64,000 nucleotides of DNA from Anaerolineae bacterium (GTDB taxonomy: Bacteria > Chloroflexota > Anaerolineae > B4-G1 > DUEL01): NCBI GenBank assembly GCA_016931695.1, contig JAFGEI010000022.1, positions 397 to 64,396 of the forward strand. Direction: 5' to 3'. Position numbers and translations under genes: made by a program. Shown piece after piece: positions 1 through 64,000 of this stretch (positions are counted from its first letter, which is position 1; every line of letters starts with the position of its first letter). Below the pieces are notes generated by a model. It worked only from the letters and a program-made list of their open reading frames with translations. It was not told the DNA's origin and did no database searches.

Positions 1-371
1 ATCTGGCGCTCCTGGCGCTGCGCCTCGGCAGTGGGCGCGGCAAAGGCCGGCGATTGGAGCCTGGCGACGGCCTGGGCCAGCATCTCCCGCTGGCAAGACA
101 GCTCTCCTGCAGCGCCGAAATCGCACTCCGGCAGCGCAAACTGCTGCAGCTCCCCCGCAACCCGGGCCAGGTCCTGCTCGACCCGTTCCAGCGCGGCCTG
201 CCGGGCCGTCAACGTGCTGCGCGCCGCCCCGAGCGGCCCATCGATGCGCACGCGCCAGGAGGGTCCGGCTGCCGCAGTCGAAAAGGCGCGGCCCGCCTCC
301 CCTGCCGCCGACCAGATTCCCAGCGGGTCCTCGCCGCCCGGCGGCGTGACCTCGCTCAGCAATTCGATCAC
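1..371 (-). CDS. Hypothetical protein, partial (runs off left edge), translationally coupled to the upstream C25-like peptidase
   Basis: GTG at 371-369 overlaps the TGA (370-368) of the upstream gene (GTGA). Frame is open to the window edge: VIELLSEVTPPGGEDPLGIWSAAGEAGRAFSTAAAGPSWRVRID...; absent from the ORF track because it has no stop. Confidence 0.75.
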   Translation of the reverse strand, partial: MIELLSEVTPPGGEDPLGIWSAAGEAGRAFSTAAAGPSWRVRIDGPLGAARSTLTARQAALERVEQDLARVAGELQQFALPECDFGAAGELSCQREMLAQAVARLQSPAFAAPTAEAQRQERQ

Positions 372-2353
372 GGCCTGACCACGTTGAGCAGGTCGGTCGC
401 CACGCCGGTCATTGTCTGCAGAAAGTGAGCCCGGTTGGCCTGGGCGTCCCGCACCATCTCCCGGTGCAGTTGCCACACCTGGGGGTCGCTCTCCTCGACC
501 TCGTCCGGCAGGTAGGCCTCGACGCTGCCGTCGAACTTGATGCGGGTAAAGGCGCGGAGCTTTTTCTCCCCCCCCTGCCGGGCGATGGTCTCCAGATCGG
601 GCGCGGTATAGGTGCGCACCTCCAGGGTAGCGATCTTGTCGGCCGCCTTTTGCAGTGCCTCGGACAGCTGCTGTGCGAACTGGCCCAGGGACGCGGTCAG
701 ATCGCCGAGTTGCGGGCGCATGGCGACGAAGGGATCGGCGCCGGCGCTCAGATCGACCGCTGGCGATACCCCCGTCCTGCCCATCCGCTCGCCCGCCTTG
801 GGCGGCGCAATGCGGCCCGCCTCGGGCAGCGGGGGCCGCTCCGGCGGCGCGCCGTCGCGGGCAAAGGGAATGCTGACCGCCGGGTCGCCCAGGACGACAT
901 AGCCGCGCGCGTCGTTGGTCGCGGTCCACAGGCGCACCAGTTCGCGGTCGCTGACGAATGCGTCGTCAAAGCGCAGCTCTTTCAGGCTCTCGCCGAGCTC
1001 GGCGGCCATGTCGGCGTAGCGCATGCCAAAGCTGGGATCGGTCGCCAGGCCGACCGGCTCGCCGTTCATCAGCTTGCGCAGCGCCGTCTCAAAGGCCTGG
1101 ATGTCGGGGGCGCCGCTTTCGGTGAGGAAGGAATAGCCCCAGGCCCGTTCGACGTGGCCCAGCACCGCCAGCGCGCCCCGCCGCAGCAGTTGGTTGGGCA
1201 GCGCGGCGGTAAACTCGTGCGGGGCGATCCGCGGCCGTCCCCGGCGGGCGTCGATGACGAACTGGTCGAACTGGGGCGTCCCGGCGCCGTAGCAGGCAAA
1301 GAACAAGGCGACCATGCCGAGGACGTTGCCCTGCGGGACGTCTTCGGCGGCAAAGTAATGGGCGCGCCCGATGCCGTGGCCCGGGCCGGGCCACTCCTGG
1401 CCGAGCAGCGCGCCCTGGTGGGCAAACTGCTGGGCGTGATTGAGCGGAAATTCCACCCCGTGGCTGGCAGTCATCAGCAACGCCGGCGTCCGCTGCGGGT
1501 CGCCGCCCAACAAATCGCCGAGCCGGGCGCGGGTCGCCTGGCCGGGCCCGACGTGGGCGGCGAGGCGCCACGCCCATTCAAGCGGAATCTCGCCCGTCCG
1601 CTGCTGCTGTTGCAAGTGATCGATCAGGGGCTGGATCATGTAGGTCGAGCTCAACTCGGTCGCCCGGTCGCCGGGGTTGGCGACGCCCCAAAAAGCCGCC
1701 TGGCGGTCGAGCTGCACCTGGCCGCTCTCGGCGGCGACGACGTTGGCGGCGTACTGGGCGTAGGCATCCCAATCGTCGCCGAAATCGAGCCGGCCCACGC
1801 CGCGCATCAGGTCGAGCTCGTACTGGAAGAAATAGGGAATCTCGAGCGGGCTGCCGACGAGCAGGACGTAAAAGGGCAATTGCTCGGGATCGGCCGGGCC
1901 GCGCCGGACCTCGGGGGTCTGGCGGCGGAAGAAGGCAGACTTGCGCTCGCCGGGCTGGTAGCCGGATTCGCCCTCGAACAGGCGGAACAGGCGCTCGCCG
2001 GCCTGGTCGAGCCGCCGCTGGAGTAGGGGGGCCAGGGCCTCCTTGATCGTCTCCCGCCGTCCAGGGTCCATGTCGGCGGGCAAGATCACCGCCCAGCCGG
2101 CCTGGCCGAGGTCGGCGGCATCGACGCCCTCCTTGGCCGGCTCGTCGAACATCCGCGCCCTGCGGCCGCGCTTTTCCCGCATCTCGGAGAGGTGCTCGTC
2201 ATCCGCCTCCGGCTCCCCCGCCGCCGGCTCGCCCTTGATGATGCGCGCCAACTGCTGCGGAGACATGGGCGGCAGGGCGTATTCGCCGGTCACGCCGTCG
2301 ATGCCGTTGAAATAGAGCTTGTCGCCAAACAGGTCGGCTAACTCGTCAGACAT
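368..2353 (-). CDS. C25 (gingipain)-like caspase-fold cysteine peptidase with extra C-terminal domain
   Basis: Start moved to ATG 2353 after AAGGAGGG RBS. Motifs YVLLVGSP, LLMTASHG (His), LFFACYGAG (Cys), YVVLGDPA; ~170 aa C-terminal extension. Confidence 0.75.
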   Translation of the reverse strand: MSDELADLFGDKLYFNGIDGVTGEYALPPMSPQQLARIIKGEPAAGEPEADDEHLSEMREKRGRRARMFDEPAKEGVDAADLGQAGWAVILPADMDPGRRETIKEALAPLLQRRLDQAGERLFRLFEGESGYQPGERKSAFFRRQTPEVRRGPADPEQLPFYVLLVGSPLEIPYFFQYELDLMRGVGRLDFGDDWDAYAQYAANVVAAESGQVQLDRQAAFWGVANPGDRATELSSTYMIQPLIDHLQQQQRTGEIPLEWAWRLAAHVGPGQATRARLGDLLGGDPQRTPALLMTASHGVEFPLNHAQQFAHQGALLGQEWPGPGHGIGRAHYFAAEDVPQGNVLGMVALFFACYGAGTPQFDQFVIDARRGRPRIAPHEFTAALPNQLLRRGALAVLGHVERAWGYSFLTESGAPDIQAFETALRKLMNGEPVGLATDPSFGMRYADMAAELGESLKELRFDDAFVSDRELVRLWTATNDARGYVVLGDPAVSIPFARDGAPPERPPLPEAGRIAPPKAGERMGRTGVSPAVDLSAGADPFVAMRPQLGDLTASLGQFAQQLSEALQKAADKIATLEVRTYTAPDLETIARQGGEKKLRAFTRIKFDGSVEAYLPDEVEESDPQVWQLHREMVRDAQANRAHFLQTMTGVATDLLNVVRP

Positions 2354-2381
2354 GGTTCCCTCCTTTTTACACAAATTCCAC

Positions 2382-5072
2382 TCACGCGATATGCAGGCGC
2401 ACAGCCGGATCGCCAAGGACGATGTACCCGCGGGCGTCATTGTTCGCCGTCCACATCTCGGCCAGCTCGTAGGGGTCTGGCGCCATCCCCAGGTCTGGGT
2501 CGGCGTTCTCCAACACGGAGACGAGCTCGGTCGACAGCGCGGCGTAGCGGCCGTTAAAGTACTCCATCGCCCAACCGACCGTCTGCCCTTTGAGGATGCG
2601 CTCGACAGCGCCCTGGAAATGGCTGATCTGCTCCGTCCCCCGCTGTCCCAGGAACGAGGTGCCCCAGGCCCGCTCGACGTGGCCGATGACTGCCAGCGCG
2701 CCGCCGCGGGAGAGGCTCAGCATGGCCTTGGGCAGCGCGGCGATGAAGGGAGAATCGGCGATGGTCTCGCCGCGCGCCTTGTACCGCTGCCGGTAATACT
2801 CGTCGTAGCGCGGGGTGCCCGCGCTGTAGCAGGCAAAGAAAAAGGCGATCATCCCCCCCAGGTCGAACTCTTCCCCCAAATCGCCGCCGGACAGGTAGTA
2901 GGCAGGGGGGATTTCCTGCTCGCCGTCGGGGCCCGGCCACTCCTGGCAGACCAGCGCGCCCTGGCAGGGAACCTGGCGCTGCTGCGGGTCGTCCTTGGCG
3001 AACTCGATGCCGTGGCTGGCGGTAAAGAGCAGGGCAGGGGGTTCATCTTGCAATACCTGGCACAGCGCCTGCTTGGTCGCTTGCTGCCGCAGGAGCGGCG
3101 TCAATTCCCACTCGCCGCCGTATTGCTTTTCCAGCTGCTCGTGCAGCGGTTGCACCAGGCTTTCGGTGTTCTGCCGGGTGGCCTCGTCGCTGCCGTTGAC
3201 GGTGCTGAAAAAGACCGCCCGCCGGCCCCGCTGCACCTGCCCGGTCTCGGCGGCGACGACGCTGCGGGCATAGTTGGCATAGGCCGCCCAATCGTCGCCA
3301 AAATCGATCCGGCCGACGGCGTACTGCACGTCGAGCTGGTACTGGAAATGGAAGGGGATCTCTTCCGGGCTGCCGACGAGGAGCAGGTAGTAGGGCGCGC
3401 GCTCGGGGTCTGCCGGTTGGGCCGGCTCGGCCCCGTGGCGGCCCAGGAACTCGGCGGCCGACTCTTGCGGCCGGTAGCCGTGCTTGCCCTCGTACAGCCG
3501 GTAATAGCGGCCGGCCTGCGACTCGCGCCTCTCGAGCAGCGGGGCGAGGGCCTTTTTGATCTCGGGCACCTTTTGTGGGGCGGCCGGGTCCTCGTAGGGA
3601 AAGACGATGCCCCACCCGGCCTGGGCCAGGTCCAGCGGATCGATGCCCTCCCTGACCCCGGCCTGCTTGAGCGGGTCGAGCATCCGCGACAGCCAGCCGT
3701 CCAGCAGGACGAGCAGGTCGCCCCAAGCCGCCCCGGACCGCTCGACCAGCGGGGGCCAGCGCTGCTCCAACTGGTCGAGCAGCAGACTCCACGACAAGTC
3801 GGCGGGATGGGCCGACAGGTCAGCGCGCAAGGCGGCCCACTCGGCCGGGCAGCCGCTGCTCTCCAAGGCATCGACGGCGTCGAGCAGCGGGCCCAGCCCG
3901 CGGATGCGGATGCGCTCCTGCAGCCGGGCGACGTCGTTGATGGCATTGATCCCGGCGATGGGAACGGTGCGCAGCTCGTTGAACACCGCTGCCAGCCAAC
4001 CGTGGCGCAGGCTGGCGTCCGCGCCGTAGCGCGGGTCGGCCCGGGCCTGGCGGATGCGCGCCCGGATCTCGTCGATCTTGTCCTTGGCATCCTGCTTCAA
4101 GTGTTCTTTCAGCACCCGCAGATTGTCCGGCTCCTCGTCCGGGTCGCTCAGCAAAAGCTTGAACAGGGAGTCCAGGTCGTTGTGGACCAGGCAGCGCACG
4201 ATGTCGACCACCTTGTCGGCAGTATGGCCGGCCAGCCGGCGCTCTAGCGCCGCGCGCTGATCTGGGGCCCCATAGGCACTGCCCAACAGCCCGACCAGCA
4301 CGTCGACCAGCCCGTCCATCTGTTCGCCGAGATTGCCGTGGGCAAGCAGTTGCGTGATGGCGACGACGGTCGCGTTCCGCTGGCGCTCGTTGCGACCCAA
4401 ATCCCGCGCCAGGCCCTGGTACTGCCGCTCCGGCGGCGCGTAATGATGCGGGTCGCCCAGGATGTGCTCGGCCAGTGCCTCGGCGGTCATCGGCGGCAGG
4501 CTGTAGGCACCGGTCTGGCCGTCGAGGCCGTTAAAGTAGAGCAGGCGCTTTTGGGAACCCTGTCGCTCGTCCGCTGCAGCGGGGCCATCGCCCGGCTCGC
4601 CGTCGCTTTCCGAACCGAGCAGCGCACCGACGTCGACGGCGGGCAGGCCGCTCGCGGCCGGCTCGCCGCCCAGCCTGGCCTGCACGGCCGGATGGTCGCA
4701 CAGCCGCCGCAGGGCATCCGCCGCCCCGGCATCCGCTTCGAGCTGCCGGCGGAGGTGATCCAATTTCTCCCTGTCGGGCGGCCGTTCCTGCAAAGCAGCG
4801 ATCAGCGCCTCCACTGCCGGGCCGGCCCCGACGGCGCGGAGCGCGGTCAGCCGGGGGGCCAGGTCGGCGGCCTCGGAATTGTCCATCATCCGCGGGCGCT
4901 GCTCAAAGATGGGCGGGATTTCGCTCGCCTGGCCCAAGATGCGCAGCGCGTCGTCGTAGGAAGGGTCGAGGAAAGACCCTCCGCCAGAGCCGGCCCCCAT
5001 CTCTTTGCGACCTCCCAGGTCCAGCGGGTCGCGTCCCAGGTCGTCATCGAACGGATTTCTATTCTCTGGCAT
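2382..5072 (-). CDS. C25 (gingipain)-like cysteine peptidase, paralog with N-terminal extension and helical insertion
   Basis: YYLLLVGSP, LLFTASHG, FFFACYSAG, YIVLGDPA; clearly homologous to 368..2353. Confidence 0.75.
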   Translation of the reverse strand: MPENRNPFDDDLGRDPLDLGGRKEMGAGSGGGSFLDPSYDDALRILGQASEIPPIFEQRPRMMDNSEAADLAPRLTALRAVGAGPAVEALIAALQERPPDREKLDHLRRQLEADAGAADALRRLCDHPAVQARLGGEPAASGLPAVDVGALLGSESDGEPGDGPAAADERQGSQKRLLYFNGLDGQTGAYSLPPMTAEALAEHILGDPHHYAPPERQYQGLARDLGRNERQRNATVVAITQLLAHGNLGEQMDGLVDVLVGLLGSAYGAPDQRAALERRLAGHTADKVVDIVRCLVHNDLDSLFKLLLSDPDEEPDNLRVLKEHLKQDAKDKIDEIRARIRQARADPRYGADASLRHGWLAAVFNELRTVPIAGINAINDVARLQERIRIRGLGPLLDAVDALESSGCPAEWAALRADLSAHPADLSWSLLLDQLEQRWPPLVERSGAAWGDLLVLLDGWLSRMLDPLKQAGVREGIDPLDLAQAGWGIVFPYEDPAAPQKVPEIKKALAPLLERRESQAGRYYRLYEGKHGYRPQESAAEFLGRHGAEPAQPADPERAPYYLLLVGSPEEIPFHFQYQLDVQYAVGRIDFGDDWAAYANYARSVVAAETGQVQRGRRAVFFSTVNGSDEATRQNTESLVQPLHEQLEKQYGGEWELTPLLRQQATKQALCQVLQDEPPALLFTASHGIEFAKDDPQQRQVPCQGALVCQEWPGPDGEQEIPPAYYLSGGDLGEEFDLGGMIAFFFACYSAGTPRYDEYYRQRYKARGETIADSPFIAALPKAMLSLSRGGALAVIGHVERAWGTSFLGQRGTEQISHFQGAVERILKGQTVGWAMEYFNGRYAALSTELVSVLENADPDLGMAPDPYELAEMWTANNDARGYIVLGDPAVRLHIA

Positions 5073-7248
5073 TCTTTTCCCCCCTTGACTCCTCTTCCCC
5101 TTGTCTCGCTGTCAGCCAGTCTCTCACGCGGGCGATGCGGTCGGCGTCGGAGGGCGGCGCCAGGCGCAGGTAGGTCTGGAAATCGACGCTGGCTCGTTCC
5201 TCTTTGCCCTGGCGGGCCAGGAGCCGCCCGCGGCCAAAGTAATAGCGGGCCTCGGCCGGCGCGCGGGCGATGGCGCGGTCGAGGGCCGCCAACGCCTGGT
5301 CGAAGCGGCCCAGGTCGCGCAGGGCGAGCCCCAACTGGTGGTAGGTCTCGGCCCGCGGCGCGCGGGCCAGCTCGGCCTGGTAATCGGCGGATGCCAGCTC
5401 GAACTCGCCCCGCAGGTAATGGGCCAGCCCCCGTTCGCCATAGGCGGCGGCGTAATCGGGCCGGGCGTCGACGGCCTGGCTGTAGGCCTGGAGCGCCTGC
5501 TGCAAGCTGTCGCGCGCTCCCGCCTCGTCGCCCTGGGCGCGCCGGGCGACGGCCCAGACCCGCAGCGCCTGGCCCAGGTTGAAGGCGGCGGCGACCAGTC
5601 CGGGATCGAGCGCCAGCGCCCGGCGGTAGTCGGCGATGGCGGCAGGCCGGTCCTGGCGGTGGACGGCGTGCAGGTTGGCGCGGTAAAAGTATGCCTGGGC
5701 CAGCCCCGGCGGGTCATTGTCGCCATCCCGCTCCACTGCGGCGATTGCCGCGCTCAACGCCGCCAGCGCTCGATCGTATTTCTGCTCCCAATAGTACAAC
5801 TGGCCCAGGGTAAAGAAGGCAAAATAATCGACCTGCTGCGGCAGGTCATTGTTGACAAAGAGGACAAAATCGTCCGCCGCTGCCAGCCGGCCGCGCACGC
5901 TGGCGTCAGTGGGGGCAGCGGTCGGATCGCGATAGGCGAACAGCGGCTCGGTGACGCTGAAGCAAGCGCGGAAGCGGCTGCGGTCGTACCAGCCCCAGAT
6001 GACCAGGGCAGCGCCGTAGCGGGCGGCCAGGCGGCGGACGTCGTCGTCGTCGCCGGGGCCAAAGGCGCTCTCTTTCAGCCACACCACGCGGACATCGGCC
6101 AGGCTGGCTTCCTGGACCCGCTGCTGCAGGTCGTCCCGCAGGTCGATCTCGAAAAAAGCCGCTTCGTGGCCCTGGAACTCGGGGATGAGGATGAGAACCT
6201 CGCCGGGCCGGGCGGGCTGATCTTCCAGCACGGCCGGAGGGGTGGCAAAGATGCGCTCGGCGCCTCGCTCCAGAAAGAGGATGGGGATGCTCCAGCTTTC
6301 CCCCCGGTCGAGCAGGTAGCTGCGGGCCTCGTTGGCCGCGCGGTCGATCTCGCCGTGGGTTGCCAGGCGGCGGTAAAAGTGGTAGACGAACTCGCGCGCG
6401 GTTTCGATGCCGACCTTGTCGCGCATGGCCACCACGCCGCCGGCCCCGCCGGCGATCAGCGCCGGCGCCATCCCTACCAACGCCCCCTCCTTCACCCGCG
6501 CCGCCGACTCGCAAGCAGCCAGGACGACCAGGTGCGGCGGCCTGGACAGCGTGCCCAGCCGCTGCGTCCATTCCTCCTGGGCGACGGCCTGGGCCGTCCC
6601 GTCGGCTTCTTCCAAATAGATCACCGCCCCTCCCGCGGCAGGGCGAAAGGCGCCGTGGCCCACAAAGTGCAGCACGTGCGGCCCGCCCTCCAGGGCCTGG
6701 GCAATGCGGTCGAGGGTGACCGGCGAGGGAATGCGCTCCGCGTCGACCAACCCCCGCAACGGCTGGAGCGCCCGCTGCAGCTCGGCCCACTCCAGGTCGG
6801 CGTCGAAGCGGTCCAGGCCGGTGGGGTTGCTGATGGCGGCGACGACTCGCAGCGGCCAATCGGTCTGGGGGGCGTGGGCGCGGGCGGTGGATTCGGGATG
6901 CAGGAGGCGGGAGAAGGGCGTGGCCGGCCCGGCGGTCAAGGGGACAGCGGGACCCGCTGCGGAGCGCAGCAAGCACTCCCAGCGCAGGTCGTGCAGCGCG
7001 GCAGCGGAATCGGCAACGACCAGCCGCAGCCGCGCCGGGCCGGCTCGTTGCAGCGCTGCGCCGATCTCTCCCCCCAGCACCGCCGCCGCCAGCAAACGGC
7101 CGTACTCTTTCGCTTGTGACTGGGCCGCGAGCTGGGCCAGGTCGAGGGCCAGGGGCTGCACCGCCAGGGGCTGCTCCCCGGCCACCAACAGTGCTGCCTG
7201 GAGGCGGCCATCCTGGCGGGATAGCTGGAGAACGATTTCCTGCGTCAT
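5059..7248 (-). CDS. CHAT (caspase-like) protease domain + TPR repeat protein
   Basis: LRWECL, VLHFVGHG (His), LVVLAACES (Cys), VVAM, WSIPILF; C-terminal TPRs (AYFYRAN, AIADYRRALALDP, AYGERG). Confidence 0.85.
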   Translation of the reverse strand: MTQEIVLQLSRQDGRLQAALLVAGEQPLAVQPLALDLAQLAAQSQAKEYGRLLAAAVLGGEIGAALQRAGPARLRLVVADSAAALHDLRWECLLRSAAGPAVPLTAGPATPFSRLLHPESTARAHAPQTDWPLRVVAAISNPTGLDRFDADLEWAELQRALQPLRGLVDAERIPSPVTLDRIAQALEGGPHVLHFVGHGAFRPAAGGAVIYLEEADGTAQAVAQEEWTQRLGTLSRPPHLVVLAACESAARVKEGALVGMAPALIAGGAGGVVAMRDKVGIETAREFVYHFYRRLATHGEIDRAANEARSYLLDRGESWSIPILFLERGAERIFATPPAVLEDQPARPGEVLILIPEFQGHEAAFFEIDLRDDLQQRVQEASLADVRVVWLKESAFGPGDDDDVRRLAARYGAALVIWGWYDRSRFRACFSVTEPLFAYRDPTAAPTDASVRGRLAAADDFVLFVNNDLPQQVDYFAFFTLGQLYYWEQKYDRALAALSAAIAAVERDGDNDPPGLAQAYFYRANLHAVHRQDRPAAIADYRRALALDPGLVAAAFNLGQALRVWAVARRAQGDEAGARDSLQQALQAYSQAVDARPDYAAAYGERGLAHYLRGEFELASADYQAELARAPRAETYHQLGLALRDLGRFDQALAALDRAIARAPAEARYYFGRGRLLARQGKEERASVDFQTYLRLAPPSDADRIARVRDWLTARQGEEESRGEKNARE

Positions 7249-7290
7249 TTCGCTGCGATTATTGGCCGAGACTGGGGTATTCGCAAGGTA

Positions 7291-7318
7291 AGTATAGCCG
7301 TATCCCGCGGTGCGTCAA
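7291..7318 (-). promoter_or_regulatory. Sigma70-like promoter upstream of the CHAT-TPR/C25 genes
   Basis: Minus strand TTGACG-16 nt-TATACT, about 40 nt upstream of ATG 7248. Confidence 0.55.
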
Positions 7319-7371
7319 ATTGCATTCGGGATGCTCTTCTGGGATGTAACAGAGTACAACTCCGCTCGGGC

Positions 7372-10300
7372 TCAGGGTGATGGATTGGGCTCTCCGAGCT
7401 CTGGCGTTTGCCCCTCGATTGCAGGCGCGACGAGGGACCAGATGGAATCTATGGTTTCCCGGTCGAACTGGACCCGATAGCGGCGCAGGGTGCCGTCCCA
7501 CGAGCCGCTCGCCAGGTAACGACCGTCGGGGCTGTAGGCGACGCTCCAGATCAGGTCGGTGTGGCTGCTGATCGCCGTGACCAAGCGCGGCGATCGACGG
7601 GGCAGCGCCGACACGTCCCAGATTCGCAACCCGCCGTCCCGCGCCCCCGTTGCCAGGTAGCGCCCGTCGGGGCTGAAGGCGACGTCATAGACATAGCCGG
7701 GATGCTCCAACCGGCTCACCCGCTCCCCGCTGTCCAGGTCCCAAATGGCAACCGTGCCGTCCCAGGAGGCGGAAGCCAGATAGTCGTTGTTAGGACTAAA
7801 ATCGACGCCAAAGATCATGTTGGTGTGGCCGGTCAAGGTCATGGCCAACGTTGCCTCCAGTCTGCCATCAGGCTGGGCGACAAGCTCCCACAGGCGCACG
7901 GCGCTGTCGCGGTTGTGGAGGCCATGGGCCAGCGCGACGAGCCGCCCGTCGGGGCTAAAGTCGACATCATAGACCGGGCCGGGCCAGCCGCCGCGCGAGA
8001 GGACGGCAACGGACTGCCAACTCTCTGTCTCCCACACCAGCGCCGTCTGGTCGCCGGAGCCGGTGACCAGGAACCGCCCGTCAGGGTGAAAGGCCGCCGC
8101 CTGGACATTGGACTCGTGCCCGATCAGTTCTTGCACCCGCGTGCCGTCGGCGGCGTTCCAGACACGGGCGATGGCGTCGGAGCAGGTGACCATGTACTGC
8201 CCGTCCGGGCTATAGGCGACCGCCCAGACCTGACGGTCCAGCCTGGAGAGCGACTGCACAATCTGGCCGCTCTCGACCGACCAGACGTGCGCCCAGCCGT
8301 CATTGTCGCCGGAGGCCAGGCAGGCGCTGTCGGGGCTAAAGGCGATACCCCGCACGCGGGCAGTGTGGCCGCTGAGCATCGAAAAGACGCCCGCCTTGTA
8401 GGGAAAGTCGAGGTTCCAGATGCGCACGCGGTTGTCGCCAGAACCGGCGGCGATCGAGCTCCCGTCGGGGCTGAAGGCGACGGCGTGGACCAGGCTCGCC
8501 GGCCCGGTCAGGGTCGTGACGGGGTTGGGATTCCGCGCCGCAATGTCCCAGATGCGCACCGTCCGGTCGCGGGAGCCGGACACCAGCCGCGTGCCCGCCG
8601 TCTCGAAGGCGAGGCTGGTCACCGCCTCCGTGTGCCCCACCAGGGTCATGATCCCCTCCCATCTCGCGGTGTCCCAAACGCGGATGGTGTGATCCGCCGA
8701 GCCGGAGGCGAGCCAGGCGCCGTCGGGGCTGAAGGCGACGGCGCCGACGGCGGCGGTATGCCCGCCCAGGGTGGTGGGCGGCGGGGGGGTGCCGCGCAGC
8801 CCATTCGCCGTCCCGACGTCCCAGATGCGGACGAGGCCGTCGTCAGAGGCGGCGGCCAGGTAGCGGCCATCGGGGCCAAAGGCAATGTCCTGCACGCGGC
8901 CGGTGGGATCGGCAAAATCCAGGGCGGACGCGTCGACCTGGAGGATGCCGTCCGACGCAGTCGAGACGGCCCACAGGCGCACCATTCCCCCGTCGGTGCC
9001 GGAATTGAGATTGCGCGACTCGCCGCCATAATCTCCCCCGGTCGCCAGATACCGCCCGTCGGGGCTAAAGGCAACGGCATAGACCTCGTCGTATATGCCC
9101 TCCGGGGTGACAGCCTGAATCCACTGCCGCCACTCTCCCCGCTCGACGTCCCAGATCCCGACCTGGCCGCGGCCGTCGCTGTCGTTGCCGCCCACAGCCA
9201 GGAAGCGGCCGTCGGGGCTGAGGGCCAGGTCGTAGGCGGCGCGGGGGCCGCCGATGTTGCGCGGTTCCCCTCCGGCGGTCACGTCCCAGACCAGGATGCC
9301 GCGCATCTCGCCTTCGACCTCGGCGGCGTGAATCGCGGCGTAGAGGTAACGGCCGTCCGCGCTGTAGACGATGCTGTTGACCTGGTCGTGGGGCTGGTCG
9401 AGGACGTGGGAGAGGTAGAAATCGGCCATCGTCTGCCCGAGCACGATCTCGGCCTGGGACGTATCGACCCGGCCGAGAAGGGGCCGGACGAAGCGGAGCA
9501 ACTCGCTGGCATCTGCCAATACCACCCCTTCCCGGGCCGCCTGGACGCTCTGCAGCTGGTCGATGGGCCAGAGGTAGAGCGCCTGGGCGGCCATCTGGCG
9601 GGAATAGGCGGCCAGGGCGCCGCGGGCGGCGGTCCAGGCCAGAAACAGAACGAGGAGCAGGCCGAGGGGCAGGCCAACGCGCAAAGCCACGCGCAGGCGC
9701 TGGCCTCGCCGGCTGGCCTGCAGGAACTCGCGCTCGTACGGCTCGACTTCGCCGGGCCGTTCCCTGGCCCAGGCCCGGGCCTGGACCAGCGCCCGGTCGC
9801 GGTAGAGCAGCGAGCGGTCCCCGGTCTCTTTCCACTGCCGCGCCGCCTTGCGCAGCGGCGTCTCTCGCGCCGCCTCCCAGGCCCGGTTCGACGCCAGGAC
9901 GGGGTCGATGAGTCGGTCGTGAGCCAGCTCGTACCAGCGCGCACCGGCCCGCAGCTCGGAATGCAACAACAACCGCCCTTCCAGCACGTCCACCGCCTGG
10001 TTAGACAATCCGGCCGTTTCGTCCGCCTCGCGCACGACCAGGCCGCGGGTTCCCAACGGGGTAATCAACTGTTCCGAGAACCAGGCCCGCAGCTCCCGCT
10101 CCTCGGCCTGGACCTCGTCCCGCGCCGCGGCCAGGCCGCGTTCGTAAAAGTCGGCCAGCGCGCGGTCGACGTCGCCGTACTGCGCCACCTCCTGCCAGGT
10201 GATCGTATAATCGTCCTGCTCCGGCATGCCCGCCCAGAGGCGGCTGCAGACCACCTGCAGCTGCACCGGCTCCACTACTGGCCCCAACAGCGCATCGCCG

Positions 10301-11064
10301 GCCTCCTCCTGCCCGGCGATGCGCTGCTGCTTGATGCGCCGCAGGTCGTCGACCAGGCGCTCGGCAACGCCGGGGGCAAAGGGACAACCGGCGTTCGCGG
10401 CCGGCCGGGTCACCGCCTCCAACGCCTCTTCGACGCCCAGCCGGTCCATCCAGAAACGGGCCCGCAAGCGGTTGGGCAGCTCGGCGGCGTAGGGCTCGAG
10501 CTCGGCCACGTAATCCTCGCGGATGGTCAAGACCACGCCCAGCCGGGGCTGGGCGTCCAGCGCCGCGGCGAGCTGCTGGAAAAAGCCCCGCGCCTCCTGC
10601 CAGCGGTCGCGATGGGCGGTGAACAGCTCTTCGAATTGGTCGACGATCAGCAGCGGCGCCCGCGCGCCCCACAAGAGGTCCTCCGTTTCGTCGGCGGTAT
10701 GGGCCGCCACGGCCGCGCTCAGCGTCTGGCCGAGCAGGGCCGCGGGGTCCGCCGCCTCCCCGGCCAGGCCGACGAGGGCGCTCAAGACAAAGACGTTCTC
10801 GACCGCCGCGGGCTCGACGCCGTAGGGAATCGCCTGCCCCACCCGCACCACCGGCAGGACGTCAAAGCCCTCCTCCTCCAGAGCGGGAATCACCACCGCG
10901 TTCAGGAGCGAGGTCTTGCCCGCCCCCGACTTGGCGTAAAAGAGCACCACCCGCTCGGCGAGGATGAGCGAGACCAGATCGCGCCCTTCCCGGCTGCGAC
11001 CAAAAAAGTTATGGCGGTCCGCCCGCTCGTAGGGCCGGGGTCCGACGTAGGGATTATCTTTCAT
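7372..11064 (-). CDS. nSTAND-type P-loop NTPase, TM helix, WD40 repeat protein (paralog 1)
   Basis: NPYVGPRPY..FFGR, Walker A YAKSGAGKTS, Walker B LIVDQFEELF, YELAHDRL; hydrophobic helix GLPLGLLLVLFLAW; many GH..AFSPDG..WD repeats. Confidence 0.9.
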   Translation of the reverse strand: MKDNPYVGPRPYERADRHNFFGRSREGRDLVSLILAERVVLFYAKSGAGKTSLLNAVVIPALEEEGFDVLPVVRVGQAIPYGVEPAAVENVFVLSALVGLAGEAADPAALLGQTLSAAVAAHTADETEDLLWGARAPLLIVDQFEELFTAHRDRWQEARGFFQQLAAALDAQPRLGVVLTIREDYVAELEPYAAELPNRLRARFWMDRLGVEEALEAVTRPAANAGCPFAPGVAERLVDDLRRIKQQRIAGQEEAGDALLGPVVEPVQLQVVCSRLWAGMPEQDDYTITWQEVAQYGDVDRALADFYERGLAAARDEVQAEERELRAWFSEQLITPLGTRGLVVREADETAGLSNQAVDVLEGRLLLHSELRAGARWYELAHDRLIDPVLASNRAWEAARETPLRKAARQWKETGDRSLLYRDRALVQARAWARERPGEVEPYEREFLQASRRGQRLRVALRVGLPLGLLLVLFLAWTAARGALAAYSRQMAAQALYLWPIDQLQSVQAAREGVVLADASELLRFVRPLLGRVDTSQAEIVLGQTMADFYLSHVLDQPHDQVNSIVYSADGRYLYAAIHAAEVEGEMRGILVWDVTAGGEPRNIGGPRAAYDLALSPDGRFLAVGGNDSDGRGQVGIWDVERGEWRQWIQAVTPEGIYDEVYAVAFSPDGRYLATGGDYGGESRNLNSGTDGGMVRLWAVSTASDGILQVDASALDFADPTGRVQDIAFGPDGRYLAAASDDGLVRIWDVGTANGLRGTPPPPTTLGGHTAAVGAVAFSPDGAWLASGSADHTIRVWDTARWEGIMTLVGHTEAVTSLAFETAGTRLVSGSRDRTVRIWDIAARNPNPVTTLTGPASLVHAVAFSPDGSSIAAGSGDNRVRIWNLDFPYKAGVFSMLSGHTARVRGIAFSPDSACLASGDNDGWAHVWSVESGQIVQSLSRLDRQVWAVAYSPDGQYMVTCSDAIARVWNAADGTRVQELIGHESNVQAAAFHPDGRFLVTGSGDQTALVWETESWQSVAVLSRGGWPGPVYDVDFSPDGRLVALAHGLHNRDSAVRLWELVAQPDGRLEATLAMTLTGHTNMIFGVDFSPNNDYLASASWDGTVAIWDLDSGERVSRLEHPGYVYDVAFSPDGRYLATGARDGGLRIWDVSALPRRSPRLVTAISSHTDLIWSVAYSPDGRYLASGSWDGTLRRYRVQFDRETIDSIWSLVAPAIEGQTPELGEPNPSP

Positions 11065-11070
11065 CTTCCC

Positions 11071-14000
11071 TCACTCCCCCGCTGACGACAGGCCAGGGCA
11101 GATCTCGACCTCGTCGCCAATGAACAGATATTGTTCCTCCAACGTCAGGCCGCGTTGCAAGCGGGCGCATACTGCCTGGATGATCTCTTCGGCACGCCAG
11201 AGCCAGAAATAGAGCCCTTCGTACTGGCTGGCAGGATAGTCGCTGTACGTGACGAGCCACGGGGTATCGGGGACGAACGCCGCCGCCGTCACCCCGCCCG
11301 CCGCAGGGATAGCGGAGCCGGGAAACGGGAGTTGCAGCAGCTCTCCGCCCGAGGTGACGTTCCACATCCGGATCAGCGGGCAGCCCGACAGGCCGCGCGG
11401 ATCGCCGACGGGCGGGGTGTCGTAGGTCATCATCCACTCCGACTGCCCGGCAAAGCCGGCGATGGCAACGCCAGCCAGTTCGGTCTGGTGAACGCGGGCA
11501 ACTTCCTGCCAAAACTCGGTATCGACCAGGACCACCTCGCCCCCCGCAAGCATGACGATCCGCTGTCCATCCGGGCTGAAGGCGACATCGTCGATGAACT
11601 CGATGTACCCGTACTGCCGCAAGTTCTCGCCCGTCGCCAGGTCCCACAGCCCAATGGCGGTCGGCATGGATTGTTCGACAAGGTCGTAGCTGGCGATCAA
11701 CAACTGCTGGCTGTCGGGGCTAAAGGCCATCGCGCCGATATCGCTCAAGTAGCCGCTCAAAGCAATTTCCTCCCCGCTGACGACCTCCCATACCCCCACC
11801 GTGCCATCCCCCGCTGCAGCGGCGACCCAACGGTCATCGGGACTAAAGACAATCACCGCGGCGGTGGCCCCTGTCTCTCCCTCCTGCGTCGCCTGCTGCG
11901 TCCCCTGTTGCCCGACGGGCAGCAGCATTTGCAATTGCGCGCTCGCCACCTCCCAGACCTCGATCGTGCCATCCTCGCCGACGACGGCAACCCATTGTCC
12001 ACCGGGGCTGAAAACCACCCCGGCCACCAGCCCCTGCGACCCAACAGCGTGCATTTCCTCCCCACTGGACAGCTCCCATATCCGCACGGTGCCGGCCTCG
12101 CCGAGCACGGCCACCCACTGCCCATCCGGATCAAAGACCACGTCCGCGACGGGTTCGTGCTGCTCCAACGAGAGCGTCTCTCGCCCGCTCGCCAGGTCCC
12201 AGACGCGGACCGTTTGCCCCTCGATCCCGGCGACCCACTGCCCCCCTTCGTGGAGGTAGAACTCGCCGGTCATACCGGCGAGGGGATGCTCGCTCACCTG
12301 GTGCAGCTTGCCGCTGTCCCACTCCCAGACCGTCACGCTCCGCCCGGCAGCGACGGCGAGCAGATTTCCCTCGGCATCCATCGCGGCGACCTCTCCCTCC
12401 AGGCGGGCGATCTCTTCCCACTGCCCGTCATCCAGCCAAATCCGCGTCATGCTGTCGCCAGCGAACAGCAGCCAGGAACTGTCGCTGCTGCCGGCAAACT
12501 GGGGAACCAGTTCGCCTATCGCCCCCCACAGCATAAAAGGCTGGGGGTCGTCTTGCCAGTTCCAGGCGTAGGCATCGAAAGATGGGTCGCGGTAATCGTC
12601 GTTGGCATACCAGGCGACCTGCCCGCCGTTGGAACTCATCACCAGGCCAAAGGGGCGGCCCGTCCCCCACTCGGCCAGCTGCTGATCCTCCCGCCAGTCC
12701 CACACGGCCACACCGCCCCCACCCTCACTGGCGGTGGCGACGTACTGCCCGTCGGGACTGAAAATGACCTCCGTCACCGGCAGCCGGGAGGCCTCGCCGG
12801 TCAACTGGGTCACCTGTTGGCTGGTGCCGACGTCCCATATCCGCACCGTTCCATCACTGCCCGCCGTCACCAGCTGCTGCCCGCTGGCAGAGAAGGAGAG
12901 ATCGACGACGGCGCCCGAGTGTCCCCGCAGCAGCGCCAGCGGGTCGGCCGTTGCCGTCTCCCACACCTGGACCAGGCCGCTGCTATCGACCGTGGCCAAC
13001 TGTTGGAAATCAGCGCTGAACGCCAGTTGCGTGTAATCCGTCGCCACAGTCGTCTCCTGGCCGGTGGTGACGTCCCAGACGCGAATGCGGCCCGGGCCAT
13101 CGGCAATCGCCAGCCAGCGGCCATCGTCGCTGGCAGACAAAAGCTGCCCTGCCTCTTCTGCGACCGATTCGCCCGAACTGACGTCCCAGATCTGCAGGCC
13201 GCTCTCGCCCGCCGTCACCAGCCAATCTCTCTCGGAGACAAAGACGAGGTCTGTGACCTCTTCCGGGTGTTCCACCTGGACCACGATCGGGCCGGTGAAA
13301 TCTAGCATGTTTTGGAGGACGCCGTTGGCCTTGACCGAGGGGTAGCGGTTCAGCGACTCGATAGCCAGAAACTCGCCGACCAGCCAGGATTGGGCCGCGG
13401 TATCGTAGAAATCCTCGGCAATGGTGGCAAGATATTGGGCAAACGAGCGATCGAGCTCGAGCTGGCGCTGGGCCACCAGTGCCTCATAGGCAGCAACTGC
13501 CGTGGCCTGGGCAGCCAGGGCGGCTTCTCTTTGCTCCATGGCCAGGTTGCGCTGAACATCGGCGTCCGCCTGAGCGGTAAGAGCGAGGCTGCGCTGCAGG
13601 TCTGCATCGGCATAGGCGGTCAGGGCGACGTCGCGCTGCTCCTCCGCCGCCATCTGGCCCCGCAAGGCGGCGATGGTCAAGACGGCCATGACCAACCCGC
13701 CGACCAGCAAGGCAATGGAAACCGCTCGCCGCAAGCGCCGCCCACGGGCGGCGCGCAGTTCCTGGGCCTGCTGGCTGGCTGCCAGAAAGGCCGTTTCGTA
13801 AGACGCCACCTGGCCGGGGTGAGCCTGGGACCACTCCAGGGCCTCTTGTAGTGCCTGATCGCGGTAGAGCAGCGAATCGTCGCCGACCTCTTGCCAGCGG
13901 CGGGCAGCCATCCGCAGCGGCGTTTCCTGGGCCGCCTCCCAGGCCTCGTTGGAGGCCAGCACCGGGTCCACCAGCCGGTCGTGGGAGAGCTCGTACCAGC

Positions 14001-15117
14001 GCGCTCCGGCCCGCGCCTCGGCGCGGATCAGCCGCTGCTTTTCCAGGACGTCGACCGCCGCGTTGGGCAGCCCGGCCGTCTCGACCTCGCCGCGGACGGC
14101 CAGGCCCTTGGTTCCCATCGGCGTGATCATCTGCTGGGAAAACCAGCGGCGCAGCGCTCGCTCGCCCACCTGGGTCTCTTGCACTGTCTCGGCCAGCGCA
14201 CTTTCGTAAAAGTTGCTCAGCGCCTGGTCGACGTCGCCATATTTCTGCACGTCATCCCACTGGATGACGCCTTTTCCTTCCGACAAGCCTTCCCACAAGC
14301 GGCTGCAGACCACCTGCAGCTGCACCGGTTCCACGTACGGCCCCAGCACCTCCGCCTCTTCCTGCTCGCTCTGTTTCTGCACCTTGATCCGCCGCAGGTC
14401 GTCGACCAGCCACTCGGCAACCTCGGGGGCAAAGGGATAGCCCTCGTTCGCGGCCGGTTTCTCCACCGCCTCCAGCGCCCCCTCGGCGCCCAGGCGTTCC
14501 ATGCGAAAGCGCGCCTTGAGGCGCCGGGGAAAGAGCGCGGCGTAGGCATCCAGCTCGGCCACATAATCCTCGCGCATGGCAAAGACCACGCCCAGTTGGG
14601 GGTATTTGTCCAGCGCCTCGGCCACCTGTTCAAAGAACTCGCGCCGCTCCTGCCACCGCTCCCGGTGGGCGGTAAAGAGTTCTTCGAACTGGTCAAAGAC
14701 CACCAGCGTCGAGCGGGTTCCCAGGAAAGGGTCCGCTTTCTCTGCGCGACAGTGCGTCACCAGGAACGAGGAAACGGTTCGAGAGAGCAGCGTCTCCGGC
14801 GGCATATCCCCTTGGGCCAATCCCATCAAGGCGCTAAAGACAAAGACGTTGCGGACCATGCCGGGACCGATCCAGGACGGGATTTCGCTGCCCACCCGCG
14901 CCAGGGGCAGGACGGCAAAGCCCTCTTCTTCCAGCGCGGGGATGACGGCGGCGTTCAAGAGCGACGTCTTGCCCGCGCCCGACTGGGCGTAAAAGAGCAC
15001 CACCCGCTCGGCCAGGATTAACGACTGCAGGTCCCGCGCCTCGCGGTTGCGGCCGAAAAAGTTGTGGCGGTCCGCCCGCTCATAGGGCCGGGGTCCGACG
15101 TAGGGATTATCTTTCAC
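11071..15117 (-). CDS. nSTAND-type NTPase, TM helix, coiled coil, WD40 repeat protein (paralog 2)
   Basis: Start moved to GTG 15117, which overlaps the CHAT-SIR2 stop and aligns with paralog 1 (KDNPYVGPRPY). YAQSGAGKTS, VVFDQFEELF; TM AVSIALLVGGLVMAVLTIA; WD40 repeats. Confidence 0.9.
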   Translation of the reverse strand: MKDNPYVGPRPYERADRHNFFGRNREARDLQSLILAERVVLFYAQSGAGKTSLLNAAVIPALEEEGFAVLPLARVGSEIPSWIGPGMVRNVFVFSALMGLAQGDMPPETLLSRTVSSFLVTHCRAEKADPFLGTRSTLVVFDQFEELFTAHRERWQERREFFEQVAEALDKYPQLGVVFAMREDYVAELDAYAALFPRRLKARFRMERLGAEGALEAVEKPAANEGYPFAPEVAEWLVDDLRRIKVQKQSEQEEAEVLGPYVEPVQLQVVCSRLWEGLSEGKGVIQWDDVQKYGDVDQALSNFYESALAETVQETQVGERALRRWFSQQMITPMGTKGLAVRGEVETAGLPNAAVDVLEKQRLIRAEARAGARWYELSHDRLVDPVLASNEAWEAAQETPLRMAARRWQEVGDDSLLYRDQALQEALEWSQAHPGQVASYETAFLAASQQAQELRAARGRRLRRAVSIALLVGGLVMAVLTIAALRGQMAAEEQRDVALTAYADADLQRSLALTAQADADVQRNLAMEQREAALAAQATAVAAYEALVAQRQLELDRSFAQYLATIAEDFYDTAAQSWLVGEFLAIESLNRYPSVKANGVLQNMLDFTGPIVVQVEHPEEVTDLVFVSERDWLVTAGESGLQIWDVSSGESVAEEAGQLLSASDDGRWLAIADGPGRIRVWDVTTGQETTVATDYTQLAFSADFQQLATVDSSGLVQVWETATADPLALLRGHSGAVVDLSFSASGQQLVTAGSDGTVRIWDVGTSQQVTQLTGEASRLPVTEVIFSPDGQYVATASEGGGGVAVWDWREDQQLAEWGTGRPFGLVMSSNGGQVAWYANDDYRDPSFDAYAWNWQDDPQPFMLWGAIGELVPQFAGSSDSSWLLFAGDSMTRIWLDDGQWEEIARLEGEVAAMDAEGNLLAVAAGRSVTVWEWDSGKLHQVSEHPLAGMTGEFYLHEGGQWVAGIEGQTVRVWDLASGRETLSLEQHEPVADVVFDPDGQWVAVLGEAGTVRIWELSSGEEMHAVGSQGLVAGVVFSPGGQWVAVVGEDGTIEVWEVASAQLQMLLPVGQQGTQQATQEGETGATAAVIVFSPDDRWVAAAAGDGTVGVWEVVSGEEIALSGYLSDIGAMAFSPDSQQLLIASYDLVEQSMPTAIGLWDLATGENLRQYGYIEFIDDVAFSPDGQRIVMLAGGEVVLVDTEFWQEVARVHQTELAGVAIAGFAGQSEWMMTYDTPPVGDPRGLSGCPLIRMWNVTSGGELLQLPFPGSAIPAAGGVTAAAFVPDTPWLVTYSDYPASQYEGLYFWLWRAEEIIQAVCARLQRGLTLEEQYLFIGDEVEICPGLSSAGE

Positions 15118-17138
15118 TTTCCCTCCCATTCTGCTCGCAACTCGGCCATAAACTGCTGCGTGCTGCCCCAAAAGACATTGATCTCGGCATCCTGAAAATA
15201 CTGCTGCAAAAAGCTCTGCACGGCAGCAGTGTCGGCCCGGCCTGCCTCGTCGAACTCGAGTTGCACGGCAACGTGCTTGAAGCGCCGCCGCTGGTCAGCC
15301 GACGCCACCAGGCCGCGCAGGATGACGCGAAACTCCCAGTCGTGCAGGCTGTAGCCGACAAAGAGCAGCGAACTGCTGGCAATCGCGCCGCGGATGAAAT
15401 GGGGCACCCGCTCCATCTCGGCCGAGACGCGCACCAAAAAGTCGAGATAGTCGTCCTCAGATAGCACCAGCGAATCGACCGCCTCGTCGCTGCCAAAGAG
15501 ATGATAGACCAGCGGCGCCTCGGGCGTGGGCACATAGTTGGGATCGTCCTCAAAGAGCGAAGGCAACCCGTCCAGCAGCCGGTTCCAGCGGCAGACCTCG
15601 CGCGCCGGTTCTTTCCCAGCCGCCGCCAGCGCCTCGAACATCAGGCTGTCAAAGTTAGTGGTCAGGTAGAGCGGGAGGTCCAGGCTCGCCAGCACGCGGT
15701 GGGCCTCGTTGGGGTCGTCGGCGACGAGGTTCGACCAACCGACCGCCCGCAGCAGTTGCGTCGCCGTCTCACAGTCGGCCTCGGGCCGCAGTTCCTCCGG
15801 CAGGCGCGCGTGGAGATAGCACCTGAGCGCGTCCACCGCCTCCCAGCGGGGGAAATCCTTGCCCTGGTTGCTGGCCAGGTACTGGGCGACGCGGGGCAGC
15901 TCGTGCGCGTCCTCAAAAGGGTACCCGTGCAGTTCAGACCAGCTGAGGGCGATTTCCCTGGGAGTTGGCAGCCAGCGTCCGTGGACCCGCGGGCCGATGA
16001 TGGGCGTGCACTTTTTCTGCTCGATCATGCGCACCAGGCCGGACCAAAAGACGCGCGGGTTCTTGCTGCCGAGGACCTGGCCGCGGGCGTCGGCCTCTGC
16101 ACCCCACAGCTGGCCGGAGCGGAGGCGCATAAAGAGCACCGGCACGGCGGCGGCAGGGCGGCCGGCGGTGAGCAGGGTGGCGCGCGCCTCGTTGGCCGCC
16201 TTGTCGACCCGGCCGTGCGCCAGCAGGCGCTGGTAAAAGACCGTGCTGAAGGTGCGGGCGGTCTCGACGGGGACAAAATCCTGCATCGCAATAACCGCCG
16301 GGACGCCGACCGAGACCAGCTTGGGAGCCAGGCCGCGGAAGGCATCCCCGGTATCGCGGCTCGCGCTCTGGCAGGCGGCGAGAAAGACGAGCCGGGGGTG
16401 GACGTCCTGCCGCGCCAGCATGCAGGCGATCTCGTCGTCGGGGACGATCGCCGCGTTGCCCGCGCCGTCCTGCAGGTAGAGCACCGCCTGCCCCCGCCGC
16501 TGGCTGAACGCGCCGTGGCCCAGGTAGTGCAGGACGTGGGCGCCCTGCCGCAGCGCCGCCTCCAACCGCTCCAGCGTCACCGGCGGCTCGAGAACGGTCA
16601 GTGACAGCTCGCCGGGGTCGATCTCGCCCAGCGCCGCCGCCAGCGCCGCCCGCTCCACGGCGACGTCGAACGGCTCCAGGTTATAGTTCGCCAGGTCGCC
16701 GGGGTTCGAGATCGCCGCCAACACCCGGATCGGCCGCTCGTCCACTGCGCCGCCCCAGGGCAGAGCGACGGGCAGGTAGCGGGAGAAAGGCGTGTGGGCG
16801 TGGGCGGCGAGCATTACCGTTTCCTCGTGCAGCAGCTCCCAGGGCAGGCCGTGCAGCTCGGCGGCGCCGAGGTCGATGCGCAGGCGGATGGCACGCTGAG
16901 GCGCCGCGCCGCGGATCTCGGCCCACGCTTGCTGCAGGACCGGGTCGGCCAGCAGGCGCTCGATCAGCTGCTGCCCGTCCGCGACGGGGTTGCCGCTGGC
17001 AGCCCAGGAGGCGACGGCGGGATCAAGGTGGCCGCGAGGAAAGGCCCGCTCGCCAGCCAGGGTAAATTCGACCGGGTAACCCTCGCCGCGCAGGGGAAAA
17101 ATGCGCACCTCTAAATCCATCAGGAATTCATCGCTCAT
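15114..17138 (-). CDS. CHAT protease domain + SIR2-like domain fusion
   Basis: CHAT: LPWELL, VLHYLGHG, LVFLAACQS, AVIAMQ. SIR2-like: TPIIGP, YLTTNFD, YHLFGS, LVLSEDDY, LLFVGYSLHDWEFR. Confidence 0.85.
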   Translation of the reverse strand: MSDEFLMDLEVRIFPLRGEGYPVEFTLAGERAFPRGHLDPAVASWAASGNPVADGQQLIERLLADPVLQQAWAEIRGAAPQRAIRLRIDLGAAELHGLPWELLHEETVMLAAHAHTPFSRYLPVALPWGGAVDERPIRVLAAISNPGDLANYNLEPFDVAVERAALAAALGEIDPGELSLTVLEPPVTLERLEAALRQGAHVLHYLGHGAFSQRRGQAVLYLQDGAGNAAIVPDDEIACMLARQDVHPRLVFLAACQSASRDTGDAFRGLAPKLVSVGVPAVIAMQDFVPVETARTFSTVFYQRLLAHGRVDKAANEARATLLTAGRPAAAVPVLFMRLRSGQLWGAEADARGQVLGSKNPRVFWSGLVRMIEQKKCTPIIGPRVHGRWLPTPREIALSWSELHGYPFEDAHELPRVAQYLASNQGKDFPRWEAVDALRCYLHARLPEELRPEADCETATQLLRAVGWSNLVADDPNEAHRVLASLDLPLYLTTNFDSLMFEALAAAGKEPAREVCRWNRLLDGLPSLFEDDPNYVPTPEAPLVYHLFGSDEAVDSLVLSEDDYLDFLVRVSAEMERVPHFIRGAIASSSLLFVGYSLHDWEFRVILRGLVASADQRRRFKHVAVQLEFDEAGRADTAAVQSFLQQYFQDAEINVFWGSTQQFMAELRAEWEGK

Positions 17139-17265
17139 CTTTTGCTCCTCTCCTCGTTCTGTATGCTGTGAGAAAAGTGCCGGGCAGCAACCTGAGTAAC
17201 TTGAAAGGTCCCATTTGCGGCTATCCGACCGTCAAGGTCTGGAAAACAGCTTTTTTTCGTAACTC

Positions 17266-17411
17266 GACAATGGCACATTTCAACATTGGATGCTCTACCG
17301 CAGTGGGAGAAGGGGAAAAGGGGGTTTCGCAGGCGGCTTCGCCGCCTGCGAAACCCCCTTTTCCCCCTTCCCCGTGCTTGGCAGAGCAATCTAATGAAAT
17401 GTGCCATTGTC
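17266..17411. repeat. MITE/REP-like long palindromic element
   Basis: Perfect 17-bp terminal IR gacaatggcacatttca / tgaaatgtgccattgtc; perfect 26-bp central stem 17312-17337 / 17341-17366 with TTC loop. Confidence 0.8.
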
Positions 17412-17445
17412 AAAGTAACCACTGTAACTGCCCCAGAATCTGGTC

Positions 17446-20400
17446 TCAATGGGATGATTCTTCCGGCACTGCAAGTTCGGGACAGGTGGGATGGTATGGC
17501 TCATCTCCAAGGTACCGGCTCCATTCTTCGCGGGTCAGGTTGCGATACAGATTTGCGCAAACCTGCGCGACCAAATCTTGGGGTTGCCACCACCAGATCC
17601 AGGCTGTGTCGTAGCTGATGCTTGCAATCCACTGGTCGTTCTGGCTGAAGGCGACATTGTCCGGGTATCCCAACACGTGTTCGATGCGAGTGACCTCCCT
17701 GCCAGAATCAACCTCCCAGACTCGCACTGTACCGTCGTAACTGGAGGAAACCAGCCACTGGCCGTCGGAACTGAAAGCCATGGCCAGCACCTGGCCATCG
17801 TGCTCCAAACGCCTGATCTCCCGCGCAGTGATTGTATCCCATATCCATATCGTGCCGGCCTCATATCCTGCCGCCACGTGCTGGCCATCTCTGCTCAACG
17901 CTACGGCTGTCAAAGGAGATGGCAAGGCAAGTTGATCCACTTTTTGCCCTGTCTCAATGTCCCAAGAGATGACTGTACCGTTATGGCTTGCCGATACAAC
18001 CCTTTCTCCATCGGACGCAAAGGCTACCGCGTTCACCTCCCAGCCGTGATCCATCCGGGCAATCTCGCGTGCAGCCGCCACCTCCCACACCAGCACGATG
18101 CCGTCGCCCCCGCCGGACACCCCCCATTCCTCATTGGGGCTGAAGGCCACGCTGTTTGCCTGCCACCCGTGTTCAATCCAGCCCACCATCCGTCTGCCAG
18201 ATGTCTCCCATACTTGAACCGTCCCGTCGCGGTTTCCAACGATCAGCCATTGCCCGTTGGGGCTGTAGGTCACAACCTCGACCTGGCTCGCCGAGCACGT
18301 GACCTGCTCTCCCACGACTTGGATGTCATCAGTTCTCGCCAGGTCCCACCACCACAGGGAACCATCGTCGCCTCCCGTGACTGCCGATTGGTTGTCTGGG
18401 TGGATCGCCAGGCTGTTTAGTCGACCCTGGTGCATCATCCGGGCTACCTCTCGCCCCTCGACCCTTCTTTCGTCCAGCATCATCGAGATGTTCCACACCC
18501 GAATCGTGGCATCCCGCCCCCCTGAGACGACCCACTGGTCATCGTGGGCAAAGGCAACAGCGGCGATCTCGCCTTCCTGTTCTATGCGGGCGACCTCCTC
18601 CCCGGTCTCCAGATCCCAAACCCGCGCCGTGCCGTCGTTGCTCGCCGTGAGGAGCCACTGACCATCGGCGCTGAGCACGGCGTCGACCACCGTGGCTTGA
18701 TGCCCGCGCAGCACGACGACCTCACGCCACGTCTCCACCTCCCATATCCTTGCTTTGAAATCATCGCTGCCAGAGATGAGCCACCGGCCGTCAGGGCTAA
18801 AAGCCAGGTAAAACACACGCCCGTTATGGAGCAAGCGGGCGACCTCTTCCCCTGTAGCGACTGACCAGACCCTGGCCGTGTTATCGTCGCTCCCCGAGAC
18901 GATCCAGCGGCCATCTGGACTAAAGACCACGTCCCGCACCCTGGCGTCGTGGGCGACCTGAAGGACCTCTTTTCCAGTGGCCGTTTCCCAGACCACGGCG
19001 GTGCCATCCTCGCTTCCCGATGCCACCCAGCGACTATTGGGACTGAATGCCACGGCCAACACGCCAACCTGATCGTGACCTGGGGGGGGCAGTTCGGTAC
19101 TGAACCCATGCTCCAGGCGGGCCACTTCCTCCCCGGCGACAATGTTCCATATCCGTACCTGGCCAGAAATGCCGATTGTCCGCTCTGTATTCCCGCGAAC
19201 GAGCTGGCCACCTCCCCAGGCCACAAATTCTCCATTGGGGCTAAAGGCAGCGTCATTTATCGAGTTTGCATCTGCCACCTGCACAATCGCTGTTCCAGTG
19301 TCTGGAGACCACACGATCGCGCCGCCAGAGCTCTCGGTCACCTCGCCGGCGCTATCCCAGGCGAGTTCACCGCTGCCCGACAGCACCCATTCCCCACCGG
19401 GACTGAGCGCCACGACATTGATCGGCTCCTCGTGCTGCACTCGGACTCGCTCTCGGCCTGTGTCCACCTCCCAAATCCTCGCCGTGCCTCCCTCGTCACC
19501 CGAAACGCCCCACGTACCGTCAGGGCTGAGAACCATCGTGTTCACATCGCTCCCAAGTTCTACGAGCACCAACGGTTGGGCGAGCCCGTCGAGCAGCCTT
19601 TGCAAGGTGATGCTGGCTTCCAGATTTGGCTCCCGTTGTATCGACTCGACAGCCAAAAGACTGGCCAGGGTCCAGGTTCCCCGATTGCGCTCCACCTCTG
19701 CCTGTGCCGCCAACCGAAGAGCTGTAGCGATACGGGTCTGCTGTCGCGCCTCGCCCCAGCCGTAGAAAGCAAATACCGCTGCCACAGCTACAATAGCCAA
19801 ACCAACTCCCAGCCCAGCTATGATCATTCTGCGCAATCGGCGTTTCCTGTTCCGTTCTTGCTCTACCTTCTGGCTCGCGGCCAGGAACTCGGTCTCGTAA
19901 GACTCTGCGATGTCAGGGTTCGCCAGTGCCCAGGCCAGTGCCTCTTCCAGCGCCTTGCCGCGGTAAAGCAGCGATTCGTTCTCTGTTCTTTTCCACTGTT
20001 GTGCAGTCTTGCGCAAAGGCGTTTCCTGCCGCGCCTCCCAGGCCTCATTCGACTCGACGATTGGGTCGATCAATCGATCGTGAGCGAGTTCGTACCACCG
20101 TGCTCCGGCTCGAACTTGTACTCGGATCAGTCGCCGTTGCTCCAGTATATCGACTGCCAGGTTGGACAGTCCTTCCGTTTCCGCCTCTCCGCGCACGACG
20201 AGCCCTTTTGTCTTCATCGGCGTGATCAGTTGCCTGGTGAACCAGCGGCGAAGCTGCCGCTCGTTCACCCCGGCCTGTTGCACGATCTCTGCCAGGGCGC
20301 CCTCGTAAAAGCCGGTCAGCGCCCGGTCGACATCGCCATACTTTTGTACATCCTCCCACAGGATGACATCCTTTTCCTCTGGCAGCCCTTCCCACAACCG

Positions 20401-21216
20401 GCTACAGACCACCTGGAGCTGCACGGGCTCCACGTACGGTCCGAGCGCCTTGGCTTCTTGTATCTCGGCTCGCCGCTGTATCTTGATCTGCCGCAGGTCA
20501 TCCACCAGCCAACTGGACACGTCGGCGGCGAACGGACAGCCACCATTTGCCGCCGGCCTTTCTACAGCTTCCAGCGCCCCCTCCAAGCCCAGCCGTTCCA
20601 TGCGGAATCGTGCTTTGAGCCGCCGGGGCAGCAGTGCGGCGTAGGGATCCAATTCGGCCACGTAATCTTGGCGCATGACCAAGACCACGCCGATCTGCGG
20701 ATGGGCATCCAGTGCCTCCACTACCTGAGCGAAAAAACCTTGCCGCTCTTGCCACCGTTCCTGGTGCGTGGTAAAAATCTCTTCAAACTGGTCAAACACC
20801 ACCAGTGTTGACTGCTTCATCAGAAAAGATCGCTCTTCCCTTTCCTGGCAGTGCATTGCCAGGAAAGAGGACAAGGTCTGTCCCAGCAGGGTTTCGGGAG
20901 CCGTATGATCTCCCGCCATCGTCATCAGCGCACTGAAGACAAAGATGTTTCCCCCTGCCTCGGTGCCGATCCAAGATGGCGCGTCGCCGCTTACCCGGGC
21001 CGTGGGGAGAATGGTAAAGCCTTCCTCTTCCAATGCCGGGATGACAACGGCGTTCAGGAGCGAAGTCTTGCCCGCGCCCGACTGGGCATAGAACAATACG
21101 ACTCGTTCCGCCAGGATGAGCGAGACCAAATCCCGCCCCTCCCGATTGCGTCCGAAAAAGTTGTGGCGATCAGCCCGTTCGTAGGGGCGAGGGCCAATGT
21201 AGGGATTGTTTTTCAT
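17446..21216 (-). CDS. nSTAND-type NTPase, TM helix, WD40 repeat protein (paralog 3)
   Basis: MKNNPYIGPRPY, YAQSGAGKTS, VVFDQFEEIF, YELAHDRL; TM MIIAGLGVGLAIVAVAAVFAFY; WD40 repeats. Confidence 0.9.
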   Translation of the reverse strand: MKNNPYIGPRPYERADRHNFFGRNREGRDLVSLILAERVVLFYAQSGAGKTSLLNAVVIPALEEEGFTILPTARVSGDAPSWIGTEAGGNIFVFSALMTMAGDHTAPETLLGQTLSSFLAMHCQEREERSFLMKQSTLVVFDQFEEIFTTHQERWQERQGFFAQVVEALDAHPQIGVVLVMRQDYVAELDPYAALLPRRLKARFRMERLGLEGALEAVERPAANGGCPFAADVSSWLVDDLRQIKIQRRAEIQEAKALGPYVEPVQLQVVCSRLWEGLPEEKDVILWEDVQKYGDVDRALTGFYEGALAEIVQQAGVNERQLRRWFTRQLITPMKTKGLVVRGEAETEGLSNLAVDILEQRRLIRVQVRAGARWYELAHDRLIDPIVESNEAWEARQETPLRKTAQQWKRTENESLLYRGKALEEALAWALANPDIAESYETEFLAASQKVEQERNRKRRLRRMIIAGLGVGLAIVAVAAVFAFYGWGEARQQTRIATALRLAAQAEVERNRGTWTLASLLAVESIQREPNLEASITLQRLLDGLAQPLVLVELGSDVNTMVLSPDGTWGVSGDEGGTARIWEVDTGRERVRVQHEEPINVVALSPGGEWVLSGSGELAWDSAGEVTESSGGAIVWSPDTGTAIVQVADANSINDAAFSPNGEFVAWGGGQLVRGNTERTIGISGQVRIWNIVAGEEVARLEHGFSTELPPPGHDQVGVLAVAFSPNSRWVASGSEDGTAVVWETATGKEVLQVAHDARVRDVVFSPDGRWIVSGSDDNTARVWSVATGEEVARLLHNGRVFYLAFSPDGRWLISGSDDFKARIWEVETWREVVVLRGHQATVVDAVLSADGQWLLTASNDGTARVWDLETGEEVARIEQEGEIAAVAFAHDDQWVVSGGRDATIRVWNISMMLDERRVEGREVARMMHQGRLNSLAIHPDNQSAVTGGDDGSLWWWDLARTDDIQVVGEQVTCSASQVEVVTYSPNGQWLIVGNRDGTVQVWETSGRRMVGWIEHGWQANSVAFSPNEEWGVSGGGDGIVLVWEVAAAREIARMDHGWEVNAVAFASDGERVVSASHNGTVISWDIETGQKVDQLALPSPLTAVALSRDGQHVAAGYEAGTIWIWDTITAREIRRLEHDGQVLAMAFSSDGQWLVSSSYDGTVRVWEVDSGREVTRIEHVLGYPDNVAFSQNDQWIASISYDTAWIWWWQPQDLVAQVCANLYRNLTREEWSRYLGDEPYHPTCPELAVPEESSH

Positions 21217-21301
21217 GACCTCACGACTTTCACCAGTTTGCCAGGGAATCCGCTACGATCCGTTTCACGGTCGCTGATACTTTACCAGGTGCAAGAGACG
21301 G

Positions 21302-22810
21302 TTATTCCACCCACCCACGGCTGCGCTCGACCGCCCGCTGCCAGCCGGCGTAGACTGCCTGGCGGCGGGCGTCGTCCCACTGCGGCTCAAAGACGCGGTC
21401 GACGCCCCAGTTGGCCCGCAGTTCGCCCAGGTCGGACCACAGCCCGGCCGCCAGCCCGGCGGCGTAGGCGGCGCCCAACGCAGTGGTCTCGTTGACCGTC
21501 GGCCGGACCACCGGCACGCCGAGAACGTCGGCCTGGAGCTGCATGAGCAAGTCGTTGACCGTCGCCCCGCCGTCGACCTTGAGCGCGGTCAGCTCGATGC
21601 CCGAATCGGCCCGCATCGCCTCCAGCACGTCGCGGGTCTGGTAGCAGATCGCCTCCAGCGTCGCCCGTACCAGGTGAGCCCGCCCCACGTAGCGGGTCAG
21701 GCCGACGATGACGCCGCGGGCGTCCATGTCCCAGTAGGGGGCAAAGAGGCCGGAGAAGGCGGGGACGAAATAGATGCCGCCGGCGTCGTCGACGCTGCGG
21801 GCAATGGCCTCTGTCTCGGCGGCGTTCTCGATCAGGCCCAGGTTGTCGCGCAGCCACTGCACGGCGGCGCCGGTGATGGCGATCGAGCCCTCCAGGGCGT
21901 AGGTGGTGCCCGCCGGCAAGCCGTAAGCGACGGTGGTCAGCAGGCCGCTTTGGGAGGGGACGATCTCGCCGCCGGTGTTGAGCAGCATAAAGCAGCCGGT
22001 GCCGTACGTGTTCTTGGCCTCGCCGGGTTCGTAGCCGGCCTGGCCAAAGAGCGCCGCCTGCTGGTCGCCCAGGTCGCCGCAGATGGGCGTCGACGCACCC
22101 ATCGCCCGCGCCTGGCCGTAGAAAGCGGGGTCGGAGGACGGGCGGATGCGGGGCAGCATCTGCCGCGGGATGGTCAGCGCCTCGAGCAGCTCGGGCTCCC
22201 AATCGAGTGCCGCCAGGTTCATCAGCATGGTGCGGCTGGCGTTGGTCACGTCGGTAACGTGGGCGCCCCCATCCGGCCCGCCGGTCAGGTTCCAGATCAG
22301 CCAGGTGTCGACGTTGCCGAACAGCGCCTCGCCCCGCTCGCCCTTTTCGCGCAGGCCGGGGACGTGGTCGAGCAGCCACTTGAGCTTGGGGCCGGAAAAG
22401 TAGGTGGCGACCGGCAGGCCGGTCCGGGCGCGAACGGTCTCCTCCCAACCGTCCGCGACGAGCTGGCGGCAGAGCTCACGGGTGCGGGTGTCCTGCCAGA
22501 CGACGGCGTTGTACAGCGGCTCGCCGCTGCGCGGGTCCCAGACGACGGTCGTCTCGCGCTGGTTGGTGATACCGATGGCGGCGATCTGTTCCATCCCCAG
22601 CCCGCCCTGGTCCAGCGCGCCGGCAATCACCCGCCGGGTCCTGGCCCAGATCTCGCGCGGGTCGTGCTCGACCCAGCCAGGCTGGGGATAAATCTGGGCG
22701 TGTTCCTCGTAGCACGAAGCGACTACCCGCCCGCTGCGATCAAAGACCATGAAGCGGGTGCCGGTGGTGCCCTGGTCGACAGCGGCGGCGTACTCGGGGC
22801 GATCGCTCAT
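21302..22810 (-). CDS. glpK: Glycerol kinase
   Basis: [59 protein letters not shown]. Confidence 0.95.
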
Positions 22811-22865
22811 ATTCTTCCTCCAAAGTCCGAGATCTCGTGCCCATCCACGCCTTACGTTTTACGCT

Positions 22866-23453
22866 TCACACATCCCTATTCGTGATCACTCGTGCCCATA
22901 ACTCGCTTTTCCAGATGATCTCGCAGGCTTCTTCCAGCACGCTGGTGCGCTGAAAGGCCTGTTCCAGCGTCTCGCCGCTGGCAAAGGAGCCGTGGCTGCG
23001 CACGACGACCACGGGACGTTCGCACAGCGCCGCGGCGACGGCCTGGGCCAGCTCGGGGCTGCCCGAAGGCCGTTCGACCGCCACGACGGGCACCGGGCCG
23101 AGAATATACGCCCCCTCGCTGTCGACGGGGACGATTACGTCGCGGGAGAAGGAGAGCGCGACGGCGGTGCGGGGATGGGCGTGGACCACTGCCAGGGCGG
23201 AGGTGGCGCGGTAGATGGCGCGGTGGACGATCAGCTCGCTGGAGCAATCGGGGGTGTTCTGGTCGTCGTCGAACAGGCCGGTCTGGACGAGATCGGCCGG
23301 CTGCAGCCGGCCCAGCATCGCCCCACGCCGCTTGATCAGCAGCCGGTCGCCCTGGCGCACGCTGACGTTGCCGCCGTGGGAACTGGTCATTCCGGCGACA
23401 TACAGGTCACGGCCGATAGCACGGATTTGTTGGTAGAGCGTTGGATCGACCAT
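22866..23453 (-). CDS. Class II aldolase/adducin family protein (FucA-like)
   Basis: Start moved to ATG 23453. GGNVSVR, SSELIVHRAIY, VVHAHP, VVVRSHG. Confidence 0.85.
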   Translation of the reverse strand: MVDPTLYQQIRAIGRDLYVAGMTSSHGGNVSVRQGDRLLIKRRGAMLGRLQPADLVQTGLFDDDQNTPDCSSELIVHRAIYRATSALAVVHAHPRTAVALSFSRDVIVPVDSEGAYILGPVPVVAVERPSGSPELAQAVAAALCERPVVVVRSHGSFASGETLEQAFQRTSVLEEACEIIWKSELWARVITNRDV

Positions 23454-23576
23454 CTCACTCCCTGTTGTAGCACAAGAAGGCGGGAAATGCAAGGCGCGAC
23501 GGCGCGGGTAGAACTGGACATTGCAGGGCAAATCGTTTACAATTGGCATGACCGGGTCGTCCGGAAGGGAAAAGGA

Positions 23577-24524
23577 GTGGACGAAAAGATATTCTGCCCG
23601 CACTGCGGGATCGAGATGGAAAAAGCCCCCGTCGCCGGGCGGGTGCGCCGCTTGTGCAAAGCTTGCGGGTTCGTCCTTTACCGCAACCCGGTCCCCGGCG
23701 CCGGGGTCCTGGTAGAGATGGAAGGGGGAATCGTGCTGGTGCAGCGCAAGGAGCCCCCCTTTGCCGGTTGGTGGGCGCTGCCGGCCGGCTACATCGAGGC
23801 GGACGAGAGCGTGGAGCAGGCGGCCATACGCGAGTGCAAGGAAGAGACCGGTCTCGACGTCGAGCTGGTCGAGCTGTTCGGCGTCGACTCGTTCCCAGAA
23901 GGGCCGGTCCAGTCCGGCATCATCATCTTTTACCGCGCCCGGCCGGTCGGCGGGACGATGCGGGCCGGCGACGACGCCCAAGACGTGCGGGTTTTCGCTC
24001 CCGACGACCTGCCGCAGCAGCTGGCCTTTCGCACCCACCGGCAAGTCATCGAGCGCTGGATTCACAGCCGCTCACCCCAATTCCGCGCCCCCCGGCCGGG
24101 CATCCTCATCCGCGAGGCCCGCTGCGGCGATACGGAGTCGGTGCTGCAGCTGCTGCAACTGATCCCTCACTATGGCGGGATGTCGGAGGAAGAGCAGCGG
24201 GCGGCGGCGCAGCGGCTGCGGGAGAGCCCGGCCCTAGAGATACTGGTGGTGGAAGCTGCGGGGAAGGCGGTCGGATTCCTGGCGCTCACGTTCATGCCCA
24301 GCCTCACCGGCCTGCGGGCGCTGATCGGCGAGATATCGGTCAATCCCGATTTCCAGCGGCAGGGGATCGGGGCCGCACTGGTCGAGGCGGCAGCACAGCG
24401 GGCGACCCACCGCGGGGCGACTCACCTGCTGGTCGACACCTCCCGCGGCGATGCGGCGGCGCAAGAATTCTACCACGCCTGCGGCTTTGAAGCCGGCGGC
24501 GTGGCCCCGCTGCGGATTCGCTGA
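23577..24524 (+). CDS. Zinc-ribbon NUDIX hydrolase fused to GNAT acetyltransferase
   Basis: GTG start after AAGGA. CPHCG..CKACG; Nudix box [23 protein letters not shown]; GNAT motif [12 protein letters not shown] and FYHACGF. Confidence 0.85.
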
Positions 24525-24600
24525 GGTGAAAGCCGCAACGACCCGGACAATGTCGAAATCGCAGTTGCCACTGCAAAAGATTTTTGAGGAGGACGAGAGA

Positions 24601-25488
24601 ATGGAAAAAGAGGTCGGCACGGAAAAAGTCAAGCGCGGCCTGGCCCAGATGCTCAAAGGCGGCGTCATCATGGACGTGGTCAGCGCCGAACACGCGCGCA
24701 TCGCCGAGGAGGCGGGCGCATGCGCGGTGATGGCCCTGGAACGGGTCCCGGCAGACATCCGCGCCCAGGGCGGCGTGGCCCGCATGGCGGACCCGGAAAA
24801 GATCGTCGAAATTATGGCGGCGGTCTCGATCCCGGTGATGGCCAAGTGCCGCATCGGCCATTTCGTCGAGGCGCAGGTGCTGGAATCGCTGGGGGTCGAT
24901 TTCATCGACGAGAGCGAGGTACTCACCCCCGCCGACGAGCAGCACCACATCGACAAGTGGGGCTTTACCACCCCCTTCGTCTGCGGCTGCCGCAACCTGG
25001 GCGAGGCGCTGCGGCGCATCGGCGAAGGGGCGGCCATGATCCGCACCAAGGGCGAGGCGGGCACCGGCAACGTCGTCGAGGCGGTGCGCCACGCCCGCGC
25101 GGTGATGGGCGAGATCCGCCGCCTGACGACGATGGCCGCGGAAGAGCTGATGGCCTATGCCAAAGAGATCGGCGCCCCCTACGAGCTGGTGAAAGAGACG
25201 GCCAGCCTGGGCCACCTGCCCGTGGTCAACTTTGCCGCCGGCGGCGTCGCCACCCCGGCCGACGCGGCGTTGATGATGCAGCTGGGCGTCGACGGCGTCT
25301 TTGTCGGCAGCGGCATATTCAAGAGCGGCAATCCCGCCAAACGGGGTCACGCCATCGTCCAGGCGGTCACCCACTACAACGACCCGCAAATTCTGGCCGA
25401 GGTCAGCCGGGCGCTGGGCGAGCCGATGGTCGGCATCAACATCAGCGACATCCCCGCCGAGGAGCGGCTGGCGGAACGGGGTTGGTAA
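24601..25488 (+). CDS. pdxS: Pyridoxal 5'-phosphate synthase lyase subunit
   Basis: [50 protein letters not shown]. Confidence 0.97.
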
Positions 25489-25515
25489 GCGAGAGGAAAC
25501 AGGCCGGAAGCGAGG

Positions 25516-26094
25516 ATGAGCAGGCGGATCGGCGTGCTGGCGCTGCAGGGCGCCTTTATCGAGCACCAACAACTCCTGGCCCGCCTCGGCGCCGAGCCGG
25601 TCCCCGTGCGCATGCCGGCGCAGCTGGAACAGGTGACCGGGCTGATCATCCCTGGCGGCGAGTCGACGACCATCGGCCAGATCGCCGGGCGGTGGGGCCT
25701 GTTGGAACCGCTGCACGCCTTTGGCCGCTCCGGGCGCCCCATCTGGGGCACATGCGCCGGGATGATCCTGATGGCGCAGGAGGTGCTGGACGGCAAGGCA
25801 AACCAGCCGCTGCTGGGGCTGATGGACGTGGCCGTGCGGCGCAACGCCTTTGGCCGCCAGGTTGACAGCTTTGAGGCCGAGCTGGAGGTGCCGGTGCTGG
25901 GCGCGGCGCCGTTTCACGCCGTCTTTATCCGCGCCCCGCTCATCGAGCGGGTGGGACAAGAAGTAACAGTGCTGGCAACACTGCAGGACGGAAGCGTCGT
26001 CGCTGTGCAGCAGGGAAACCTGCTGGCTACCGCCTTTCATCCCGAGCTGACTGACGACGAGCGGTTCCACCGCTACTTTTTGCGCCTGGTATGA
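25516..26094 (+). CDS. pdxT: Pyridoxal 5'-phosphate synthase glutaminase subunit
   Basis: GVLALQG, IPGGEST, GTCAG, RNAFGRQ, FHPELT. Confidence 0.97.
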   Translation: MSRRIGVLALQGAFIEHQQLLARLGAEPVPVRMPAQLEQVTGLIIPGGESTTIGQIAGRWGLLEPLHAFGRSGRPIWGTCAGMILMAQEVLDGKANQPLLGLMDVAVRRNAFGRQVDSFEAELEVPVLGAAPFHAVFIRAPLIERVGQEVTVLATLQDGSVVAVQQGNLLATAFHPELTDDERFHRYFLRLV

Positions 26095-26101
26095 GTGTCA
26101 T

Positions 26102-26129
26102 GGGGGCGGCCGGCCAGCCGCCCCCTTTT
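26102..26129 (+). terminator. Putative intrinsic terminator after pdxT
   Basis: 9-bp stem gggggcggc / gccgccccc followed by TTTT. Confidence 0.5.
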
Positions 26130-26274
26130 GCCTTATTCTTCAATGTGAATATACTAAAGTTGCCCGGGCCACTCGACTGGATGCTCTTCCTCTGCAGCGC
26201 CGGGCACGCGCCATCCACGCGAGTGGCCAGGATATTTTGTCATCACCAGATATAGCCAAAATAAGGAGGAAAAT

Positions 26275-27762
26275 GTGAATAAAAACCAAGTTCTGGCCCT
26301 GGCACTGGCAAGCGGCATCGGCCTGGCCGTGCTGCTCCTGGCCGCCACCCAGGCGACGGCCGATTCTACAATCGCGCGCCCGATGCCACCCGACGGCCCC
26401 GAACCAGGCGCCTTCTCCCTCCCCGCCGCCAGTCTCGACGACAGCTGGAGCAGCGGCTGGTTCTACGTCCCCCCGGCCTCGGCGCAGATCCTCAGCCACA
26501 GCCTGGGCGGCGACCCCGACGACTATTTGATCCAGGTCTGGTTCTGGGACAATGAGAACGATGGAGACGCCGACATCGGCATCAATGTCCGCGGCTATGG
26601 CGGCTACGAAGGAGGCGGCAATTTCTATGGCGCGACGTGGCAAAACCTGACCGACGAGACGGTCCAGGTCTTTCGCTACAGCAACGACACCGCCGCCGAC
26701 ATGATCCTGGTGCGCATCTGGATTCCCGACGACCCGGCCGATTACTGCAGCGACTGGACGGACATTGCGCAGGGAACGATAATGACCTTTACCCACAACC
26801 TGGGCGGGGACGTGGACGACTATTCCGTCGGGCTGGTGTTCAGCAGCACGGTCTCTACCCCCTTCGGCCCGGCCGGGCGCAACCACCGCTTCTATGGCGG
26901 GCTGGAATATGGCGGCGGCGCAAACATGGTCGGCGCCTACTGGGACAACCTGACCGATTCGACGGTGCGGGTCTACCGCCACGCGAACGACCTGTCCGCC
27001 GAGCAGGTTCGCCTCTGCGTGACCATCCCCGACCCGCCGGCCTATGACAGCGGATGGGTGACCGTGACCGCAAACTCGGTGACCACGCTGACCCACAACG
27101 TGGGCGGAATGCTCGGGCCCTACCGGGTGCGCCTCGACCAGTGGAATCCCGCCAGCGGCATCAATCACTATTGCCTCGGCGGAGAGGCGGTCAACGTCAC
27201 CCCCACCGGCGCCAACTGGGAAAACCTGACTGACGAGACGATCGCCGTGCTGGCACGGGGCGGCATCTCCCGCGTCCGCATCCGCATCTGGAACACCTAC
27301 CTGCTCTACCTGCCCATCGTGGTCAACGATTATACCGGCCCCACCGAGCTGGCCTACGACGACGGGATTGCCGATTCGTGGCAGTCCCACGACCCGGACA
27401 GCGGCTTTGCCGTCCTGTTCCACACCGACGCGGCGGCTCAACTGACCGGAGCGCGTTTCTACCTCGACGCGGCCAGCGGCACAGCGCCCATCGAGGTGCA
27501 CGTCTGGGACGCCGCGCACAACGACCTCATCACCCCCTTCGAGACCACCCCGCCGAACGGCGAAGGGTGGTTCGACGTCGACCTGTCCAGCTACAGCCTG
27601 ACGGTGGACGGCGATTTCTACGTCGGTTTCACCTACCCCGAAGCCAGCTACGATCCCTCCATCGGCGTCGACAGCTCGGCACCCGACGGCTACAGCTACG
27701 AGGTGCCGTGGATACTCATGACCGACCGCGATTATATGATCCGGGCGACGATTGGTCAATAG
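26275..27762 (+). CDS. Secreted protein with three ~85-aa internal repeats and a C-terminal beta-sandwich region
   Basis: AGGAGG RBS, signal peptide; repeats of the form H(S/N)(L/V)GG..G.N....GG..GA.W.NLTD.T(V/I).V; internal YLPIV motif. Confidence 0.75.
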   Translation: MNKNQVLALALASGIGLAVLLLAATQATADSTIARPMPPDGPEPGAFSLPAASLDDSWSSGWFYVPPASAQILSHSLGGDPDDYLIQVWFWDNENDGDADIGINVRGYGGYEGGGNFYGATWQNLTDETVQVFRYSNDTAADMILVRIWIPDDPADYCSDWTDIAQGTIMTFTHNLGGDVDDYSVGLVFSSTVSTPFGPAGRNHRFYGGLEYGGGANMVGAYWDNLTDSTVRVYRHANDLSAEQVRLCVTIPDPPAYDSGWVTVTANSVTTLTHNVGGMLGPYRVRLDQWNPASGINHYCLGGEAVNVTPTGANWENLTDETIAVLARGGISRVRIRIWNTYLLYLPIVVNDYTGPTELAYDDGIADSWQSHDPDSGFAVLFHTDAAAQLTGARFYLDAASGTAPIEVHVWDAAHNDLITPFETTPPNGEGWFDVDLSSYSLTVDGDFYVGFTYPEASYDPSIGVDSSAPDGYSYEVPWILMTDRDYMIRATIGQ

Positions 27763-27781
27763 CATTTTGCGCCCGAACGGG

Positions 27782-27818
27782 TCTGGCAGGGGCGAGGCGT
27801 CGCCTCGCCCCTGCCAGA
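27782..27818. repeat. REP-like palindrome
   Basis: Perfect 18-bp IR tctggcaggggcgaggcg / cgcctcgcccctgccaga, intergenic. Confidence 0.7.
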
Positions 27819-27865
27819 AAATGCGGAAGGACTTGCAATGTTCTGAACTTGTAAGGAGATCAAAA

Positions 27866-30800
27866 GTGGTCAAAAAGAGACTGCTTGGCCTGGTAGTGTT
27901 GTCGGCAATACTGGCGTCGAGTATCTTGAGCAGCCATGGAGCGGCGGGTGATTTGCCCCTTTCCCCTGCCCCACAGGCAAATGGCGACGTCGACCCCGGC
28001 GGTGACATCCTGCTCTCCAGCTCCCTGTATAACGACTGTGACGCCGCCGTGGCCTACAACGATAACGCCCAAGAGTTTCTCGTCGCCTGGAACCACCAGG
28101 GAAACATCTATGGCCAGCGCCACGACGTGCGGGGAGTGCCCCTGGGAGAGAATTTCGCCATCAGTGTCAGCGGTTTCTACAAGATGCGCCCCTCGGTCGT
28201 CTATTCCCTCCACGCCGACGCCTACCTGGTGGTATGGGAGGATTATCACGACGGAGACGACTATGACATCTACGGCCAGTTGGTGGACGCCAACGGCGAG
28301 CCGCTCGGCGGCGAGATCGCCATCTACCCCGACGCCGGCAACCAGCAGTTCCCCGACGTCGCCTTTGACGGCACCAACTTTTTCGTCGTCTGGCAGGGAC
28401 CGCACCAGGACGACTCGGTCGATATCTATGGCCGCTTTGTGGAGGCGGACGGCACGGTGCTGCCGACGATCTTTCCCGTCGCCGATGCCGGGGGCGATTC
28501 CCGCCGCGAGCCTGCCGTGGCCTATAACGGCACTGAGCACGAGTACCTGGTCATCTTTCAGTACGGCGAGCAGCCAAACACCGAGATCCACGCCCGGCGC
28601 GTGGACCCGGCCGGGGTCTTGCTCGGCGACGAGTACGTCGTCGCCATCCAGGAGGAGGCGCGGTCTCCCGACGTCGCCGCAGCGGATTGGGCGGCCTACG
28701 TCGTCGTCTGGTCCGACCGGCGCGTCTCGGGAGAGAGCTGGAACATCTACGGCCAGGTCGTCCTCGCCGGCGCCGACAGTTCCTTCGACGGCGACAACTT
28801 TGCCATCGCTGCGGCGACCAGCATCCAGTGGAAGCCGGCGATTGCCCGCGCTCCCTCCAGCGGCGAGTTCTTGGTCGTCTGGGAGGACTATTGCCAGGAG
28901 GTCAGCAGCGGGGCGGATATCTACGGCCAGCGGCTCCAGGCCGACGCCAACCTGGACGGCGTCAACTTTGCCGTCAACGAGGAAACAGCAGACCAACTGG
29001 CAGCGGCCGTCGCCGCCAGCCACGGGCCTGACCTCTACCTGGTCGCCTGGGAACAAGATACAGCGTACGCCGATTCGGACCTCTTTGGCCAGCGGGTTTC
29101 GACCGGCGGCCTGCCGCTCTGGTACGCTTTCGAGATCTCGGCCGAGCCGGGATGGCAGTATTCCGCCGTCGCGGCCTACAACGGCCAGGAGGAGCAGTAC
29201 CTGACTGTCTGGGAGGAAGAAGACGGCAGCATCTATGGACGGCGGCTCTCCTACGACGGGCAGCCCCTGGAACAGCCCTGGGCAATCGAGACCAACGGCA
29301 GCCACCAGAACCCGACCGTGGTCTATAACAGCTTTCGCAACGAGTACCTGGCCGTGTGGGAGGACCGCGATATCGACGCCATCGAGGGGCGCAAGATCCA
29401 TGCCGCCGGCGAGGCCACGACCTACATCATGATCCCCGACAGCGATGGCGCGTTCGATACCACCCTGGCCTATGACTCCGTGGAGCATAGTTACCTGGTT
29501 GCCTGGCAGAGCCACAGCGACATCTATGGCCGGGCGCTCAACGACGGCGGGCTGCCGGTCGGGCCCCTGATCAATATCTGTAGCGAGGGCAGTCATCAGG
29601 ACGATCCCCAAGTGACGTTCGACCCCAACCAGCAGCGGTTCCTCGTCGTCTGGGAGGACGATCGCGATGGCGGGGCGGGGGACGTCTATGGCCGCTTCGT
29701 CCTGCCCGCAGGCGGCCTGGAGGGGAACGAGTTCTGCATCGCCGGCTGCGGCGACCTGACCGGGCGCGAGGCTCCCGCCCTGGACTATAACCCCGACGAC
29801 GGTGAGTACCTGGTCGTCTACACGTACGGCGATCCTGGCACCGACCACGATATCTATGGCCAGCGGCTCAGCGGCGATGGCCTGCTGCTCGGCGACGAGA
29901 CCGTCATCTGGAGCGAGGCCGACGACGTCAGCCAGCGCGACCCCCAGGTCGCCTACGTCTCCTCGCTCAACCGCTATTACGTCCTCTGGGTCGACGCCCA
30001 GAACAGCGCGCAAAGCGGCTATGACCTCTACGGGCGCTGGCTGTTGGCCGACGCCAGCCCGGCCAGCCTGCGGCTGCCCAACTTTGTCTATGCCGGCGAC
30101 CAGCTTTTTCCCGCCCTGGCCTATGACCCCGACCACGAACTGGGATTGACGGTCTGGACGGATTACCGGCGCACCGTCAGCGACGTCTACGCCCGCGTGG
30201 GGACGCTGGACGTCGAACCGCCGACGCCGCGCTTTCTCCGCGATCCCCTCGTCGCCCCGCAGGGCACCACCTTCACCTTCAACGCCTGGCCCAGCAGCGA
30301 CAACCTGACCCCCCGCAGCGCGCTGATAGTCCGCTGGGACCTGGACGACGACGGCAGTTGGGACACGCCGCTCAGCCTGGACAAGGTAATCACGGCGACG
30401 GCCAACCTGCCGGGATTGCACAACATCGCCCTGGCAGTGCAGGACCTGACCGGCCTGTCCGACACGCTCTCCCTGCCGATCCTGGTCCTGGCCGCCAGCG
30501 GCAACACGCCGCCCACCGCCACGCTGACCGTCGATCCGCTCCTGGGCGTCGCCGGCACGTCGTTCCAGTTCGACGCCTCCGGCTCCGACGACGCCGAGAC
30601 CCCCGGCAGCCTGGAGGTCTGCTGGGACTGGGACCGCGACGGCGCGTGCGACACCGCCTTCAGCCCCACGCTGCAGGCCAGCCGCGTCTTTACCCAGACC
30701 GGCTTTCACCTCGTCCGCGCCGTGGTGCAGGACGACGAAGGATTGACCGACGCAGCAGACCGGGGCATCCTGGTCGTGCCGGACGAGATCGCGGCGCTGG

Positions 30801-31087
30801 AGGTCCATCCGTGGTCGGCCTACGTGGGGCCGGAGGAGAACGTGTGGTACGTGGCGACGGCCTGGGATGCCTACGGCAATGCGATGGCCAATCCCACCGT
30901 CACCTGGACGGTGACGCTATCGCGGGCGGGGGTCATCAACGCCGCCGGCGTCTTTACCGCCACCACCTGGGCTGGCATCTATCCCGACGCCGTGCAGGCG
31001 GAGACGCACAACCACGTCACCGATACCGCCAGCGTGCGCATCGTCTATCCCCGCACGCTCTACCTGCCGCTGGTGTTGCGCCAATGA
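27866..31087 (+). CDS. Secreted beta-propeller-like repeat protein with PKD-like domains and C-terminal YLPLV motif
   Basis: GTG start after AAGGAG; signal peptide; repeated P.VAY....YLVVWED....DIYGQ; WDLDDDGSWD and WDWDRDG PKD-like motifs; ends TLYLPLVLRQ. Confidence 0.8.
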   Translation: MVKKRLLGLVVLSAILASSILSSHGAAGDLPLSPAPQANGDVDPGGDILLSSSLYNDCDAAVAYNDNAQEFLVAWNHQGNIYGQRHDVRGVPLGENFAISVSGFYKMRPSVVYSLHADAYLVVWEDYHDGDDYDIYGQLVDANGEPLGGEIAIYPDAGNQQFPDVAFDGTNFFVVWQGPHQDDSVDIYGRFVEADGTVLPTIFPVADAGGDSRREPAVAYNGTEHEYLVIFQYGEQPNTEIHARRVDPAGVLLGDEYVVAIQEEARSPDVAAADWAAYVVVWSDRRVSGESWNIYGQVVLAGADSSFDGDNFAIAAATSIQWKPAIARAPSSGEFLVVWEDYCQEVSSGADIYGQRLQADANLDGVNFAVNEETADQLAAAVAASHGPDLYLVAWEQDTAYADSDLFGQRVSTGGLPLWYAFEISAEPGWQYSAVAAYNGQEEQYLTVWEEEDGSIYGRRLSYDGQPLEQPWAIETNGSHQNPTVVYNSFRNEYLAVWEDRDIDAIEGRKIHAAGEATTYIMIPDSDGAFDTTLAYDSVEHSYLVAWQSHSDIYGRALNDGGLPVGPLINICSEGSHQDDPQVTFDPNQQRFLVVWEDDRDGGAGDVYGRFVLPAGGLEGNEFCIAGCGDLTGREAPALDYNPDDGEYLVVYTYGDPGTDHDIYGQRLSGDGLLLGDETVIWSEADDVSQRDPQVAYVSSLNRYYVLWVDAQNSAQSGYDLYGRWLLADASPASLRLPNFVYAGDQLFPALAYDPDHELGLTVWTDYRRTVSDVYARVGTLDVEPPTPRFLRDPLVAPQGTTFTFNAWPSSDNLTPRSALIVRWDLDDDGSWDTPLSLDKVITATANLPGLHNIALAVQDLTGLSDTLSLPILVLAASGNTPPTATLTVDPLLGVAGTSFQFDASGSDDAETPGSLEVCWDWDRDGACDTAFSPTLQASRVFTQTGFHLVRAVVQDDEGLTDAADRGILVVPDEIAALEVHPWSAYVGPEENVWYVATAWDAYGNAMANPTVTWTVTLSRAGVINAAGVFTATTWAGIYPDAVQAETHNHVTDTASVRIVYPRTLYLPLVLRQ

Positions 31088-32853
31088 AAAAATCGACCCG
31101 CGGTATCAGCCGCCGCCAGTTCCTGGTCAGCGCCGGGGCAGCATTGGCCGGCGCCGCCATCGCCTGCGGGCAGGAGGAACAGCCGGGCGCCCCCACCGCC
31201 GCGCCCACCGGCGCCCAACCGGCCGCGACCAGCACTCTGACGCCGCTGCCGTCGATCACCCGCCCCATCACCGCCAACGACTTTACGCCGGAACAGCGCA
31301 ACGTCGTCGAAACCATCGTCGTGCTGGCCAACTTTGCCGGGCGGCCGGAGCGGGTCTTGGACCTGCGCCCGCACTGGCACAAGATCTTTGGCACAGAGGA
31401 CCCGCTGACCCAGCTCAACGGCTACTACCAGGTCAATTTCTACGGCCAGCTGGAGCTGCAGCCGGTCAGCACGCCCGAGGTGGGGGAGAAGGGCTATGTC
31501 GAGGTCGAGCTGCCGGGCCTGCCGCAGGATTACGCCTTTGGCTGGCTGATTGGGCTGGAGTCGGACGAGATCGATTCCGTCGATCCCGCCGCCGTGCGGC
31601 GGCTGATCCTGGAGGTGATGGCCCGCGTCTTGGAGCACGATCCTGCCCTCGGCTACCAGGATCGGTTCATCCTGATGGTGCTCAACGCCTCCGGTGCCGA
31701 GTACGGCCGCGGCGCGGCCGGCTTTTTGCCCACCACCGGGGTAGACCCGCTCTACGAACTGTTCGTCGGCGACCTTGCCGAAGGGGAGGCGGAGGCCTTT
31801 GCCGACGAAACCCATTTCCGCGTCGTCGACGGCGCCCGGGTCGTCGGCCTCATCGATTCCACTGGTTATACCTTCGACGACTATTTCCGCGACCGTCAGG
31901 CCCACGTCGCAGCGGACCAGTTCATCCGCGGCATGGCCTGCTTCAGCCGCGATGCGCCCCTGAGCTGCGCCAGCCACGACGTCCTCCACGGCCTGCGGCG
32001 CCAGTCAGCCTACGCCAACCCACCGGAAGGACGGGTAAGAGCCTTGAACTGCCTCTACAACCTGCCCCTGCAGAGCCTGTGGCTGGTGGGGACGCCCGAG
32101 CACGGCCCGTTCGACCGCAGCGTCAACTGCAGCCCCTACATCGGCTGGTGGGACCCGATGGGCGACCACCTGCACCCGACGATGCCGCGGGACTTTTTCT
32201 GCGGCCACCCGCACGGCATGTGCGCCTTCAGCAAGCTGCGAATGGGCCTGATCCCCGCCCGCTGCGTCGCCTCCGTCGACGCGGACGACGTGACCCTTCG
32301 CCTGGCGCCGTTGAGCGCGCCGACCCTCCCCGCGGCAGGCAGCGACGCCGAGGCGATCGTGGCCAGGGTCCCGCTGCTGCCCGGCAACGACACCGTCGCC
32401 CACATCTACCTGCTGCTGGAATACCGCTGCCGCTTTGGCGGGCCGGAGGGGCGCTATCCCGACAATTTCACCATCGACCCCGACGACGTCTTTGGCGACA
32501 AGATTTTTGACCCCGGCTACGACGCGGCAAACCCCGCCAACAGCCACTATGTCAACCCGCCGACAGTTTTCGTCCCCGACGAGGGGGTGCTGGTCTACCT
32601 GGTCAACGAGCGCATGCCCGAGCTGCCCGCGATCCCCTACAGCGAATGGTACAACTTTGTGCTGGCGCTGCTCAACCCGGCGGGCAACGAGCAGCGGGAG
32701 GACTTGAACCAGGCGGCGTTGGACGCCGGCGAATCGATCACGGTCGACTTTGCGAACCTCTACGCCGACCGGGGCCTGCCCATCCGCATCACCGTGGCGG
32801 TGACGGAGCGGACGGCGGCCTACGCCGCGGTGCGCATCACGCGCGAGCGGTAA
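31084..32853 (+). CDS. Tat-exported lipoprotein, M6 (InhA)-like metallopeptidase fold
   Basis: ATGA overlap with upstream stop; SRRQFL Tat motif, AIAC lipobox; IVVLANF, YYQVNFYGQL, HDVLH, P.GMCAFSK..MGLI, YLLLEYR, GVLVYLV. Confidence 0.65.
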   Translation: MKKSTRGISRRQFLVSAGAALAGAAIACGQEEQPGAPTAAPTGAQPAATSTLTPLPSITRPITANDFTPEQRNVVETIVVLANFAGRPERVLDLRPHWHKIFGTEDPLTQLNGYYQVNFYGQLELQPVSTPEVGEKGYVEVELPGLPQDYAFGWLIGLESDEIDSVDPAAVRRLILEVMARVLEHDPALGYQDRFILMVLNASGAEYGRGAAGFLPTTGVDPLYELFVGDLAEGEAEAFADETHFRVVDGARVVGLIDSTGYTFDDYFRDRQAHVAADQFIRGMACFSRDAPLSCASHDVLHGLRRQSAYANPPEGRVRALNCLYNLPLQSLWLVGTPEHGPFDRSVNCSPYIGWWDPMGDHLHPTMPRDFFCGHPHGMCAFSKLRMGLIPARCVASVDADDVTLRLAPLSAPTLPAAGSDAEAIVARVPLLPGNDTVAHIYLLLEYRCRFGGPEGRYPDNFTIDPDDVFGDKIFDPGYDAANPANSHYVNPPTVFVPDEGVLVYLVNERMPELPAIPYSEWYNFVLALLNPAGNEQREDLNQAALDAGESITVDFANLYADRGLPIRITVAVTERTAAYAAVRITRER

Positions 32854-32881
32854 AGCGGCCCGGCGGCCACAGCCGCGCTAA

Positions 32882-32912
32882 AGATGGGCCGGAGTTAAAC
32901 TCCGGCCCATCT
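32882..32912. repeat. Perfect palindrome between convergent genes (possible terminator or REP)
   Basis: 15-bp IR agatgggccggagtt / aactccggcccatct; no U tract. Confidence 0.6.
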
Positions 32913-32937
32913 CCTGCGCCCCGCTTCCCGCGTCGCG

Positions 32938-34182
32938 CTACTCGTACCGCAGGGCGTCGATGGGGTTCAGCCGCGAGGCCCGCCAGGCGGGATACAGGCC
33001 CGAGACGAGACCGACGACGGCCGAGACCGTCGTCGCCAGGAAAACCGCCTGCAGCGTGACCACCGAGCGGAACCCCTCGATGAGGGAGCTGACGATTTGG
33101 GCCCCGACCCCACCAATCGCAATGCCCATCAGCCCCCCCACCACGCCCATCAGCGTGGCCTCGATGAGAAACTGCCATAGAACGTCCCGCCGCCGCGCGC
33201 CCACCGCCTTGCGCAAGCCGATCTCGCGCGTCCGCTCCGTCACCGAGACCAGCATAATGTTCATGATGCCGATCCCCCCCACCAGCAGGCTGATGCCGGC
33301 GATCGCCCCCAGAAACGTGGTCAGTACGCCGGTGATCTGGCCAAAGGTCTGCAGCAGGTCGGACTGGCTGAGCACGGTAAAATCGTCCTCGTCCTTAAAA
33401 TCGATGTTGTGCAGTTCGCGCAGCACAGCGCGGATCTGCTCCGCAGCTACGTCCATGCGCTCCTCGCTCGACGCTTCGGCCAGGATGTAGGAGACGCGGT
33501 ACTCGCCGCTGGAGGTGCGGGCGGAAAAGAGACGCACCTGGGCCGTCGTCAGCGGTACAAAGACCGTATTGTCCTGGTCGCCAAAGGTCCCCCCTTTCTC
33601 CTCCATCACCCCAATGACGCGAAAGGGCACGTTGTTGATGCGAATCGTCTCGCCGATGGGATAGGGGTTGTCGGGAAAGAGGTTGTCCACCACCGTCTGG
33701 CCCAACACCGCCACGCGCGACCGGCCCTCCAGGTCCTGGGAAGAGATAAACTCGCCCACCACGGGGTACCACTTGCGGACCAGCGGATACTCGGGCGTGA
33801 CGCCCTGCACCTGGCTGGTCGACTGCCGCCCGCCGGCCACCAGCGTGGCGACGCTGTCGAGCTGCGGGGCCAGGCGAGCCACGTCGGGCAAGAGAAAGGG
33901 GTCGGACAGCGCCTCCACGTCGCGCATGGTCATCGGCTGCGGAGCACGATGGCTGCTGGGCGGCCCCGCCTGCTGCTCAAAGGTGCCGGGGATGATAAAG
34001 AGCAGGTTGGTCCCAATCCCCTGGAACTGCTCGGTGATGTAAACCTGGACGCCTTCTCCGGCCGACATCAGGGTGATCACCGCTGCCACGCCGATGATGA
34101 TACCCAGCATGGTCAGGATCGAGCGCAGCTTGTTCGCCGTCAGTGCTCGCAGGGCGATGCGGATGCTTTCGAAAATGTTCAT
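32938..34182 (-). CDS. MacB/FtsX-family ABC transporter permease
   Basis: LRSILTMLGIIIGV, GGIGIMNIMLVSVTERTREIGLRKAVGA, PIDALRYE. Confidence 0.92.
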   Translation of the reverse strand: MNIFESIRIALRALTANKLRSILTMLGIIIGVAAVITLMSAGEGVQVYITEQFQGIGTNLLFIIPGTFEQQAGPPSSHRAPQPMTMRDVEALSDPFLLPDVARLAPQLDSVATLVAGGRQSTSQVQGVTPEYPLVRKWYPVVGEFISSQDLEGRSRVAVLGQTVVDNLFPDNPYPIGETIRINNVPFRVIGVMEEKGGTFGDQDNTVFVPLTTAQVRLFSARTSSGEYRVSYILAEASSEERMDVAAEQIRAVLRELHNIDFKDEDDFTVLSQSDLLQTFGQITGVLTTFLGAIAGISLLVGGIGIMNIMLVSVTERTREIGLRKAVGARRRDVLWQFLIEATLMGVVGGLMGIAIGGVGAQIVSSLIEGFRSVVTLQAVFLATTVSAVVGLVSGLYPAWRASRLNPIDALRYE

Positions 34183-34916
34183 CGCGCGCCCTCCCCAGCC
34201 TCTTCAACCACGGACAGCAGGGGGTCCTCGACGTGCTCCTCGCGCAGAATCTGGCCGTCGTAGAGATGGAGGATGCGGGAGGTATGCTGGCCGATCTGCG
34301 GATCGTGGGTGACCAGCACCACGGTGATGCCCTGCTCCCGGTTGAGCCGCTGGATGATCGACATCACCTCGCGGCCGGAACGGCTGTCCAGGTTGCCGGT
34401 CGGTTCGTCGGCGAGGATGATCGAGGGTCGGTTGACCAGCGCCCGGGCGATGGCGACCCGCTGCTGCTGGCCGCCGGACAGTTCGTTGGGCGTGTGATGC
34501 AACCGGTCCCCCAGGCCGACCAACTCCAGCGCTTCCTGCGCCCGGCGCAGCCGCTCGGCGCGGCTCGCCCCGGCATAGACCAGGGGCAGGGCGACGTTGT
34601 CCAGCGCCGTCGTGCGCGCCAGCAGGTTAAAGGTCTGAAAGATGAACCCGATGCGCCGGTTGCGGATATCGGCCAACTGGTCGTCGTCCAGTTGCCCCAC
34701 CTCCTCGCCGCGCAGCCAATAGTCGCCGGCGGTCGGCTGGTCGAGGCAGCCGATGACGTTCATCAACGTCGACTTGCCCGATCCAGACGGCCCCATGATC
34801 GCCAGGATTTCGCCCGGCCGGACCGAGAGCGACACGCCGCGCAGGGCGTGGACCTGCACCTCGCCCATCTGGTAGACCTTGGTGATATTCTCGATTTGGA
34901 TGACTGCCTGCTCCAT
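34179..34916 (-). CDS. ABC transporter ATP-binding protein (MacB/LolD-like)
   Basis: [29 protein letters not shown]. Confidence 0.95.
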
Positions 34917-34925
34917 TGGCCGTCC

Positions 34926-36317
34926 CTACTGCCCGGTGAAAAAGGTGTTCTGTTCCTGCACCAGCACCACCTCGTCGCCCGCCTGCAGGCCAGCCAGCAC
35001 CTGGCTGTACCCCTCGTGGCGGACGCCCAACTGGACGTCGGCCCGCTCCAGCCCGTTGGAGGTCTGGCGGTAGACGTAGGTCTGCCCGGTCGACTGGTCG
35101 ATGCGGACCACCCAGTTGGGGATGAGGAGTTGACCGACCAGTTCGTCCACCATGATCACGGCGGTGGCGGACATGCCCGGCCGCAGGGCGGCGTCGCTGG
35201 GGTCAAGGGTGACGACGACGGAATACGAAATCGCCCCCTGCTCAAAAGTCGCCGCGGGGCTGATGCGACCGACGGTGCCCGTCAGCAAGACATCCGGCAG
35301 GGCGTCGACCGAGAGCTCGACCGGCAGGCCCTCCGATAACTGGGCCACGTCGATCTCGTCGACGCTGACGGTGATGCGAAAGGCGGTGACGTCGACCAGG
35401 CGGAATGCCGGCAGGCCGGTCGGGGCAATCTCCCCGGCGGCGACGTTGACGGTCGCAATGACGCCGTCAAAGGGGGCGACGAGCGCCGCCTTTTCCAACT
35501 CGCCCTGCGCCCGTTCCAGGGCCAGGCGGGCCGCTTCGACGTCGAGCTGGGCGGCCTCGAGATCCGCCGCGCTGACCCCCTCCCGCAGCCGGGCCAGGTT
35601 GTCCTGCGCCTGCTGCCAGGCGTGGTAGACGCGCGTGACCTCGCTGTTTGCCGTGGCCAGCTGCAGGTCGGCGCCCTCCACGGCGCGGTTGTAGGCGCCC
35701 AGGGCGTTCAGGTAAGCGTCGTGGGCCGCGTCGACCATCGATTGGTTGACGTACTGGGCCCCCTCGTCGAGCCGGGCCTGGAGATCCTGATAGACCCGGT
35801 AGGCTTCATCCCGGGCGTAGCGGGCCGCGCGCACCGCGTCGCCCACCGACACGCTGTTTTCGGTGATTTCCAGGTTGCGCTGTGCCAGTTGGTAGGCAAT
35901 GGCGGCATCGGTCACGGCCGCTTCGGCCGCCTCGACGTCCGCCTCGTCCACTGGCTCTTGCAACCGCTCCAGGCGCAGTTCCGCCTGGCGGAGCGTCAAC
36001 TCTGCCTGGGTCACCGCGCGCTCCAGGTCCGTCGCCCGCAACGTCGCCAGGACGTCCCCGGCGCGGACCGGGTCGCCCATCTCGACGTTGACCGCGGTGA
36101 TGCGACCGGGCAGGTCAAAGCTCAAGTCGATCTCCTGCCACGGCTCGATCCGGCCGCTGCCCGTCACCGTCACCCGCAGCGTGCCCTGCTGGACAGTCGC
36201 GGTGCGAACGTCCTCCATCTCTCCACGCGCCTCAAGCCGCCGCCACAATAAAAAACCGCCGATGGTCACGATCACAACCACGACGGTCAGGACGATCCAC
36301 TTACGATTCCGTTTCAT
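34926..36317 (-). CDS. Efflux periplasmic adaptor (MacA/HlyD-like MFP)
   Basis: Start moved to ATG 36317. N-terminal TM, G..V.AGDVLA lipoyl half, long coiled coil, LVAPFDGVI, LRPGMSA. Confidence 0.88.
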   Translation of the reverse strand: MKRNRKWIVLTVVVVIVTIGGFLLWRRLEARGEMEDVRTATVQQGTLRVTVTGSGRIEPWQEIDLSFDLPGRITAVNVEMGDPVRAGDVLATLRATDLERAVTQAELTLRQAELRLERLQEPVDEADVEAAEAAVTDAAIAYQLAQRNLEITENSVSVGDAVRAARYARDEAYRVYQDLQARLDEGAQYVNQSMVDAAHDAYLNALGAYNRAVEGADLQLATANSEVTRVYHAWQQAQDNLARLREGVSAADLEAAQLDVEAARLALERAQGELEKAALVAPFDGVIATVNVAAGEIAPTGLPAFRLVDVTAFRITVSVDEIDVAQLSEGLPVELSVDALPDVLLTGTVGRISPAATFEQGAISYSVVVTLDPSDAALRPGMSATAVIMVDELVGQLLIPNWVVRIDQSTGQTYVYRQTSNGLERADVQLGVRHEGYSQVLAGLQAGDEVVLVQEQNTFFTGQ

Positions 36318-36603
36318 CCATCTCCTCCACTGCCATCTTGTTGTCAAGAATCGAGCTGTCCGTCAGCAGGCGGGCGACGTCCGCCCACTGGGCCAGCATC
36401 TCGCCCAGGATGCTGGCCGGGATAAAGATCAGCCACCCCCCGGGGCCACTGACGGCCAGCAGCTTCTCCCCGACCTCAATCCCCAGGTCACGCCGGGCCT
36501 CGGCCGGGACGACGATCTGGCCCCGGTCGCTGACCGTGACCGCGCCGTAGAAGCGGACCCTCTTTCGTTCCTCGTCACAACCGTTGTCTTGTTTTTCTTG
36601 CAT
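36301..36603 (-). CDS. AbrB/MazE/SpoVT family DNA-binding protein
   Basis: FYGAVTVSDRGQIVVPAEARRDLGIEVGEKL; start ATG 36603. Confidence 0.85.
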   Translation of the reverse strand: MQEKQDNGCDEERKRVRFYGAVTVSDRGQIVVPAEARRDLGIEVGEKLLAVSGPGGWLIFIPASILGEMLAQWADVARLLTDSSILDNKMAVEEMDETES

Positions 36604-36612
36604 GTAAGGGGA

Positions 36613-36641
36613 ATTATACCACATACGTACTTTGCTGTCAA
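36613..36641 (-). promoter_or_regulatory. Consensus sigma70 promoter for the AbrB-MFP-ABC operon
   Basis: Minus strand TTGACA-17 nt-TATAAT with TG extension. Confidence 0.8.
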
Positions 36642-36664
36642 CCCCACAGGGTCGAGCATTGCTC

Positions 36665-36693
36665 TTGACAAACAACAACAAGTAAGGTATAAT
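36665..36693 (+). promoter_or_regulatory. Consensus sigma70 promoter for Fur/PerR
   Basis: TTGACA-17 nt-TATAAT. Confidence 0.8.
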
Positions 36694-36728
36694 TTCTTGT
36701 AAGGAAAGGCTATTGATTGGCGATCTTT

Positions 36729-37187
36729 ATGAGCAACAAGCACAACCGACTGGAAGAACTGGTGGCCCGGCTACGAGAACGGGGCTGCCGCCTGACGCCG
36801 CAGCGCATGGCGGTGCTCAAAATCCTGACCGCAGGAAACTGCCACCCCAGCGTCCAGGAAATCTATTGCCAGGTTCGAGACGAGTTTCCTATGATGAGCC
36901 TGGCGACCGTCTATAGCACGCTGGCATTGCTGAAAGAGATGGGCGAGGTGCAAGAGCTGTCCTGGGATGGGTGCAGACGCTACGATGCCGCCAGCTCGTC
37001 GCCCCACCCCCACCTGATATGCCTGCAGTGCGGCGAGATTGTCGACCTGGAAAGCGACCTGCTGGGCAACGTCGCGGATGAAATCGCCCGCCGGACGGGC
37101 TACCAGATCGTCAGTCACCGTTTTGAATTTTTCGCCATCTGTCCCCGCTGCCAGGAAGCAGCGTGCGCTGCCTCAGTCGGGGGATAA
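36729..37187 (+). CDS. Fur/PerR family transcriptional regulator
   Basis: RLTPQR, HPS, SLATVY, HPHLICLQCG, CPRC. Confidence 0.9.
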   Translation: MSNKHNRLEELVARLRERGCRLTPQRMAVLKILTAGNCHPSVQEIYCQVRDEFPMMSLATVYSTLALLKEMGEVQELSWDGCRRYDAASSSPHPHLICLQCGEIVDLESDLLGNVADEIARRTGYQIVSHRFEFFAICPRCQEAACAASVGG

Positions 37188-37278
37188 GGTAACGAGCCGG
37201 TCAACCCTGGAGCGAACAACCAGAACAGGGATTCCGCAATAGTTTCCAAGACAAAACCCATTATCTCAGGAGGAAAAA

Positions 37279-37773
37279 ATGCTTAGTGAAAAGATGCTCG
37301 ACGCGTTGAACGAACAGGTAAAGCACGAACTCGACTCGGCCTACATCTATCTCTCCATGTCGGCCTACTGCGAGGCGCAGAACCTGCCGGGGTTTGCGCA
37401 CTGGATGCTCCTGCAGGCCCAGGAGGAACAGGAGCACGCGATGCGCTTTTTCCGCTTTATCAACGAGCGGGGAGGCCGCGTGATCCTGCAGGCGCTCGAA
37501 CAGCCGCCTAGCGAGTTCGAGTCGCCGACCGACGTCTTTGCCAAGACCCTCGAGCACGAGCAGTTCATCACCGGGCGGATCAACCATCTCTACGCCCTGG
37601 CCCTCGAGGAGCAGGATTTCGCCAGCCAGACCTTTTTGCACTGGTTCATCGACGAGCAGGTAGAAGAAGAGGCAACGGCAGCCGAGATCCTGGACACGCT
37701 CAAGATGGTTGGGGGACATCCACATTCCGTGCTCATGCTGGACCGGCAGCTGGCCCAGCGCAGCGAGGAGTAA
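37279..37773 (+). CDS. ftnA: Non-heme ferritin
   Basis: [38 protein letters not shown]. Confidence 0.9.
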
Positions 37774-37853
37774 GGGACAAATCGCCGCAAACGAGGCGCC
37801 GGGTGCTTGTCGCATCCGGCGCTCACTTTTACGGAACGGGCGGTTCTGCCCGC

Positions 37854-38087
37854 TCAGCTCTTGCTGCTGCAACCGGCGCACGAGCTGGCGGAACAGGAGC
37901 TGCAAGAAGAGCCGGAACCGGCAATCACTCCCCGCCCGCTGCTGACGGCCGAAAAGAGCGAGAGGGCGCGGCGGGTATTGGCGCTTCCGCACGCCGCACA
38001 GTCGATGGGCGCGTCGGCCTCCGCCATCGCCCGCCGCCTGGAAAAGCGCTGGTGACAATCCTGGCAGCAGTACTCGTATATGGGCAT
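37854..38087 (-). CDS. FmdB-family zinc ribbon protein
   Basis: MPIYEYCCQDC..CAACGS, Cys/Ser-rich tail. Confidence 0.85.
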   Translation of the reverse strand: MPIYEYCCQDCHQRFSRRRAMAEADAPIDCAACGSANTRRALSLFSAVSSGRGVIAGSGSSCSSCSASSCAGCSSKS

Positions 38088-38171
38088 CGCCTGCCCATTT
38101 TACTCCTTTTCATGACCTGGGTCAAGGGAACACTTGCCCAAACAGCCACTTGCTGCTATCATTCCCCCATC

Positions 38172-38993
38172 ATGTCCAATGCACAACCTTTGCTCCTGAT
38201 CACCAATGACGACGGGATCGATTCCCCCGGCCTCTGGGCTGCCGCCCAGGCAGTAACGGGCCTGGGAGAGATCATCGTCGCCGCCCCCTGCCAGCAGTGG
38301 TCCGGCGCCAGCCGTTGTTTCTCCAGCCAGGTCAGCGGCATCGTCACCCCCCGGGCCATCGAGATCGCGGGCCAGGCGGTCGAGGCGTTCTGCGTCGACG
38401 CCGCCCCTGCCCAGGTCGTCCTGCACGCCCTGCTCGAACTGGTCCCGCGCCGGCCGGACCTGCTGATCGTGGGCATCAACTATGGCGAGAACCTGGGCGC
38501 CGACGCGACCATCTCGGGCACGGTGGGCGCGGCCTTGCAGGGGGCGACGGCGGGCATTCCCGCCATTGCCGTCTCCTTGCAGACGCCCAAAGAAATGCAC
38601 GTCAATCCCAGCAACGACGTCGATTTCACCGCGGCGATGCACTTTACCCACCTCTTTGCCCGGCGCCTGCTGCACGCTGCCCTCCCCTTTGACGCCGACG
38701 CGCTCAAGATCGACGTCCCCCAAGACGCGACCCCCTCGACCCCCTGGCGCCTGGCGCGGGTTTCCCGCCGCACCTACTTTCACGCCGTGCCGCCGCTGCG
38801 GGACGACCTGTCGCAGCCATCTCCGATCGACTATGCGCCGCGCTGGGAACTGCAAGCACTGGAACGAGATTCCGACATCTATGCCCTGGCGGTGGAGCGC
38901 ATCGTGTCGGTGGCGCCGCTGAGCGTCGATCTCACCTCCCGCGCCGACCCCGGACAGGTCGAGGCACTGCTGTGCGGCCCGCTGGACTTTTGA
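38172..38993 (+). CDS. surE: 5'/3'-nucleotidase SurE
   Basis: LLITNDDGIDSPG, GINYGENLG, SGTVGAA. Confidence 0.92.
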   Translation: MSNAQPLLLITNDDGIDSPGLWAAAQAVTGLGEIIVAAPCQQWSGASRCFSSQVSGIVTPRAIEIAGQAVEAFCVDAAPAQVVLHALLELVPRRPDLLIVGINYGENLGADATISGTVGAALQGATAGIPAIAVSLQTPKEMHVNPSNDVDFTAAMHFTHLFARRLLHAALPFDADALKIDVPQDATPSTPWRLARVSRRTYFHAVPPLRDDLSQPSPIDYAPRWELQALERDSDIYALAVERIVSVAPLSVDLTSRADPGQVEALLCGPLDF

Positions 38994-39037
38994 CCGCGGC
39001 AGCCGGCGTGTTATAATGCGCGGGGAAAGGCGAGGAT

Positions 39038-40045
39038 ATGGACAAATCCGAGACCCAAATTGACCTGTCGATCGTGATCCCTGTTTACAACGAGGCCGGC
39101 AACCTCGCCGCGCTGCACGACGAATTGACCGCCGTGCTGCGTGGGCTGGGCCGCCCGTACGAGATCGTCGCCGTCGACGACGGCAGCACCGACGACAGCC
39201 TGCAGGTGCTGCGCCAGCTGCAGCAAGAAAATCCCCGCCTGCGGGTCATCACCTTCCGCCGCAACTTTGGGCAAACGGCGGCCTTTGCCGCCGGATTCGA
39301 CTACGCCCGCGGGGAGGTGATCGTCACCATCGACGCCGACGGCCAGAACGATCCCGCCGACATCCCCCGCTTGCTGCAAGTCATGGCTGAGGGCAGGTAC
39401 GACATCGTCAGCGGCTGGCGCCAGGCGCGCAAGGAACCCTTCATCACCCGCCGCCTGCCGTCGATGGCGGCCAACCGGCTCATCTCGCGCTCCACCGGCG
39501 TCAGCCTGCACGACTATGGCTGTTCCCTCAAAGCCTACCGGTCCGAAGTGGTCAAAAACGTCCATCTCTATGGCGAATTACACCGCTTCATCCCTGCCCT
39601 GGCGGGATGGATGGGCGTGCGCGTGACCGAGATCCCGGTCAGCGACCGCCCGCGGGCTTATGGGCGGTCCAAGTACGACCTCTCGCGCACGGTGCGCGTG
39701 CTGCTCGACCTGTTCACAGTCAGCTACCTGCTCAGCTTTTCCTCGCGACCGATGCAGCTCTTTGGCCTCATCGGCCTCACCCTGGGCGGCAGCGGCGGCC
39801 TGATCGGCCTCTACCTAGCCGGCGCCAAGATCGCCCGCGGAATCCTGGAGGGCGCGGAGGGGTTCCGCGCCTATCGCATCGGCACCAGCCCCTGGCTGAT
39901 GCTCGCCGTGCTGTTCATCGTGCTGGGGGTCCAATTTGTGGCCATGGGCCTGTTGGGAGAGGTCATGACCCGCACCTACCACGAGGCGCAGGGCAAGCCG
40001 ATCTATGCCATCCGCGAGATCATCGAGTCCAAGGAGGTTGAATGA
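39038..40045 (+). CDS. GT2 glycosyltransferase (ArnC/GtrB-like, C-terminal TMs)
   Basis: SIVIPVYNE, VDDGSTD, RNFGQTAA, IDADGQNDP; upstream TGTTATAAT extended -10. Confidence 0.9.
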   Translation: MDKSETQIDLSIVIPVYNEAGNLAALHDELTAVLRGLGRPYEIVAVDDGSTDDSLQVLRQLQQENPRLRVITFRRNFGQTAAFAAGFDYARGEVIVTIDADGQNDPADIPRLLQVMAEGRYDIVSGWRQARKEPFITRRLPSMAANRLISRSTGVSLHDYGCSLKAYRSEVVKNVHLYGELHRFIPALAGWMGVRVTEIPVSDRPRAYGRSKYDLSRTVRVLLDLFTVSYLLSFSSRPMQLFGLIGLTLGGSGGLIGLYLAGAKIARGILEGAEGFRAYRIGTSPWLMLAVLFIVLGVQFVAMGLLGEVMTRTYHEAQGKPIYAIREIIESKEVE

Positions 40046-41676
40046 ACCGAATCCTGGTCGTCGGCATTGACGGCGGCACCTTTGACCTGATCCGGCCCTG
40101 GGCGGAAGCGGGGCACCTGCCTCACCTGGCGCGATTGATGGACGAGGGAGCGTGGGGGCTGCTGGAATCGACGCTGCCCCCGGTCACTTCTCCGGCCTGG
40201 CCCACCTTTGCCACCGGCAAGAACCCGGGCCAGCACGGCGTGTTCGACTTTATCCAGCCCGCGGGCGGCGAGTTCGACCTGGTGAACAGCACGTCGATCC
40301 AGAGCCCGACCCTGTGGCAGATCCTCTCCAACGCCGGGCGACAGGTAGGCGTGATCAACGTCCCCGTCACCTATCCCCCAGCAGCGGTGAACGGCTTTAT
40401 CGTCGGCGGCATGCTATCCCCCCGCGCCGGCCGCATCACCTACCCGGACCATCTCCTCGACCCCTATCGCGACGAACTGGGCCCCTACCGGGTCGCCCCG
40501 GCGGTGCAGCACAAGGAAGGCAACGAGGACGAATTCATCGCCGACTTGTTGGACCTGGTTGCGCAGCGGGGCAAGTACGGCCTGCGCATGATGGCGGATC
40601 ACCGGTGGGACTTTTACATGGTTCACTTCCAGGCCACCGACGTCCTGCAGCACGCCCTGTGGAAGCACATCGACCCGGCACATCCCCTCTACGACCCCCA
40701 GGCGGCGGCCCGCTTCGCGCCCATGGTGCGCCAGGTTTTCGAGCGGGTGGACGACTTTGTCGGCCGGTTGGTGGAGCAGGCAGGCGAAGATACCTCGGTC
40801 ATCGTGATGAGCGACCACGGCTTTGGCGCGCTGCACTGGGTCGTCAACCTGAACCTGTTCCTGCTGCAAGCGGGCCTGCTGCAACTCAAACGAGACCCGT
40901 TTACCCGCCTGCGAGCGGGGCTTTTCCGGGCCGGGCTGACCCCGGCCTCGGTCTGGCACTGGATCGAGCGGGCGGGACTGCAGAATTACGTCTGGCTGGT
41001 CTCTAAATCGACCCGCAACAAGGTCGTGAGCAAGTTCCTTTCCTTCGACGACGTCGATTGGTCGCGCACCCAGGCCTATTCGATGGGCCACGTGGGACAG
41101 ATTTACGTCAACCTCAAGGGCCGCGAGCCGCAGGGCATCGTGGAACCAGGGACCGCGTACCAGGCGGTGCGGCAGCGGGCGATCGAGGTGCTGCGGGAGC
41201 TACGCCATCCCGAAACCGGGCAGCCCATGGTCGACCAGGTGATCCCCGGCGACCAGGTGGCACACGGCCCGTATGCGCAGCGTGGCCCCGACCTGCACGT
41301 CGTCCTCGACGGCTACCGGGCGATTGCCTTTCCCCTCTTTGCCACCGACAGCCGGCTGGTCACCCGCCAGATCCGCGGCGATTCGGGCTGCCACCGGCGG
41401 CACGGGATCCTGATCGCCTGCGGCCCGGCATTCCGCGGCGGGCAGACCTTGCAGGGAGCCCGCATCGTCGACCTGGCGCCGACGATCCTGCACGTGATGG
41501 GGCTGCCGGTCCCCGACGATATGGACGGGCGGGTGCTGACGTCGATCCTCGCCACCGACCGTCCCGTCGCGTACGAACAGGCATCGCCGGCCGAAGCAAG
41601 CGCGGACAGTGCGCTTTCGGCAGAGGATTTGGCGGAGGTAGAGGAACGGCTGCGGGCGCTGGGCTACCTCGGATAA
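40042..41676 (+). CDS. Alkaline phosphatase superfamily phosphodiesterase/nucleotide pyrophosphatase
   Basis: VVGIDG, STLPPVTSPAW..FATGKNPGQHG, VMSDHGFG, DLAPTIL, ERLRALGYL. Confidence 0.88.
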   Translation: MNRILVVGIDGGTFDLIRPWAEAGHLPHLARLMDEGAWGLLESTLPPVTSPAWPTFATGKNPGQHGVFDFIQPAGGEFDLVNSTSIQSPTLWQILSNAGRQVGVINVPVTYPPAAVNGFIVGGMLSPRAGRITYPDHLLDPYRDELGPYRVAPAVQHKEGNEDEFIADLLDLVAQRGKYGLRMMADHRWDFYMVHFQATDVLQHALWKHIDPAHPLYDPQAAARFAPMVRQVFERVDDFVGRLVEQAGEDTSVIVMSDHGFGALHWVVNLNLFLLQAGLLQLKRDPFTRLRAGLFRAGLTPASVWHWIERAGLQNYVWLVSKSTRNKVVSKFLSFDDVDWSRTQAYSMGHVGQIYVNLKGREPQGIVEPGTAYQAVRQRAIEVLRELRHPETGQPMVDQVIPGDQVAHGPYAQRGPDLHVVLDGYRAIAFPLFATDSRLVTRQIRGDSGCHRRHGILIACGPAFRGGQTLQGARIVDLAPTILHVMGLPVPDDMDGRVLTSILATDRPVAYEQASPAEASADSALSAEDLAEVEERLRALGYLG

Positions 41677-44600
41677 TGAAGACGAGGAGAAAGCAAGACA
41701 AAGAGACTAGAAGGAAAGGAGAGCGTGGGAATACACTATCTCCTCGTCCTCTCGTCTCCTTGTCCCCTTGTCTCCTCATTCTAACACTCGCTCTTGTGCT
41801 GCGCCTCTATCCCCTCGTCCGCTATGTCACCCCCGACGAACCGGCCTGGGTCTATCGCTCGATCCGCTTCGCCGACGCGCTGGCGGCGCGCGACCTGGCG
41901 GCAGTTCCGCTCACCGGTCACCCCGGCGTGACGACGATGTGGCTGGGGGCGCTGGGGATCGGCGTGCGGCGCCTGCTCGATCCGGCGGCCAGCACGGGAC
42001 ACCTGGAATGGCTCCGCCGCATGGCCTGGCTGGCGCCCGAAAATGCGGCCGCCTTTCGCCACCTGGCCTACTTTCTCTCCCCCTGCCGCGTCGCCGTCGC
42101 CCTGACCACCACGGCCGGGCTGCTCGCCGTCTACTGGCTGGCGGCGCGGCTGCTCGACCGCCGCACCGCCCTGGCCCTGCTGGCTCTGCTGGCCCTGGAG
42201 CCCTTTCTCGCCGGGCACTCGGGGCTGCTGCACACCGACGCGCTCCTGGCGACCTTTATCTTGCTGGCAATACTGGCAGCTTTTAACGGGCAGCGGGACT
42301 CTCGTCCATTCCGCTACTGGGCGCTGAGCGGCCTGTTCAGCGGCCTGGCCCTGCTGACCAAGACCCCGGCGGCGCTGCTGCCGCCGTTTTTGCTGGGGCT
42401 GCTGCTCGTCGGCGGACTGCGCCCCCCCCGTCCGGCAAGATTCACCGCCCACATCGTACAACTGGCGGCCCGTTTCCTCGTCTTTGCCGCCGCCCTCCTC
42501 GCCGTGTTTTTTGCCCTCTACCCCGCCCTGTGGTCGAGCCCTCTCGATGCGCTCCAGACCATGGGCAGTTTCACCGGCCAGCACATCGAGATGGCCCAGC
42601 GGCCGATCTTTTTCGCCGGCCAGATGACCTACGATCCGGGCCCGGGATTCTACCCGGTCGTGTTCCTGCTGCGCAGCTCACCCCTGCTGCTGATCGGGCT
42701 GGCCCTGGGCCTGTTCTGCCTGCGGCGTCTCTCTCCCGAGCGCCGCTTCTCGTTTCTGGCCTGTCTCGCCTTTGCCCTCCTGTTCGGGGCCGCCATCGCC
42801 CTGGCAGCCAAGCGGCACGATCGCTACCTCCTGCCGGCGCTGCTCCCCCTCGCCCTGGCAGCCGCGATCGGCTACCGACACGGGGCGGAGCACCTGCGCC
42901 AGAAAAAGGCGTCAACCGGGCTGCGCCTGCTCTTTTACTCTCCCCTGCTGCTCCAGCTCTTGCTGGCCCTCGCCTTTTTGCCCTGCCCGCTCGCCTACGC
43001 CAACCCGCTGCTGGGCGGCCCGCCCGTCGCCGCGCGGCTCATTTCCCTCGACTGGGGCGCAGGGGTCGGGGCCGCCGCGCGCTGGCTCAACCAGCAGCCC
43101 GGCGCGGATCAACTGACCGCCGCCGTCGCCGACGTCCCCTCGTTCGCCGCCCTCTTTGCCGGGCGCACTGTTTCTCTCGCCGAGGCGCCGTTGGCCGATT
43201 ACCGGGTCCTTGCCGCCGAGCCGTCCGCCGCCTGCTGCTTGTGCCCGCAGGCCCAGGTGCTGACCAACTCGCTCGTCCTGCAGCAGGCGGCCTACCTGGC
43301 CGACCACGCCGCAGCGCAAGACCTGATCCTGCTCGACGCCTACACGCCGCTCTTTCGCCAGTACCAGGGGCCAGGGGACATGCGCCTGCTCAGCGGCGTC
43401 GCCGACGAAGCGACGCTGGCGGCCCGTCTGCGCGAGATCGTTCCCGGCCACGAAGCGCTGTGGCTGGTCGCTTCGGCCGCGGCCTCGCCGGTCACCGCCA
43501 TGCATCTGCAGCGACAGGTGCGGGCCGTCGCCACCCCCATCTATACGGCCACCGTCCCGGACGCCACGATCACCCGCTTTGTCGTCGGCGCTCCCCAGCC
43601 CACCGCGCCGGCGCCATTTCGCGCTTCCTTCGCCGGGCGGTTCATCCTGGTCGACGGCGCCGCGCCGCCGACGGCCGCCGGGCTGGCTGTGCTGCCGGTG
43701 ACGCTGCGCTGGCAGGCGGTGGGGGTTCCGGCGACCGACTACCGCGCCGTCGTCACGCTGCGCGACGCCGCGGGACGGGCCTGGAGTACGGCAGAGGGGC
43801 TGGTGTTGAACGATTTTACCTTTCCCACTGCCGCCTGGATGGCCGACGAATGGGGCGACGCAGCCTGCGAACTCGCCCTGCCCGCTGGCATGCCCCCCGA
43901 TCGCTACGCGGTCGAGGTGAGCCTGTACGACGCGGCGAGCGGCGCCGGGCTGGGCGCTGCCGCCCCCGACGGCGCGTTCCGCGGCACGCGGGTGCCGCTG
44001 GGCCAGGTGACCGTCGTTCCCCCCGCCGTTCCGCCGGCGCTGGACGGCCTGGACGTCGCCCGGCGAGCTGACGTCGCCGTCGATTCGTTGATCCTGCTGG
44101 GGTGGGACCCGCCGCCGGCCCAGGCCCTCTCCGGCAGCCGCCTGTCCATCAAGCTGGCCTGGCAGGCGACCGCTCCCCCCGCCGCCGATTACCGGCTCCG
44201 CTTCCGGCTGGAGACGCCAGATGGGGCCGTGGCCTGGGAGACGCAGGCCGACCTCAGCCCCTATCCCACCCATCTCTGGCGGGCCGGGGACTGGTACGAG
44301 AGCCGCTACGACCTGCACGTCCATCCCGGCGTTCCCCCCGGTCATTACCAACTGCGCCTAGACGTCCTGGGCGGGGCGGATAACGCCCCTCTCGGCATAG
44401 ATTGGACAGTGGGTGCGGTAGAGGTGCTGCCGCGGGAACGCTCTTTCGATCTGCCCGGCGACATCCCCCAGCCGCTCCAGGTCGCCTTTGGCGAGATGGT
44501 CCACCTGCGGGGGTACGGGCTGGAGCGCCAGGCAGCGGCGCCGGGCGAGGCGCTGGCCCTGACCCTCTATTGGCAGGCGGTGGGCCCGGCCGGGCGGGAT

Positions 44601-44891
44601 TACACTCTCTTTGTCCACCTGCTGGGGCCGGACGGGCTTCCGCACGGCCAGGTTGACTGGATCGACTATGCGGCGCCGTCGAGCAGTTGGGCGGCGGGGC
44701 AGGTGCTGACGTGGCAGTTGACGCTCCCCGTCGCCGCCGACGCGCCGGTGGGTGTCTACCACCTCGCCGTGGGGTTCTACGACGCCGCCTACGGGCGCCG
44801 CCTGCCTGCCGTCGACGCTGCCGGGCGTGCCCTGCCGGAGGACCAGGCCGTCCTGCCGGCCGAGATTCACGTCCTGGAGGCCTCGCCGTGA
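41676..44891 (+). CDS. GT-C fold (PMT/ArnT-like) polytopic membrane protein with C-terminal beta-sandwich repeats
   Basis: TAATG overlap; TPDEPAW, GHPG, HTDALL, LALLTK; repeated LTLYWQA..DYTLFVHL..W..G domains. Confidence 0.75.
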   Translation: MKTRRKQDKETRRKGERGNTLSPRPLVSLSPCLLILTLALVLRLYPLVRYVTPDEPAWVYRSIRFADALAARDLAAVPLTGHPGVTTMWLGALGIGVRRLLDPAASTGHLEWLRRMAWLAPENAAAFRHLAYFLSPCRVAVALTTTAGLLAVYWLAARLLDRRTALALLALLALEPFLAGHSGLLHTDALLATFILLAILAAFNGQRDSRPFRYWALSGLFSGLALLTKTPAALLPPFLLGLLLVGGLRPPRPARFTAHIVQLAARFLVFAAALLAVFFALYPALWSSPLDALQTMGSFTGQHIEMAQRPIFFAGQMTYDPGPGFYPVVFLLRSSPLLLIGLALGLFCLRRLSPERRFSFLACLAFALLFGAAIALAAKRHDRYLLPALLPLALAAAIGYRHGAEHLRQKKASTGLRLLFYSPLLLQLLLALAFLPCPLAYANPLLGGPPVAARLISLDWGAGVGAAARWLNQQPGADQLTAAVADVPSFAALFAGRTVSLAEAPLADYRVLAAEPSAACCLCPQAQVLTNSLVLQQAAYLADHAAAQDLILLDAYTPLFRQYQGPGDMRLLSGVADEATLAARLREIVPGHEALWLVASAAASPVTAMHLQRQVRAVATPIYTATVPDATITRFVVGAPQPTAPAPFRASFAGRFILVDGAAPPTAAGLAVLPVTLRWQAVGVPATDYRAVVTLRDAAGRAWSTAEGLVLNDFTFPTAAWMADEWGDAACELALPAGMPPDRYAVEVSLYDAASGAGLGAAAPDGAFRGTRVPLGQVTVVPPAVPPALDGLDVARRADVAVDSLILLGWDPPPAQALSGSRLSIKLAWQATAPPAADYRLRFRLETPDGAVAWETQADLSPYPTHLWRAGDWYESRYDLHVHPGVPPGHYQLRLDVLGGADNAPLGIDWTVGAVEVLPRERSFDLPGDIPQPLQVAFGEMVHLRGYGLERQAAAPGEALALTLYWQAVGPAGRDYTLFVHLLGPDGLPHGQVDWIDYAAPSSSWAAGQVLTWQLTLPVAADAPVGVYHLAVGFYDAAYGRRLPAVDAAGRALPEDQAVLPAEIHVLEASP

Positions 44892-47800
44892 CCGCCCGCC
44901 GCCTGCTGTTCGCCCTCGGCCTGCTGCTCCTCTGCGCCACCGCCGTGCTCCCGCTGCTGCGCGCCGAGAGCCCCTGCACCCACGACGGCGACCTGCACTA
45001 TTACCGCGTCGTGGCCCTGCGCCAGGCGCTCGAGCAGGGCATCCTCTTTAGCCGCTGGCTGCCCGACCTGGCCTTTGGCTACGGCTACCCGTTCTTTCAC
45101 TACCGCGCCCCTGTCTCCTACTACCTGGCGCTGGCGCTCTGGCTGACCGGCCTGCCGCTGCCCCTGGCGCTCAATTTGGTCTATGTGCTCAGCATCCTGG
45201 GCGCTGCCGCTGGGGCATACCTGCTGGCGCGCGACCTGTTCGGCCCCTCGGCGGGCGTCGTGGCGGCGGTGGCCTATGCCTACGCCCCCTACACGTTCCT
45301 CGACGCCCTGCTGCGGGGCAACGCGCCCGAATCGGTCGCCCTGGCGCTGATGCCGCTGGCGCTGTGGGCCTTTCGCCGCCTGCTCGTCGACGGCGGGCGG
45401 CGCTGGTTCGCCGCCGCCGTGGGGCTGCTAGCCACCCTCTACCTGACCCACAACATCTCTAGCCTCCTGTTCACCCCCTTTCTCCTGCTCTACCTGCTCC
45501 TGCTCGGCGCGGTCTATCGCCAGCCGCGGCGCTGGCTGTGGGCCGCCCTGGCCCTCGTCCTCGCCTTGAGCACGTGCACCTTTTTCCTGCTGCCCGCCCT
45601 GGCGGAGAAGGGGCTGGTCCAGCTCCACATGTCCCGCGTCACCCGCAACAACGACTTTCACTACAACTTTTTGGACCTGGCCGAGATGTTTGCCCCGCCG
45701 TCGCCGGTGGACAGCTCGCTGCTGAACCCGCCGATGGAGGTCCAGGCCGGGCTGGCGCTGAGCGTGCTGGCGGGCCTGGGGCTTGTGGTGGGGCTGGCAA
45801 AAGAGAAAAACGGGCGCCGCTCGAGCCCGGCCCGCCATTCCCGCGCAAGCGGGAATCCACTGATCGCGGTTACGGATGCCCGCTTTCGCGGGCATGACGT
45901 TCAGGTGGGCGGATGTTTTCCAAGCAATAAATGCAAAGAGCGGCGGGCAAGTTTGATCTTTTTCGCCGTCTCCGCCCTCGTCTTTTTGTTCATGAGCACC
46001 GAGGCCTCGCTGTGGCTGTGGGAAAACGTGCCGCTGCTGCCCTTTGCCCAGTTCCCCTGGCGCTTTGTCGGGCGGGCGATCCTGCCCCTGGCGCTCGTGG
46101 CCGCGGCCGCCTTTTCCCAACCGCCGGGCGACAAAGCCGCCCGCTGGACAACGCTTGCCGCGCTGCTGGCCGTCGCTCTCCTGATCCTCGCCGCCTTCCC
46201 CGCCACCGCTCCCCCTTACGGCTACTGTCCGCGCGACGCCCAACCGACGATTGCGGACGTCCACCGCTACGAGCGCCAGAGCCGCCTGGTGGGGGTCGAT
46301 CCGGAAGGCTCCTACTTTCCGGTCTGGGTCGAGCAGCGGCCGCAGGGCTCGCCGTTGGAGGCGCAATATGCGGCGGGCGGGGAGATCGCCCGCTTCGACA
46401 CCGCCGCCCTGCCAGAGGGCGCCGCGATCCTGGCGGCGACATATGGCAGCAACGAGGCCGTGCTGGTGGTTGAATCGCCGGATCCCTTCAGCGCCCGCTA
46501 CCGGGCCTTTTACTTTCCCGGCTGGCGGGCCTGGATCGACGGGCAGCGGGTCGACGTCGTCCCCAGCGAGCCGGAGGGGCTGATCGCCTTCGACGTGCCC
46601 GCCGGCCGCCACGAGATCACGATTCGCTTTGGCGAGACGCCGCTGCGGGTGGCCTGTGACGTCGTATCCCTGTTCTCCTTCCTCGCTTTCGTTTTTCTAG
46701 TCCCAAGTCTCAAGTCTCCAAGTCCCAGGCCTCAAGCTCAGAATCGTCCCCCCGTCGCTCTCCTCTCCGGGGGGGGGGTGCTCGCCGCCGCGCTGCTCCT
46801 CACCCTCAAGCTGGCGGTCGTCGACCGGGTTGACACCCTTTTCCGCTACCCCACCCTCCAACCGGGCGGCGTGCTCCCCGGCGTGAGCCGGCCGCTGAAC
46901 CAGCCTTACGCCGACGGCATGCTGCTTGCCGGATACGAGCTCAGCGCGGACGAGCTGCCCGCCGACGGCACGCTGCGGGTCGACCTGTACTGGACCACCT
47001 GGCAGCAGCCCACTCGTTCCTACCAGGCGACCGTCCACCTGGTGGGGCCGGAAGGCTTCCGGTGGAGTCCGCAGGACAGCTACCGCCCGCGCGGCTACCA
47101 CCGCCCGCCGCCGACCAGCACCTGGCAGCCGGGGCAGTACGCCGTCGACAGCCACGAGATCGAACCGCTGCCCGGCACGCCTCCCGGCGACTACCAGGTC
47201 GTGGTGGTGATATTCGACCGCGACACGCTGGCCCCCCTCTCGGTATTGAACGCGGCGGGCCAGCCGGCCGCGCCCGAGCTGGCGCTGGCCCCGGTCGCCC
47301 TGGCCCGCCCGCGCCAGCCGGCCGGGCTGCCCGCTCGGGACTGGGTCGAGCAACCAGTGGGCGACCTGACCCTGCTGGGGGCCGATTTCGACCGCGCCGC
47401 CGCTGCCCCCGGCGACTCGGTCTACCTGACCCTCTTCTGGCGCGCCGAGGCCGCCGTCGATGCAGCGCCCGCCGCGACGCTCGAACTGCGCGCGCCAGAC
47501 GGCACGATGGCCGCATCCTACGACCTGCCGCTGCCCGCCAGCACCTGGCAGGCAGGCGACGCCTGGCGCGGGCAGCACCGCCTCGTCCTCCCAGCCGACC
47601 TGGAGAGCGGCGCCTATCGCTGGGTCACGCAGCAGCGCGAAGTGAGCACCTTGCAGGTCCAGGCCCCCGCGCACTTGTGGCAAGCCCCGCCCGTCGATCT
47701 GCAAACCGAGGCCCATTTTGGACGCCTTGCCGCCCTGCTGGGCGTCCAACTCTCCCCTCAAACCTGCAACCTCCAATCTGCAACCTGGAGCCTGGAACCC

Positions 47801-48124
47801 GGAACCCCGTTCACCGTCACCCTGGTCTGGCGCGCCGAGTCCACCGCCGCCGACTCGTACCACGTATTCGTCCACCTGCTCGACGCCGCGGGCGGGCTGG
47901 CGGCGCAGTCGGACGGGATCCCGGCGGGCTGGGCGCGGCCGACGACCGGCTGGCTGCCCGGCGAATACGTCCGCGACGTGCATCGCGTCGTCGTCCCCGC
48001 CGCCGCGCCGCCGGGCGACTATGTCCTGCAGGCCGGCCTCTACCTCCCCGGCGGGGAGCGGCTGCGCACCGCCGACGGACGCGACGCCGTCCCCCTGGTC
48101 ACGGTCACGGTAACAGCGCGATGA
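44888..48124 (+). CDS. PTPS-related/YfhO-like GT-C membrane protein with beta-sandwich repeats
   Basis: GTGA overlap; HDGDLH, RWLPDLAFGYGYPFFHY, QFPWRF, FYFPGWRA; C-terminal repeats. Confidence 0.75.
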   Translation: MTARRLLFALGLLLLCATAVLPLLRAESPCTHDGDLHYYRVVALRQALEQGILFSRWLPDLAFGYGYPFFHYRAPVSYYLALALWLTGLPLPLALNLVYVLSILGAAAGAYLLARDLFGPSAGVVAAVAYAYAPYTFLDALLRGNAPESVALALMPLALWAFRRLLVDGGRRWFAAAVGLLATLYLTHNISSLLFTPFLLLYLLLLGAVYRQPRRWLWAALALVLALSTCTFFLLPALAEKGLVQLHMSRVTRNNDFHYNFLDLAEMFAPPSPVDSSLLNPPMEVQAGLALSVLAGLGLVVGLAKEKNGRRSSPARHSRASGNPLIAVTDARFRGHDVQVGGCFPSNKCKERRASLIFFAVSALVFLFMSTEASLWLWENVPLLPFAQFPWRFVGRAILPLALVAAAAFSQPPGDKAARWTTLAALLAVALLILAAFPATAPPYGYCPRDAQPTIADVHRYERQSRLVGVDPEGSYFPVWVEQRPQGSPLEAQYAAGGEIARFDTAALPEGAAILAATYGSNEAVLVVESPDPFSARYRAFYFPGWRAWIDGQRVDVVPSEPEGLIAFDVPAGRHEITIRFGETPLRVACDVVSLFSFLAFVFLVPSLKSPSPRPQAQNRPPVALLSGGGVLAAALLLTLKLAVVDRVDTLFRYPTLQPGGVLPGVSRPLNQPYADGMLLAGYELSADELPADGTLRVDLYWTTWQQPTRSYQATVHLVGPEGFRWSPQDSYRPRGYHRPPPTSTWQPGQYAVDSHEIEPLPGTPPGDYQVVVVIFDRDTLAPLSVLNAAGQPAAPELALAPVALARPRQPAGLPARDWVEQPVGDLTLLGADFDRAAAAPGDSVYLTLFWRAEAAVDAAPAATLELRAPDGTMAASYDLPLPASTWQAGDAWRGQHRLVLPADLESGAYRWVTQQREVSTLQVQAPAHLWQAPPVDLQTEAHFGRLAALLGVQLSPQTCNLQSATWSLEPGTPFTVTLVWRAESTAADSYHVFVHLLDAAGGLAAQSDGIPAGWARPTTGWLPGEYVRDVHRVVVPAAAPPGDYVLQAGLYLPGGERLRTADGRDAVPLVTVTVTAR
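45834..45898. repeat. Paired inverted REP-like element inserted in frame in a CDS
   Basis: gccattcccgcgcaagcgggaatcca ... ggatgcccgctttcgcgggcatgac. Confidence 0.7.
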
Positions 48125-50868
48125 CGGAATCGCCGCGCCCCGCCATCCAGCTGCTGCTCACCCGCATCGGCCTGCTGGGGCTGCTGCTGTTCGCCTTTGC
48201 CCTGCGCCTCTACCGGCTGGACGCCCAATCGATCTGGTGGGACGAAGCGATCAGTATCCACCTCGCCCACTGCAGCGCGGCCGAAATCGTCGCCGACCGG
48301 GCCGGGAACCTGCACCCGCCGCTCTACTTTTTTCTCCTCAAGGGCTGGGTTGCCCTGGCCGGCGACGCGCCCTTCAGCGTGCGCTTCCTCTCGGCCTGCA
48401 GCAGCCTGCCGCTGATCCCTGCCCTCTACGCCTTTGGCCGCCGCTGGACGAACCGCCGCGCCGGTTTTCTGGCCGCGCTGCTCGCCGCGCTCTCCCCGCT
48501 CTACCTGGCCTACGCCCAAGAGGCCCGCGTCTATGCGCTGCTGCCCCTGGCTGGCCTGGCCCTGCTGGCCGTAGCCTGGCGCCTGGCAGAAACAGGCGCC
48601 GCGCCCACCCTGTGGCGCCATTGGCTGGCGCTGCTGGCCGCCGAGGCGCTGGCCCTCGGACTGCACTATATGGCGTTGTTCGTCGTCGCCACAATCGTCG
48701 CCGGGCTGTTCATCCGCCTCCGGCGCCGCTCCGACCGGCTGCGGCTGCTGGCGGTCCAGGGACTGGTCCTGCTCGCTCTCCTGCCCTGGCTCCTGGTCGT
48801 CTGGCAGCACGCCGGCGAGCTCGACGCCCGGCTGGCGATGGGCAACTGGCAGGCCGAGGCGGTCACGCTGGCCCACTTTGTCCGCTTATTGTGGGTCTTT
48901 CAGCTGACCGGCCTGAGCGGCCTCGTCGCTGACCCCGCCGCCGTGCTGTCGAGCGCCGCCGCGGCCCTGGCGGCCCTGACCGCGTTCGGATGCCTGGTAT
49001 ACCGCCGCGCGACCCGCGCCACCGCGCTCACCCTGCTGCTGGCCTGGCTGCTTCCCCTGGCCTCCGCCTTTGTCGTCTGGCAGGCCCGGCCCCTCGCCCA
49101 TCCGCGCTATGTGATTCTCTTTACGCCGCCGCTGTTCCTGCTGCTCGCCCTGGCCCTGGAGCGGCTGTTCGCGCGCACCCTGGCCGCGCGGGGCCTGGCA
49201 TCGCTGCTGGCAATCTCGCTGGCGGCGACGTCGGGGCTGGGGATTCTCGCCTACCACGCCCCGCGCTTTGCCAAGGACGACGCGCGCGGGGCGGCGGCGG
49301 CGATCGCCGCGCGCGCCGCGGCGGGCGACCTGGTGCTGACGCCGCCCGAGGACTGGTCGGTGGCTTATTACTACGACGGCCCGGCGCAGGTGGCGATGGT
49401 CCCGACCGGCGACGCGGCGGCCGCCTGGGCGCAGCTGGCGGCGCAGAGCGCGAGGGACAGAACCGTCTTCCTGGTCGACTACTACCGCGGCACGCGGGAC
49501 CCGCGCGGGCTGCTGCCGTTCGCCCTCGAATCCGCCGGCAGCCTGGTCGATCGCTGGCCGTTCAAGGGCCTCTACGTACAGGTCTACCGGATGGAGCGGC
49601 CCGTCGAGCAGCCGGCGCTGGAACCGCTCGACGCCCGTTTTGGCCCGCTGCGGCTGAGCGGCGCCTGGGCCGACCCGCGCGCCGCCGCCGACACCGCCGT
49701 CGCCGTGGCGCTGCGCTGGCAGGTCGCAGGGACATTGGGGCCGCTCCCCTGCCGGGTGGGGCTGCGCTTGCGGGACGCCGACGGCTGGAGCTGGGCCCGG
49801 GCCGACGATTGGCTGCTGGACGACGCCGCCCAGCCCACCACGCGCTGGGCGGTGGGCCAGGAGACCGTCACCTACCACTTACTCGCACTCCCGCCCGGCA
49901 CGCCGCCCCTCACCTACAGCATCACGGCGGAGGTTTACCGGCTGGAGGGGCAGACCGTTCAGCCCCTCGACCTCATGGACGGCGCCGGAAACCCGCAGGG
50001 GCGCTCCGCGACTGCCGCCATCGTTCGCCTGGCCTCCCCCTTGGGCCTGCCCAGCGACCCCTACCGGGTGGGCGATGACGTGCCACGCTGGGAGCAGCCG
50101 CTCCTGCTGGGCGACGGCCTGATCCTGCTCGGCGCCGCGTTGGACCGGGCCGTTGCTGCGCCGGGGCAGCCCATTTTCGTCACGCTGCATTGGGCGGGGG
50201 AGCAGAACAGTCCCCCCCCGCAGGCGACGCTGCTCATCCAGCAGGGCGAGAGCGTGCTGGCAACGACCAGCGCCCCGGTCGGCGGCCGCTACTCCACCGA
50301 CCAGTGGCTCTCCGGGCAGCCGGTGGTCGAGCATCGCTACCTCGTCGTGCCGCCTGCCGCCGCCGACGGTCCGGCCGCGCTGCTGCTGCAGGCAGCCGGG
50401 CAGCGGGTGGAACTGGGGACGATAGAGGTTGCGGCCGGGGAGCGCCGCTTCGACCCGCCGCCGATGAGCCACGAGCTGGGCATCCGCTTTGGCGACGTGG
50501 CGGAACTGCTGGGGTACGACCTGGCGGCGACAACGGTCCCGGCCGGCGAGCCGGTCCCGCTCACCCTATACTGGCGGGCGCTGGAGGGCGCCGCGACCGC
50601 CGACTATACCGTCTTTGCCCACCTCTTGGCCGCCGACGGCCGGCTGGTCGGCCAGCACGACGGCCCCCCCGCCGGCGGCGGCCGCCCGACGACCGGCTGG
50701 CTGCCCGGTGAAATCATTGTTGATCCGCACGTGCTGACCTTTCGCGAAGCATACACCGGCTCGGCCCGCGTCGAGGTCGGCCTGTACGACCCCGCCTCGA
50801 TGGTGCGGGTAGTCGTAGAGGGCGGCGCGGATTTCGTCCTCCTGCCCGCGCTCTTGACCGTCGAGTAG
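48121..50868 (+). CDS. GT-C fold (GT39/PMT_2-like) membrane protein with beta-sandwich repeats
   Basis: ATGA overlap; LRLYRLDAQSIWWDE, HPPLYF, YAQEARVYAL; C-terminal LLGYDL..LTLYW..DYTVFAHL. Confidence 0.8.
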   Translation: MTESPRPAIQLLLTRIGLLGLLLFAFALRLYRLDAQSIWWDEAISIHLAHCSAAEIVADRAGNLHPPLYFFLLKGWVALAGDAPFSVRFLSACSSLPLIPALYAFGRRWTNRRAGFLAALLAALSPLYLAYAQEARVYALLPLAGLALLAVAWRLAETGAAPTLWRHWLALLAAEALALGLHYMALFVVATIVAGLFIRLRRRSDRLRLLAVQGLVLLALLPWLLVVWQHAGELDARLAMGNWQAEAVTLAHFVRLLWVFQLTGLSGLVADPAAVLSSAAAALAALTAFGCLVYRRATRATALTLLLAWLLPLASAFVVWQARPLAHPRYVILFTPPLFLLLALALERLFARTLAARGLASLLAISLAATSGLGILAYHAPRFAKDDARGAAAAIAARAAAGDLVLTPPEDWSVAYYYDGPAQVAMVPTGDAAAAWAQLAAQSARDRTVFLVDYYRGTRDPRGLLPFALESAGSLVDRWPFKGLYVQVYRMERPVEQPALEPLDARFGPLRLSGAWADPRAAADTAVAVALRWQVAGTLGPLPCRVGLRLRDADGWSWARADDWLLDDAAQPTTRWAVGQETVTYHLLALPPGTPPLTYSITAEVYRLEGQTVQPLDLMDGAGNPQGRSATAAIVRLASPLGLPSDPYRVGDDVPRWEQPLLLGDGLILLGAALDRAVAAPGQPIFVTLHWAGEQNSPPPQATLLIQQGESVLATTSAPVGGRYSTDQWLSGQPVVEHRYLVVPPAAADGPAALLLQAAGQRVELGTIEVAAGERRFDPPPMSHELGIRFGDVAELLGYDLAATTVPAGEPVPLTLYWRALEGAATADYTVFAHLLAADGRLVGQHDGPPAGGGRPTTGWLPGEIIVDPHVLTFREAYTGSARVEVGLYDPASMVRVVVEGGADFVLLPALLTVE

Positions 50869-51011
50869 CCGCAGCGCCCTGGGAGGCCGGGCGAGGCAGT
50901 TGTCATACTCTCCCAATGCTGATATAATGGCGGCAAGAAGTGGGCAGTCGGCGTGACGCCCTCGGGTAGCTGCTGCCTGCGCCATGCTCGTTCAAAAGGA
51001 GGAATAGCGTT

Positions 51012-51329
51012 ATGGGAGATTATGGTTATCAGACAGCCCCGCCAAACAGCGGCCTGGCCATCGTTTCGCTAATTGCCAGCATCCTCGGCCTGACCCTCTT
51101 GCCGACGATCGGCAGCATCGCCGGCGTGATCATGGGCTACATGGCCAAGAAGCAGATCGAGGAGAGCAGAGGTGCGATGGGCGGTGAGGGCATGGCCAAG
51201 GCCGGCATTATCATCGGCTGGATCGGCATTGGCCTGGCTGTGCTGGGAGTCTGCATCGCCCTGGCAATCATTCTCGCCAGCGGCGGCATCACCGCCTGCG
51301 CCTTCCTGGAGGCCGGCGGCGGGTACTAA
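51012..51329 (+). CDS. DUF4190-like small membrane protein
   Basis: GGAGG RBS; NSGLAIVSLI..G..AKKQI..GEGMAKAGIIIG. Confidence 0.8.
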   Translation: MGDYGYQTAPPNSGLAIVSLIASILGLTLLPTIGSIAGVIMGYMAKKQIEESRGAMGGEGMAKAGIIIGWIGIGLAVLGVCIALAIILASGGITACAFLEAGGGY

Positions 51330-51598
51330 AAGTCCCAGGCCCTGGACTCTTGCTTTGCCTATCGCGCTGGCCAGCCTGGCGCTGTTGCCCTTCATCCCCA
51401 TCCTGCCGGGGTTGGGCAGCCTGTCGGCGCTCCTGCTGGTTTTGATCCAACAGGAGGCGCCGTGGCACTGGCGGCGCATTGCGGTCGCCATCGTCAGCCT
51501 GGGCGGGTTGACGTTTGCCGCATTACAGACGCTGTCCGCTCTTTTTTCGATGATGGGACTGGCACTTGGAAACAATATCAACTGAAAGGAGAACGAAA

Positions 51599-51820
51599 AT
51601 GTCGGAATTCACACCTGGCCCTTCTTACGATCCTGAACCGTTTACACCTGGCCCCGCGCCCCAAAAGGACTCGAAGAACACCATCCTCATCATTGTCATC
51701 GTCGTCGCGGTCCTGCTGCTCTGCTGCTGCTGCCTGACCATCATTGGCGTCGCCGCCATCTATGGCGAGGACATTATGCGGGCGCTCAGCCAGGCGCTGC
51801 CCTTGTTGCTCGCCAGCTAA
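51599..51820 (+). CDS. Small single-pass membrane protein with Cys cluster
   Basis: AAGGAG RBS; acidic/Pro N-terminus, TM ending LLLCCCCL. Confidence 0.65.
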   Translation: MSEFTPGPSYDPEPFTPGPAPQKDSKNTILIIVIVVAVLLLCCCCLTIIGVAAIYGEDIMRALSQALPLLLAS

Positions 51821-51979
51821 CCAGCAGACACCCATCATTTCTGGCAGCAGCATGGTTACACTTGAGCCACTGGCTCAAGTGCGTGCCTGGAAACATCTCC
51901 CACGGCGCGCAATCGGGAAAGAGGGGGGGGGTTGCAGCCCGCAAAGCCCCCCTCTCCTGCCAACACAGATCGTCTTTCG

Positions 51980-53842
51980 ATGGTCATCCACGTCCCGGAG
52001 CGCATACAGCAGACCCTGCACGGCCTGCCCGCCCAGCCCGGCGTCTACTTGATGCGCAACGTCGAGGGACGGGTGATCTATGTCGGCAAGGCGGTCAACC
52101 TCCATAACCGCGTCCGCTCCTACTTTACCCCATCGGCCCAGGAAAACTCCAAGGTGCGCTGCATGGTCGGCGAGATTGCCGACCTCGAGTTCATCGTCAC
52201 CGACACCGAGCTGGAAGCCCTGATCCTGGAGGCCAACCTGATCAAGGCCCATCGTCCCCGCTTCAACGTGCGGCTGCGGGACGACAAGCGTTACCCCTAC
52301 ATCAAGATCACCTGGGCCGAACCGTTCCCCCGCGTGTTCATCACGCGGCGGATGGAGCGGGACGGCAGTCGCTACTTTGGTCCCTTCACTTCCGCCTCGG
52401 CGGTGCGCTCGACGCTGGACCTGCTGCGGCGCACCTTTCCCTATCTCACCTGCAACCGCGAGATCAGCGGCACGGACGAGCGGGCCTGTCTCTACCACGA
52501 CATCAAGCTCTGCATGGCCCCCTGCATCGGCGCGGCAAGCCAGGAAGACTACCGCGCCATGATCCGGGGCTTGATCCGTTTCCTGGAAGGGCGCGCCGAC
52601 GATATCCTCGCTCAGCTCCAGGCCGAGATGCAGGCTTCGTCCGATGCGTTGGACTTTGAGCGCGCCGCAACCCTGCGGGACCAGCTGCAGGCGGCGCGGC
52701 GAATCGTCGAGCGGCAAAAGATCGTCGCCGCGGCCGGCAGCGACCAGGACGTGGTCGCCTTTGCCCGCGCCGACGGCGATGCCTGCGTGCAGGTATTTTT
52801 CATTCGCGGCGGCAAGCTGCTGGGACGCGAGTTCTTTTTGTTGGAAGGGGCCGAGGCGGAGCAAGACCAGCAAGTAATGGCCGCTTTTCTCAAGCAGTTC
52901 TACGAGGAGGCGGCCTACGTGCCGCCCGAGGTCATCCTGCCGCAAAACGTCGACGAGGCGCTGGTCATCGAAGAGTGGCTGCGCAGCAAGCGCGGCGCCA
53001 AGGTTGCGCTCCGCGTGCCGCGCCGTGGGCGCAAGCGAGAACTGGTGCAAATGGCAGCAACCAACGCCGCCCAGATGCTGCAAATCGTCCGGGCACAGTG
53101 GGACGTCGACAGCCACAAGCAGGAACTGGCCCTCGACGAACTGCAAGAAGCATTGGAACTGTCTGCTCGTCCCGCGCGCATCGAATGTTACGACGTGTCG
53201 ACCAGCCAGGGCGCCCAGACCACCGCCAGCATGGTCGTCTTTGAGCAAGGGGTCCCCAAAAAGTCCCACTACCGCCGGTTCGTCATCCGCGGCGTGGCCG
53301 GACCGGACGATTACGCCGGCATGCGCGAGGTGCTCACCCGGCGGCTCAAGCGCTGGCAGGCCGCTGCGTCGGAAGCGGCAAAGGGCAGCCGCGACGTCAA
53401 GGCGTGGGCGCTGTTGCCGGATTTATTGATCGTCGACGGCGGCAAAGGGCAGCTGAACGTGGCGCTGGAAGTGCTCGAATCCTTTGGGCTGCGAGAGCGG
53501 GTGCGGGCAATCGGCCTGGCAAAGCGGGAAGAAGAGGTTTTCTTGCCCGGTCACCCCAAGCCGGTTCTGCTGCCCAAAAACTCGCCGGGGTTGTTCCTGC
53601 TCCAGCGCGTCCGGGACGAAGCACACCGCTTTGCCATCAGCCACCACCGCACGCGGCGGCGGAAGGCGGGCCTGGCCTCCGAGCTCGACAGCATCCCCGG
53701 CATCGGCCCGGCGCGCCGGCGGGCGCTGCTGCGCGCCTTTGGCTCGCTGCACCTCGTCCGTGCGGCCAGCGTCGAGGAACTGGCCGCCGTGCCCGGCATC
53801 CCCCGCCGCGTGGCGGAGGCGGTCAAAGAGCATTTGGGGTAG
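51980..53842 (+). CDS. uvrC: Excinuclease ABC subunit C
   Basis: LPAQPGVYLM..IYVGKA..RVRSYF, RIECYDVS, IVDGGKGQ, RDEAHRFAI, HhH tail. Confidence 0.96.
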   Translation: MVIHVPERIQQTLHGLPAQPGVYLMRNVEGRVIYVGKAVNLHNRVRSYFTPSAQENSKVRCMVGEIADLEFIVTDTELEALILEANLIKAHRPRFNVRLRDDKRYPYIKITWAEPFPRVFITRRMERDGSRYFGPFTSASAVRSTLDLLRRTFPYLTCNREISGTDERACLYHDIKLCMAPCIGAASQEDYRAMIRGLIRFLEGRADDILAQLQAEMQASSDALDFERAATLRDQLQAARRIVERQKIVAAAGSDQDVVAFARADGDACVQVFFIRGGKLLGREFFLLEGAEAEQDQQVMAAFLKQFYEEAAYVPPEVILPQNVDEALVIEEWLRSKRGAKVALRVPRRGRKRELVQMAATNAAQMLQIVRAQWDVDSHKQELALDELQEALELSARPARIECYDVSTSQGAQTTASMVVFEQGVPKKSHYRRFVIRGVAGPDDYAGMREVLTRRLKRWQAAASEAAKGSRDVKAWALLPDLLIVDGGKGQLNVALEVLESFGLRERVRAIGLAKREEEVFLPGHPKPVLLPKNSPGLFLLQRVRDEAHRFAISHHRTRRRKAGLASELDSIPGIGPARRRALLRAFGSLHLVRAASVEELAAVPGIPRRVAEAVKEHLG

Positions 53843-56800
53843 CTAGAACCCCTCCAGTTGCCCCAGGTCGGCGATGCCCTCGGCCAGCCCGGCGACGTGC
53901 TGCAGCAGCGCCAGCCGGTTCTCCCGCAGGACAGGATCGTCGTCCATCACCAGCACGCCCGATTCGCGGGCGAAAAAGCGGTCGATGACGTCCACCAGCG
54001 GCAGGAAGGCGGTCAGGAAATCGTCGACCGAACTCGACGGCGTGACGCGGCTCCGCGCCTGTCGATATGCCGCGTACAGCTCTTCCTCTGCCGGCTCGAC
54101 CAAGCGGTCCGGCTCGAGGGCGAGCGGCGCGTCGAAACTGCGGGTGATGCGCACGCAGCGCGCATAGTTGTCGAGAATGCGCGGCCAATCCCCCCGCTCG
54201 ATCCAGCGGCTCAACTGTCCCGCCGCCTCCTGGGCGCGGAAGGGATCGTCGCCGCGGGCGGCGAGCACCGCCTCCACCACGTCGTAGCGCAAGCCCTGGT
54301 CGCGCAAATAGACCCGCAGCCGCCCGGCGACAAACTCCCGCGCCGCTTGCAGCGCCGCGGCGTCCGCCGCGACGGGCAGCAGCGAGGCAGCCATGGATAG
54401 CCCCGCCGCGACAGAGAAGGAGAGGCCGGCAGCGATCAGGATCTGCACCATGCCCAGGGCGCTCCGGCGCAGGCCGTACGGATCGGTGGAGCCGCTGGGC
54501 GCCATGCCCACCGCAAAGAGCCCGGCCAGGCTGTCCAGCCGGTCGGCCAGCCCCACGACCAGGCCAGCCTGACCCGCCGGCAGCGCATCCCCGGCAAAGC
54601 GGGGCAGGTAATGGTCGAAAATTGCCTCGGCCACCGCGGGCGGCTCACCCGACTGAAGGGCATACTCCCGTCCCATCACCCCCTGCAAGCTGGTAAACTC
54701 GACCACCATCTGCGTCGCCAGGTCGGCCTTGCAGAGATGGGCCGCGCGCGCGGCCGTCGCCGCCGTCGCTCCGTCCAATCCCAACGCGCGGCACAGTTCC
54801 GGCGCCAGCTTTTCCAGGCGCTGGCTCTTTTGCCGCACCGATCCCAGCGTCTCCTGAAAGGTCAGCGTGTCGAGGCGCGGTAGGAAGGCTTGCAGCGGCT
54901 GTCGGGTATCCTCGCGGTAAAAATAGTCGGCGTCGGCAAAGCGGGCGCGGATGACCTCCTCGTTGCCTTGGCGGACGACGTCGAGGTGCTCCGGCCCGCC
55001 GTTGCGGACGGCGACAAAGTAGGGCAGCAGCCGTCCCGCCGGGTCGTAGACCGGGAAATAGCGCTGGTGCTTTTTCATCACCGCGATCAGGACGGCAGCG
55101 GGCAGGGCCAGGTACTGCGGGTCGAAGCGGCCCAGGAAAGCGGTCGGCTGCTCGACCAGGTGGGTGACCTCCTGCAAAAGGTCCGGGTCGTCGACAACTC
55201 GCCCGCCGACGCTCTGGGCCAGCTCCGCCGCCTGCGCGGCGATGGCCGCCCGCCGCTCAGCCGGGTCGACGACGATCCGCTGCTGCGCGACCCGGTCCAG
55301 GTAATCGCCCGCCCGGGCGACGTCAAAGGGCGGCGACCCCGCCGGCCGCGGGCCGCGACTGGAGCGCCCGGCCTGCACCCCGGCGTACTCGAAAGGCACG
55401 ACCCGCTCCCCCAACAACGACACGTACCAGCGGAGGGGGCGGGAGAAGGCGACCCCCGTTTCGTTCCAGCGCATGCTCTTCTGAAAGCTCAGGCCAGCGA
55501 CGAGGTCGGGCAACACCTCGCCCAGCACCTCGGCGGCCGGGCGCCCCTCCTGTCGCCGCACCGCGACCACATACTCCCCGCCGTCGATCTCGCGCACCGC
55601 CAGTTCGTCGACCGGCAGGCCATGCTTGCGCGCAAAGCCCACGGCGGCCTGCGTCGGGCGGCCGCTGGCGTCAAAAGCGGCCCGGGCAGGAGGGCCCTTC
55701 ACCCACTCCTCGACCGCTCGCTGGCGGGGAGAGAGGCCATCGACCAGCACCGCCATTCGCCGCGGCGTTCCCACCACCCGCACGCCCTCGTACTCCAGCC
55801 GCGCTTCCGCCAGCAGCGCCGGGACGCGCTCGCGCAGTTGGGCCAGCGCGCTGTCGAGATCGCCGGCGGGCAGTTCCTCGCTGCCAATCTCTAACAAGAA
55901 GGTTGCAGGTTGCAGGTTCCAGGTTTCAGGTCGATCAAGCCGGGAACCTGAAACCTGCGAACCTGGAACTGTTTCCAGCCAGGGATATTCCAGCCGCTGG
56001 CGCTGCTCCAGGTAGGCCTGCGACGTCCGCTGGGCCATCTCGCGCATGCGGCGGAAAAAGGTCGCCCGCTCGGTGACGCCGACCGCCCCCCGCGTATCCA
56101 ACAAGTTGAAAGCGTGGGAACAGCGCAGGACGTGGTCGTGGGCCGGGATGACCAGCCCCGCCTCCAGGCAGCGGTAGGCCTCCGCTTCGTAGAGGTCGTA
56201 CAACTGGCGCAGGGTGTCGACGTCGGCCAGCTCAAAGCCGTAGCGACAGTGCTCGACCTCCGCTTCCAGGTAGACGTCGCCGTAGGTGTGGGCGCCATCC
56301 CACCGGATGTCCCACACCGAGCGCACCCGTTGCAGAAACATGATGATCCGCTCCAACCCATACGTGATCTCTACCGCGGGCGGCTCCAGGTTGAACCCCC
56401 CGGCCTGCTGAAAGTAGGTGAATTGGGTGATCTCGAGCCCGTCGAGCCACACCTCCCATCCCAGCCCCCAGGCGCCCAGGGCGGGAGTCTCCCAGTTGTC
56501 CTCGACAAAACGGACGTCGTGCTCCTGGCGGCGGATGCCCAGCGCCTCCAGGCTCTGCAGGTAAAGCTCCTGCGGGTTGCCGGGGTCGGGTTTCAGGATG
56601 ACCTGCAGCTGGGTGTGCATCTGCATGCGGTTGGGGTTCTCCCCATAGCGCCCGTCGTCGGGGCGGTAGGACGGTTCGACGTAGGCGACGTTCCACGGCT
56701 CTGGCCCGAGGACGCGCAGGATCGTGGCCGGGTTCATCGTCCCTGCCCCGACCTTTTCGCTGTAGGGCTGCCAGATCAGGCAGCCGTGATCGGCCCAGAA

Positions 56801-56848
56801 CTGTTGCAGGCGCAACAGGGCTTGTTGGAATGTCAGCGGGTTGCTCAT
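53843..56848 (-). CDS. glyQS: Fused glycine--tRNA ligase alpha+beta subunits
   Basis: Start moved to ATG 56848. Alpha: [34 protein letters not shown]. Beta: [23 protein letters not shown]. Confidence 0.94.
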
Positions 56849-56858
56849 TCGGCTCCTT

Positions 56859-57659
56859 TCATATCCCGCCTTCCCGCCGCAGCCGCTGCAGAAAGGCGCC
56901 GGAGCGGACCTCGCGCTCCAGGTGATAGGCGATATAGTGTTGGGCGGCCCGCTCGACCTCGCGCAGCAGTTGTGGCGTCGCCGGCCAATTGCGCAGGGCG
57001 ACGAACGGCTCCCGTTGGCAGGCCCGCAGCAGGGCCAACGCGGCGGGAGAGAGGGGGACGACCCCCCGCCGCTCGCGGTGGGTGCGGAAGCATTGGGGAC
57101 ACAGCACGCCGCCTCGCTCGGGGTCCAGGCCAAAGAGCTGCTCCCCCGTCGCCTCCAGGGGCTGCCCGTCAGCGTGATCCTCCCATCCCACGCACTGTTC
57201 CCATTCAGGCCGAAAACCGACCTGCGCCAGCAGCCGCTGTTCGTAGCCGCGCACCAGCAGCGGGAGCTGTTCTTCGCGGCACAGATACCCCATGACCCGC
57301 ACCATCAGGTCAAAGAGAGCAGGATTTCCCTCCCCTTCGGCGACGAAATGATCGTACAGCTCGGCGACGTAGCGGGCGTAGGTGCCGCGGGCCAGGTCGT
57401 CCCGCAGAGCAGCGTGGGGCGCCACCGTCTCCGCCTGGCTGACCACGTCCCACGACGAGCGGCTGCGCGCCAGGACGAGATGCACGTGGGCAAAGAGTTC
57501 CAGATGCCCCGCCTTGCGGCTGCGGACCTTGCGCGCGCCGCGGGCAATGACCGCCAGCTTGCCCATCGGCGTGCAGAGGGTGAGGATTCGGTCGGCCTCG
57601 CCCTGGTTGCGCCGGCGGATGATGATTGCCTCTGTGCGGTAGATTCGTTGGCTGCTCAT
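56859..57659 (-). CDS. recO: DNA repair protein RecO
   Basis: [27 protein letters not shown]...C, GGVLCPQC. Confidence 0.92.
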
Positions 57660-57734
57660 TTGCAGCGGGTATTATACCACATATCTCCTGCAAAACTGTC
57701 ACTTGTCCCCCTCATTTCTTGGAGTATAATAACG

Positions 57735-57875
57735 ATGTAACTGCTCAGGAAGCTCTCCCACTCTGGAAGAGGGAAAAATGTGGAGTTGCGGGCGGCTTCG
57801 CCGCCCGCAACTCCCACATCCTCCCCTTTCTGGACTTGGGAGGGATTCCAGAGGCAACCGGCCGAGCAGCTACAT
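57735..57875. repeat. MITE-like long palindromic element between recO and comEA
   Basis: Imperfect terminal IR atgtaactgctcag / ccgagcagctacat; perfect 15-bp central stem 57782-57796 / 57800-57814 with TTC loop. Confidence 0.7.
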
Positions 57876-58000
57876 ACCGACAACGACTCGGGCTGCTCCA
57901 CCGGATGTGCTTCCCCGCCAGAGGAAGGGCCGGCATCCAGGGACAGGCCAGGCCGTTGCCGATAACCTATAACAACGCCGTCCACAAAGTAGAGGTATCC

Positions 58001-58600
58001 ATGGAAGCAATCGTCGCCCGATATCGCAGTGTTCTGATCCTTTGTTCGACTTTGAGCCTGGTCACAGGCGGGCTGATCGGATTCTTCACCCCCCATCCCC
58101 AGCGGCCCCCGCTTGCGGTGGCGACCCCCGAACCGACGCCAACGCCCACGCCGACCGCCACCCCCAGCCCGTTACGCATCTATGTCAGTGGGGCAGTGAT
58201 GGCCCCTGCCGTTTACCGTCTCCCCCCTGGCAGCCTGGTCGAGGATGCCATTCGCGCCGCCGGCGGCGCGGCAGTCAGCGCCGACCTGGACCACGTCAAC
58301 CTGGCCCAAGAGTTGTCGGACCAACAGCAAGTCTACGTTCCCGCCCAGGGAGAGATCGATGCACTCCCCCAGCTGCCCGACCCAGTCCCACCCGACAGCA
58401 CTCGAGCGCTGAACATCAACACCGCCACCGTCGAAGAGCTGGAGCGATTGCCCCAGGTTGGCCCGACGACCGCCCAACGGATCGTCGAGTACCGCGAGAC
58501 CTATGGCCCGTTTGCGGCGATCGAAGAGATCATGCAGGTGCCGGGCATCGGCCCGGCAACGTTCGAGCAAATCTGTGACCAGATCACGATCAGTGAATAA
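58001..58600 (+). CDS. comEA: ComEA-family DNA-binding protein (SLBB + HhH)
   Basis: TM, PT linker, YVSGAV..P.VY.LP, VNLAQ, LNINTAT.EELERLPQVG, VPGIG. Confidence 0.88.
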   Translation: MEAIVARYRSVLILCSTLSLVTGGLIGFFTPHPQRPPLAVATPEPTPTPTPTATPSPLRIYVSGAVMAPAVYRLPPGSLVEDAIRAAGGAAVSADLDHVNLAQELSDQQQVYVPAQGEIDALPQLPDPVPPDSTRALNINTATVEELERLPQVGPTTAQRIVEYRETYGPFAAIEEIMQVPGIGPATFEQICDQITISE

Positions 58601-58611
58601 GAGAAACGCAC

Positions 58612-58640
58612 TTGACAATGCTGCTTACTTGTGGTAATCT
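58612..58640 (+). promoter_or_regulatory. Sigma70-like promoter
   Basis: TTGACA-17 nt-TAATCT with TG extension. Confidence 0.6.
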
Positions 58641-58648
58641 CTAAAAAG

Positions 58649-58799
58649 TTGTAACTGCTCAGGCTATTCGCCTGGGGGTGTCGTCCGCTGACCCACGCGG
58701 GGCTTGGCTAACTGAGCCCGGCCGCTTTAGCGCCGGGCGAGGACACGGAAAGAGCAAACATGCTTCTGAACCAGCCCATCCAAAGTTGAGCAGTTACAA
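58649..58799 (+). other. Structured leader/ncRNA or MITE closed by a 13-bp inverted repeat
   Basis: ttgtaactgctca / tgagcagttacaa enclosing several internal hairpins. Confidence 0.55.
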
Positions 58800-58863
58800 A
58801 ATCTCTTGTCTGCACATTTCACTGCAGGGAGAGGCGGCTGATTTATACCTGAAGGAGCATAGA

Positions 58864-59238
58864 ATGGCAGGAAAATCCCGTACTGAAAGAATGGTGGAAC
58901 GCCTGCGCGAACTGCAGATGAGCACACCGGATATTGAAGCCTCGGCTGTGGTGAGCGTGGATGGGCTGAGCATCGCTTCCTCCCTGCCGGGAGACGTAGA
59001 GGAGGATCGGGTCTCGGCAATGTCTGCCGCTATGCTGTCGCTGGGCGAGCGGATTGCCAGCGAGCTGGGTCGGGGAAACCTGGACGAAGTATACGTAAAA
59101 GGTATCGGCGGTTACGTCATCCTGACCGCCGTTGGAGAGGAAGCGGTTTTAACCGTCTTGGCGCGCGGGGGGGCCAAATTGGGCCTCGTCTTTTTGGAAA
59201 TGCGCCGCGCAGCCGAGGAATTATCGGATATATTATAA
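58864..59238 (+). CDS. Roadblock/LC7 (MglB-like) protein
   Basis: AAGGAG RBS; SAVVSVDGL.IAS.LP..EEDRVSAMSAAMLSLGERI, KLGLVFL. Confidence 0.9.
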   Translation: MAGKSRTERMVERLRELQMSTPDIEASAVVSVDGLSIASSLPGDVEEDRVSAMSAAMLSLGERIASELGRGNLDEVYVKGIGGYVILTAVGEEAVLTVLARGGAKLGLVFLEMRRAAEELSDIL

Positions 59239-59262
59239 AGTGGATGGGACAGGAGGCATGCC

Positions 59263-59895
59263 GTGAGACGGATCGAGCCGAGTGGTAATTACTACCCGAA
59301 CAAATTGTCGCGGATTTATATCCTCGCCATCGAGGAAGTAATGGGGAAAAATGGCTTGAACGCCATTCTCAATCTGGCTGGTCTCTCCCACCTGATTGAC
59401 AATTATCCCCCCGATGACTTTGACAAAGAATTCGATTTTGCCGACTTTTCGGCCCTGAACTGGGCGCTGGAAGAGATGTACGGCCCCCGCGGCGGCCGTG
59501 GCCTGCAGCTGCGGGCCGGGCGCGCCGCATTTGCCCTGGGCCTGCCGGGTTTTGGCCCGCTGGCTGGCGTGGGCGACCTGGCCTTTAAGGTGCTGCCGCT
59601 CAGCGCCAAGCTCAAGGCCGGGCTCCCCGCTTTGGCCAAGATATTTACCCAGTTCAGCGATCAGGTGAGCAAAGTGGAGGATAAGGGGGAGTACTATACT
59701 TACACAATGGATCCCTGTCCCTGCTGCTGGGGCCGCACCGCTGACCGTCCCATCTGCTTCCCCGGAATGGGGGTTATCGAAGAGGGATTGCACTGGGTGA
59801 GCGGCGGTAAGAAATTCCGCGTGGACCAGATCTTGTGCCACGCAGTGGATGGTTCCGTTTGCACGTACGCAATTTACAAAGAGCCGATCGGCTAA
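59263..59895 (+). CDS. V4R (4-vinyl reductase)-domain protein
   Basis: AIEEVMGKNGLNAIL, EMYGPRGGRG, CPCC..PIC, C..C at C-terminus. Confidence 0.8.
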   Translation: MRRIEPSGNYYPNKLSRIYILAIEEVMGKNGLNAILNLAGLSHLIDNYPPDDFDKEFDFADFSALNWALEEMYGPRGGRGLQLRAGRAAFALGLPGFGPLAGVGDLAFKVLPLSAKLKAGLPALAKIFTQFSDQVSKVEDKGEYYTYTMDPCPCCWGRTADRPICFPGMGVIEEGLHWVSGGKKFRVDQILCHAVDGSVCTYAIYKEPIG

Positions 59896-59920
59896 CCAAT
59901 ACAAAACATTGTGAGCCCCC

Positions 59921-60793
59921 ATGGCAGAAAACCATATTCTCATCGTTGAAGACGAGCCAAACACCGCAGAAATGCTGGCTTCTTATTTCGAGGCCCAGGG
60001 ATACAAGGTCACCACCGTCAGTTGGGGCAAGGATGCCCTCGCTTTTACCAAAAAGACCCTGCCCGACCTGGTCGTGTTGGACATTCGACTGCCAGACATC
60101 GATGGCTACGAGGTCTGCCGCCAGCTGCGCAGCCACCGCCGCACCTCCCAGGTACCGATCATTTTTTTGACCGAACGGCGAGAGCGAATCGACCGCCTGG
60201 CTGGACTGGAACTGGGAGCAGTCGACTATGTCACCAAGCCGTTTGATATCCAGGAGCTGCGCCTGCGGGTGCGAAATGTCCTGCGCCGGGCAGAGCTGCC
60301 GCCGGTGACCCATCCGGTGACCGGCTTGCCCTCGGCCCGGCTGGTCGAGGAGCAACTGAACCGCTTGATGTCGGTCAAGGCCCGCTGGACCCTGATCGCC
60401 GTGGCGATCAAGGGGCTGGAACGGTTCGCCGATGTCTATGGCTTTGTGGCTCGCGACGACGTGCTGCGCGCCGTGGCGCTCATGATCCAGCGCATCGCCG
60501 ACGAGGAAGCGGGGGACAAGAAGCCGTTTGTCGGCCAGCTGGACGAGGTGGGATTCTTCCTCGTCGTCAGCCACGAGTATGCCAAGCGGGTCCGCGAACA
60601 GCTGGACACCCGCCTGCGGGAAGCGATGGTCTTTTTCTACCCCCGGACGGATTGGGAAGCCGGTCAAGATCAGGCCGGGGAGCCCCTGCCGCGGCTCTCG
60701 ATCCAGATCGGCACGATCATGGGCCCGGTGCCCTACCAAGACCTGAAGAGCCTGCGCCAGGCGATCAAGGATTCACTGGCGTCGACGGTATAA
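59921..60793 (+). CDS. Response regulator receiver + degenerate GGDEF-like domain
   Basis: ILIVEDE, VVLDIRLP, YVTKPF; HPVTGLP, F.DVYGF...DDVL, VGQLDEVGF in place of GG(D/E)EF. Confidence 0.82.
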   Translation: MAENHILIVEDEPNTAEMLASYFEAQGYKVTTVSWGKDALAFTKKTLPDLVVLDIRLPDIDGYEVCRQLRSHRRTSQVPIIFLTERRERIDRLAGLELGAVDYVTKPFDIQELRLRVRNVLRRAELPPVTHPVTGLPSARLVEEQLNRLMSVKARWTLIAVAIKGLERFADVYGFVARDDVLRAVALMIQRIADEEAGDKKPFVGQLDEVGFFLVVSHEYAKRVREQLDTRLREAMVFFYPRTDWEAGQDQAGEPLPRLSIQIGTIMGPVPYQDLKSLRQAIKDSLASTV

Positions 60794-60835
60794 CAATCAG
60801 GCTCCTCGCACCATCTTTTTCGGCTGTGCATCGCT

Positions 60836-60868
60836 GGGGTTGCGGCTGATTGGCCGCGCCCCTTTTTT
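60836..60868 (+). terminator. Possible intrinsic terminator
   Basis: Imperfect stem ggggttgcggc / gccgcgcccc followed by TTTTTT. Confidence 0.45.
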
Positions 60869-60884
60869 GTAAGGAAGTGGGCCC

Positions 60885-61619
60885 ATGCGTGTAACCGTCG
60901 TCGTTCCAACGTACAACGAGGCGGAAAACGTGGCGCCAATGACCGGGGCGCTGTTGGCACTGGCGCTGGACCTGGACGTCCTGATCGTCGACGACGAGTC
61001 CCCCGACGGCACCGGAGCGATCGCCGACCAGCTCGTCGCGCGCTACCCTGGCCGGGTGCACGTGATGCACCGCAGCGGGCCGCGCGGGCTGGGGCGCGCC
61101 TACGTCGATGGCTTCCGCTGGGCGTTGGAACACGGGGCGGAAGCGGTGGTGCAGATGGACTGCGACTTTTCCCACGCCCCCAGCGACGTCCCTCGGCTGC
61201 TGGACTGCCTGGCGCAGTACGACGTGGCGGTCGGCTCCCGCTACGTCGCGGGCGGGCGAACCGACGAAAAGTGGGAGTTGGGACGGATTCTTCTCTCCTG
61301 GTGGGCCAATTTTTACGCCCGCCTCATCCTCGGCAGCCGCATCCGCGACATTACCGCCGGCTTCAAGGCCTGGCGCAGCGAGACGCTGATCGGGATCGAC
61401 CTGAGCCGGATTCTCTCCCAGGGGTACGTGTTCCAGGTCGAGATGGCCTATGTCAGCGAGCGGCTGGGATACCGCGTGATCGAAGTCCCCATCTATTTTG
61501 AAGACCGGCGCATCGGTCAATCCAAGATGACCATGCCGGTCAAGATCGAGGCCGCGCTGCGGGTATGGGAAGTTCGCTGGCGCCACCGCCACCTGCGGCC
61601 CCACCGCCGAGACGCATGA
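60885..61619 (+). CDS. GT2 polyprenol-monophosphomannose synthase (Ppm1/DPM1-like)
   Basis: [57 protein letters not shown]. Confidence 0.9.
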
Positions 61620-64000
61620 GCCGCAAATACCTCCCCCCTCTCGTCGCCGCCCTGGCCCTCTTCCTGCTGCCCTTGCTGCTCTTTGCTCCCGTCGCCCTGG
61701 GCCAGCGCACCCTGCTCCCGGCCGATGCCCTGTTCCTCTTTGAGCCGTACCGCTCTGCCGCCGACGAACTGGGCGTCGGCACGCCGCACAACAGCCTGGT
61801 CGTCGACCTGATCCTGGAGAACTATGCCTGGAAGCAGTTCCTGCACCAGGCGCTCCGGGCGCGAGAACTGCCGCTGTGGGACCCCTACATCTTTGCTGGT
61901 CACCCTTTCCTGGCCAACGGACAGCACTCGGGACTGTATCCGCTGAGCGCCCTGTTTTACGTCATGCCGCTGTGGCGCGCCTTTGGCGTCTTTGCCTGGC
62001 TGCAGTTGGCGCTGGCGGGCTGGTGGACCTACCTCTTGGCCCGCACGCTGGGCATCCGCCGCCTGGGCTCCTTGATCGCCGGAATGACCTTTTCCGGCTG
62101 CGGCTTTATGCTCGTCTCGGTCACCCATCCGATGATCGTCGCCGGTGCTTCCTGGCTGCCGTTTCTCCTGGCGATGGTGGAGCGGGTGATCCAGCAGCGG
62201 CCGCTGCTGGGAAACCGGCCCGCCACGCTGCCCTGGGCGCTACTGGGCGCACTGGGCCTGGGCTGCCAGATGCTGGCGGGCCACGCGGAGAACACCTACT
62301 TTGTGCTGCTGGTGACGGCGCTGTATACTGCCTGGCGGCTGCTCGTCCAGCTGGCGCGGCCAGGGGCGGACGGAGAGCGCGGGTTTCGCCGGGCCGCCGG
62401 GCTGCGCCGCGCCCTGGCCTGGCTGGCGCTGATGGCCGTGCTCGGCCTGGCGCTGGGGGCAGTGCAGTTCGCGCCGCTGTACGAGGTGGCGGCGGACAGC
62501 TTCCGCTCGGGCGAGGCGGCGGCGAGCCTGGAACAGGTCCGCGGCTGGGCCTATCCGCCGCGGCGGCTGATCGCCTTTGCCGTGCCCAATTTCTTTGGCA
62601 GCCCGGCCCACCACGAGACTTTTGACCTCTTCCGCTGGCGCACCGTCCCGGCGACGGAGAACGCTTACGGCGCGCCGATCTCGAGCCACGAGTGGGGCGT
62701 CAAGAACCACGTCGAGGGGGGCGCGTACCTGGGCCTGCTGCCGCTGTTCCTGGCCTTCCTGGGCGCCATCTCCCAACCTGCTGCCCAGACCGCAACCCAA
62801 CGCGGAGGTAGATTGGCCGCCTGGCTCCGCCATCCGCACATTCCCTTTTTCTCGCTGCTCAGCCTCTTTTCCCTCGGCTGCATCTTTGGCACGCCGCTCT
62901 ACGCCCTGGTCTATCTCCTGCCCTACATCCGCCAGTCCCACTCACCCTTCCGCTGGGTCTTTCCCCTCAGCCTGTCGGTAGCGGTGCTGGCGGGGTTTGG
63001 GGTGGAGGTGGTGCAAAAAACGAGACGGGGAGACAAGGAGGCAGGGGAACGAGGAGACAAAAGGAGAGTGTTTGCCCCGTGCAATGTCTTGCTCCTCTAT
63101 ACAGCTCCCTCGACAGTCAGCGTTCTGGCCGCCCTCGCCTTCTGGGGCGGAGTGGTCACGCTGGCCGGACTGGCGCTCAGCCGCGTCGTTTTCGCCGCCA
63201 TCGAGCCGTTGGTGGAGCGGGCCTTTTGGGGCCTGGCCCTGGCCCCCAGCGCCTTTCCCGACCACCGCATTTTTTACTCGTACGAGTTCAAGTGGGTCGC
63301 CCTGTTCGGCCTGCTGCTCACCGCCACCGGGATCGTCCTCCGCGTCAGCCGCTGCCCCATCTACCTGCGCCGCCGCCCGCTGTGGGAGGTGCTGGCAGCC
63401 GTGCTGCTGGCCCTCGACCTGGCTTCCTTCGGCGCGGGGTTCCACGCCGCCGCGGACCCGGCGCTGTTGGACCACGTCCCGGCGGTGGTCGAGTTTCTGC
63501 AGCAGGACACTTCCCCCTGGCGCTATGCCACCTTCACGCCCCCCGGCACCACCAAGACGATGAACGTCAACGTGGGCATGTTCTACAACCTGCAAACCGT
63601 CGCCGGGTACGACTCGCTCTTTTCCCGCCAGTACGCCGATTTCATGGGCCTGATCGAGGAACAGGACGAGCTGCTGTACAACCGCATCGCTTCTTTCAGC
63701 GACTGGTCGAGCCTCGACAGCCCGCTGCTCGACCTGCTCAACGTCAAGTACATCGTCACCGAAGTCGAGATCCCCAATCCCAGCAAGTACCGCCGGGTCT
63801 ACCAGGACGAGGCGGTGCGGGTGTACGAGAACCTGGCGGTGCTGCCCCGCGCCTTTAGCCTGCCCGCCACGGCGACCATCGTCGCCGACGACGTCGCCGC
63901 AGCACTGCGCACATACGATCCCCACCAGTACGTCGTTGTCGAGCCGCCGGCCGCCGTCAGCGCCGGCCTGCCCTCCATGCTCGTCCTGCCCGCCGCGCCG
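61616..64000 (+). CDS. YfhO-like GT-C membrane protein, partial (runs off right edge)
   Basis: ATGA overlap with the GT2 stop; [26 protein letters not shown], many TM helices, [19 protein letters not shown]; absent from the ORF track because it has no stop. Confidence 0.8.

Follow-up and report, generated by a model that had tools for sequence, protein, structure and literature searches.

Peptidase cascades gated by NTPases have, as a general concept, already been published for multicellular bacteria (PMC7159879), and nSTAND1 is a named clade (PMC8195603). In the nSTAND1 counter-invader systems (Kaur, Burroughs, Iyer and Aravind, eLife 2021, PMC8195603) an nSTAND1 domain is combined with a variable C-terminal sensor, and a caspase-superfamily peptidase is placed at its N-terminus or in an adjacent gene. 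The locus described here is alike in all of these respects and both are preponderant in multicellular bacteria. The peptidase-cascade systems (Kaur et al., eLife 2020, PMC7159879) are alike in their thresholding by proteolytic cascades, and their EACC1-caspase pair is alike in joining a caspase-like peptidase to a small membrane-associated component and in its multicellular habit. In the protease-effector modules of Evans et al. (bioRxiv 10.1101/2025.11.14.688446) a sensor-linked protease is encoded next to a latent effector, which site-specific cleavage releases, and the sensors described there are often STAND NTPases, as they are here. The Apaf-1/caspase-9 apoptosome and the bacterial Apaf-1-like STANDs (PMC12803255) likewise have a STAND NTPase, WD40 propellers and a caspase-fold protease, which in some of the bacterial proteins is fused N-terminally.

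Three further groups resemble single proteins of the locus. The gingipains Kgp and RgpB (MEROPS C25; 6i9a, 4rbm, 1cvr) have the two-subdomain clan CD fold and His-Cys dyad of our protein H, Thoeris ThsA and the defence SIR2 NADases are related to the SIR2_2 match of protein C, and the Type III-E Craspase protein TPR-CHAT (Csx29) and separase resemble protein F in joining a clan CD CHAT-type protease to TPR.

Organization of the gene cluster

We analysed a stretch of 64,000 nucleotides, here called the window. The observation of a real, conserved and unnamed gene cluster at its left end was confirmed. The cluster comprises eight to nine co-oriented genes on the minus strand, named A, C, D, E, F, G, H and I (Table 1): three nSTAND1-TM-WD40 receptors (A, D and E), a CHAT-SIR2-like protein (C), a CHAT-TPR protein (F), the gingipain-fold proteins G and H, and I. 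It extends past the left edge of the window, as gene I is cut by the window start. The contig continues for 396 bp on that side, where the other 122 codons of I are located, giving a full frame of 245 aa. This is the gene that a preliminary description of the same DNA had listed as a coupled ORF, and it is indeed translationally coupled to H, its GTG overlapping the H TGA (GTGA). The overlapping stop and start codons reported there were found at C/D (GTGA), F/G (14 nt) and H/I (GTGA). The GC3 values of the cluster genes are of the coding type (0.68-0.88), with 0.68 for A compared to 0.81-0.88 for the others.

Gene A is set apart from the other cluster genes by a repeat element. A BLASTN search of the genome with positions 17139-17445 gave 87 matches of at least 100 bp on 35 contigs; of the 190 matches of at least 40 bp, 134 were located at most 150 bp from a contig end. 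A 104-aa ORF at 17135-17449 overlies this element, has no Pfam or PADLOC match and was rejected as a gene.

Table 1. Positions of the cluster genes and of the repeat element in the window
Feature	Position	Strand	Description
I	1-371	-	first 123 codons in window; GTG start overlaps H TGA (GTGA)
H	368-2356	-	conserved N-terminal motif, gingipain-fold protease, disordered linker, ~115-aa C-terminal tail domain; 662 aa
G	2382-5072	-	helical N-terminal region of ~455 aa and gingipain-fold cysteine protease domain, tail-less; 896 aa
F	5059-7248	-	CHAT protease with C-terminal TPR repeats; 729 aa; occasional accessory
E	7372-11064	-	nSTAND1-TM-WD40 receptor; 1230 aa
D	11071-15117	-	nSTAND1-TM-WD40 receptor; GTG start overlaps C stop (GTGA)
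C	15114-17138	-	CHAT protease fused to SIR2_2-like domain; 674 aa
Palindromic repeat element	17260-17414	.	~155 bp, MITE/REP-like, inside the A-C spacer; long perfect hairpin
A	17446-21216	-	nSTAND1 NTPase, one TM segment, WD40 propellers; 1256 aa; extra receptor copy

Receptors

The three STAND-TM-WD40 receptors of the preliminary description were all recovered. Against a Pfam cutoff of 27.1 bits for nSTAND1 we obtained 125.3 bits for A, 133 bits for D and 139.5 bits for E, and the WD40 matches had E-values of 8.2e-100, 1.3e-51 and 3e-121, respectively. In A the Walker A motif reads GAGKTS and the Walker B motif VVFDQFEE. In each receptor the NTPase and the WD40 part are separated by a single strong hydrophobic segment (KD19 2.2-2.65). 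It peaks at 2.65 at residue 464 in A, where RNRKRRLRR directly precedes it, at 2.52 in D and at 2.19 at residue 459 in E. A TM segment occupies the same place in 25 of 27 H-adjoining homologues, always preceded by a basic cluster. Judged from sequence, the receptors are nSTAND1 ATPases held to the membrane by one helix, and their WD40 sensors are predicted to be extracellular. CHASE2, an extracytoplasmic sensor domain, stands in one related locus (L079) at the receptor position that WD40 takes here.

The NTPases of A, D and E are 63-70% identical, whereas the sensors share only ~33%; for D and A the rates are 70% for the NTPase and only 33.5% for the part behind the TM segment. In the NTPase tree A and D are sisters (SH-aLRT 99), all three receptors form one clade (SH-aLRT 96) and the phyla are intermixed. 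By phylogeny, the extra receptors are in-paralogues, that is lineage-specific duplicates with diverged sensors, and the system would therefore respond to several inputs. The C-terminal sensors also vary between loci, with divergent WD40 in the window and CHASE2 or FGE-sulfatase in Nostoc relatives.

Proteases

Both CHAT proteases announced in the preliminary description are present with readable dyad motifs, GHG and AC(Q/E)S. In Pfam searches the CHAT domain scored 106.2 bits in C (residues 54-358) and 93.8 bits in F (residues 48-314; motifs GHG and ACES), the latter accompanied by TPR_2 (E 5.2e-18). Orthologues of C occur in five relatives at 56-66% identity, and the CHAT His and Cys are retained in 23 of 23 orthologues. 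The SIR2-like domain of C was correctly assigned to its family (SIR2_2, 81.2 bits, residues 490-647) but has Phe in place of the catalytic His of ThsA. It aligns with residues 92-222 of ThsA (6lhx), Asn112 included; in its motif YHLFG, Phe548 is aligned with His152, and Phe or Tyr is found at this site in 23 of 23 orthologues. The Asn is retained in only ~15 of the 23. Thus the domain is probably not a canonical NADase, and an adaptor or nucleotide-binding module would be likelier.

The label C25-like for G and H holds by fold and fails by the Pfam threshold: G reaches 16.7-19.7 bits compared to a C25 cutoff of 23, and H has no match. The two are paralogues (46% identity over 452 aa, E 2e-107). 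G carries the motifs SHG and FACY, and all 33 aligned relatives of H retain its His299 and Cys355. For the AF2 model of H (pLDDT 84.3, pTM 0.77) the best Foldseek match was gingipain K (6i9a; E 4.8e-7, TM 0.49 on the target). Gingipains K and R ranged from E 4.8e-7 to 3.4e-6 and were followed by separase and Csx29 (E 7e-5 to 1e-3). No Pfam, NCBIfam or PADLOC family was found for H. Of the best 80 of 570 loci, 20 have a second, G-type protease ORF upstream of H.

Protein I and the tail module

The AF2 model of I (pLDDT 88.6, pTM 0.85) is a helical bundle with a C-terminal hydrophobic helical hairpin. There was no fold match in the PDB (Foldseek best E 0.49, VIA wide best Z 4.9) and no Pfam match even at E ≤ 1. 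One homologous module is common to the C-terminal tail of H, a small protein J and the C-terminal half of I; hhalign aligned the tail/J profile with the I profile over 57 columns (94% probability, E 1.2e-7). Within the best 80 of 570 loci, I is found downstream of a tailed H in 50 of 60 cases and of a tail-less H in 1 of 11.

A model of the H+I complex reached an ipSAE of 0.62 (runs 0.64, 0.62 and 0.58), compared to 0.00 for the best control. At least 75% of the contacts were common to the runs and the partner pLDDT was at least 75. The interface joins residues 553-660 of H with residues 125-224 of I, so the tail of H is predicted by the model to dock on the homologous module of I. When the score was calibrated, 58 of 80 solved complexes and 2 of 110 mismatched pairs attained the mark of 0.62; this calibration applies only roughly to a prediction from custom alignments.

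Conservation across genomes

The core cassette has the order CHAT-SIR2, nSTAND1-TM-WD40, (G), H, I, (J) and was found in Chloroflexota, Acidobacteriota, Desulfobacteria, Actinomycetota and myxobacteria. The same succession of CHAT-SIR2, nSTAND1-WD40, H and I is seen in three order-level relatives, and in Nostoc a tail-less H is located directly upstream of a fused CHAT-nSTAND1-sensor gene. For the counts we kept the best 80 of 570 confirmed loci, of which 34 had at least 6 kb on both flanks. Among these 34 we found CHAT in 19, nSTAND1 in 19, both in 18 and CHAT-SIR2 in 13, with close kin each counted separately and with single-sequence phmmer searches (E ≤ 1e-4) that other protease or NTPase families would escape. 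CHAT and nSTAND1 thus co-occur by the C25-like gene in a conserved manner, and the components form a recurrent unit and not a chance neighbourhood. CHAT-nSTAND1 fusions adjoin H in 5 of the 34 well-flanked loci (from the best 80 of 570); Pfam confirmed them in L079 (CHASE2 sensor), L080 and L088 (both WD40), L084 (FGE-sulfatase) and L052. In these comparisons a CHAT protease appears always to be encoded either beside the nSTAND1 receptors or fused to their N-terminus.

H and I co-occur in the same 8 of 41 related genomes and are absent from all 24 genomes of the window's own family. A full-length CHAT-SIR2 was present in 6 of the 8 genomes with H and I, compared to none of the 33 others.

The preliminary description had not recognised the full combination of genes as a named system. 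A PADLOC search matched no named defence system, and G, H, I and J are without a PADLOC, Pfam or NCBIfam model. By these gene orders the full combination is an expansion of the smaller core cassette. CHAT-TPR adjoins H in only 2 of the 34 well-flanked loci (drawn from the best 80 of 570; the one in L088 was confirmed by Pfam) and appears as an occasional add-on to the core.

Proposed function and alternative explanations

The cluster is probably a regulated cell-death or immune signalling system. We consider the chances somewhat better than even that the region represents an expanded version of a conserved, unnamed system, a STAND-gated protease cascade of the conflict or regulated cell death kind, which is typical of filamentous and multicellular bacteria. 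We infer an activation order from receptor to CHAT-SIR2, zymogens and effector. A sensor would bind its ligand, probably outside the cytoplasmic membrane, and cause NTP-dependent oligomerisation of the receptor, which would activate the CHAT protease by proximity. CHAT would then process G and H, which share a conserved N-terminal motif that may serve as pro-segment or docking segment. H would be bound to I through a pseudo-homotypic contact of its tail until a cut, either within I or in the disordered linker of H, released I, and J may act as a domain-only competitor. The hydrophobic helical hairpin of freed I may act on the membrane. The hydrophobicity of this hairpin is only moderate (median KD15 1.8, with 29 of 52 above 1.8) and K/R residues interrupt it; a membrane activity of I is therefore a guess.

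A pathway of development or envelope surveillance in filamentous bacteria, unrelated to immunity, is unlikely but the strongest of the alternatives. The extracellular propellers would read an outside signal (neighbour-cell state, wall fragments or nutrients), and limited proteolysis would relay it to remodelling (septation, differentiation or filament breakage), much like HetF, a CHAT protease acting in cyanobacterial cell division and heterocyst formation. The CHAT domain of C resembles HetF (NCBIfam NF045509, E 2e-23) with 82.7 bits, far under the cutoff of 1200. The predicted extracellular position of the sensors and the CHASE2 domain of L079 fit such a pathway, as do the neighbours at other loci: two-component genes adjoin H-I in L060 and L076, and L091 and L101 have Ser/Thr kinase-TPR genes in the vicinity. 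Three Anaerolineae loci (L030, L034 and L037) carry (G-)H-I(-J) in one syntenic housekeeping site, from isoamylase/NusA to aromatic amino-acid genes, and in 14 of the 34 well-flanked loci (best 80 of 570) H-I(-J) occurs with neither CHAT nor nSTAND1 within 10 kb. The module can therefore work without a receptor and need not be immune. The remaining window holds housekeeping genes with no defence island and no mobile genes, which argues against a defence reading, and the WD40 repeats lack the high-identity DNA tandem repeats of hypervariable receptors. Against a developmental pathway stand the patchy spread (8 of 41 relatives, 0 of 24 in the window's own family), odd for a core developmental role, the mixing of phyla in the NTPase tree and the lineage-specific duplication of receptors with diverging sensors. 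The sensor is moreover swapped among WD40, CHASE2 and FGE-sulfatase, and the last is treated as an invader-binding domain in PMC8195603.

Somewhat less probable again is that A, C+D+E, F and G-H-I are independent systems lying side by side with no connecting cascade. The loci with H-I(-J) alone and the rarity of CHAT-TPR next to H are in line with this, and so are the 123 nt gap between E and F and the position of A, cut off by the inserted repeat element and different in GC3. We found no adaptor common to the receptor or CHAT and to H, which argues against a cascade. On the other hand, different phyla show the same gene order of CHAT-SIR2, receptor, (G), H and I, full-length CHAT-SIR2 was limited, within the 41 related genomes, to those with H and I, stop/start overlaps link C-D, F-G and H-I, and the Nostoc H lies directly upstream of the fused CHAT-nSTAND1 gene. 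It is very improbable that G and H are exported as digestive or virulence proteases of the gingipain type, with neighbours for export or maturation: Kgp and RgpB are the best structural matches and a UniRef title calls one relative a 'C25 family cysteine peptidase', but the identity to gingipains is only 12-13%, neither protein reaches the Pfam C25 cutoff, an N-terminal hydrophobic signal sequence is missing from G, H and I, no secretion genes lie near the cluster, and the partners are cytoplasmic-type CHAT and STAND ATPase modules.

Comparison with described systems

Read as a STAND-gated protease cascade, the cluster differs from each of its closest counterparts. Compared to the gingipains, G and H are predicted to be cytoplasmic (no signal peptide) and have no Ig-like and haemagglutinin domains, and they carry a new N-terminal motif and tail. 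Unlike Thoeris, the window system has no TIR (ThsB) gene and no SLOG/STALD domain. The domain order of F is CHAT then TPR, unlike that of TPR-CHAT (Csx29), and the window contains no CRISPR-Cas genes.

Apaf-1 is an AP-ATPase (PMC12803255), whereas the receptors here belong to nSTAND1, have no CARD and are accompanied by a gingipain-like downstream protease. Their TM helix lies between NTPase and propellers, unlike in Apaf-1, and the sensor is therefore predicted to be extracytoplasmic. The ten effector families named by Evans et al. (MBL, alpha/beta-hydrolase, Pepco, EACC1, PCaspase, bGSDM, CATASP, MPE, CalpT and Csx30; 10.1101/2025.11.14.688446) include none that is I-like, and the window cluster has two protease tiers, unlike the modules described there. 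The cluster is also none of the eight systems in Table 1 of PMC7159879. EACC1 has a single TM and is encoded 5' of its caspase (PMC7159879), whereas the 245 aa of I are modelled as a helical bundle that ends in a hairpin.

The passages of PMC8195603 on these systems mention no gingipain-fold partner like H or G, no I, J or tail module, no CHAT-SIR2 fusion and no TM-WD40 sensor, though its supplementary neighbourhood tables may list such loci. The Nostoc locus L084 has exactly the caspase-nSTAND1-FGS architecture of PMC8195603. The adaptor logic also differs, with EAD or Death-like domains in the systems of PMC8195603 and a new module here.

Organisation of the locus

All credible genes in positions 1-21216 lie on the minus strand and show coding-type GC3 values. 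Domain, motif and fold evidence on genes A and C-H bears out the gene inventory of the preliminary description, which had listed STAND, CHAT, SIR2-like and C25-like genes and a coupled ORF. Three of the junctions overlap, C/D and H/I with the shared sequence GTGA and F/G by 14 nt; the non-overlapping gaps measure 6 nt (D/E), 25 nt (G/H) and 123 nt (E/F). The window has a G+C content of 0.62-0.73 and starts 396 bp from the left end of the 64,494-bp contig. An FGGY sugar kinase gene is located upstream of the cluster and the other 43 kb of the window hold housekeeping genes (PLP synthase, MacB-type ABC exporter, Fur, ferritin, SurE, UvrC, GlyRS, ComEA-like). For 368-7248 no matching RNA data set was listed, and two metatranscriptome runs of the same study contained next to none of its sequence words.

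Coordinates and strands of the genes in the cluster
Feature	Position	Strand	Description
A	17446-21216	minus	nSTAND1-TM-WD40 receptor; first in the direction of transcription
A-C spacer			307 bp
C	15114-17138	minus	CHAT-SIR2-like protein
D	11071-15117	minus	nSTAND1-TM-WD40 receptor
E	7372-11064	minus	nSTAND1-TM-WD40 receptor
F	5059-7248	minus	CHAT-TPR protein
G	2382-5072	minus	gingipain-fold protease, paralogue of H
H	368-2356	minus	gingipain-fold protease with C-terminal tail
I	start 371	minus	small protein coupled to H; extends beyond the window edge, complete frame of 245 codons stops 29 nt short of the contig end

The spacer between A and C contains a palindromic repeat element of ~155 bp (17260-17414) with a long perfect hairpin (core 17312-17366). 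Copies with 89-98% identity are spread over the genome: hits of 100 bp or longer number 87, on 35 contigs. Most of these hits are at contig ends and thus the element probably breaks the assembly. A 104-aa ORF (17135-17449) was considered as a coupled gene between A and C and rejected, as it overlies this repeat and belongs to no family. The GC3 of A is 0.68 compared to 0.81-0.88 in the other eight genes. Within the cluster, G+C content is lowest between 16 and 22 kb. Even so, A groups as sister to D in the NTPase tree.

Further along the window, 41781-50985 has a strongly negative AT skew (−0.22 to −0.27) at a G+C content of 0.70-0.73. A simple ORF caller reported several minus-strand ORFs there whose GC1 (0.83-0.92) exceeds their GC3; these look like ORFs called in the wrong frame, around a long gene on the plus strand for a membrane glycosyltransferase-like protein (44687-48124).

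Receptors

The receptors A, D and E matched nSTAND1 (PF20703) with 125.3, 133 and 139.5 bits, respectively, against a cutoff of 27.1, and the matches span profile positions 1-376 of 379. The Walker A motif has the form GxxGxGK[ST] and Walker B the form hhhhD; both are intact in all three proteins (SGAGKTS and VVFDQFEE or IVDQFEE). WD40 propellers follow the NTPase, and each receptor has one strongly hydrophobic segment of 19-23 residues at about residue 460-490, with a cluster of Arg and Lys before it. Under the positive-inside rule, this cluster predicts a cytoplasmic ATPase and propellers on the outside. A TM segment between NTPase and WD40 was found in 25 of 27 homologues adjoining H.

The NTPase modules of A, D and E share 63-70% identity and the parts after the TM segment only ~33%. 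A quick IQ-TREE search with 30 NTPase modules placed the three in one clade (SH-aLRT 96; A+D 99), and a receptor duplication occurred independently at another locus in this tree. No high-identity tandem repeats, a sign of concerted evolution, were found in the WD40 DNA of the receptors. In PADLOC-DB 2.0.0 the only match of A, D and E was to HEAT-ARM_XIII, at the level of the propeller.

CHAT proteins and the SIR2-like domain

C and F exceed the CHAT cutoff (PF12770, clan CD) of 24 bits, with 106.2 and 93.8 bits, and both carry the GHG and AC(Q/E)S dyad motifs. The His-Cys dyad is kept in all 23 CHAT-SIR2 orthologues. In F the CHAT domain is followed by TPR repeats, in C it is joined to a SIR2_2-like domain which scores 81.2 bits (cutoff 24.5) and which the PADLOC ThsA models match with E 8e-13. 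We take His152, in the xHG motif, and Asn112 to be the catalytic residues of ThsA (numbering checked on the alignment). In the HMMER alignment to the ThsA structure 6lhx, Asn495 of C lies at the Asn112 site and Phe548 at the His152 site. Across the 23 orthologues the His152 site is Phe or Tyr in every case, a His stands two residues before it in 20, and Asn occupies the Asn112 site in about 15. By sequence, C has a SIR2_2 match that lacks the canonical ThsA-type catalytic His, and its SIR2-like domain is non-canonical.

Gingipain-fold proteases

G and H are paralogues that share 46% identity across 452 aa. No model in Pfam, NCBIfam or PADLOC accepts either protein: against the Pfam C25 (PF01364) threshold of 23 bits, the score of G is 16.7 (19.7 when only the domain is counted), and H did not match C25 even at E ≤ 1. 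Some relatives do pass the threshold (27.8, 26.5, 36.5, 39.1 and 40.2 bits). The AlphaFold model of H (pLDDT 84.3, pTM 0.77) has a gingipain fold, with Foldseek matches to 6i9a (E 4.8e-7), 4rbm (7.9e-7) and 1cvr (3.4e-6) and TM scores of 0.48-0.50 on the target. The gingipains Kgp and RgpB are closest, and separase and the CHAT protease Csx29 come next. His299 and Cys355 of H are invariant in 33 of 33 aligned relatives. The label C25-like, which both genes had been given, is therefore right by fold and fails by the curated Pfam threshold. Relatives of H are numerous (more than 3,355 at E ≤ 0.001 among 8,000 scored candidates) and all 120 of those listed are annotated as hypothetical. The N-terminal region of G gave no usable lead in the ESM Atlas.

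The small protein I and the shared tail module

H ends in a domain of ~115 aa (the tail) which is homologous to J, a small protein (~130 aa) in relatives that consists of this domain alone, and to the C-terminal half of I. Tail and J form a well-conserved family with a mean column identity of 44%, and their profile matches that of the C-terminal half of I over 57 columns (hhalign probability 94%, E 1.2e-7). An exhaustive profile search with this shared module returned 819 cluster representatives at E ≤ 1e-3, of which 406 reach ≤ 1e-10 and 10 reach ≤ 1e-30, and in the matched proteins the module is at the C-terminus. We also looked for fused forms of the domain with a word-indexed search for longer proteins; it gave six, all of them H-type. 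Among the 150 tail/J proteins listed, 28 were scanned and proved to be C25-type fragments, proteins with unannotated N-terminal extensions and one foreign architecture. The latter is a 2,675-aa Trypsin_2-nSTAND1-WD40 protein (P0182) with four partial tail/J matches between the NTPase and the propellers, and is a further tie of the module to nSTAND1 receptors.

The model of I is confident (pLDDT 88.6, pTM 0.85) and mostly helical: six helices and short strands make up a helical bundle, a small sheet and a helical hairpin at the C-terminus. Searches with I found nothing at E ≤ 0.001 among solved structures with Foldseek PDB (best E 0.49), no outlier with VIA wide (best Z 4.9), no PADLOC match, no Pfam family at E ≤ 1 and no usable lead in the ESM Atlas (best feature score 0.83). 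A known pore former was considered and rejected, as ClyA and SmhA appear only at E 1-3 in the Foldseek PDB search. There are at least 36 homologues of I, all hypothetical and without a Pfam domain. In 51 of 52 homologues the most hydrophobic stretch is within the last 75 residues, though it is moderately hydrophobic only.

For the complex of full-length H and I we obtained an ipSAE of 0.62 (runs 0.64, 0.62 and 0.58), compared to 0.00 for the best of three controls. This passes the mark of the prediction tool, which in its calibration 58 of 80 solved complexes attained, as did 2 of 110 mismatched pairs; the calibration holds only roughly here, as custom alignments went into the H-I prediction. 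The runs share at least 75% of contacts and the partner pLDDT is at least 75. The predicted interface is confined to H 553-660 and I 125-224, that is, the tail docks on the homologous part of I, hairpin included.

When 24 J/tail sequences were compared with this genome by tblastn to find J as a gene of its own, the tail of H was the sole match. As the contig ends so soon after I, J may be unassembled. In one related genome, G036:C104:21449-22424 contains two short fragments (57-63% identity) whose similarity to I is limited to its C-terminal hairpin; both have an internal stop codon. They lie downstream of an intact I gene, near a PIN-domain ORF, and may be decayed copies.

Conservation of the cassette

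The cassette is real, conserved and widespread. A scan of one genome per species for H loci gave at least 597 pattern matches, at least 570 of which were confirmed; according to the record labels, these at least 570 loci in species-representative genomes come from at least seven phyla. We kept the best 80 loci and searched every ORF in them with the domains of the window (phmmer, E ≤ 1e-4). By record label these 80 are mostly from Chloroflexota, with others from Nostoc, Fischerella, myxobacteria, Acidobacteriota, Desulfobacteria, a member of Egibacteraceae, a member of Latescibacterota and Candidatus Vecturithrix.

H carries the tail in 68 of the best 80 loci, and a second, G-type protease ORF is present in 20. 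I was found in 51 of the 71 loci with at least 1 kb downstream. This splits into 50 of 60 for tailed H and 1 of 11 for tail-less H, which is independent support for the link between the H tail and I. Among the 68 loci with 1.8 kb or more downstream, 22 contain J. For the 34 loci flanked by 6 kb or more on each side we detected CHAT in 19 and nSTAND1 in 19, both in 18 and neither in 14; CHAT-SIR2 proteins occurred in 13 of these loci, fused CHAT-nSTAND1 proteins in five and CHAT-TPR in two. The genes recur in the order CHAT-SIR2, nSTAND1-TM-WD40, (G), H, I, (J), which Pfam confirmed in three order-level relatives.

Across 41 related genomes, H and I are present in the same eight. Full-length CHAT-SIR2 accompanies them in six of the eight and occurs in none of the other 33. 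The window's own family (24 genomes) is without H, I or full-length CHAT-SIR2. In Nostoc a tail-less H (36-39 bits, Pfam C25) directly precedes one protein that fuses CHAT, nSTAND1 and a sensor, and the sensor of these fusions varies between CHASE2, WD40 and FGE-sulfatase.

Some loci have unusual arrangements. At L066:7775-13702 (a low-G+C member of Anaerolineales) H belongs to a protein of 1,418 aa that has a long extension at its N-terminus, the gene order is H, J, I instead of H, I, J, and a large Ser/Thr kinase-AAA_16-GAF-PAS-histidine kinase gene follows downstream. At L017:3767-6661 and L021:6037-8943, both from one genus, a protein of ~965 aa with an M23 peptidase and repeated SH3_3 domains comes after H-I-J.

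Interpretation

The best-supported view is that of a STAND-gated, two-tier caspase-fold protease system whose last protease docks on a small effector or adaptor protein. It draws on the conserved neighbourhood, the fusions, the intact dyads, the shared module, the predicted docking and the variable sensor. Signalling would run from the receptors through a CHAT protein to the gingipain-fold protease, with putative cleavage events along the way; I may act on the membrane, J may serve as a decoy and the sensor presumably lies outside.

We further infer that such a system could have an immune or death outcome. The patchy distribution of the cassette, an NTPase tree that mixes phyla, and duplicated receptors with diverging sensors are all consistent with a role in immunity, but we found no defence neighbours of the cluster in the window and the H-I(-J) module is frequently found by itself. 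Three Anaerolineae loci have it in one and the same housekeeping position, with isoamylase/NusA on one side and aromatic amino-acid genes on the other. The FGE-sulfatase sensor again points towards immunity, as it is known from predicted invader-binding receptors (Kaur et al., PMC8195603).

The two-tier protease system could also be taken further, as a bacterial counterpart of extrinsic, death-receptor apoptosis. Single-pass membrane STAND receptors would then detect outside ligands through exchangeable ectodomains (WD40, CHASE2, FGE-sulfatase), form oligomers at the cytoplasmic face and trigger a cascade from CHAT to gingipain-like protease. The executioner protease would be wired to its target by a homotypic adaptor module not described before, common to the protease tail, a putatively membrane-active, new-fold effector (I) and a domain-only candidate decoy (J). 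This module would be a functional analogue of CARD/DED and of CARD-only inhibitors, unrelated to them in fold. We regard this death-receptor reading as rather unlikely.

Comparison with known systems

The preliminary description did not recognise the full combination of genes as a named system, and in our comparisons the cluster does not belong to Avs, Thoeris, gasdermin systems or Craspase. PADLOC-DB 2.0.0 has nothing for G, H, I and J, which sets the cassette apart from Avs and the other systems listed there. Thoeris would include a ThsB-type TIR domain, which is absent from all nine genes and the rest of the window. In place of the beta-rich gasdermin fold, I has a mostly helical model and matches neither PADLOC nor Pfam. 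In the EACC1-caspase two-gene system a single-TM EACC1 protein is encoded 5' of the caspase-domain protein. The gene of I sits on the 3' side of the protease gene and the predicted architecture of I differs; I has no family at E ≤ 1 in a Pfam copy that may lack an EACC1 model. Type III-E Craspase combines the TPR-CHAT protein Csx29 with gRAMP/Cas7-11, but the called genes of the window include no Cas gene and the domain order of F, CHAT then TPR, is the reverse.

Kaur et al. (PMC7159879, PMC8195603) predicted conflict systems in multicellular bacteria that combine NTPases with peptidase cascades, and protease-effector defence modules were tested by Evans et al. (bioRxiv 10.1101/2025.11.14.688446). 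The logic of the cassette belongs with both, and the cassette is none of the eight systems in Table 1 of Kaur 2020 (PMC7159879). In the portions of the literature available we found no prior description of the H/G family, I, J or the shared module, nor of the CHAT-SIR2 and TM-WD40 receptor pair; supplementary tables may list such neighbourhoods and loci.

Judging from sequences and models, the cassette would add several new parts, with a hypothetical adaptor role, to a known NTPase-plus-peptidase-cascade kind of system. It carries three gene families without a Pfam, NCBIfam or PADLOC model, tied by a shared docking module whose binding the complex model supports. If confirmed, this would provide a testable bacterial analogue of adaptor-mediated caspase recruitment together with a new effector fold, and would inform a long-standing question, namely how closely the apoptosis-like signalling of multicellular bacteria resembles the eukaryotic kind. 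Immunity by STAND proteins plus proteases is under active study. To our knowledge, the characterised systems of this kind detect phage proteins inside the cytoplasm and rely on a single protease. Compared to these, the new elements of the cassette are the predicted outward-facing sensor and the second, gingipain-fold protease tier.

Follow-up and report, generated by a model that had tools for sequence, protein, structure and literature searches.

To our knowledge, STAND and NLR-type immune receptors of known mechanism all sense their ligands inside the cytoplasm. Apaf-1 is a soluble STAND NTPase in which two WD40 propellers bind the trigger; caspase-9 is recruited through a CARD and activated by proximity when Apaf-1 oligomerises. 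Avs proteins are reportedly soluble single chains in which an effector is fused to the N terminus and TPR-like sensors bind the phage portal or terminase. One paper on the family (Kaur, Iyer, Burroughs, Aravind, eLife 2021, PMC8195603) describes, in the part covered here, nSTAND1 systems with FGS sensors and with either effector-associated domains at the N terminus or effectors fused to the protein. In the EACC1 two-gene system, a caspase gene is preceded by a small gene for EACC1, a protein with one TM helix (Kaur 2020). Receptor-like NTPases have been proposed earlier for NACHT and ParA, in the part of that literature covered here. The ParA 'PCTM' or receptor-like TIR-ParA systems, by the account in part of their description, combine a cytoplasmic NTPase, a type-II single helix and a variable extracellular sensor with an upstream effector gene (a caspase in some), and sensing of envelope invasion was proposed for them (10.64898/2026.10.19.760177).

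Here we describe three nSTAND1 paralogues, each with a predicted membrane helix between the NTPase head and a WD40 region, encoded within a window of 64,000 nucleotides (the whole stretch of DNA analysed). We lean towards reading the region as the sensor array of a conflict operon, for immunity or programmed cell death, in a filamentous Chloroflexota bacterium of the Anaerolineae type.

Results

The paralogues p1, p2 and p3 lie on the minus strand and share one layout, an nSTAND1 head followed by a hydrophobic helix, a helical stalk and then WD40 blades that make up a double propeller (Table 1). BLASTP gives 63-70% identity among the heads (residues 1-455) and 25-30% among the parts beyond the membrane helix. 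Identity in 50-residue windows ranges over 42-92% as far as about residue 450; beyond this point most windows show 5-47%, a sharp step that falls at the hydrophobic helix. A sequence-only reading of this DNA had called the N-terminal ~450 residues highly similar, which is slightly generous although the similarity is real; its view of the WD40 regions as strongly divergent holds, and the sliding-window comparison that it proposed gave a divergence that is not uniform along the proteins. It had also noted that the first ~50 nt of p1 and p2 differ at about two positions. We counted 2 mismatches in the first 50 nt between p1 (from 11064) and p2 (from 15117), with 10 for p1/p3 and 12 for p2/p3. Third-codon-position identity between p1 and p2 is 0.90 over the first 20 codons and mostly 0.45-0.80 in later windows, and their longest exact nucleotide match is 34 nt. 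The p2 start is a GTG with GGGAGGG in front, and the database protein P0006 begins identically. The stalk of 14-residue repeats reported for p2 is present, as two units, QRDVALTAYADADL and QRSLALTAQADADV, that agree at 10 of 14 positions; p3 has a Cys...Cys motif in its C-terminal tail.

Table 1. Array genes, operon neighbours and their parts, in window coordinates.
Feature	Coordinates	Strand	Length	Details
C25-like peptidase 2	368..2356	-	662 aa from second Met	paralogue of peptidase 1; C-terminal coiled region
C25-like peptidase 1	2382..5072	-	896 aa	clan CD, gingipain-like; SHG / ACY His-Cys motifs
CHAT-TPR protein	5059..7248	-	729 aa	CHAT 93.8 bits; TPR families
p1	7372..11064	-		head 9700-11064; helix 9625-9690; ~12 canonical WD40 blades 7375-9417
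p2	11071..15117	-		head 13753-15117; helix 13660-13722; ~12 degenerate WD40 blades 11074-13320
p2 stalk	13555-13638	-		two 14-residue repeats, residues 494-521
CHAT-SIR2-like protein	15114..17138	-	674 aa	CHAT 16044-17138; SIR2_2-like 15117-16043
Repeat element	17265..17415	.	151 nt	palindromic, MITE-like; between p3 stop and CHAT-SIR2-like start
p3	17446..21216	-		head 19852-21216; helix 19762-19827; helical stalk; ~13 WD40 blades 17449-19599

The heads are STAND NTPases of the nSTAND1 family. They match Pfam nSTAND1 (PF20703) at 125.3, 133.0 and 139.5 bits (E 6e-36 to 3e-40; cut-off 27.1 bits) over model positions 1-376 of 379. The match begins at residue 5 of every paralogue, with no N-terminal effector-associated domain or fused effector. 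STAND proteins are said to carry an hhGRExE motif before the P-loop, Walker A and Walker B motifs and a winged-helix His. The corresponding motifs are FFGRNRE at residues 20-26 (hhGRxxE-type), SGAGKTS at 46-52 (Walker A), DQFEE at 142-146 (Walker B) and AHD at 378-380, and G22, R23, G47, G49, K50, D142, E145, E146 and H379 are invariant in 52/52 aligned heads. An AF2 model of p3 residues 1-560 (pLDDT 88.7) has a continuous helix, residues 439-511, that runs through the hydrophobic stretch. The head model aligned with SSO1545 at a VIA-align Z of 17.3 (rmsd 6.7, 301 aligned), and with ORC/Cdc6 at ~15, the AVAST5 filament at 14.2, NLRC4 at 14.0, ZAR1 at 12.7 and Avs4 at 11.4; as the ORC/Cdc6 scores are similar to the STAND ones, the fold alone cannot tell STAND from its AAA+ neighbours. 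Foldseek TM values to the head model were low (0.26-0.36 by query) because of its long helix. A PDB sequence search with the head profile returned nothing meaningful (best E 0.41), and PADLOC gave no Avs, other STAND or defence-system match on the heads, its sole match being HEAT-ARM_XIII on the WD40 part.

The Kyte-Doolittle 19-residue mean reaches 2.19, 2.52 and 2.65 at residues 459-477, 466-484 and 464-482 of p1, p2 and p3, respectively, the next best window in each paralogue reaching 1.35-1.53, and the hydrophobic runs are 19-22 residues long. The 15 residues leading into the helix contain 5, 6 and 8 Lys and Arg residues, versus 2 after it, in agreement with the Arg-rich patch that had been described as preceding one hydrophobic helix in each protein. 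The helix stands at the same place in 117 of 119 close homologues, of which 106/117 are richer in Lys+Arg upstream than downstream (mean net charge of the flanks +4.35 upstream vs. +1.41 downstream). Such a pattern is not chance, and the predicted helix is a family feature; two Pkinase-nSTAND1-WD40 proteins elsewhere in the genome carry it too. Since each protein has one hydrophobic helix with a charge bias around it, and an NTPase requires NTP from the cytoplasm, the head is probably cytoplasmic and the propellers outside the cytoplasmic membrane, making these type-II membrane proteins. The sequence-only reading had arrived at this topology, and hydropathy and charge bias agree with it, but to call it established was an overstatement.

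Propellers of the WD40 (PF00400) type are known chiefly from the cytoplasm, and most characterised STAND-WD40 proteins are cytosolic. If the hydrophobic stretch were buried or peripheral, the propellers would be cytoplasmic and the array would consist of ordinary cytosolic STAND sensors like Avs. This finds some backing in fusions of nSTAND1 heads to C25-like domains, which occur in L023 and in 3 of the 21 long relatives examined. They have no membrane helix, which shows that a head can also function in front of C-terminal domains located in the cytoplasm; catalytic motifs were searched for in these fusions and not found. A cyclase-AAA16 protein of the same genome has a normally periplasmic SBP_bac_5 domain without a strong hydrophobic helix, so domain type does not prove location. 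We nevertheless consider a cytosolic array very improbable, since a hydrophobic run of this length and strength (2.2-2.65), with its basic patch on the head side, recurs in nearly all homologues, is modelled in p3 inside one 73-residue helix that projects from the head, and, as a single pass, cannot put both sides in the cytoplasm.

Members of the same head clade pair with WD40, PD40/DPPIV-N or FGE-sulfatase sensors, or with a domain that has no Pfam match, and the three paralogues here represent three different sensor classes. In tree tests the heads form one clade and a single sensor clade is rejected (AU p 1e-60), which means that recombination has taken place between heads and sensors. The earlier proposal of exchangeable sensor domains is thus borne out, both by the variation of sensor classes within the head clade and by the conflict between head and sensor trees. 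Two narrower candidates fared differently: a discordance of the p1 head with its sensor relatives was not upheld, as grouping it with the heads of P0020, P0012 and P0040 was not rejected (AU p 0.22), and p2 and p3 sensors as mutual closest kin were rejected only at the border (p 0.048).

Outward sensors suit cell-cell contact, and here the sensor classes are polymorphic between genomes. Fungal incompatibility loci draw on a similar parts list of STAND protein, WD40 and death protease. The propellers might accordingly serve allorecognition or kin discrimination, reading the surfaces of non-kin filaments and triggering death in the manner of the fungal HET-E / NWD NACHT-WD40 proteins. We regard this as quite unlikely. 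Tandem Repeats Finder detected no repeat of roughly blade length in the WD40 parts, which thus lack the high internal nucleotide identity of fungal allorecognition repeats and show no evidence that repeats are still being shuffled within the propellers, and no gene for a partner 'ligand' is evident in the operon.

The partner encoded upstream of p2 matches Pfam CHAT (PF12770) at 106.2 bits (cut-off 24) and SIR2_2 at 81 bits. Its CHAT catalytic dyad, His208/Cys256, is kept in 22/22 orthologues. The SIR2-like half, which has the Pfam SIR2_2 match, also matches ThsA (E 2e-5 to 3e-6), and its best 120 homologues are all CHAT fusions or fragments. The position of the canonical SIR2 HG-motif His, aligned to the His of the ThsA 'MHG', is Phe548; it is Phe or Leu in 22/22 orthologues. 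An invariant His546 lies two residues upstream, the glycine-rich loop reads GPR, and Asn495 of the TTN(F/Y)D motif is kept in 19/22 orthologues and varies in 3/22. The SIR2-like domain is therefore probably not a canonical NADase, and with the canonical His absent and the Asn variable, NAD+ depletion as the killing step is doubtful.

Complex prediction placed the SIR2-like domain on the head with an ipSAE of 0.66 (runs 0.59, 0.66 and 0.71; best control 0.00), a score that is the model's own confidence and not a measurement. Among solved complexes 116 of 157 reached the mark applied to it, as did 2 of 215 mismatched pairs; these counts hold only roughly here, because our own alignments were used. 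Across the docking runs the partner had a pLDDT of at least 83, and at least 75% of contacts were common to the runs. Among the predicted head contact residues, 15/20 are identical in all three paralogues, compared with 250/455 over the whole head, a modest enrichment at the predicted interface (75% vs. 55%). The genome, 93% complete, has one CHAT-SIR2-like gene for three heads. Together with the predicted docking, this favours the earlier idea that the receptors feed one shared effector. Other observations complicate that idea: two C25-like peptidases and a CHAT-TPR protein are also present, the SIR2-like domain is without the canonical His, and p3 is split off from the rest of the operon by the repeat element.

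The CHAT-SIR2-like stop overlaps the GTG start of p2 (GTGA), and the p1 ATG lies 6 nt past the p2 stop, which suggests translational coupling. The repeat element occurs at ~40 places in the same genome, many of them at contig ends; its RNA folds at -119.3 kcal/mol (z -15.3), and it may act as a terminator. The operon gaps, of 123 nt, 6 nt and a 307-nt stretch filled by the repeat element, leave no room for a small EACC1 gene, so the operon does not match the EACC1 two-gene system.

On the other side of p1, the CHAT-TPR protein is an extra caspase-like protease outside the module conserved in other genomes. Among the C25-like proteins SHG and ACY motifs are present, and peptidase 1 has a 470-residue N-terminal region without a known family. 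Pfam C25 matches peptidase 1 below cut-off (E 0.004) and does not match peptidase 2, which Atlas clusters named C25 match with a score of 0.97 and a structural TM of 0.83. For peptidase 2, 3443 representative relatives reach E <= 0.001. The C25-like family is fused elsewhere to NucA endonuclease and to trypsin, fusions that are a published conflict-system theme, and its fusions to nSTAND1 heads count in favour of the conflict-operon reading.

The conserved Anaerolineae operon consists, in this order, of a CHAT-SIR2-like gene, one nSTAND1-TM-WD40 gene and two C25-like peptidase genes. Among related loci with at least 2 kb of upstream flank, the CHAT-SIR2-like gene is directly upstream in 20/27 and absent in 7/27; a C25-like gene is downstream in 14/24 loci with at least 2 kb of downstream flank. 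We found 2962 head homologues among 8000 candidates scored, and 469 homologues of the CHAT-SIR2-like partner. Of 61 genomes surveyed from the order, 12 carry the head clade; a further 20 genomes from the same family all lack it. Such patchiness, combined with varying sensor classes, would be the signature of a conflict system.

The same parts and topology could also operate without immunity, as envelope, nutrient or neighbour-contact receptors that steer a HetF-like CHAT protease in cell division or filament differentiation. NCBIfam searches gave only sub-threshold propeller and HetF matches; for the CHAT domain the best match was HetF, a protein of cell division (E 2e-23, well short of the cut-off). 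The genome's kinase-nSTAND1-TM-WD40 proteins resemble receptor kinases, some orphan homologues adjoin cell-wall hydrolases or giant FG-GAP proteins that are probably extracellular, and neither a phage gene nor another known defence system lies beside the operon. A developmental role nonetheless seems unlikely to us: the head clade is patchy, the sensor gene has expanded in this lineage with different and swapped sensor classes, and the C25-like family joins nuclease and trypsin domains elsewhere, all of which is more in keeping with accessory conflict genes than with core development.

Discussion

From these features we infer outward propellers and a role in immunity or cell death. In the conflict operon that we favour, an outside ligand, for instance part of a phage, a foreign cell or a breach of the envelope, would bind a propeller and cluster the receptors, and the heads would then oligomerise on NTP, as in STAND proteins. 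Anchored to the heads by its SIR2-like domain, which lacks the canonical histidine, the CHAT-SIR2-like protein would have its caspase-like CHAT domain switched on by proximity. CHAT would then cleave targets, the C25-like peptidases perhaps among them, and the outcome would be arrest or death of the cell. With three sensors on docking surfaces that are nearly identical, one protease module would respond to a wider range of triggers.

A more specific picture, which we put forward tentatively, is a membrane-embedded 'apoptosome' whose constant head is permanently docked to the caspase-like protease. The SIR2 fold would have lost its enzymatic role and become an adaptor, interchangeable propellers would sense an attacker at the surface before foreign DNA enters, and several sensors would share one protease module, with heads and sensors exchanged as cassettes by recombination. 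If true, a STAND switch with its sensor across the membrane would be an outside-in form of NLR-type logic, and the alarm could come as early as adsorption or envelope breach. The module is compact and common, and its topology, head-adaptor interface, protease dyad and possible SIR2 enzyme-to-adaptor change are all testable. The array itself is a natural experiment, with one head type and three sensor classes in a single operon.

Several known systems share parts of this layout. Like Apaf-1, the array combines a STAND NTPase, a double WD40 propeller and a caspase-like protease; it differs in the membrane helix between switch and sensor and in the predicted recruitment through a SIR2-like domain. 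The SIR2-like domain resembles the SIR2 NADases Thoeris ThsA, DSR2 and KomC in its SIR2_2 / ThsA match and its largely kept TTN(F/Y)D Asn, and departs from them in the Phe or Leu at the HG-motif His and in the GPR loop. With Avs / AVAST and bNACHT, as part of the latter's description presents it (Kibby et al. 10.1101/2022.07.19.500537), the array shares a switch built of sensor, NTPase and death effector. It differs from Avs in its single predicted membrane pass, in a sensor built of propellers and in an effector encoded by a gene of its own.

The array shares its layout with the ParA PCTM or receptor-like TIR-ParA systems, the outward sensor being predicted here. In the part of their description covered, the NTPase of those systems is ParA, of the SIMIBI GTPase class and not STAND, and the sensors are pentapeptide, TPR, SPOR or PASTA domains, with no WD40 sensors, SIR2-like adaptor or C25-like genes. 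The nSTAND1 conflict systems, as far as part of their description goes, have the same NTPase family, a variable C-terminal sensor (FGE/FGS in some homologues), a link to caspase-like effectors and a home in multicellular or filamentous bacteria (PMC8195603). Section 7 of that paper describes no membrane helix, outward WD40, separate CHAT-SIR2-like partner or C25-like genes. In our array the protein begins with the NTPase itself and the effector candidates are separate genes, whereas two other nSTAND1 proteins of the genome have an N-terminal kinase. nSTAND1 itself has been described before, and a literature search did not find the module of CHAT-SIR2-like protein, nSTAND1-TM-WD40 protein and C25-like pair in print.

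One head type joined to divergent sensors

In the window, eight minus-strand genes occupy the left-hand 21.3 kb, and seven of them are listed in the table. Housekeeping genes (FGGY kinase, aldolase, MacB/HlyD exporter, glycosyltransferases, UvrC, GlyRS) are found upstream of the array and across the remainder of the window. Three of the minus-strand genes encode the paralogues p1, p2 and p3, each made of an nSTAND1 NTPase head (residues 1–455), a membrane helix and a WD40 sensor. The heads are 63–70% identical, compared with 25–30% after the membrane helix, which bears out the sequence-only reading of similar N-terminal regions with divergent WD40s. All three match Pfam nSTAND1 (PF20703) from residue 5 with 125–139 bits against a cut-off of 27.1, and the motifs FFGRNRE, Walker A (SGAGKTS), DQFEE and the AHD histidine are conserved without change in 52 of 52 aligned relatives. 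The STAND motif definitions follow Leipe et al. 2004. Structural alignment of the head gave Z scores of 17.3 and 16.8 with the archaeal winged-helix Walker ATPases 2fna and 2qen, about 15 with ORC/Cdc6 and, among STAND proteins, 14.2 with the AVAST5 filament, 14.0 with NLRC4, 12.7 with ZAR1 and 11.4 with Avs4.

Each sensor has ~12–13 WD-type blades, sufficient for two propellers. The 14-residue-repeat stalk described earlier in p2 was found as two units agreeing at 10 of 14 positions. The sensors of p2 (window 11074–11170) and p3 (17449–17540) end in a shared tail, C-x3-L-x-R-x-LT-x-EE ... C-P, absent from p1; its two cysteines, ~24 residues apart, could form a disulfide if the propellers are outside.

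Features of the array and of related loci (P-numbers are database homologues, L-numbers loci elsewhere, G000 the window's own genome)
Feature	Location	Strand	Length	Remarks
p3	window 21216-17446	minus	1256 aa	first in transcription direction
Palindromic repeat element	window 17265-17415		151 nt	nested perfect stems; between p3 and CHAT-SIR2-like gene
CHAT-SIR2-like gene	window 17138-15114	minus	674 aa	second in transcription order
p2	window 15117-11071	minus	1348 aa	counted from GTG start
p1	window 11064-7372	minus	1230 aa	
CHAT-TPR gene	window 7248-5059	minus		after p1 in transcription direction
C25-like gene, first paralogue	window 5072-2382	minus		
C25-like gene, second paralogue	window 2356-368	minus		counted from second Met
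Ser/Thr-kinase-nSTAND1-TM-WD40	G000:C200 (L035:4291-9999)	minus	1902 aa	
Ser/Thr-kinase-nSTAND1-TM-WD40	G000:C228 (L036:66-4472)		1468 aa	
Cyclase-AAA16 protein	L035:449-4402	minus		
FG-GAP-repeat + P_proprotein protein	L025:13180-18834; L026:4862-10702; L027:14090-19933		~1900 aa	
nSTAND1-C25-like fusions	P0256, P0269, P0392; L023:4241-6973			without membrane helix

The gene junctions suggest translational coupling. The CHAT-SIR2-like gene stops within a GTGA that also contains the GTG start of p2, itself preceded by a GGGAGGG motif, and 6 nt separate the p2 stop from the p1 ATG. The near identity previously noticed at the p1 and p2 starts holds: 2 positions differ in the first 50 nt, with a 34-nt exact match and a third-position identity of 0.90 compared with mostly 0.45–0.80 in later windows. 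Such similarity is compatible with a short conversion tract or with nucleotide-level constraint at the coupled starts. The palindromic element, whose RNA fold is −119 kcal/mol, resembles a MITE or a REP-like element; of its ~40 copies in the window's genome many lie exactly at contig ends, so the element breaks the assembly. Because of its position, p3 may be transcribed alone, independently of the remaining operon.

A membrane helix conserved across the family

As had been claimed, a basic patch precedes one hydrophobic helix in each paralogue, with 5–8 Lys/Arg in the 15 residues before it and 2 after. The single strongly hydrophobic window has a Kyte-Doolittle value of 2.19–2.65, the runner-up 1.35–1.53. 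In an AlphaFold model of p3 residues 1–560 (33 sequences; pLDDT 88.7, pTM 0.75), an unbroken helix, 439–511, runs through this stretch. Of the 119 homologues examined (P0005–P0123, with p3 and p2 among them), 117 place their most hydrophobic window at residues 380–560 (threshold 1.9, in effect at least 2.0). Lys+Arg counts in these 117 are higher upstream than downstream of the helix in 106, equal in 6 and lower in 5, and the mean net charge is +4.35 upstream versus +1.41 downstream. That the helix is non-spanning is, with this hydrophobicity and charge bias, very improbable. Since the NTPase requires cytoplasmic NTP and a single pass splits the compartments, the propellers of p1–p3 most likely lie outside and the heads in the cytoplasm. 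The sequence-only reading had called this topology established; its helix and charge bias are present, and the orientation is what we infer from them.

The two other nSTAND1 proteins in the window's genome have a Pkinase-nSTAND1-WD40 architecture with the same helix (Kyte-Doolittle means 2.96 and 2.49). They resemble receptor kinases into which a STAND switch has been inserted, between kinase and membrane helix. Domain type is a poor guide to location, as seen in the cyclase-AAA16 protein, which is encoded on a different contig of the genome and joins an adenylate/guanylate cyclase, AAA_16 and SBP_bac_5. SBP_bac_5 domains are normally periplasmic; this protein has no strong hydrophobic helix, and its SBP_bac_5 apparently serves as a cytoplasmic sensor.

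A partner predicted to dock on the head

The CHAT-SIR2-like protein carries an intact CHAT dyad (His208, Cys256) in 22 of 22 orthologues, and its C-terminal half matches SIR2_2 and ThsA. The position of the canonical HG-motif His is occupied by Phe548 (Phe or Leu in 22/22 orthologues); His546, two residues before, is invariant in the 22, Asn495 is found in 19/22, and the glycine-rich loop reads GPR. Identity of the SIR2-like domain is 57–78% across the best 120 relatives (119 with CHAT and SIR2_2, one a 393-residue entry with SIR2_2 alone), so that the domain, judged by its sequence, is strongly constrained despite loss of the canonical His.

Complex prediction with the p2 head (1–455) and partner residues 366–674 gave ipSAE values of 0.59, 0.66 and 0.71 (median 0.66), compared with 0.00 for the best control. 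A score this high was also obtained for 116 of 157 solved complexes and for 2 of 215 mismatched pairs, counts that are only rough given custom alignments. Partner pLDDT was at least 83 and the runs shared at least 75% of contacts. The predicted contacts are head residues 22–38 (GRxxE motif plus the helix preceding the P-loop), 65, 131, 136, 173, 198, 201–202 and 212, and partner residues 370, 529, 533–536, 575, 579–581, 583–588, 614–616 and 618–619. The head contact residues are identical in p1, p2 and p3 at 15 of 20 positions, versus 250 of 455 overall. The modelling thus supports binding of the head to the SIR2-like domain.

A conserved module within Chloroflexota

With one genome per species scanned, 34 related loci came to light, each of them in an Anaerolineae, Thermoflexales or unclassified Chloroflexota assembly. 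Of the 27 loci with 2 kb or more of upstream flank, 20 have the CHAT-SIR2-like gene immediately upstream on the same strand, often with a 4-nt overlap; of the 24 with 2 kb or more of downstream flank, 14 are followed by one or two C25-like genes. Most related loci have one sensor gene versus three in the window, which also has the additional CHAT-TPR gene. Among loci without the CHAT-SIR2-like gene, L025–L027 have downstream of the sensor gene an FG-GAP protein, probably an extracellular partner or target; L019 and L021 have cyclase-AAA16 and TPR genes upstream, and L033 has C39, muramidase and M23 genes there.

The CHAT-SIR2-like gene is single-copy in the window's genome (93% complete). Of 61 genomes sampled within the order, 12 have the head clade, at 1–3 copies each; it was not found in any of 20 other genomes of the same family. 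G+C in window 10001–22000 is 0.62–0.67, below that of the flanks (0.68–0.70), and GC skew is negative; this composition, together with the negative result in those 20 genomes, suggests an acquired island. In several other genomes, 2–3 head-clade proteins apparently share a contig (contigs of 161,593, 73,510, 60,047 and 62,545 bases), as P0010, P0039 and P0040 apparently do together with the partner homologue P0127, so sensor arrays may be common.

Both C25-like proteins have SHG and ACY motifs and fall into Atlas clusters named C25 peptidase (score 0.97, TM 0.83), within a family of 3443 representatives (E ≤ 0.001). A survey of 21 long relatives found fusions to nSTAND1 heads in three and to a NucA-type endonuclease in five (P0307, P0317, P0324, P0327, P0329), of which P0307 and P0327 also carry trypsin, with single fusions to CHAT plus AAA_5, to subtilase and to DUF3160. 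In P0256, P0269 and P0392 no strong hydrophobic helix was detected, and simple patterns did not find the catalytic motifs. The fusion at L023 lacks the catalytic Cys, its Cys motif reading GGP, which suggests an inactive peptidase fold in the sensor position. These fusions link the C25-like family with both the head and conflict systems without revealing its role.

Separate histories of heads and sensors

The p1–p3 heads form one clade (FastTree support 0.985 with 120 heads; IQ-TREE SH-aLRT 95 with 29 heads, and 99 for p2+p3). Their sensors do not: in a tree of 26 proteins, built with LG+G4 and no mixture model from error-prone WD40-repeat alignments, constraining them to one clade lowers the log-likelihood by 441 units (AU p 1e-60). 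Over 726 residues the p1 sensor shares 51.5% identity with that of P0020, a protein of another genome, versus ~29% with those of p2 (132nd among its matches) and p3 (114th). The nearest sensor to that of p3 is from P0018 (41.9%), and no close relative of the p2 sensor was found (best match 28%). Forcing the p2 and p3 sensors together is marginally rejected (p 0.048). Tests on the head tree reject a grouping of p3 with P0018 (p 0.0005, for a group chosen after viewing the tree) and do not reject one of p1 with P0020, P0012 and P0040 (p 0.22). The disagreement of the trees points to at least one head/sensor exchange or homogenisation of heads, which on these comparisons is clear for the p2/p3 pair and not for p1. 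Other sensors within the head clade are PD40/DPPIV-N (P0008), FGE-sulfatase (P0105) and ~530 residues without a Pfam match (P0038, P0047, P0059, P0090). No tandem repeats of blade length and high nucleotide identity occur in the p1–p3 propellers, which thus show no sign of internal repeat shuffling.

Proposed mechanism and comparison with known systems

We propose that the receptors sit in the membrane with heads inside, where each head could hold the single CHAT-SIR2-like protein via its SIR2-like domain. An outside ligand binding a propeller would cluster the receptors, and the clustered heads would oligomerise on NTP, bringing CHAT domains together and activating them. Active CHAT would cleave target proteins, C25-like ones perhaps among them, in a caspase-like cascade, and the cell would stop or die, protecting the filament. 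Joining one head type to three sensor classes would widen the range of triggers. The same receptors might instead have a non-immune role in envelope or developmental signalling, which we consider unlikely, or serve allorecognition, which seems somewhat less likely still. We favour the defence mechanism. The array itself is genuine and constitutes an uncharacterised STAND conflict-system variant.

The name nSTAND1 comes from Kaur et al. 2021 (PMC8195603), whose section on the family describes FGS-type sensors, with adaptor or effector domains at the N-terminus, and mentions no membrane helix. TM-bearing NACHT proteins may sense intramembrane or periplasmic signals (Kibby et al., 10.1101/2022.07.19.500537), and periplasmic sensors are predicted for some DGR-diversified STAND targets (Doré et al. 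2024). The module of CHAT-SIR2-like, nSTAND1-TM-WD40 and C25-like genes did not appear in the literature searched, which included few subscription journals; eLife figures or source data may list it. New here are the three-sensor array, the evidence of head/sensor recombination and the predicted interface between head and SIR2-like domain. The fusions of C25-like proteins to NucA-type endonuclease, some with trypsin, recall a published NucA-peptidase conflict system. The ParA NTPases of a 2026 preprint (10.64898/2026.10.19.760177) share with p1–p3 a receptor-like layout and an effector gene upstream.
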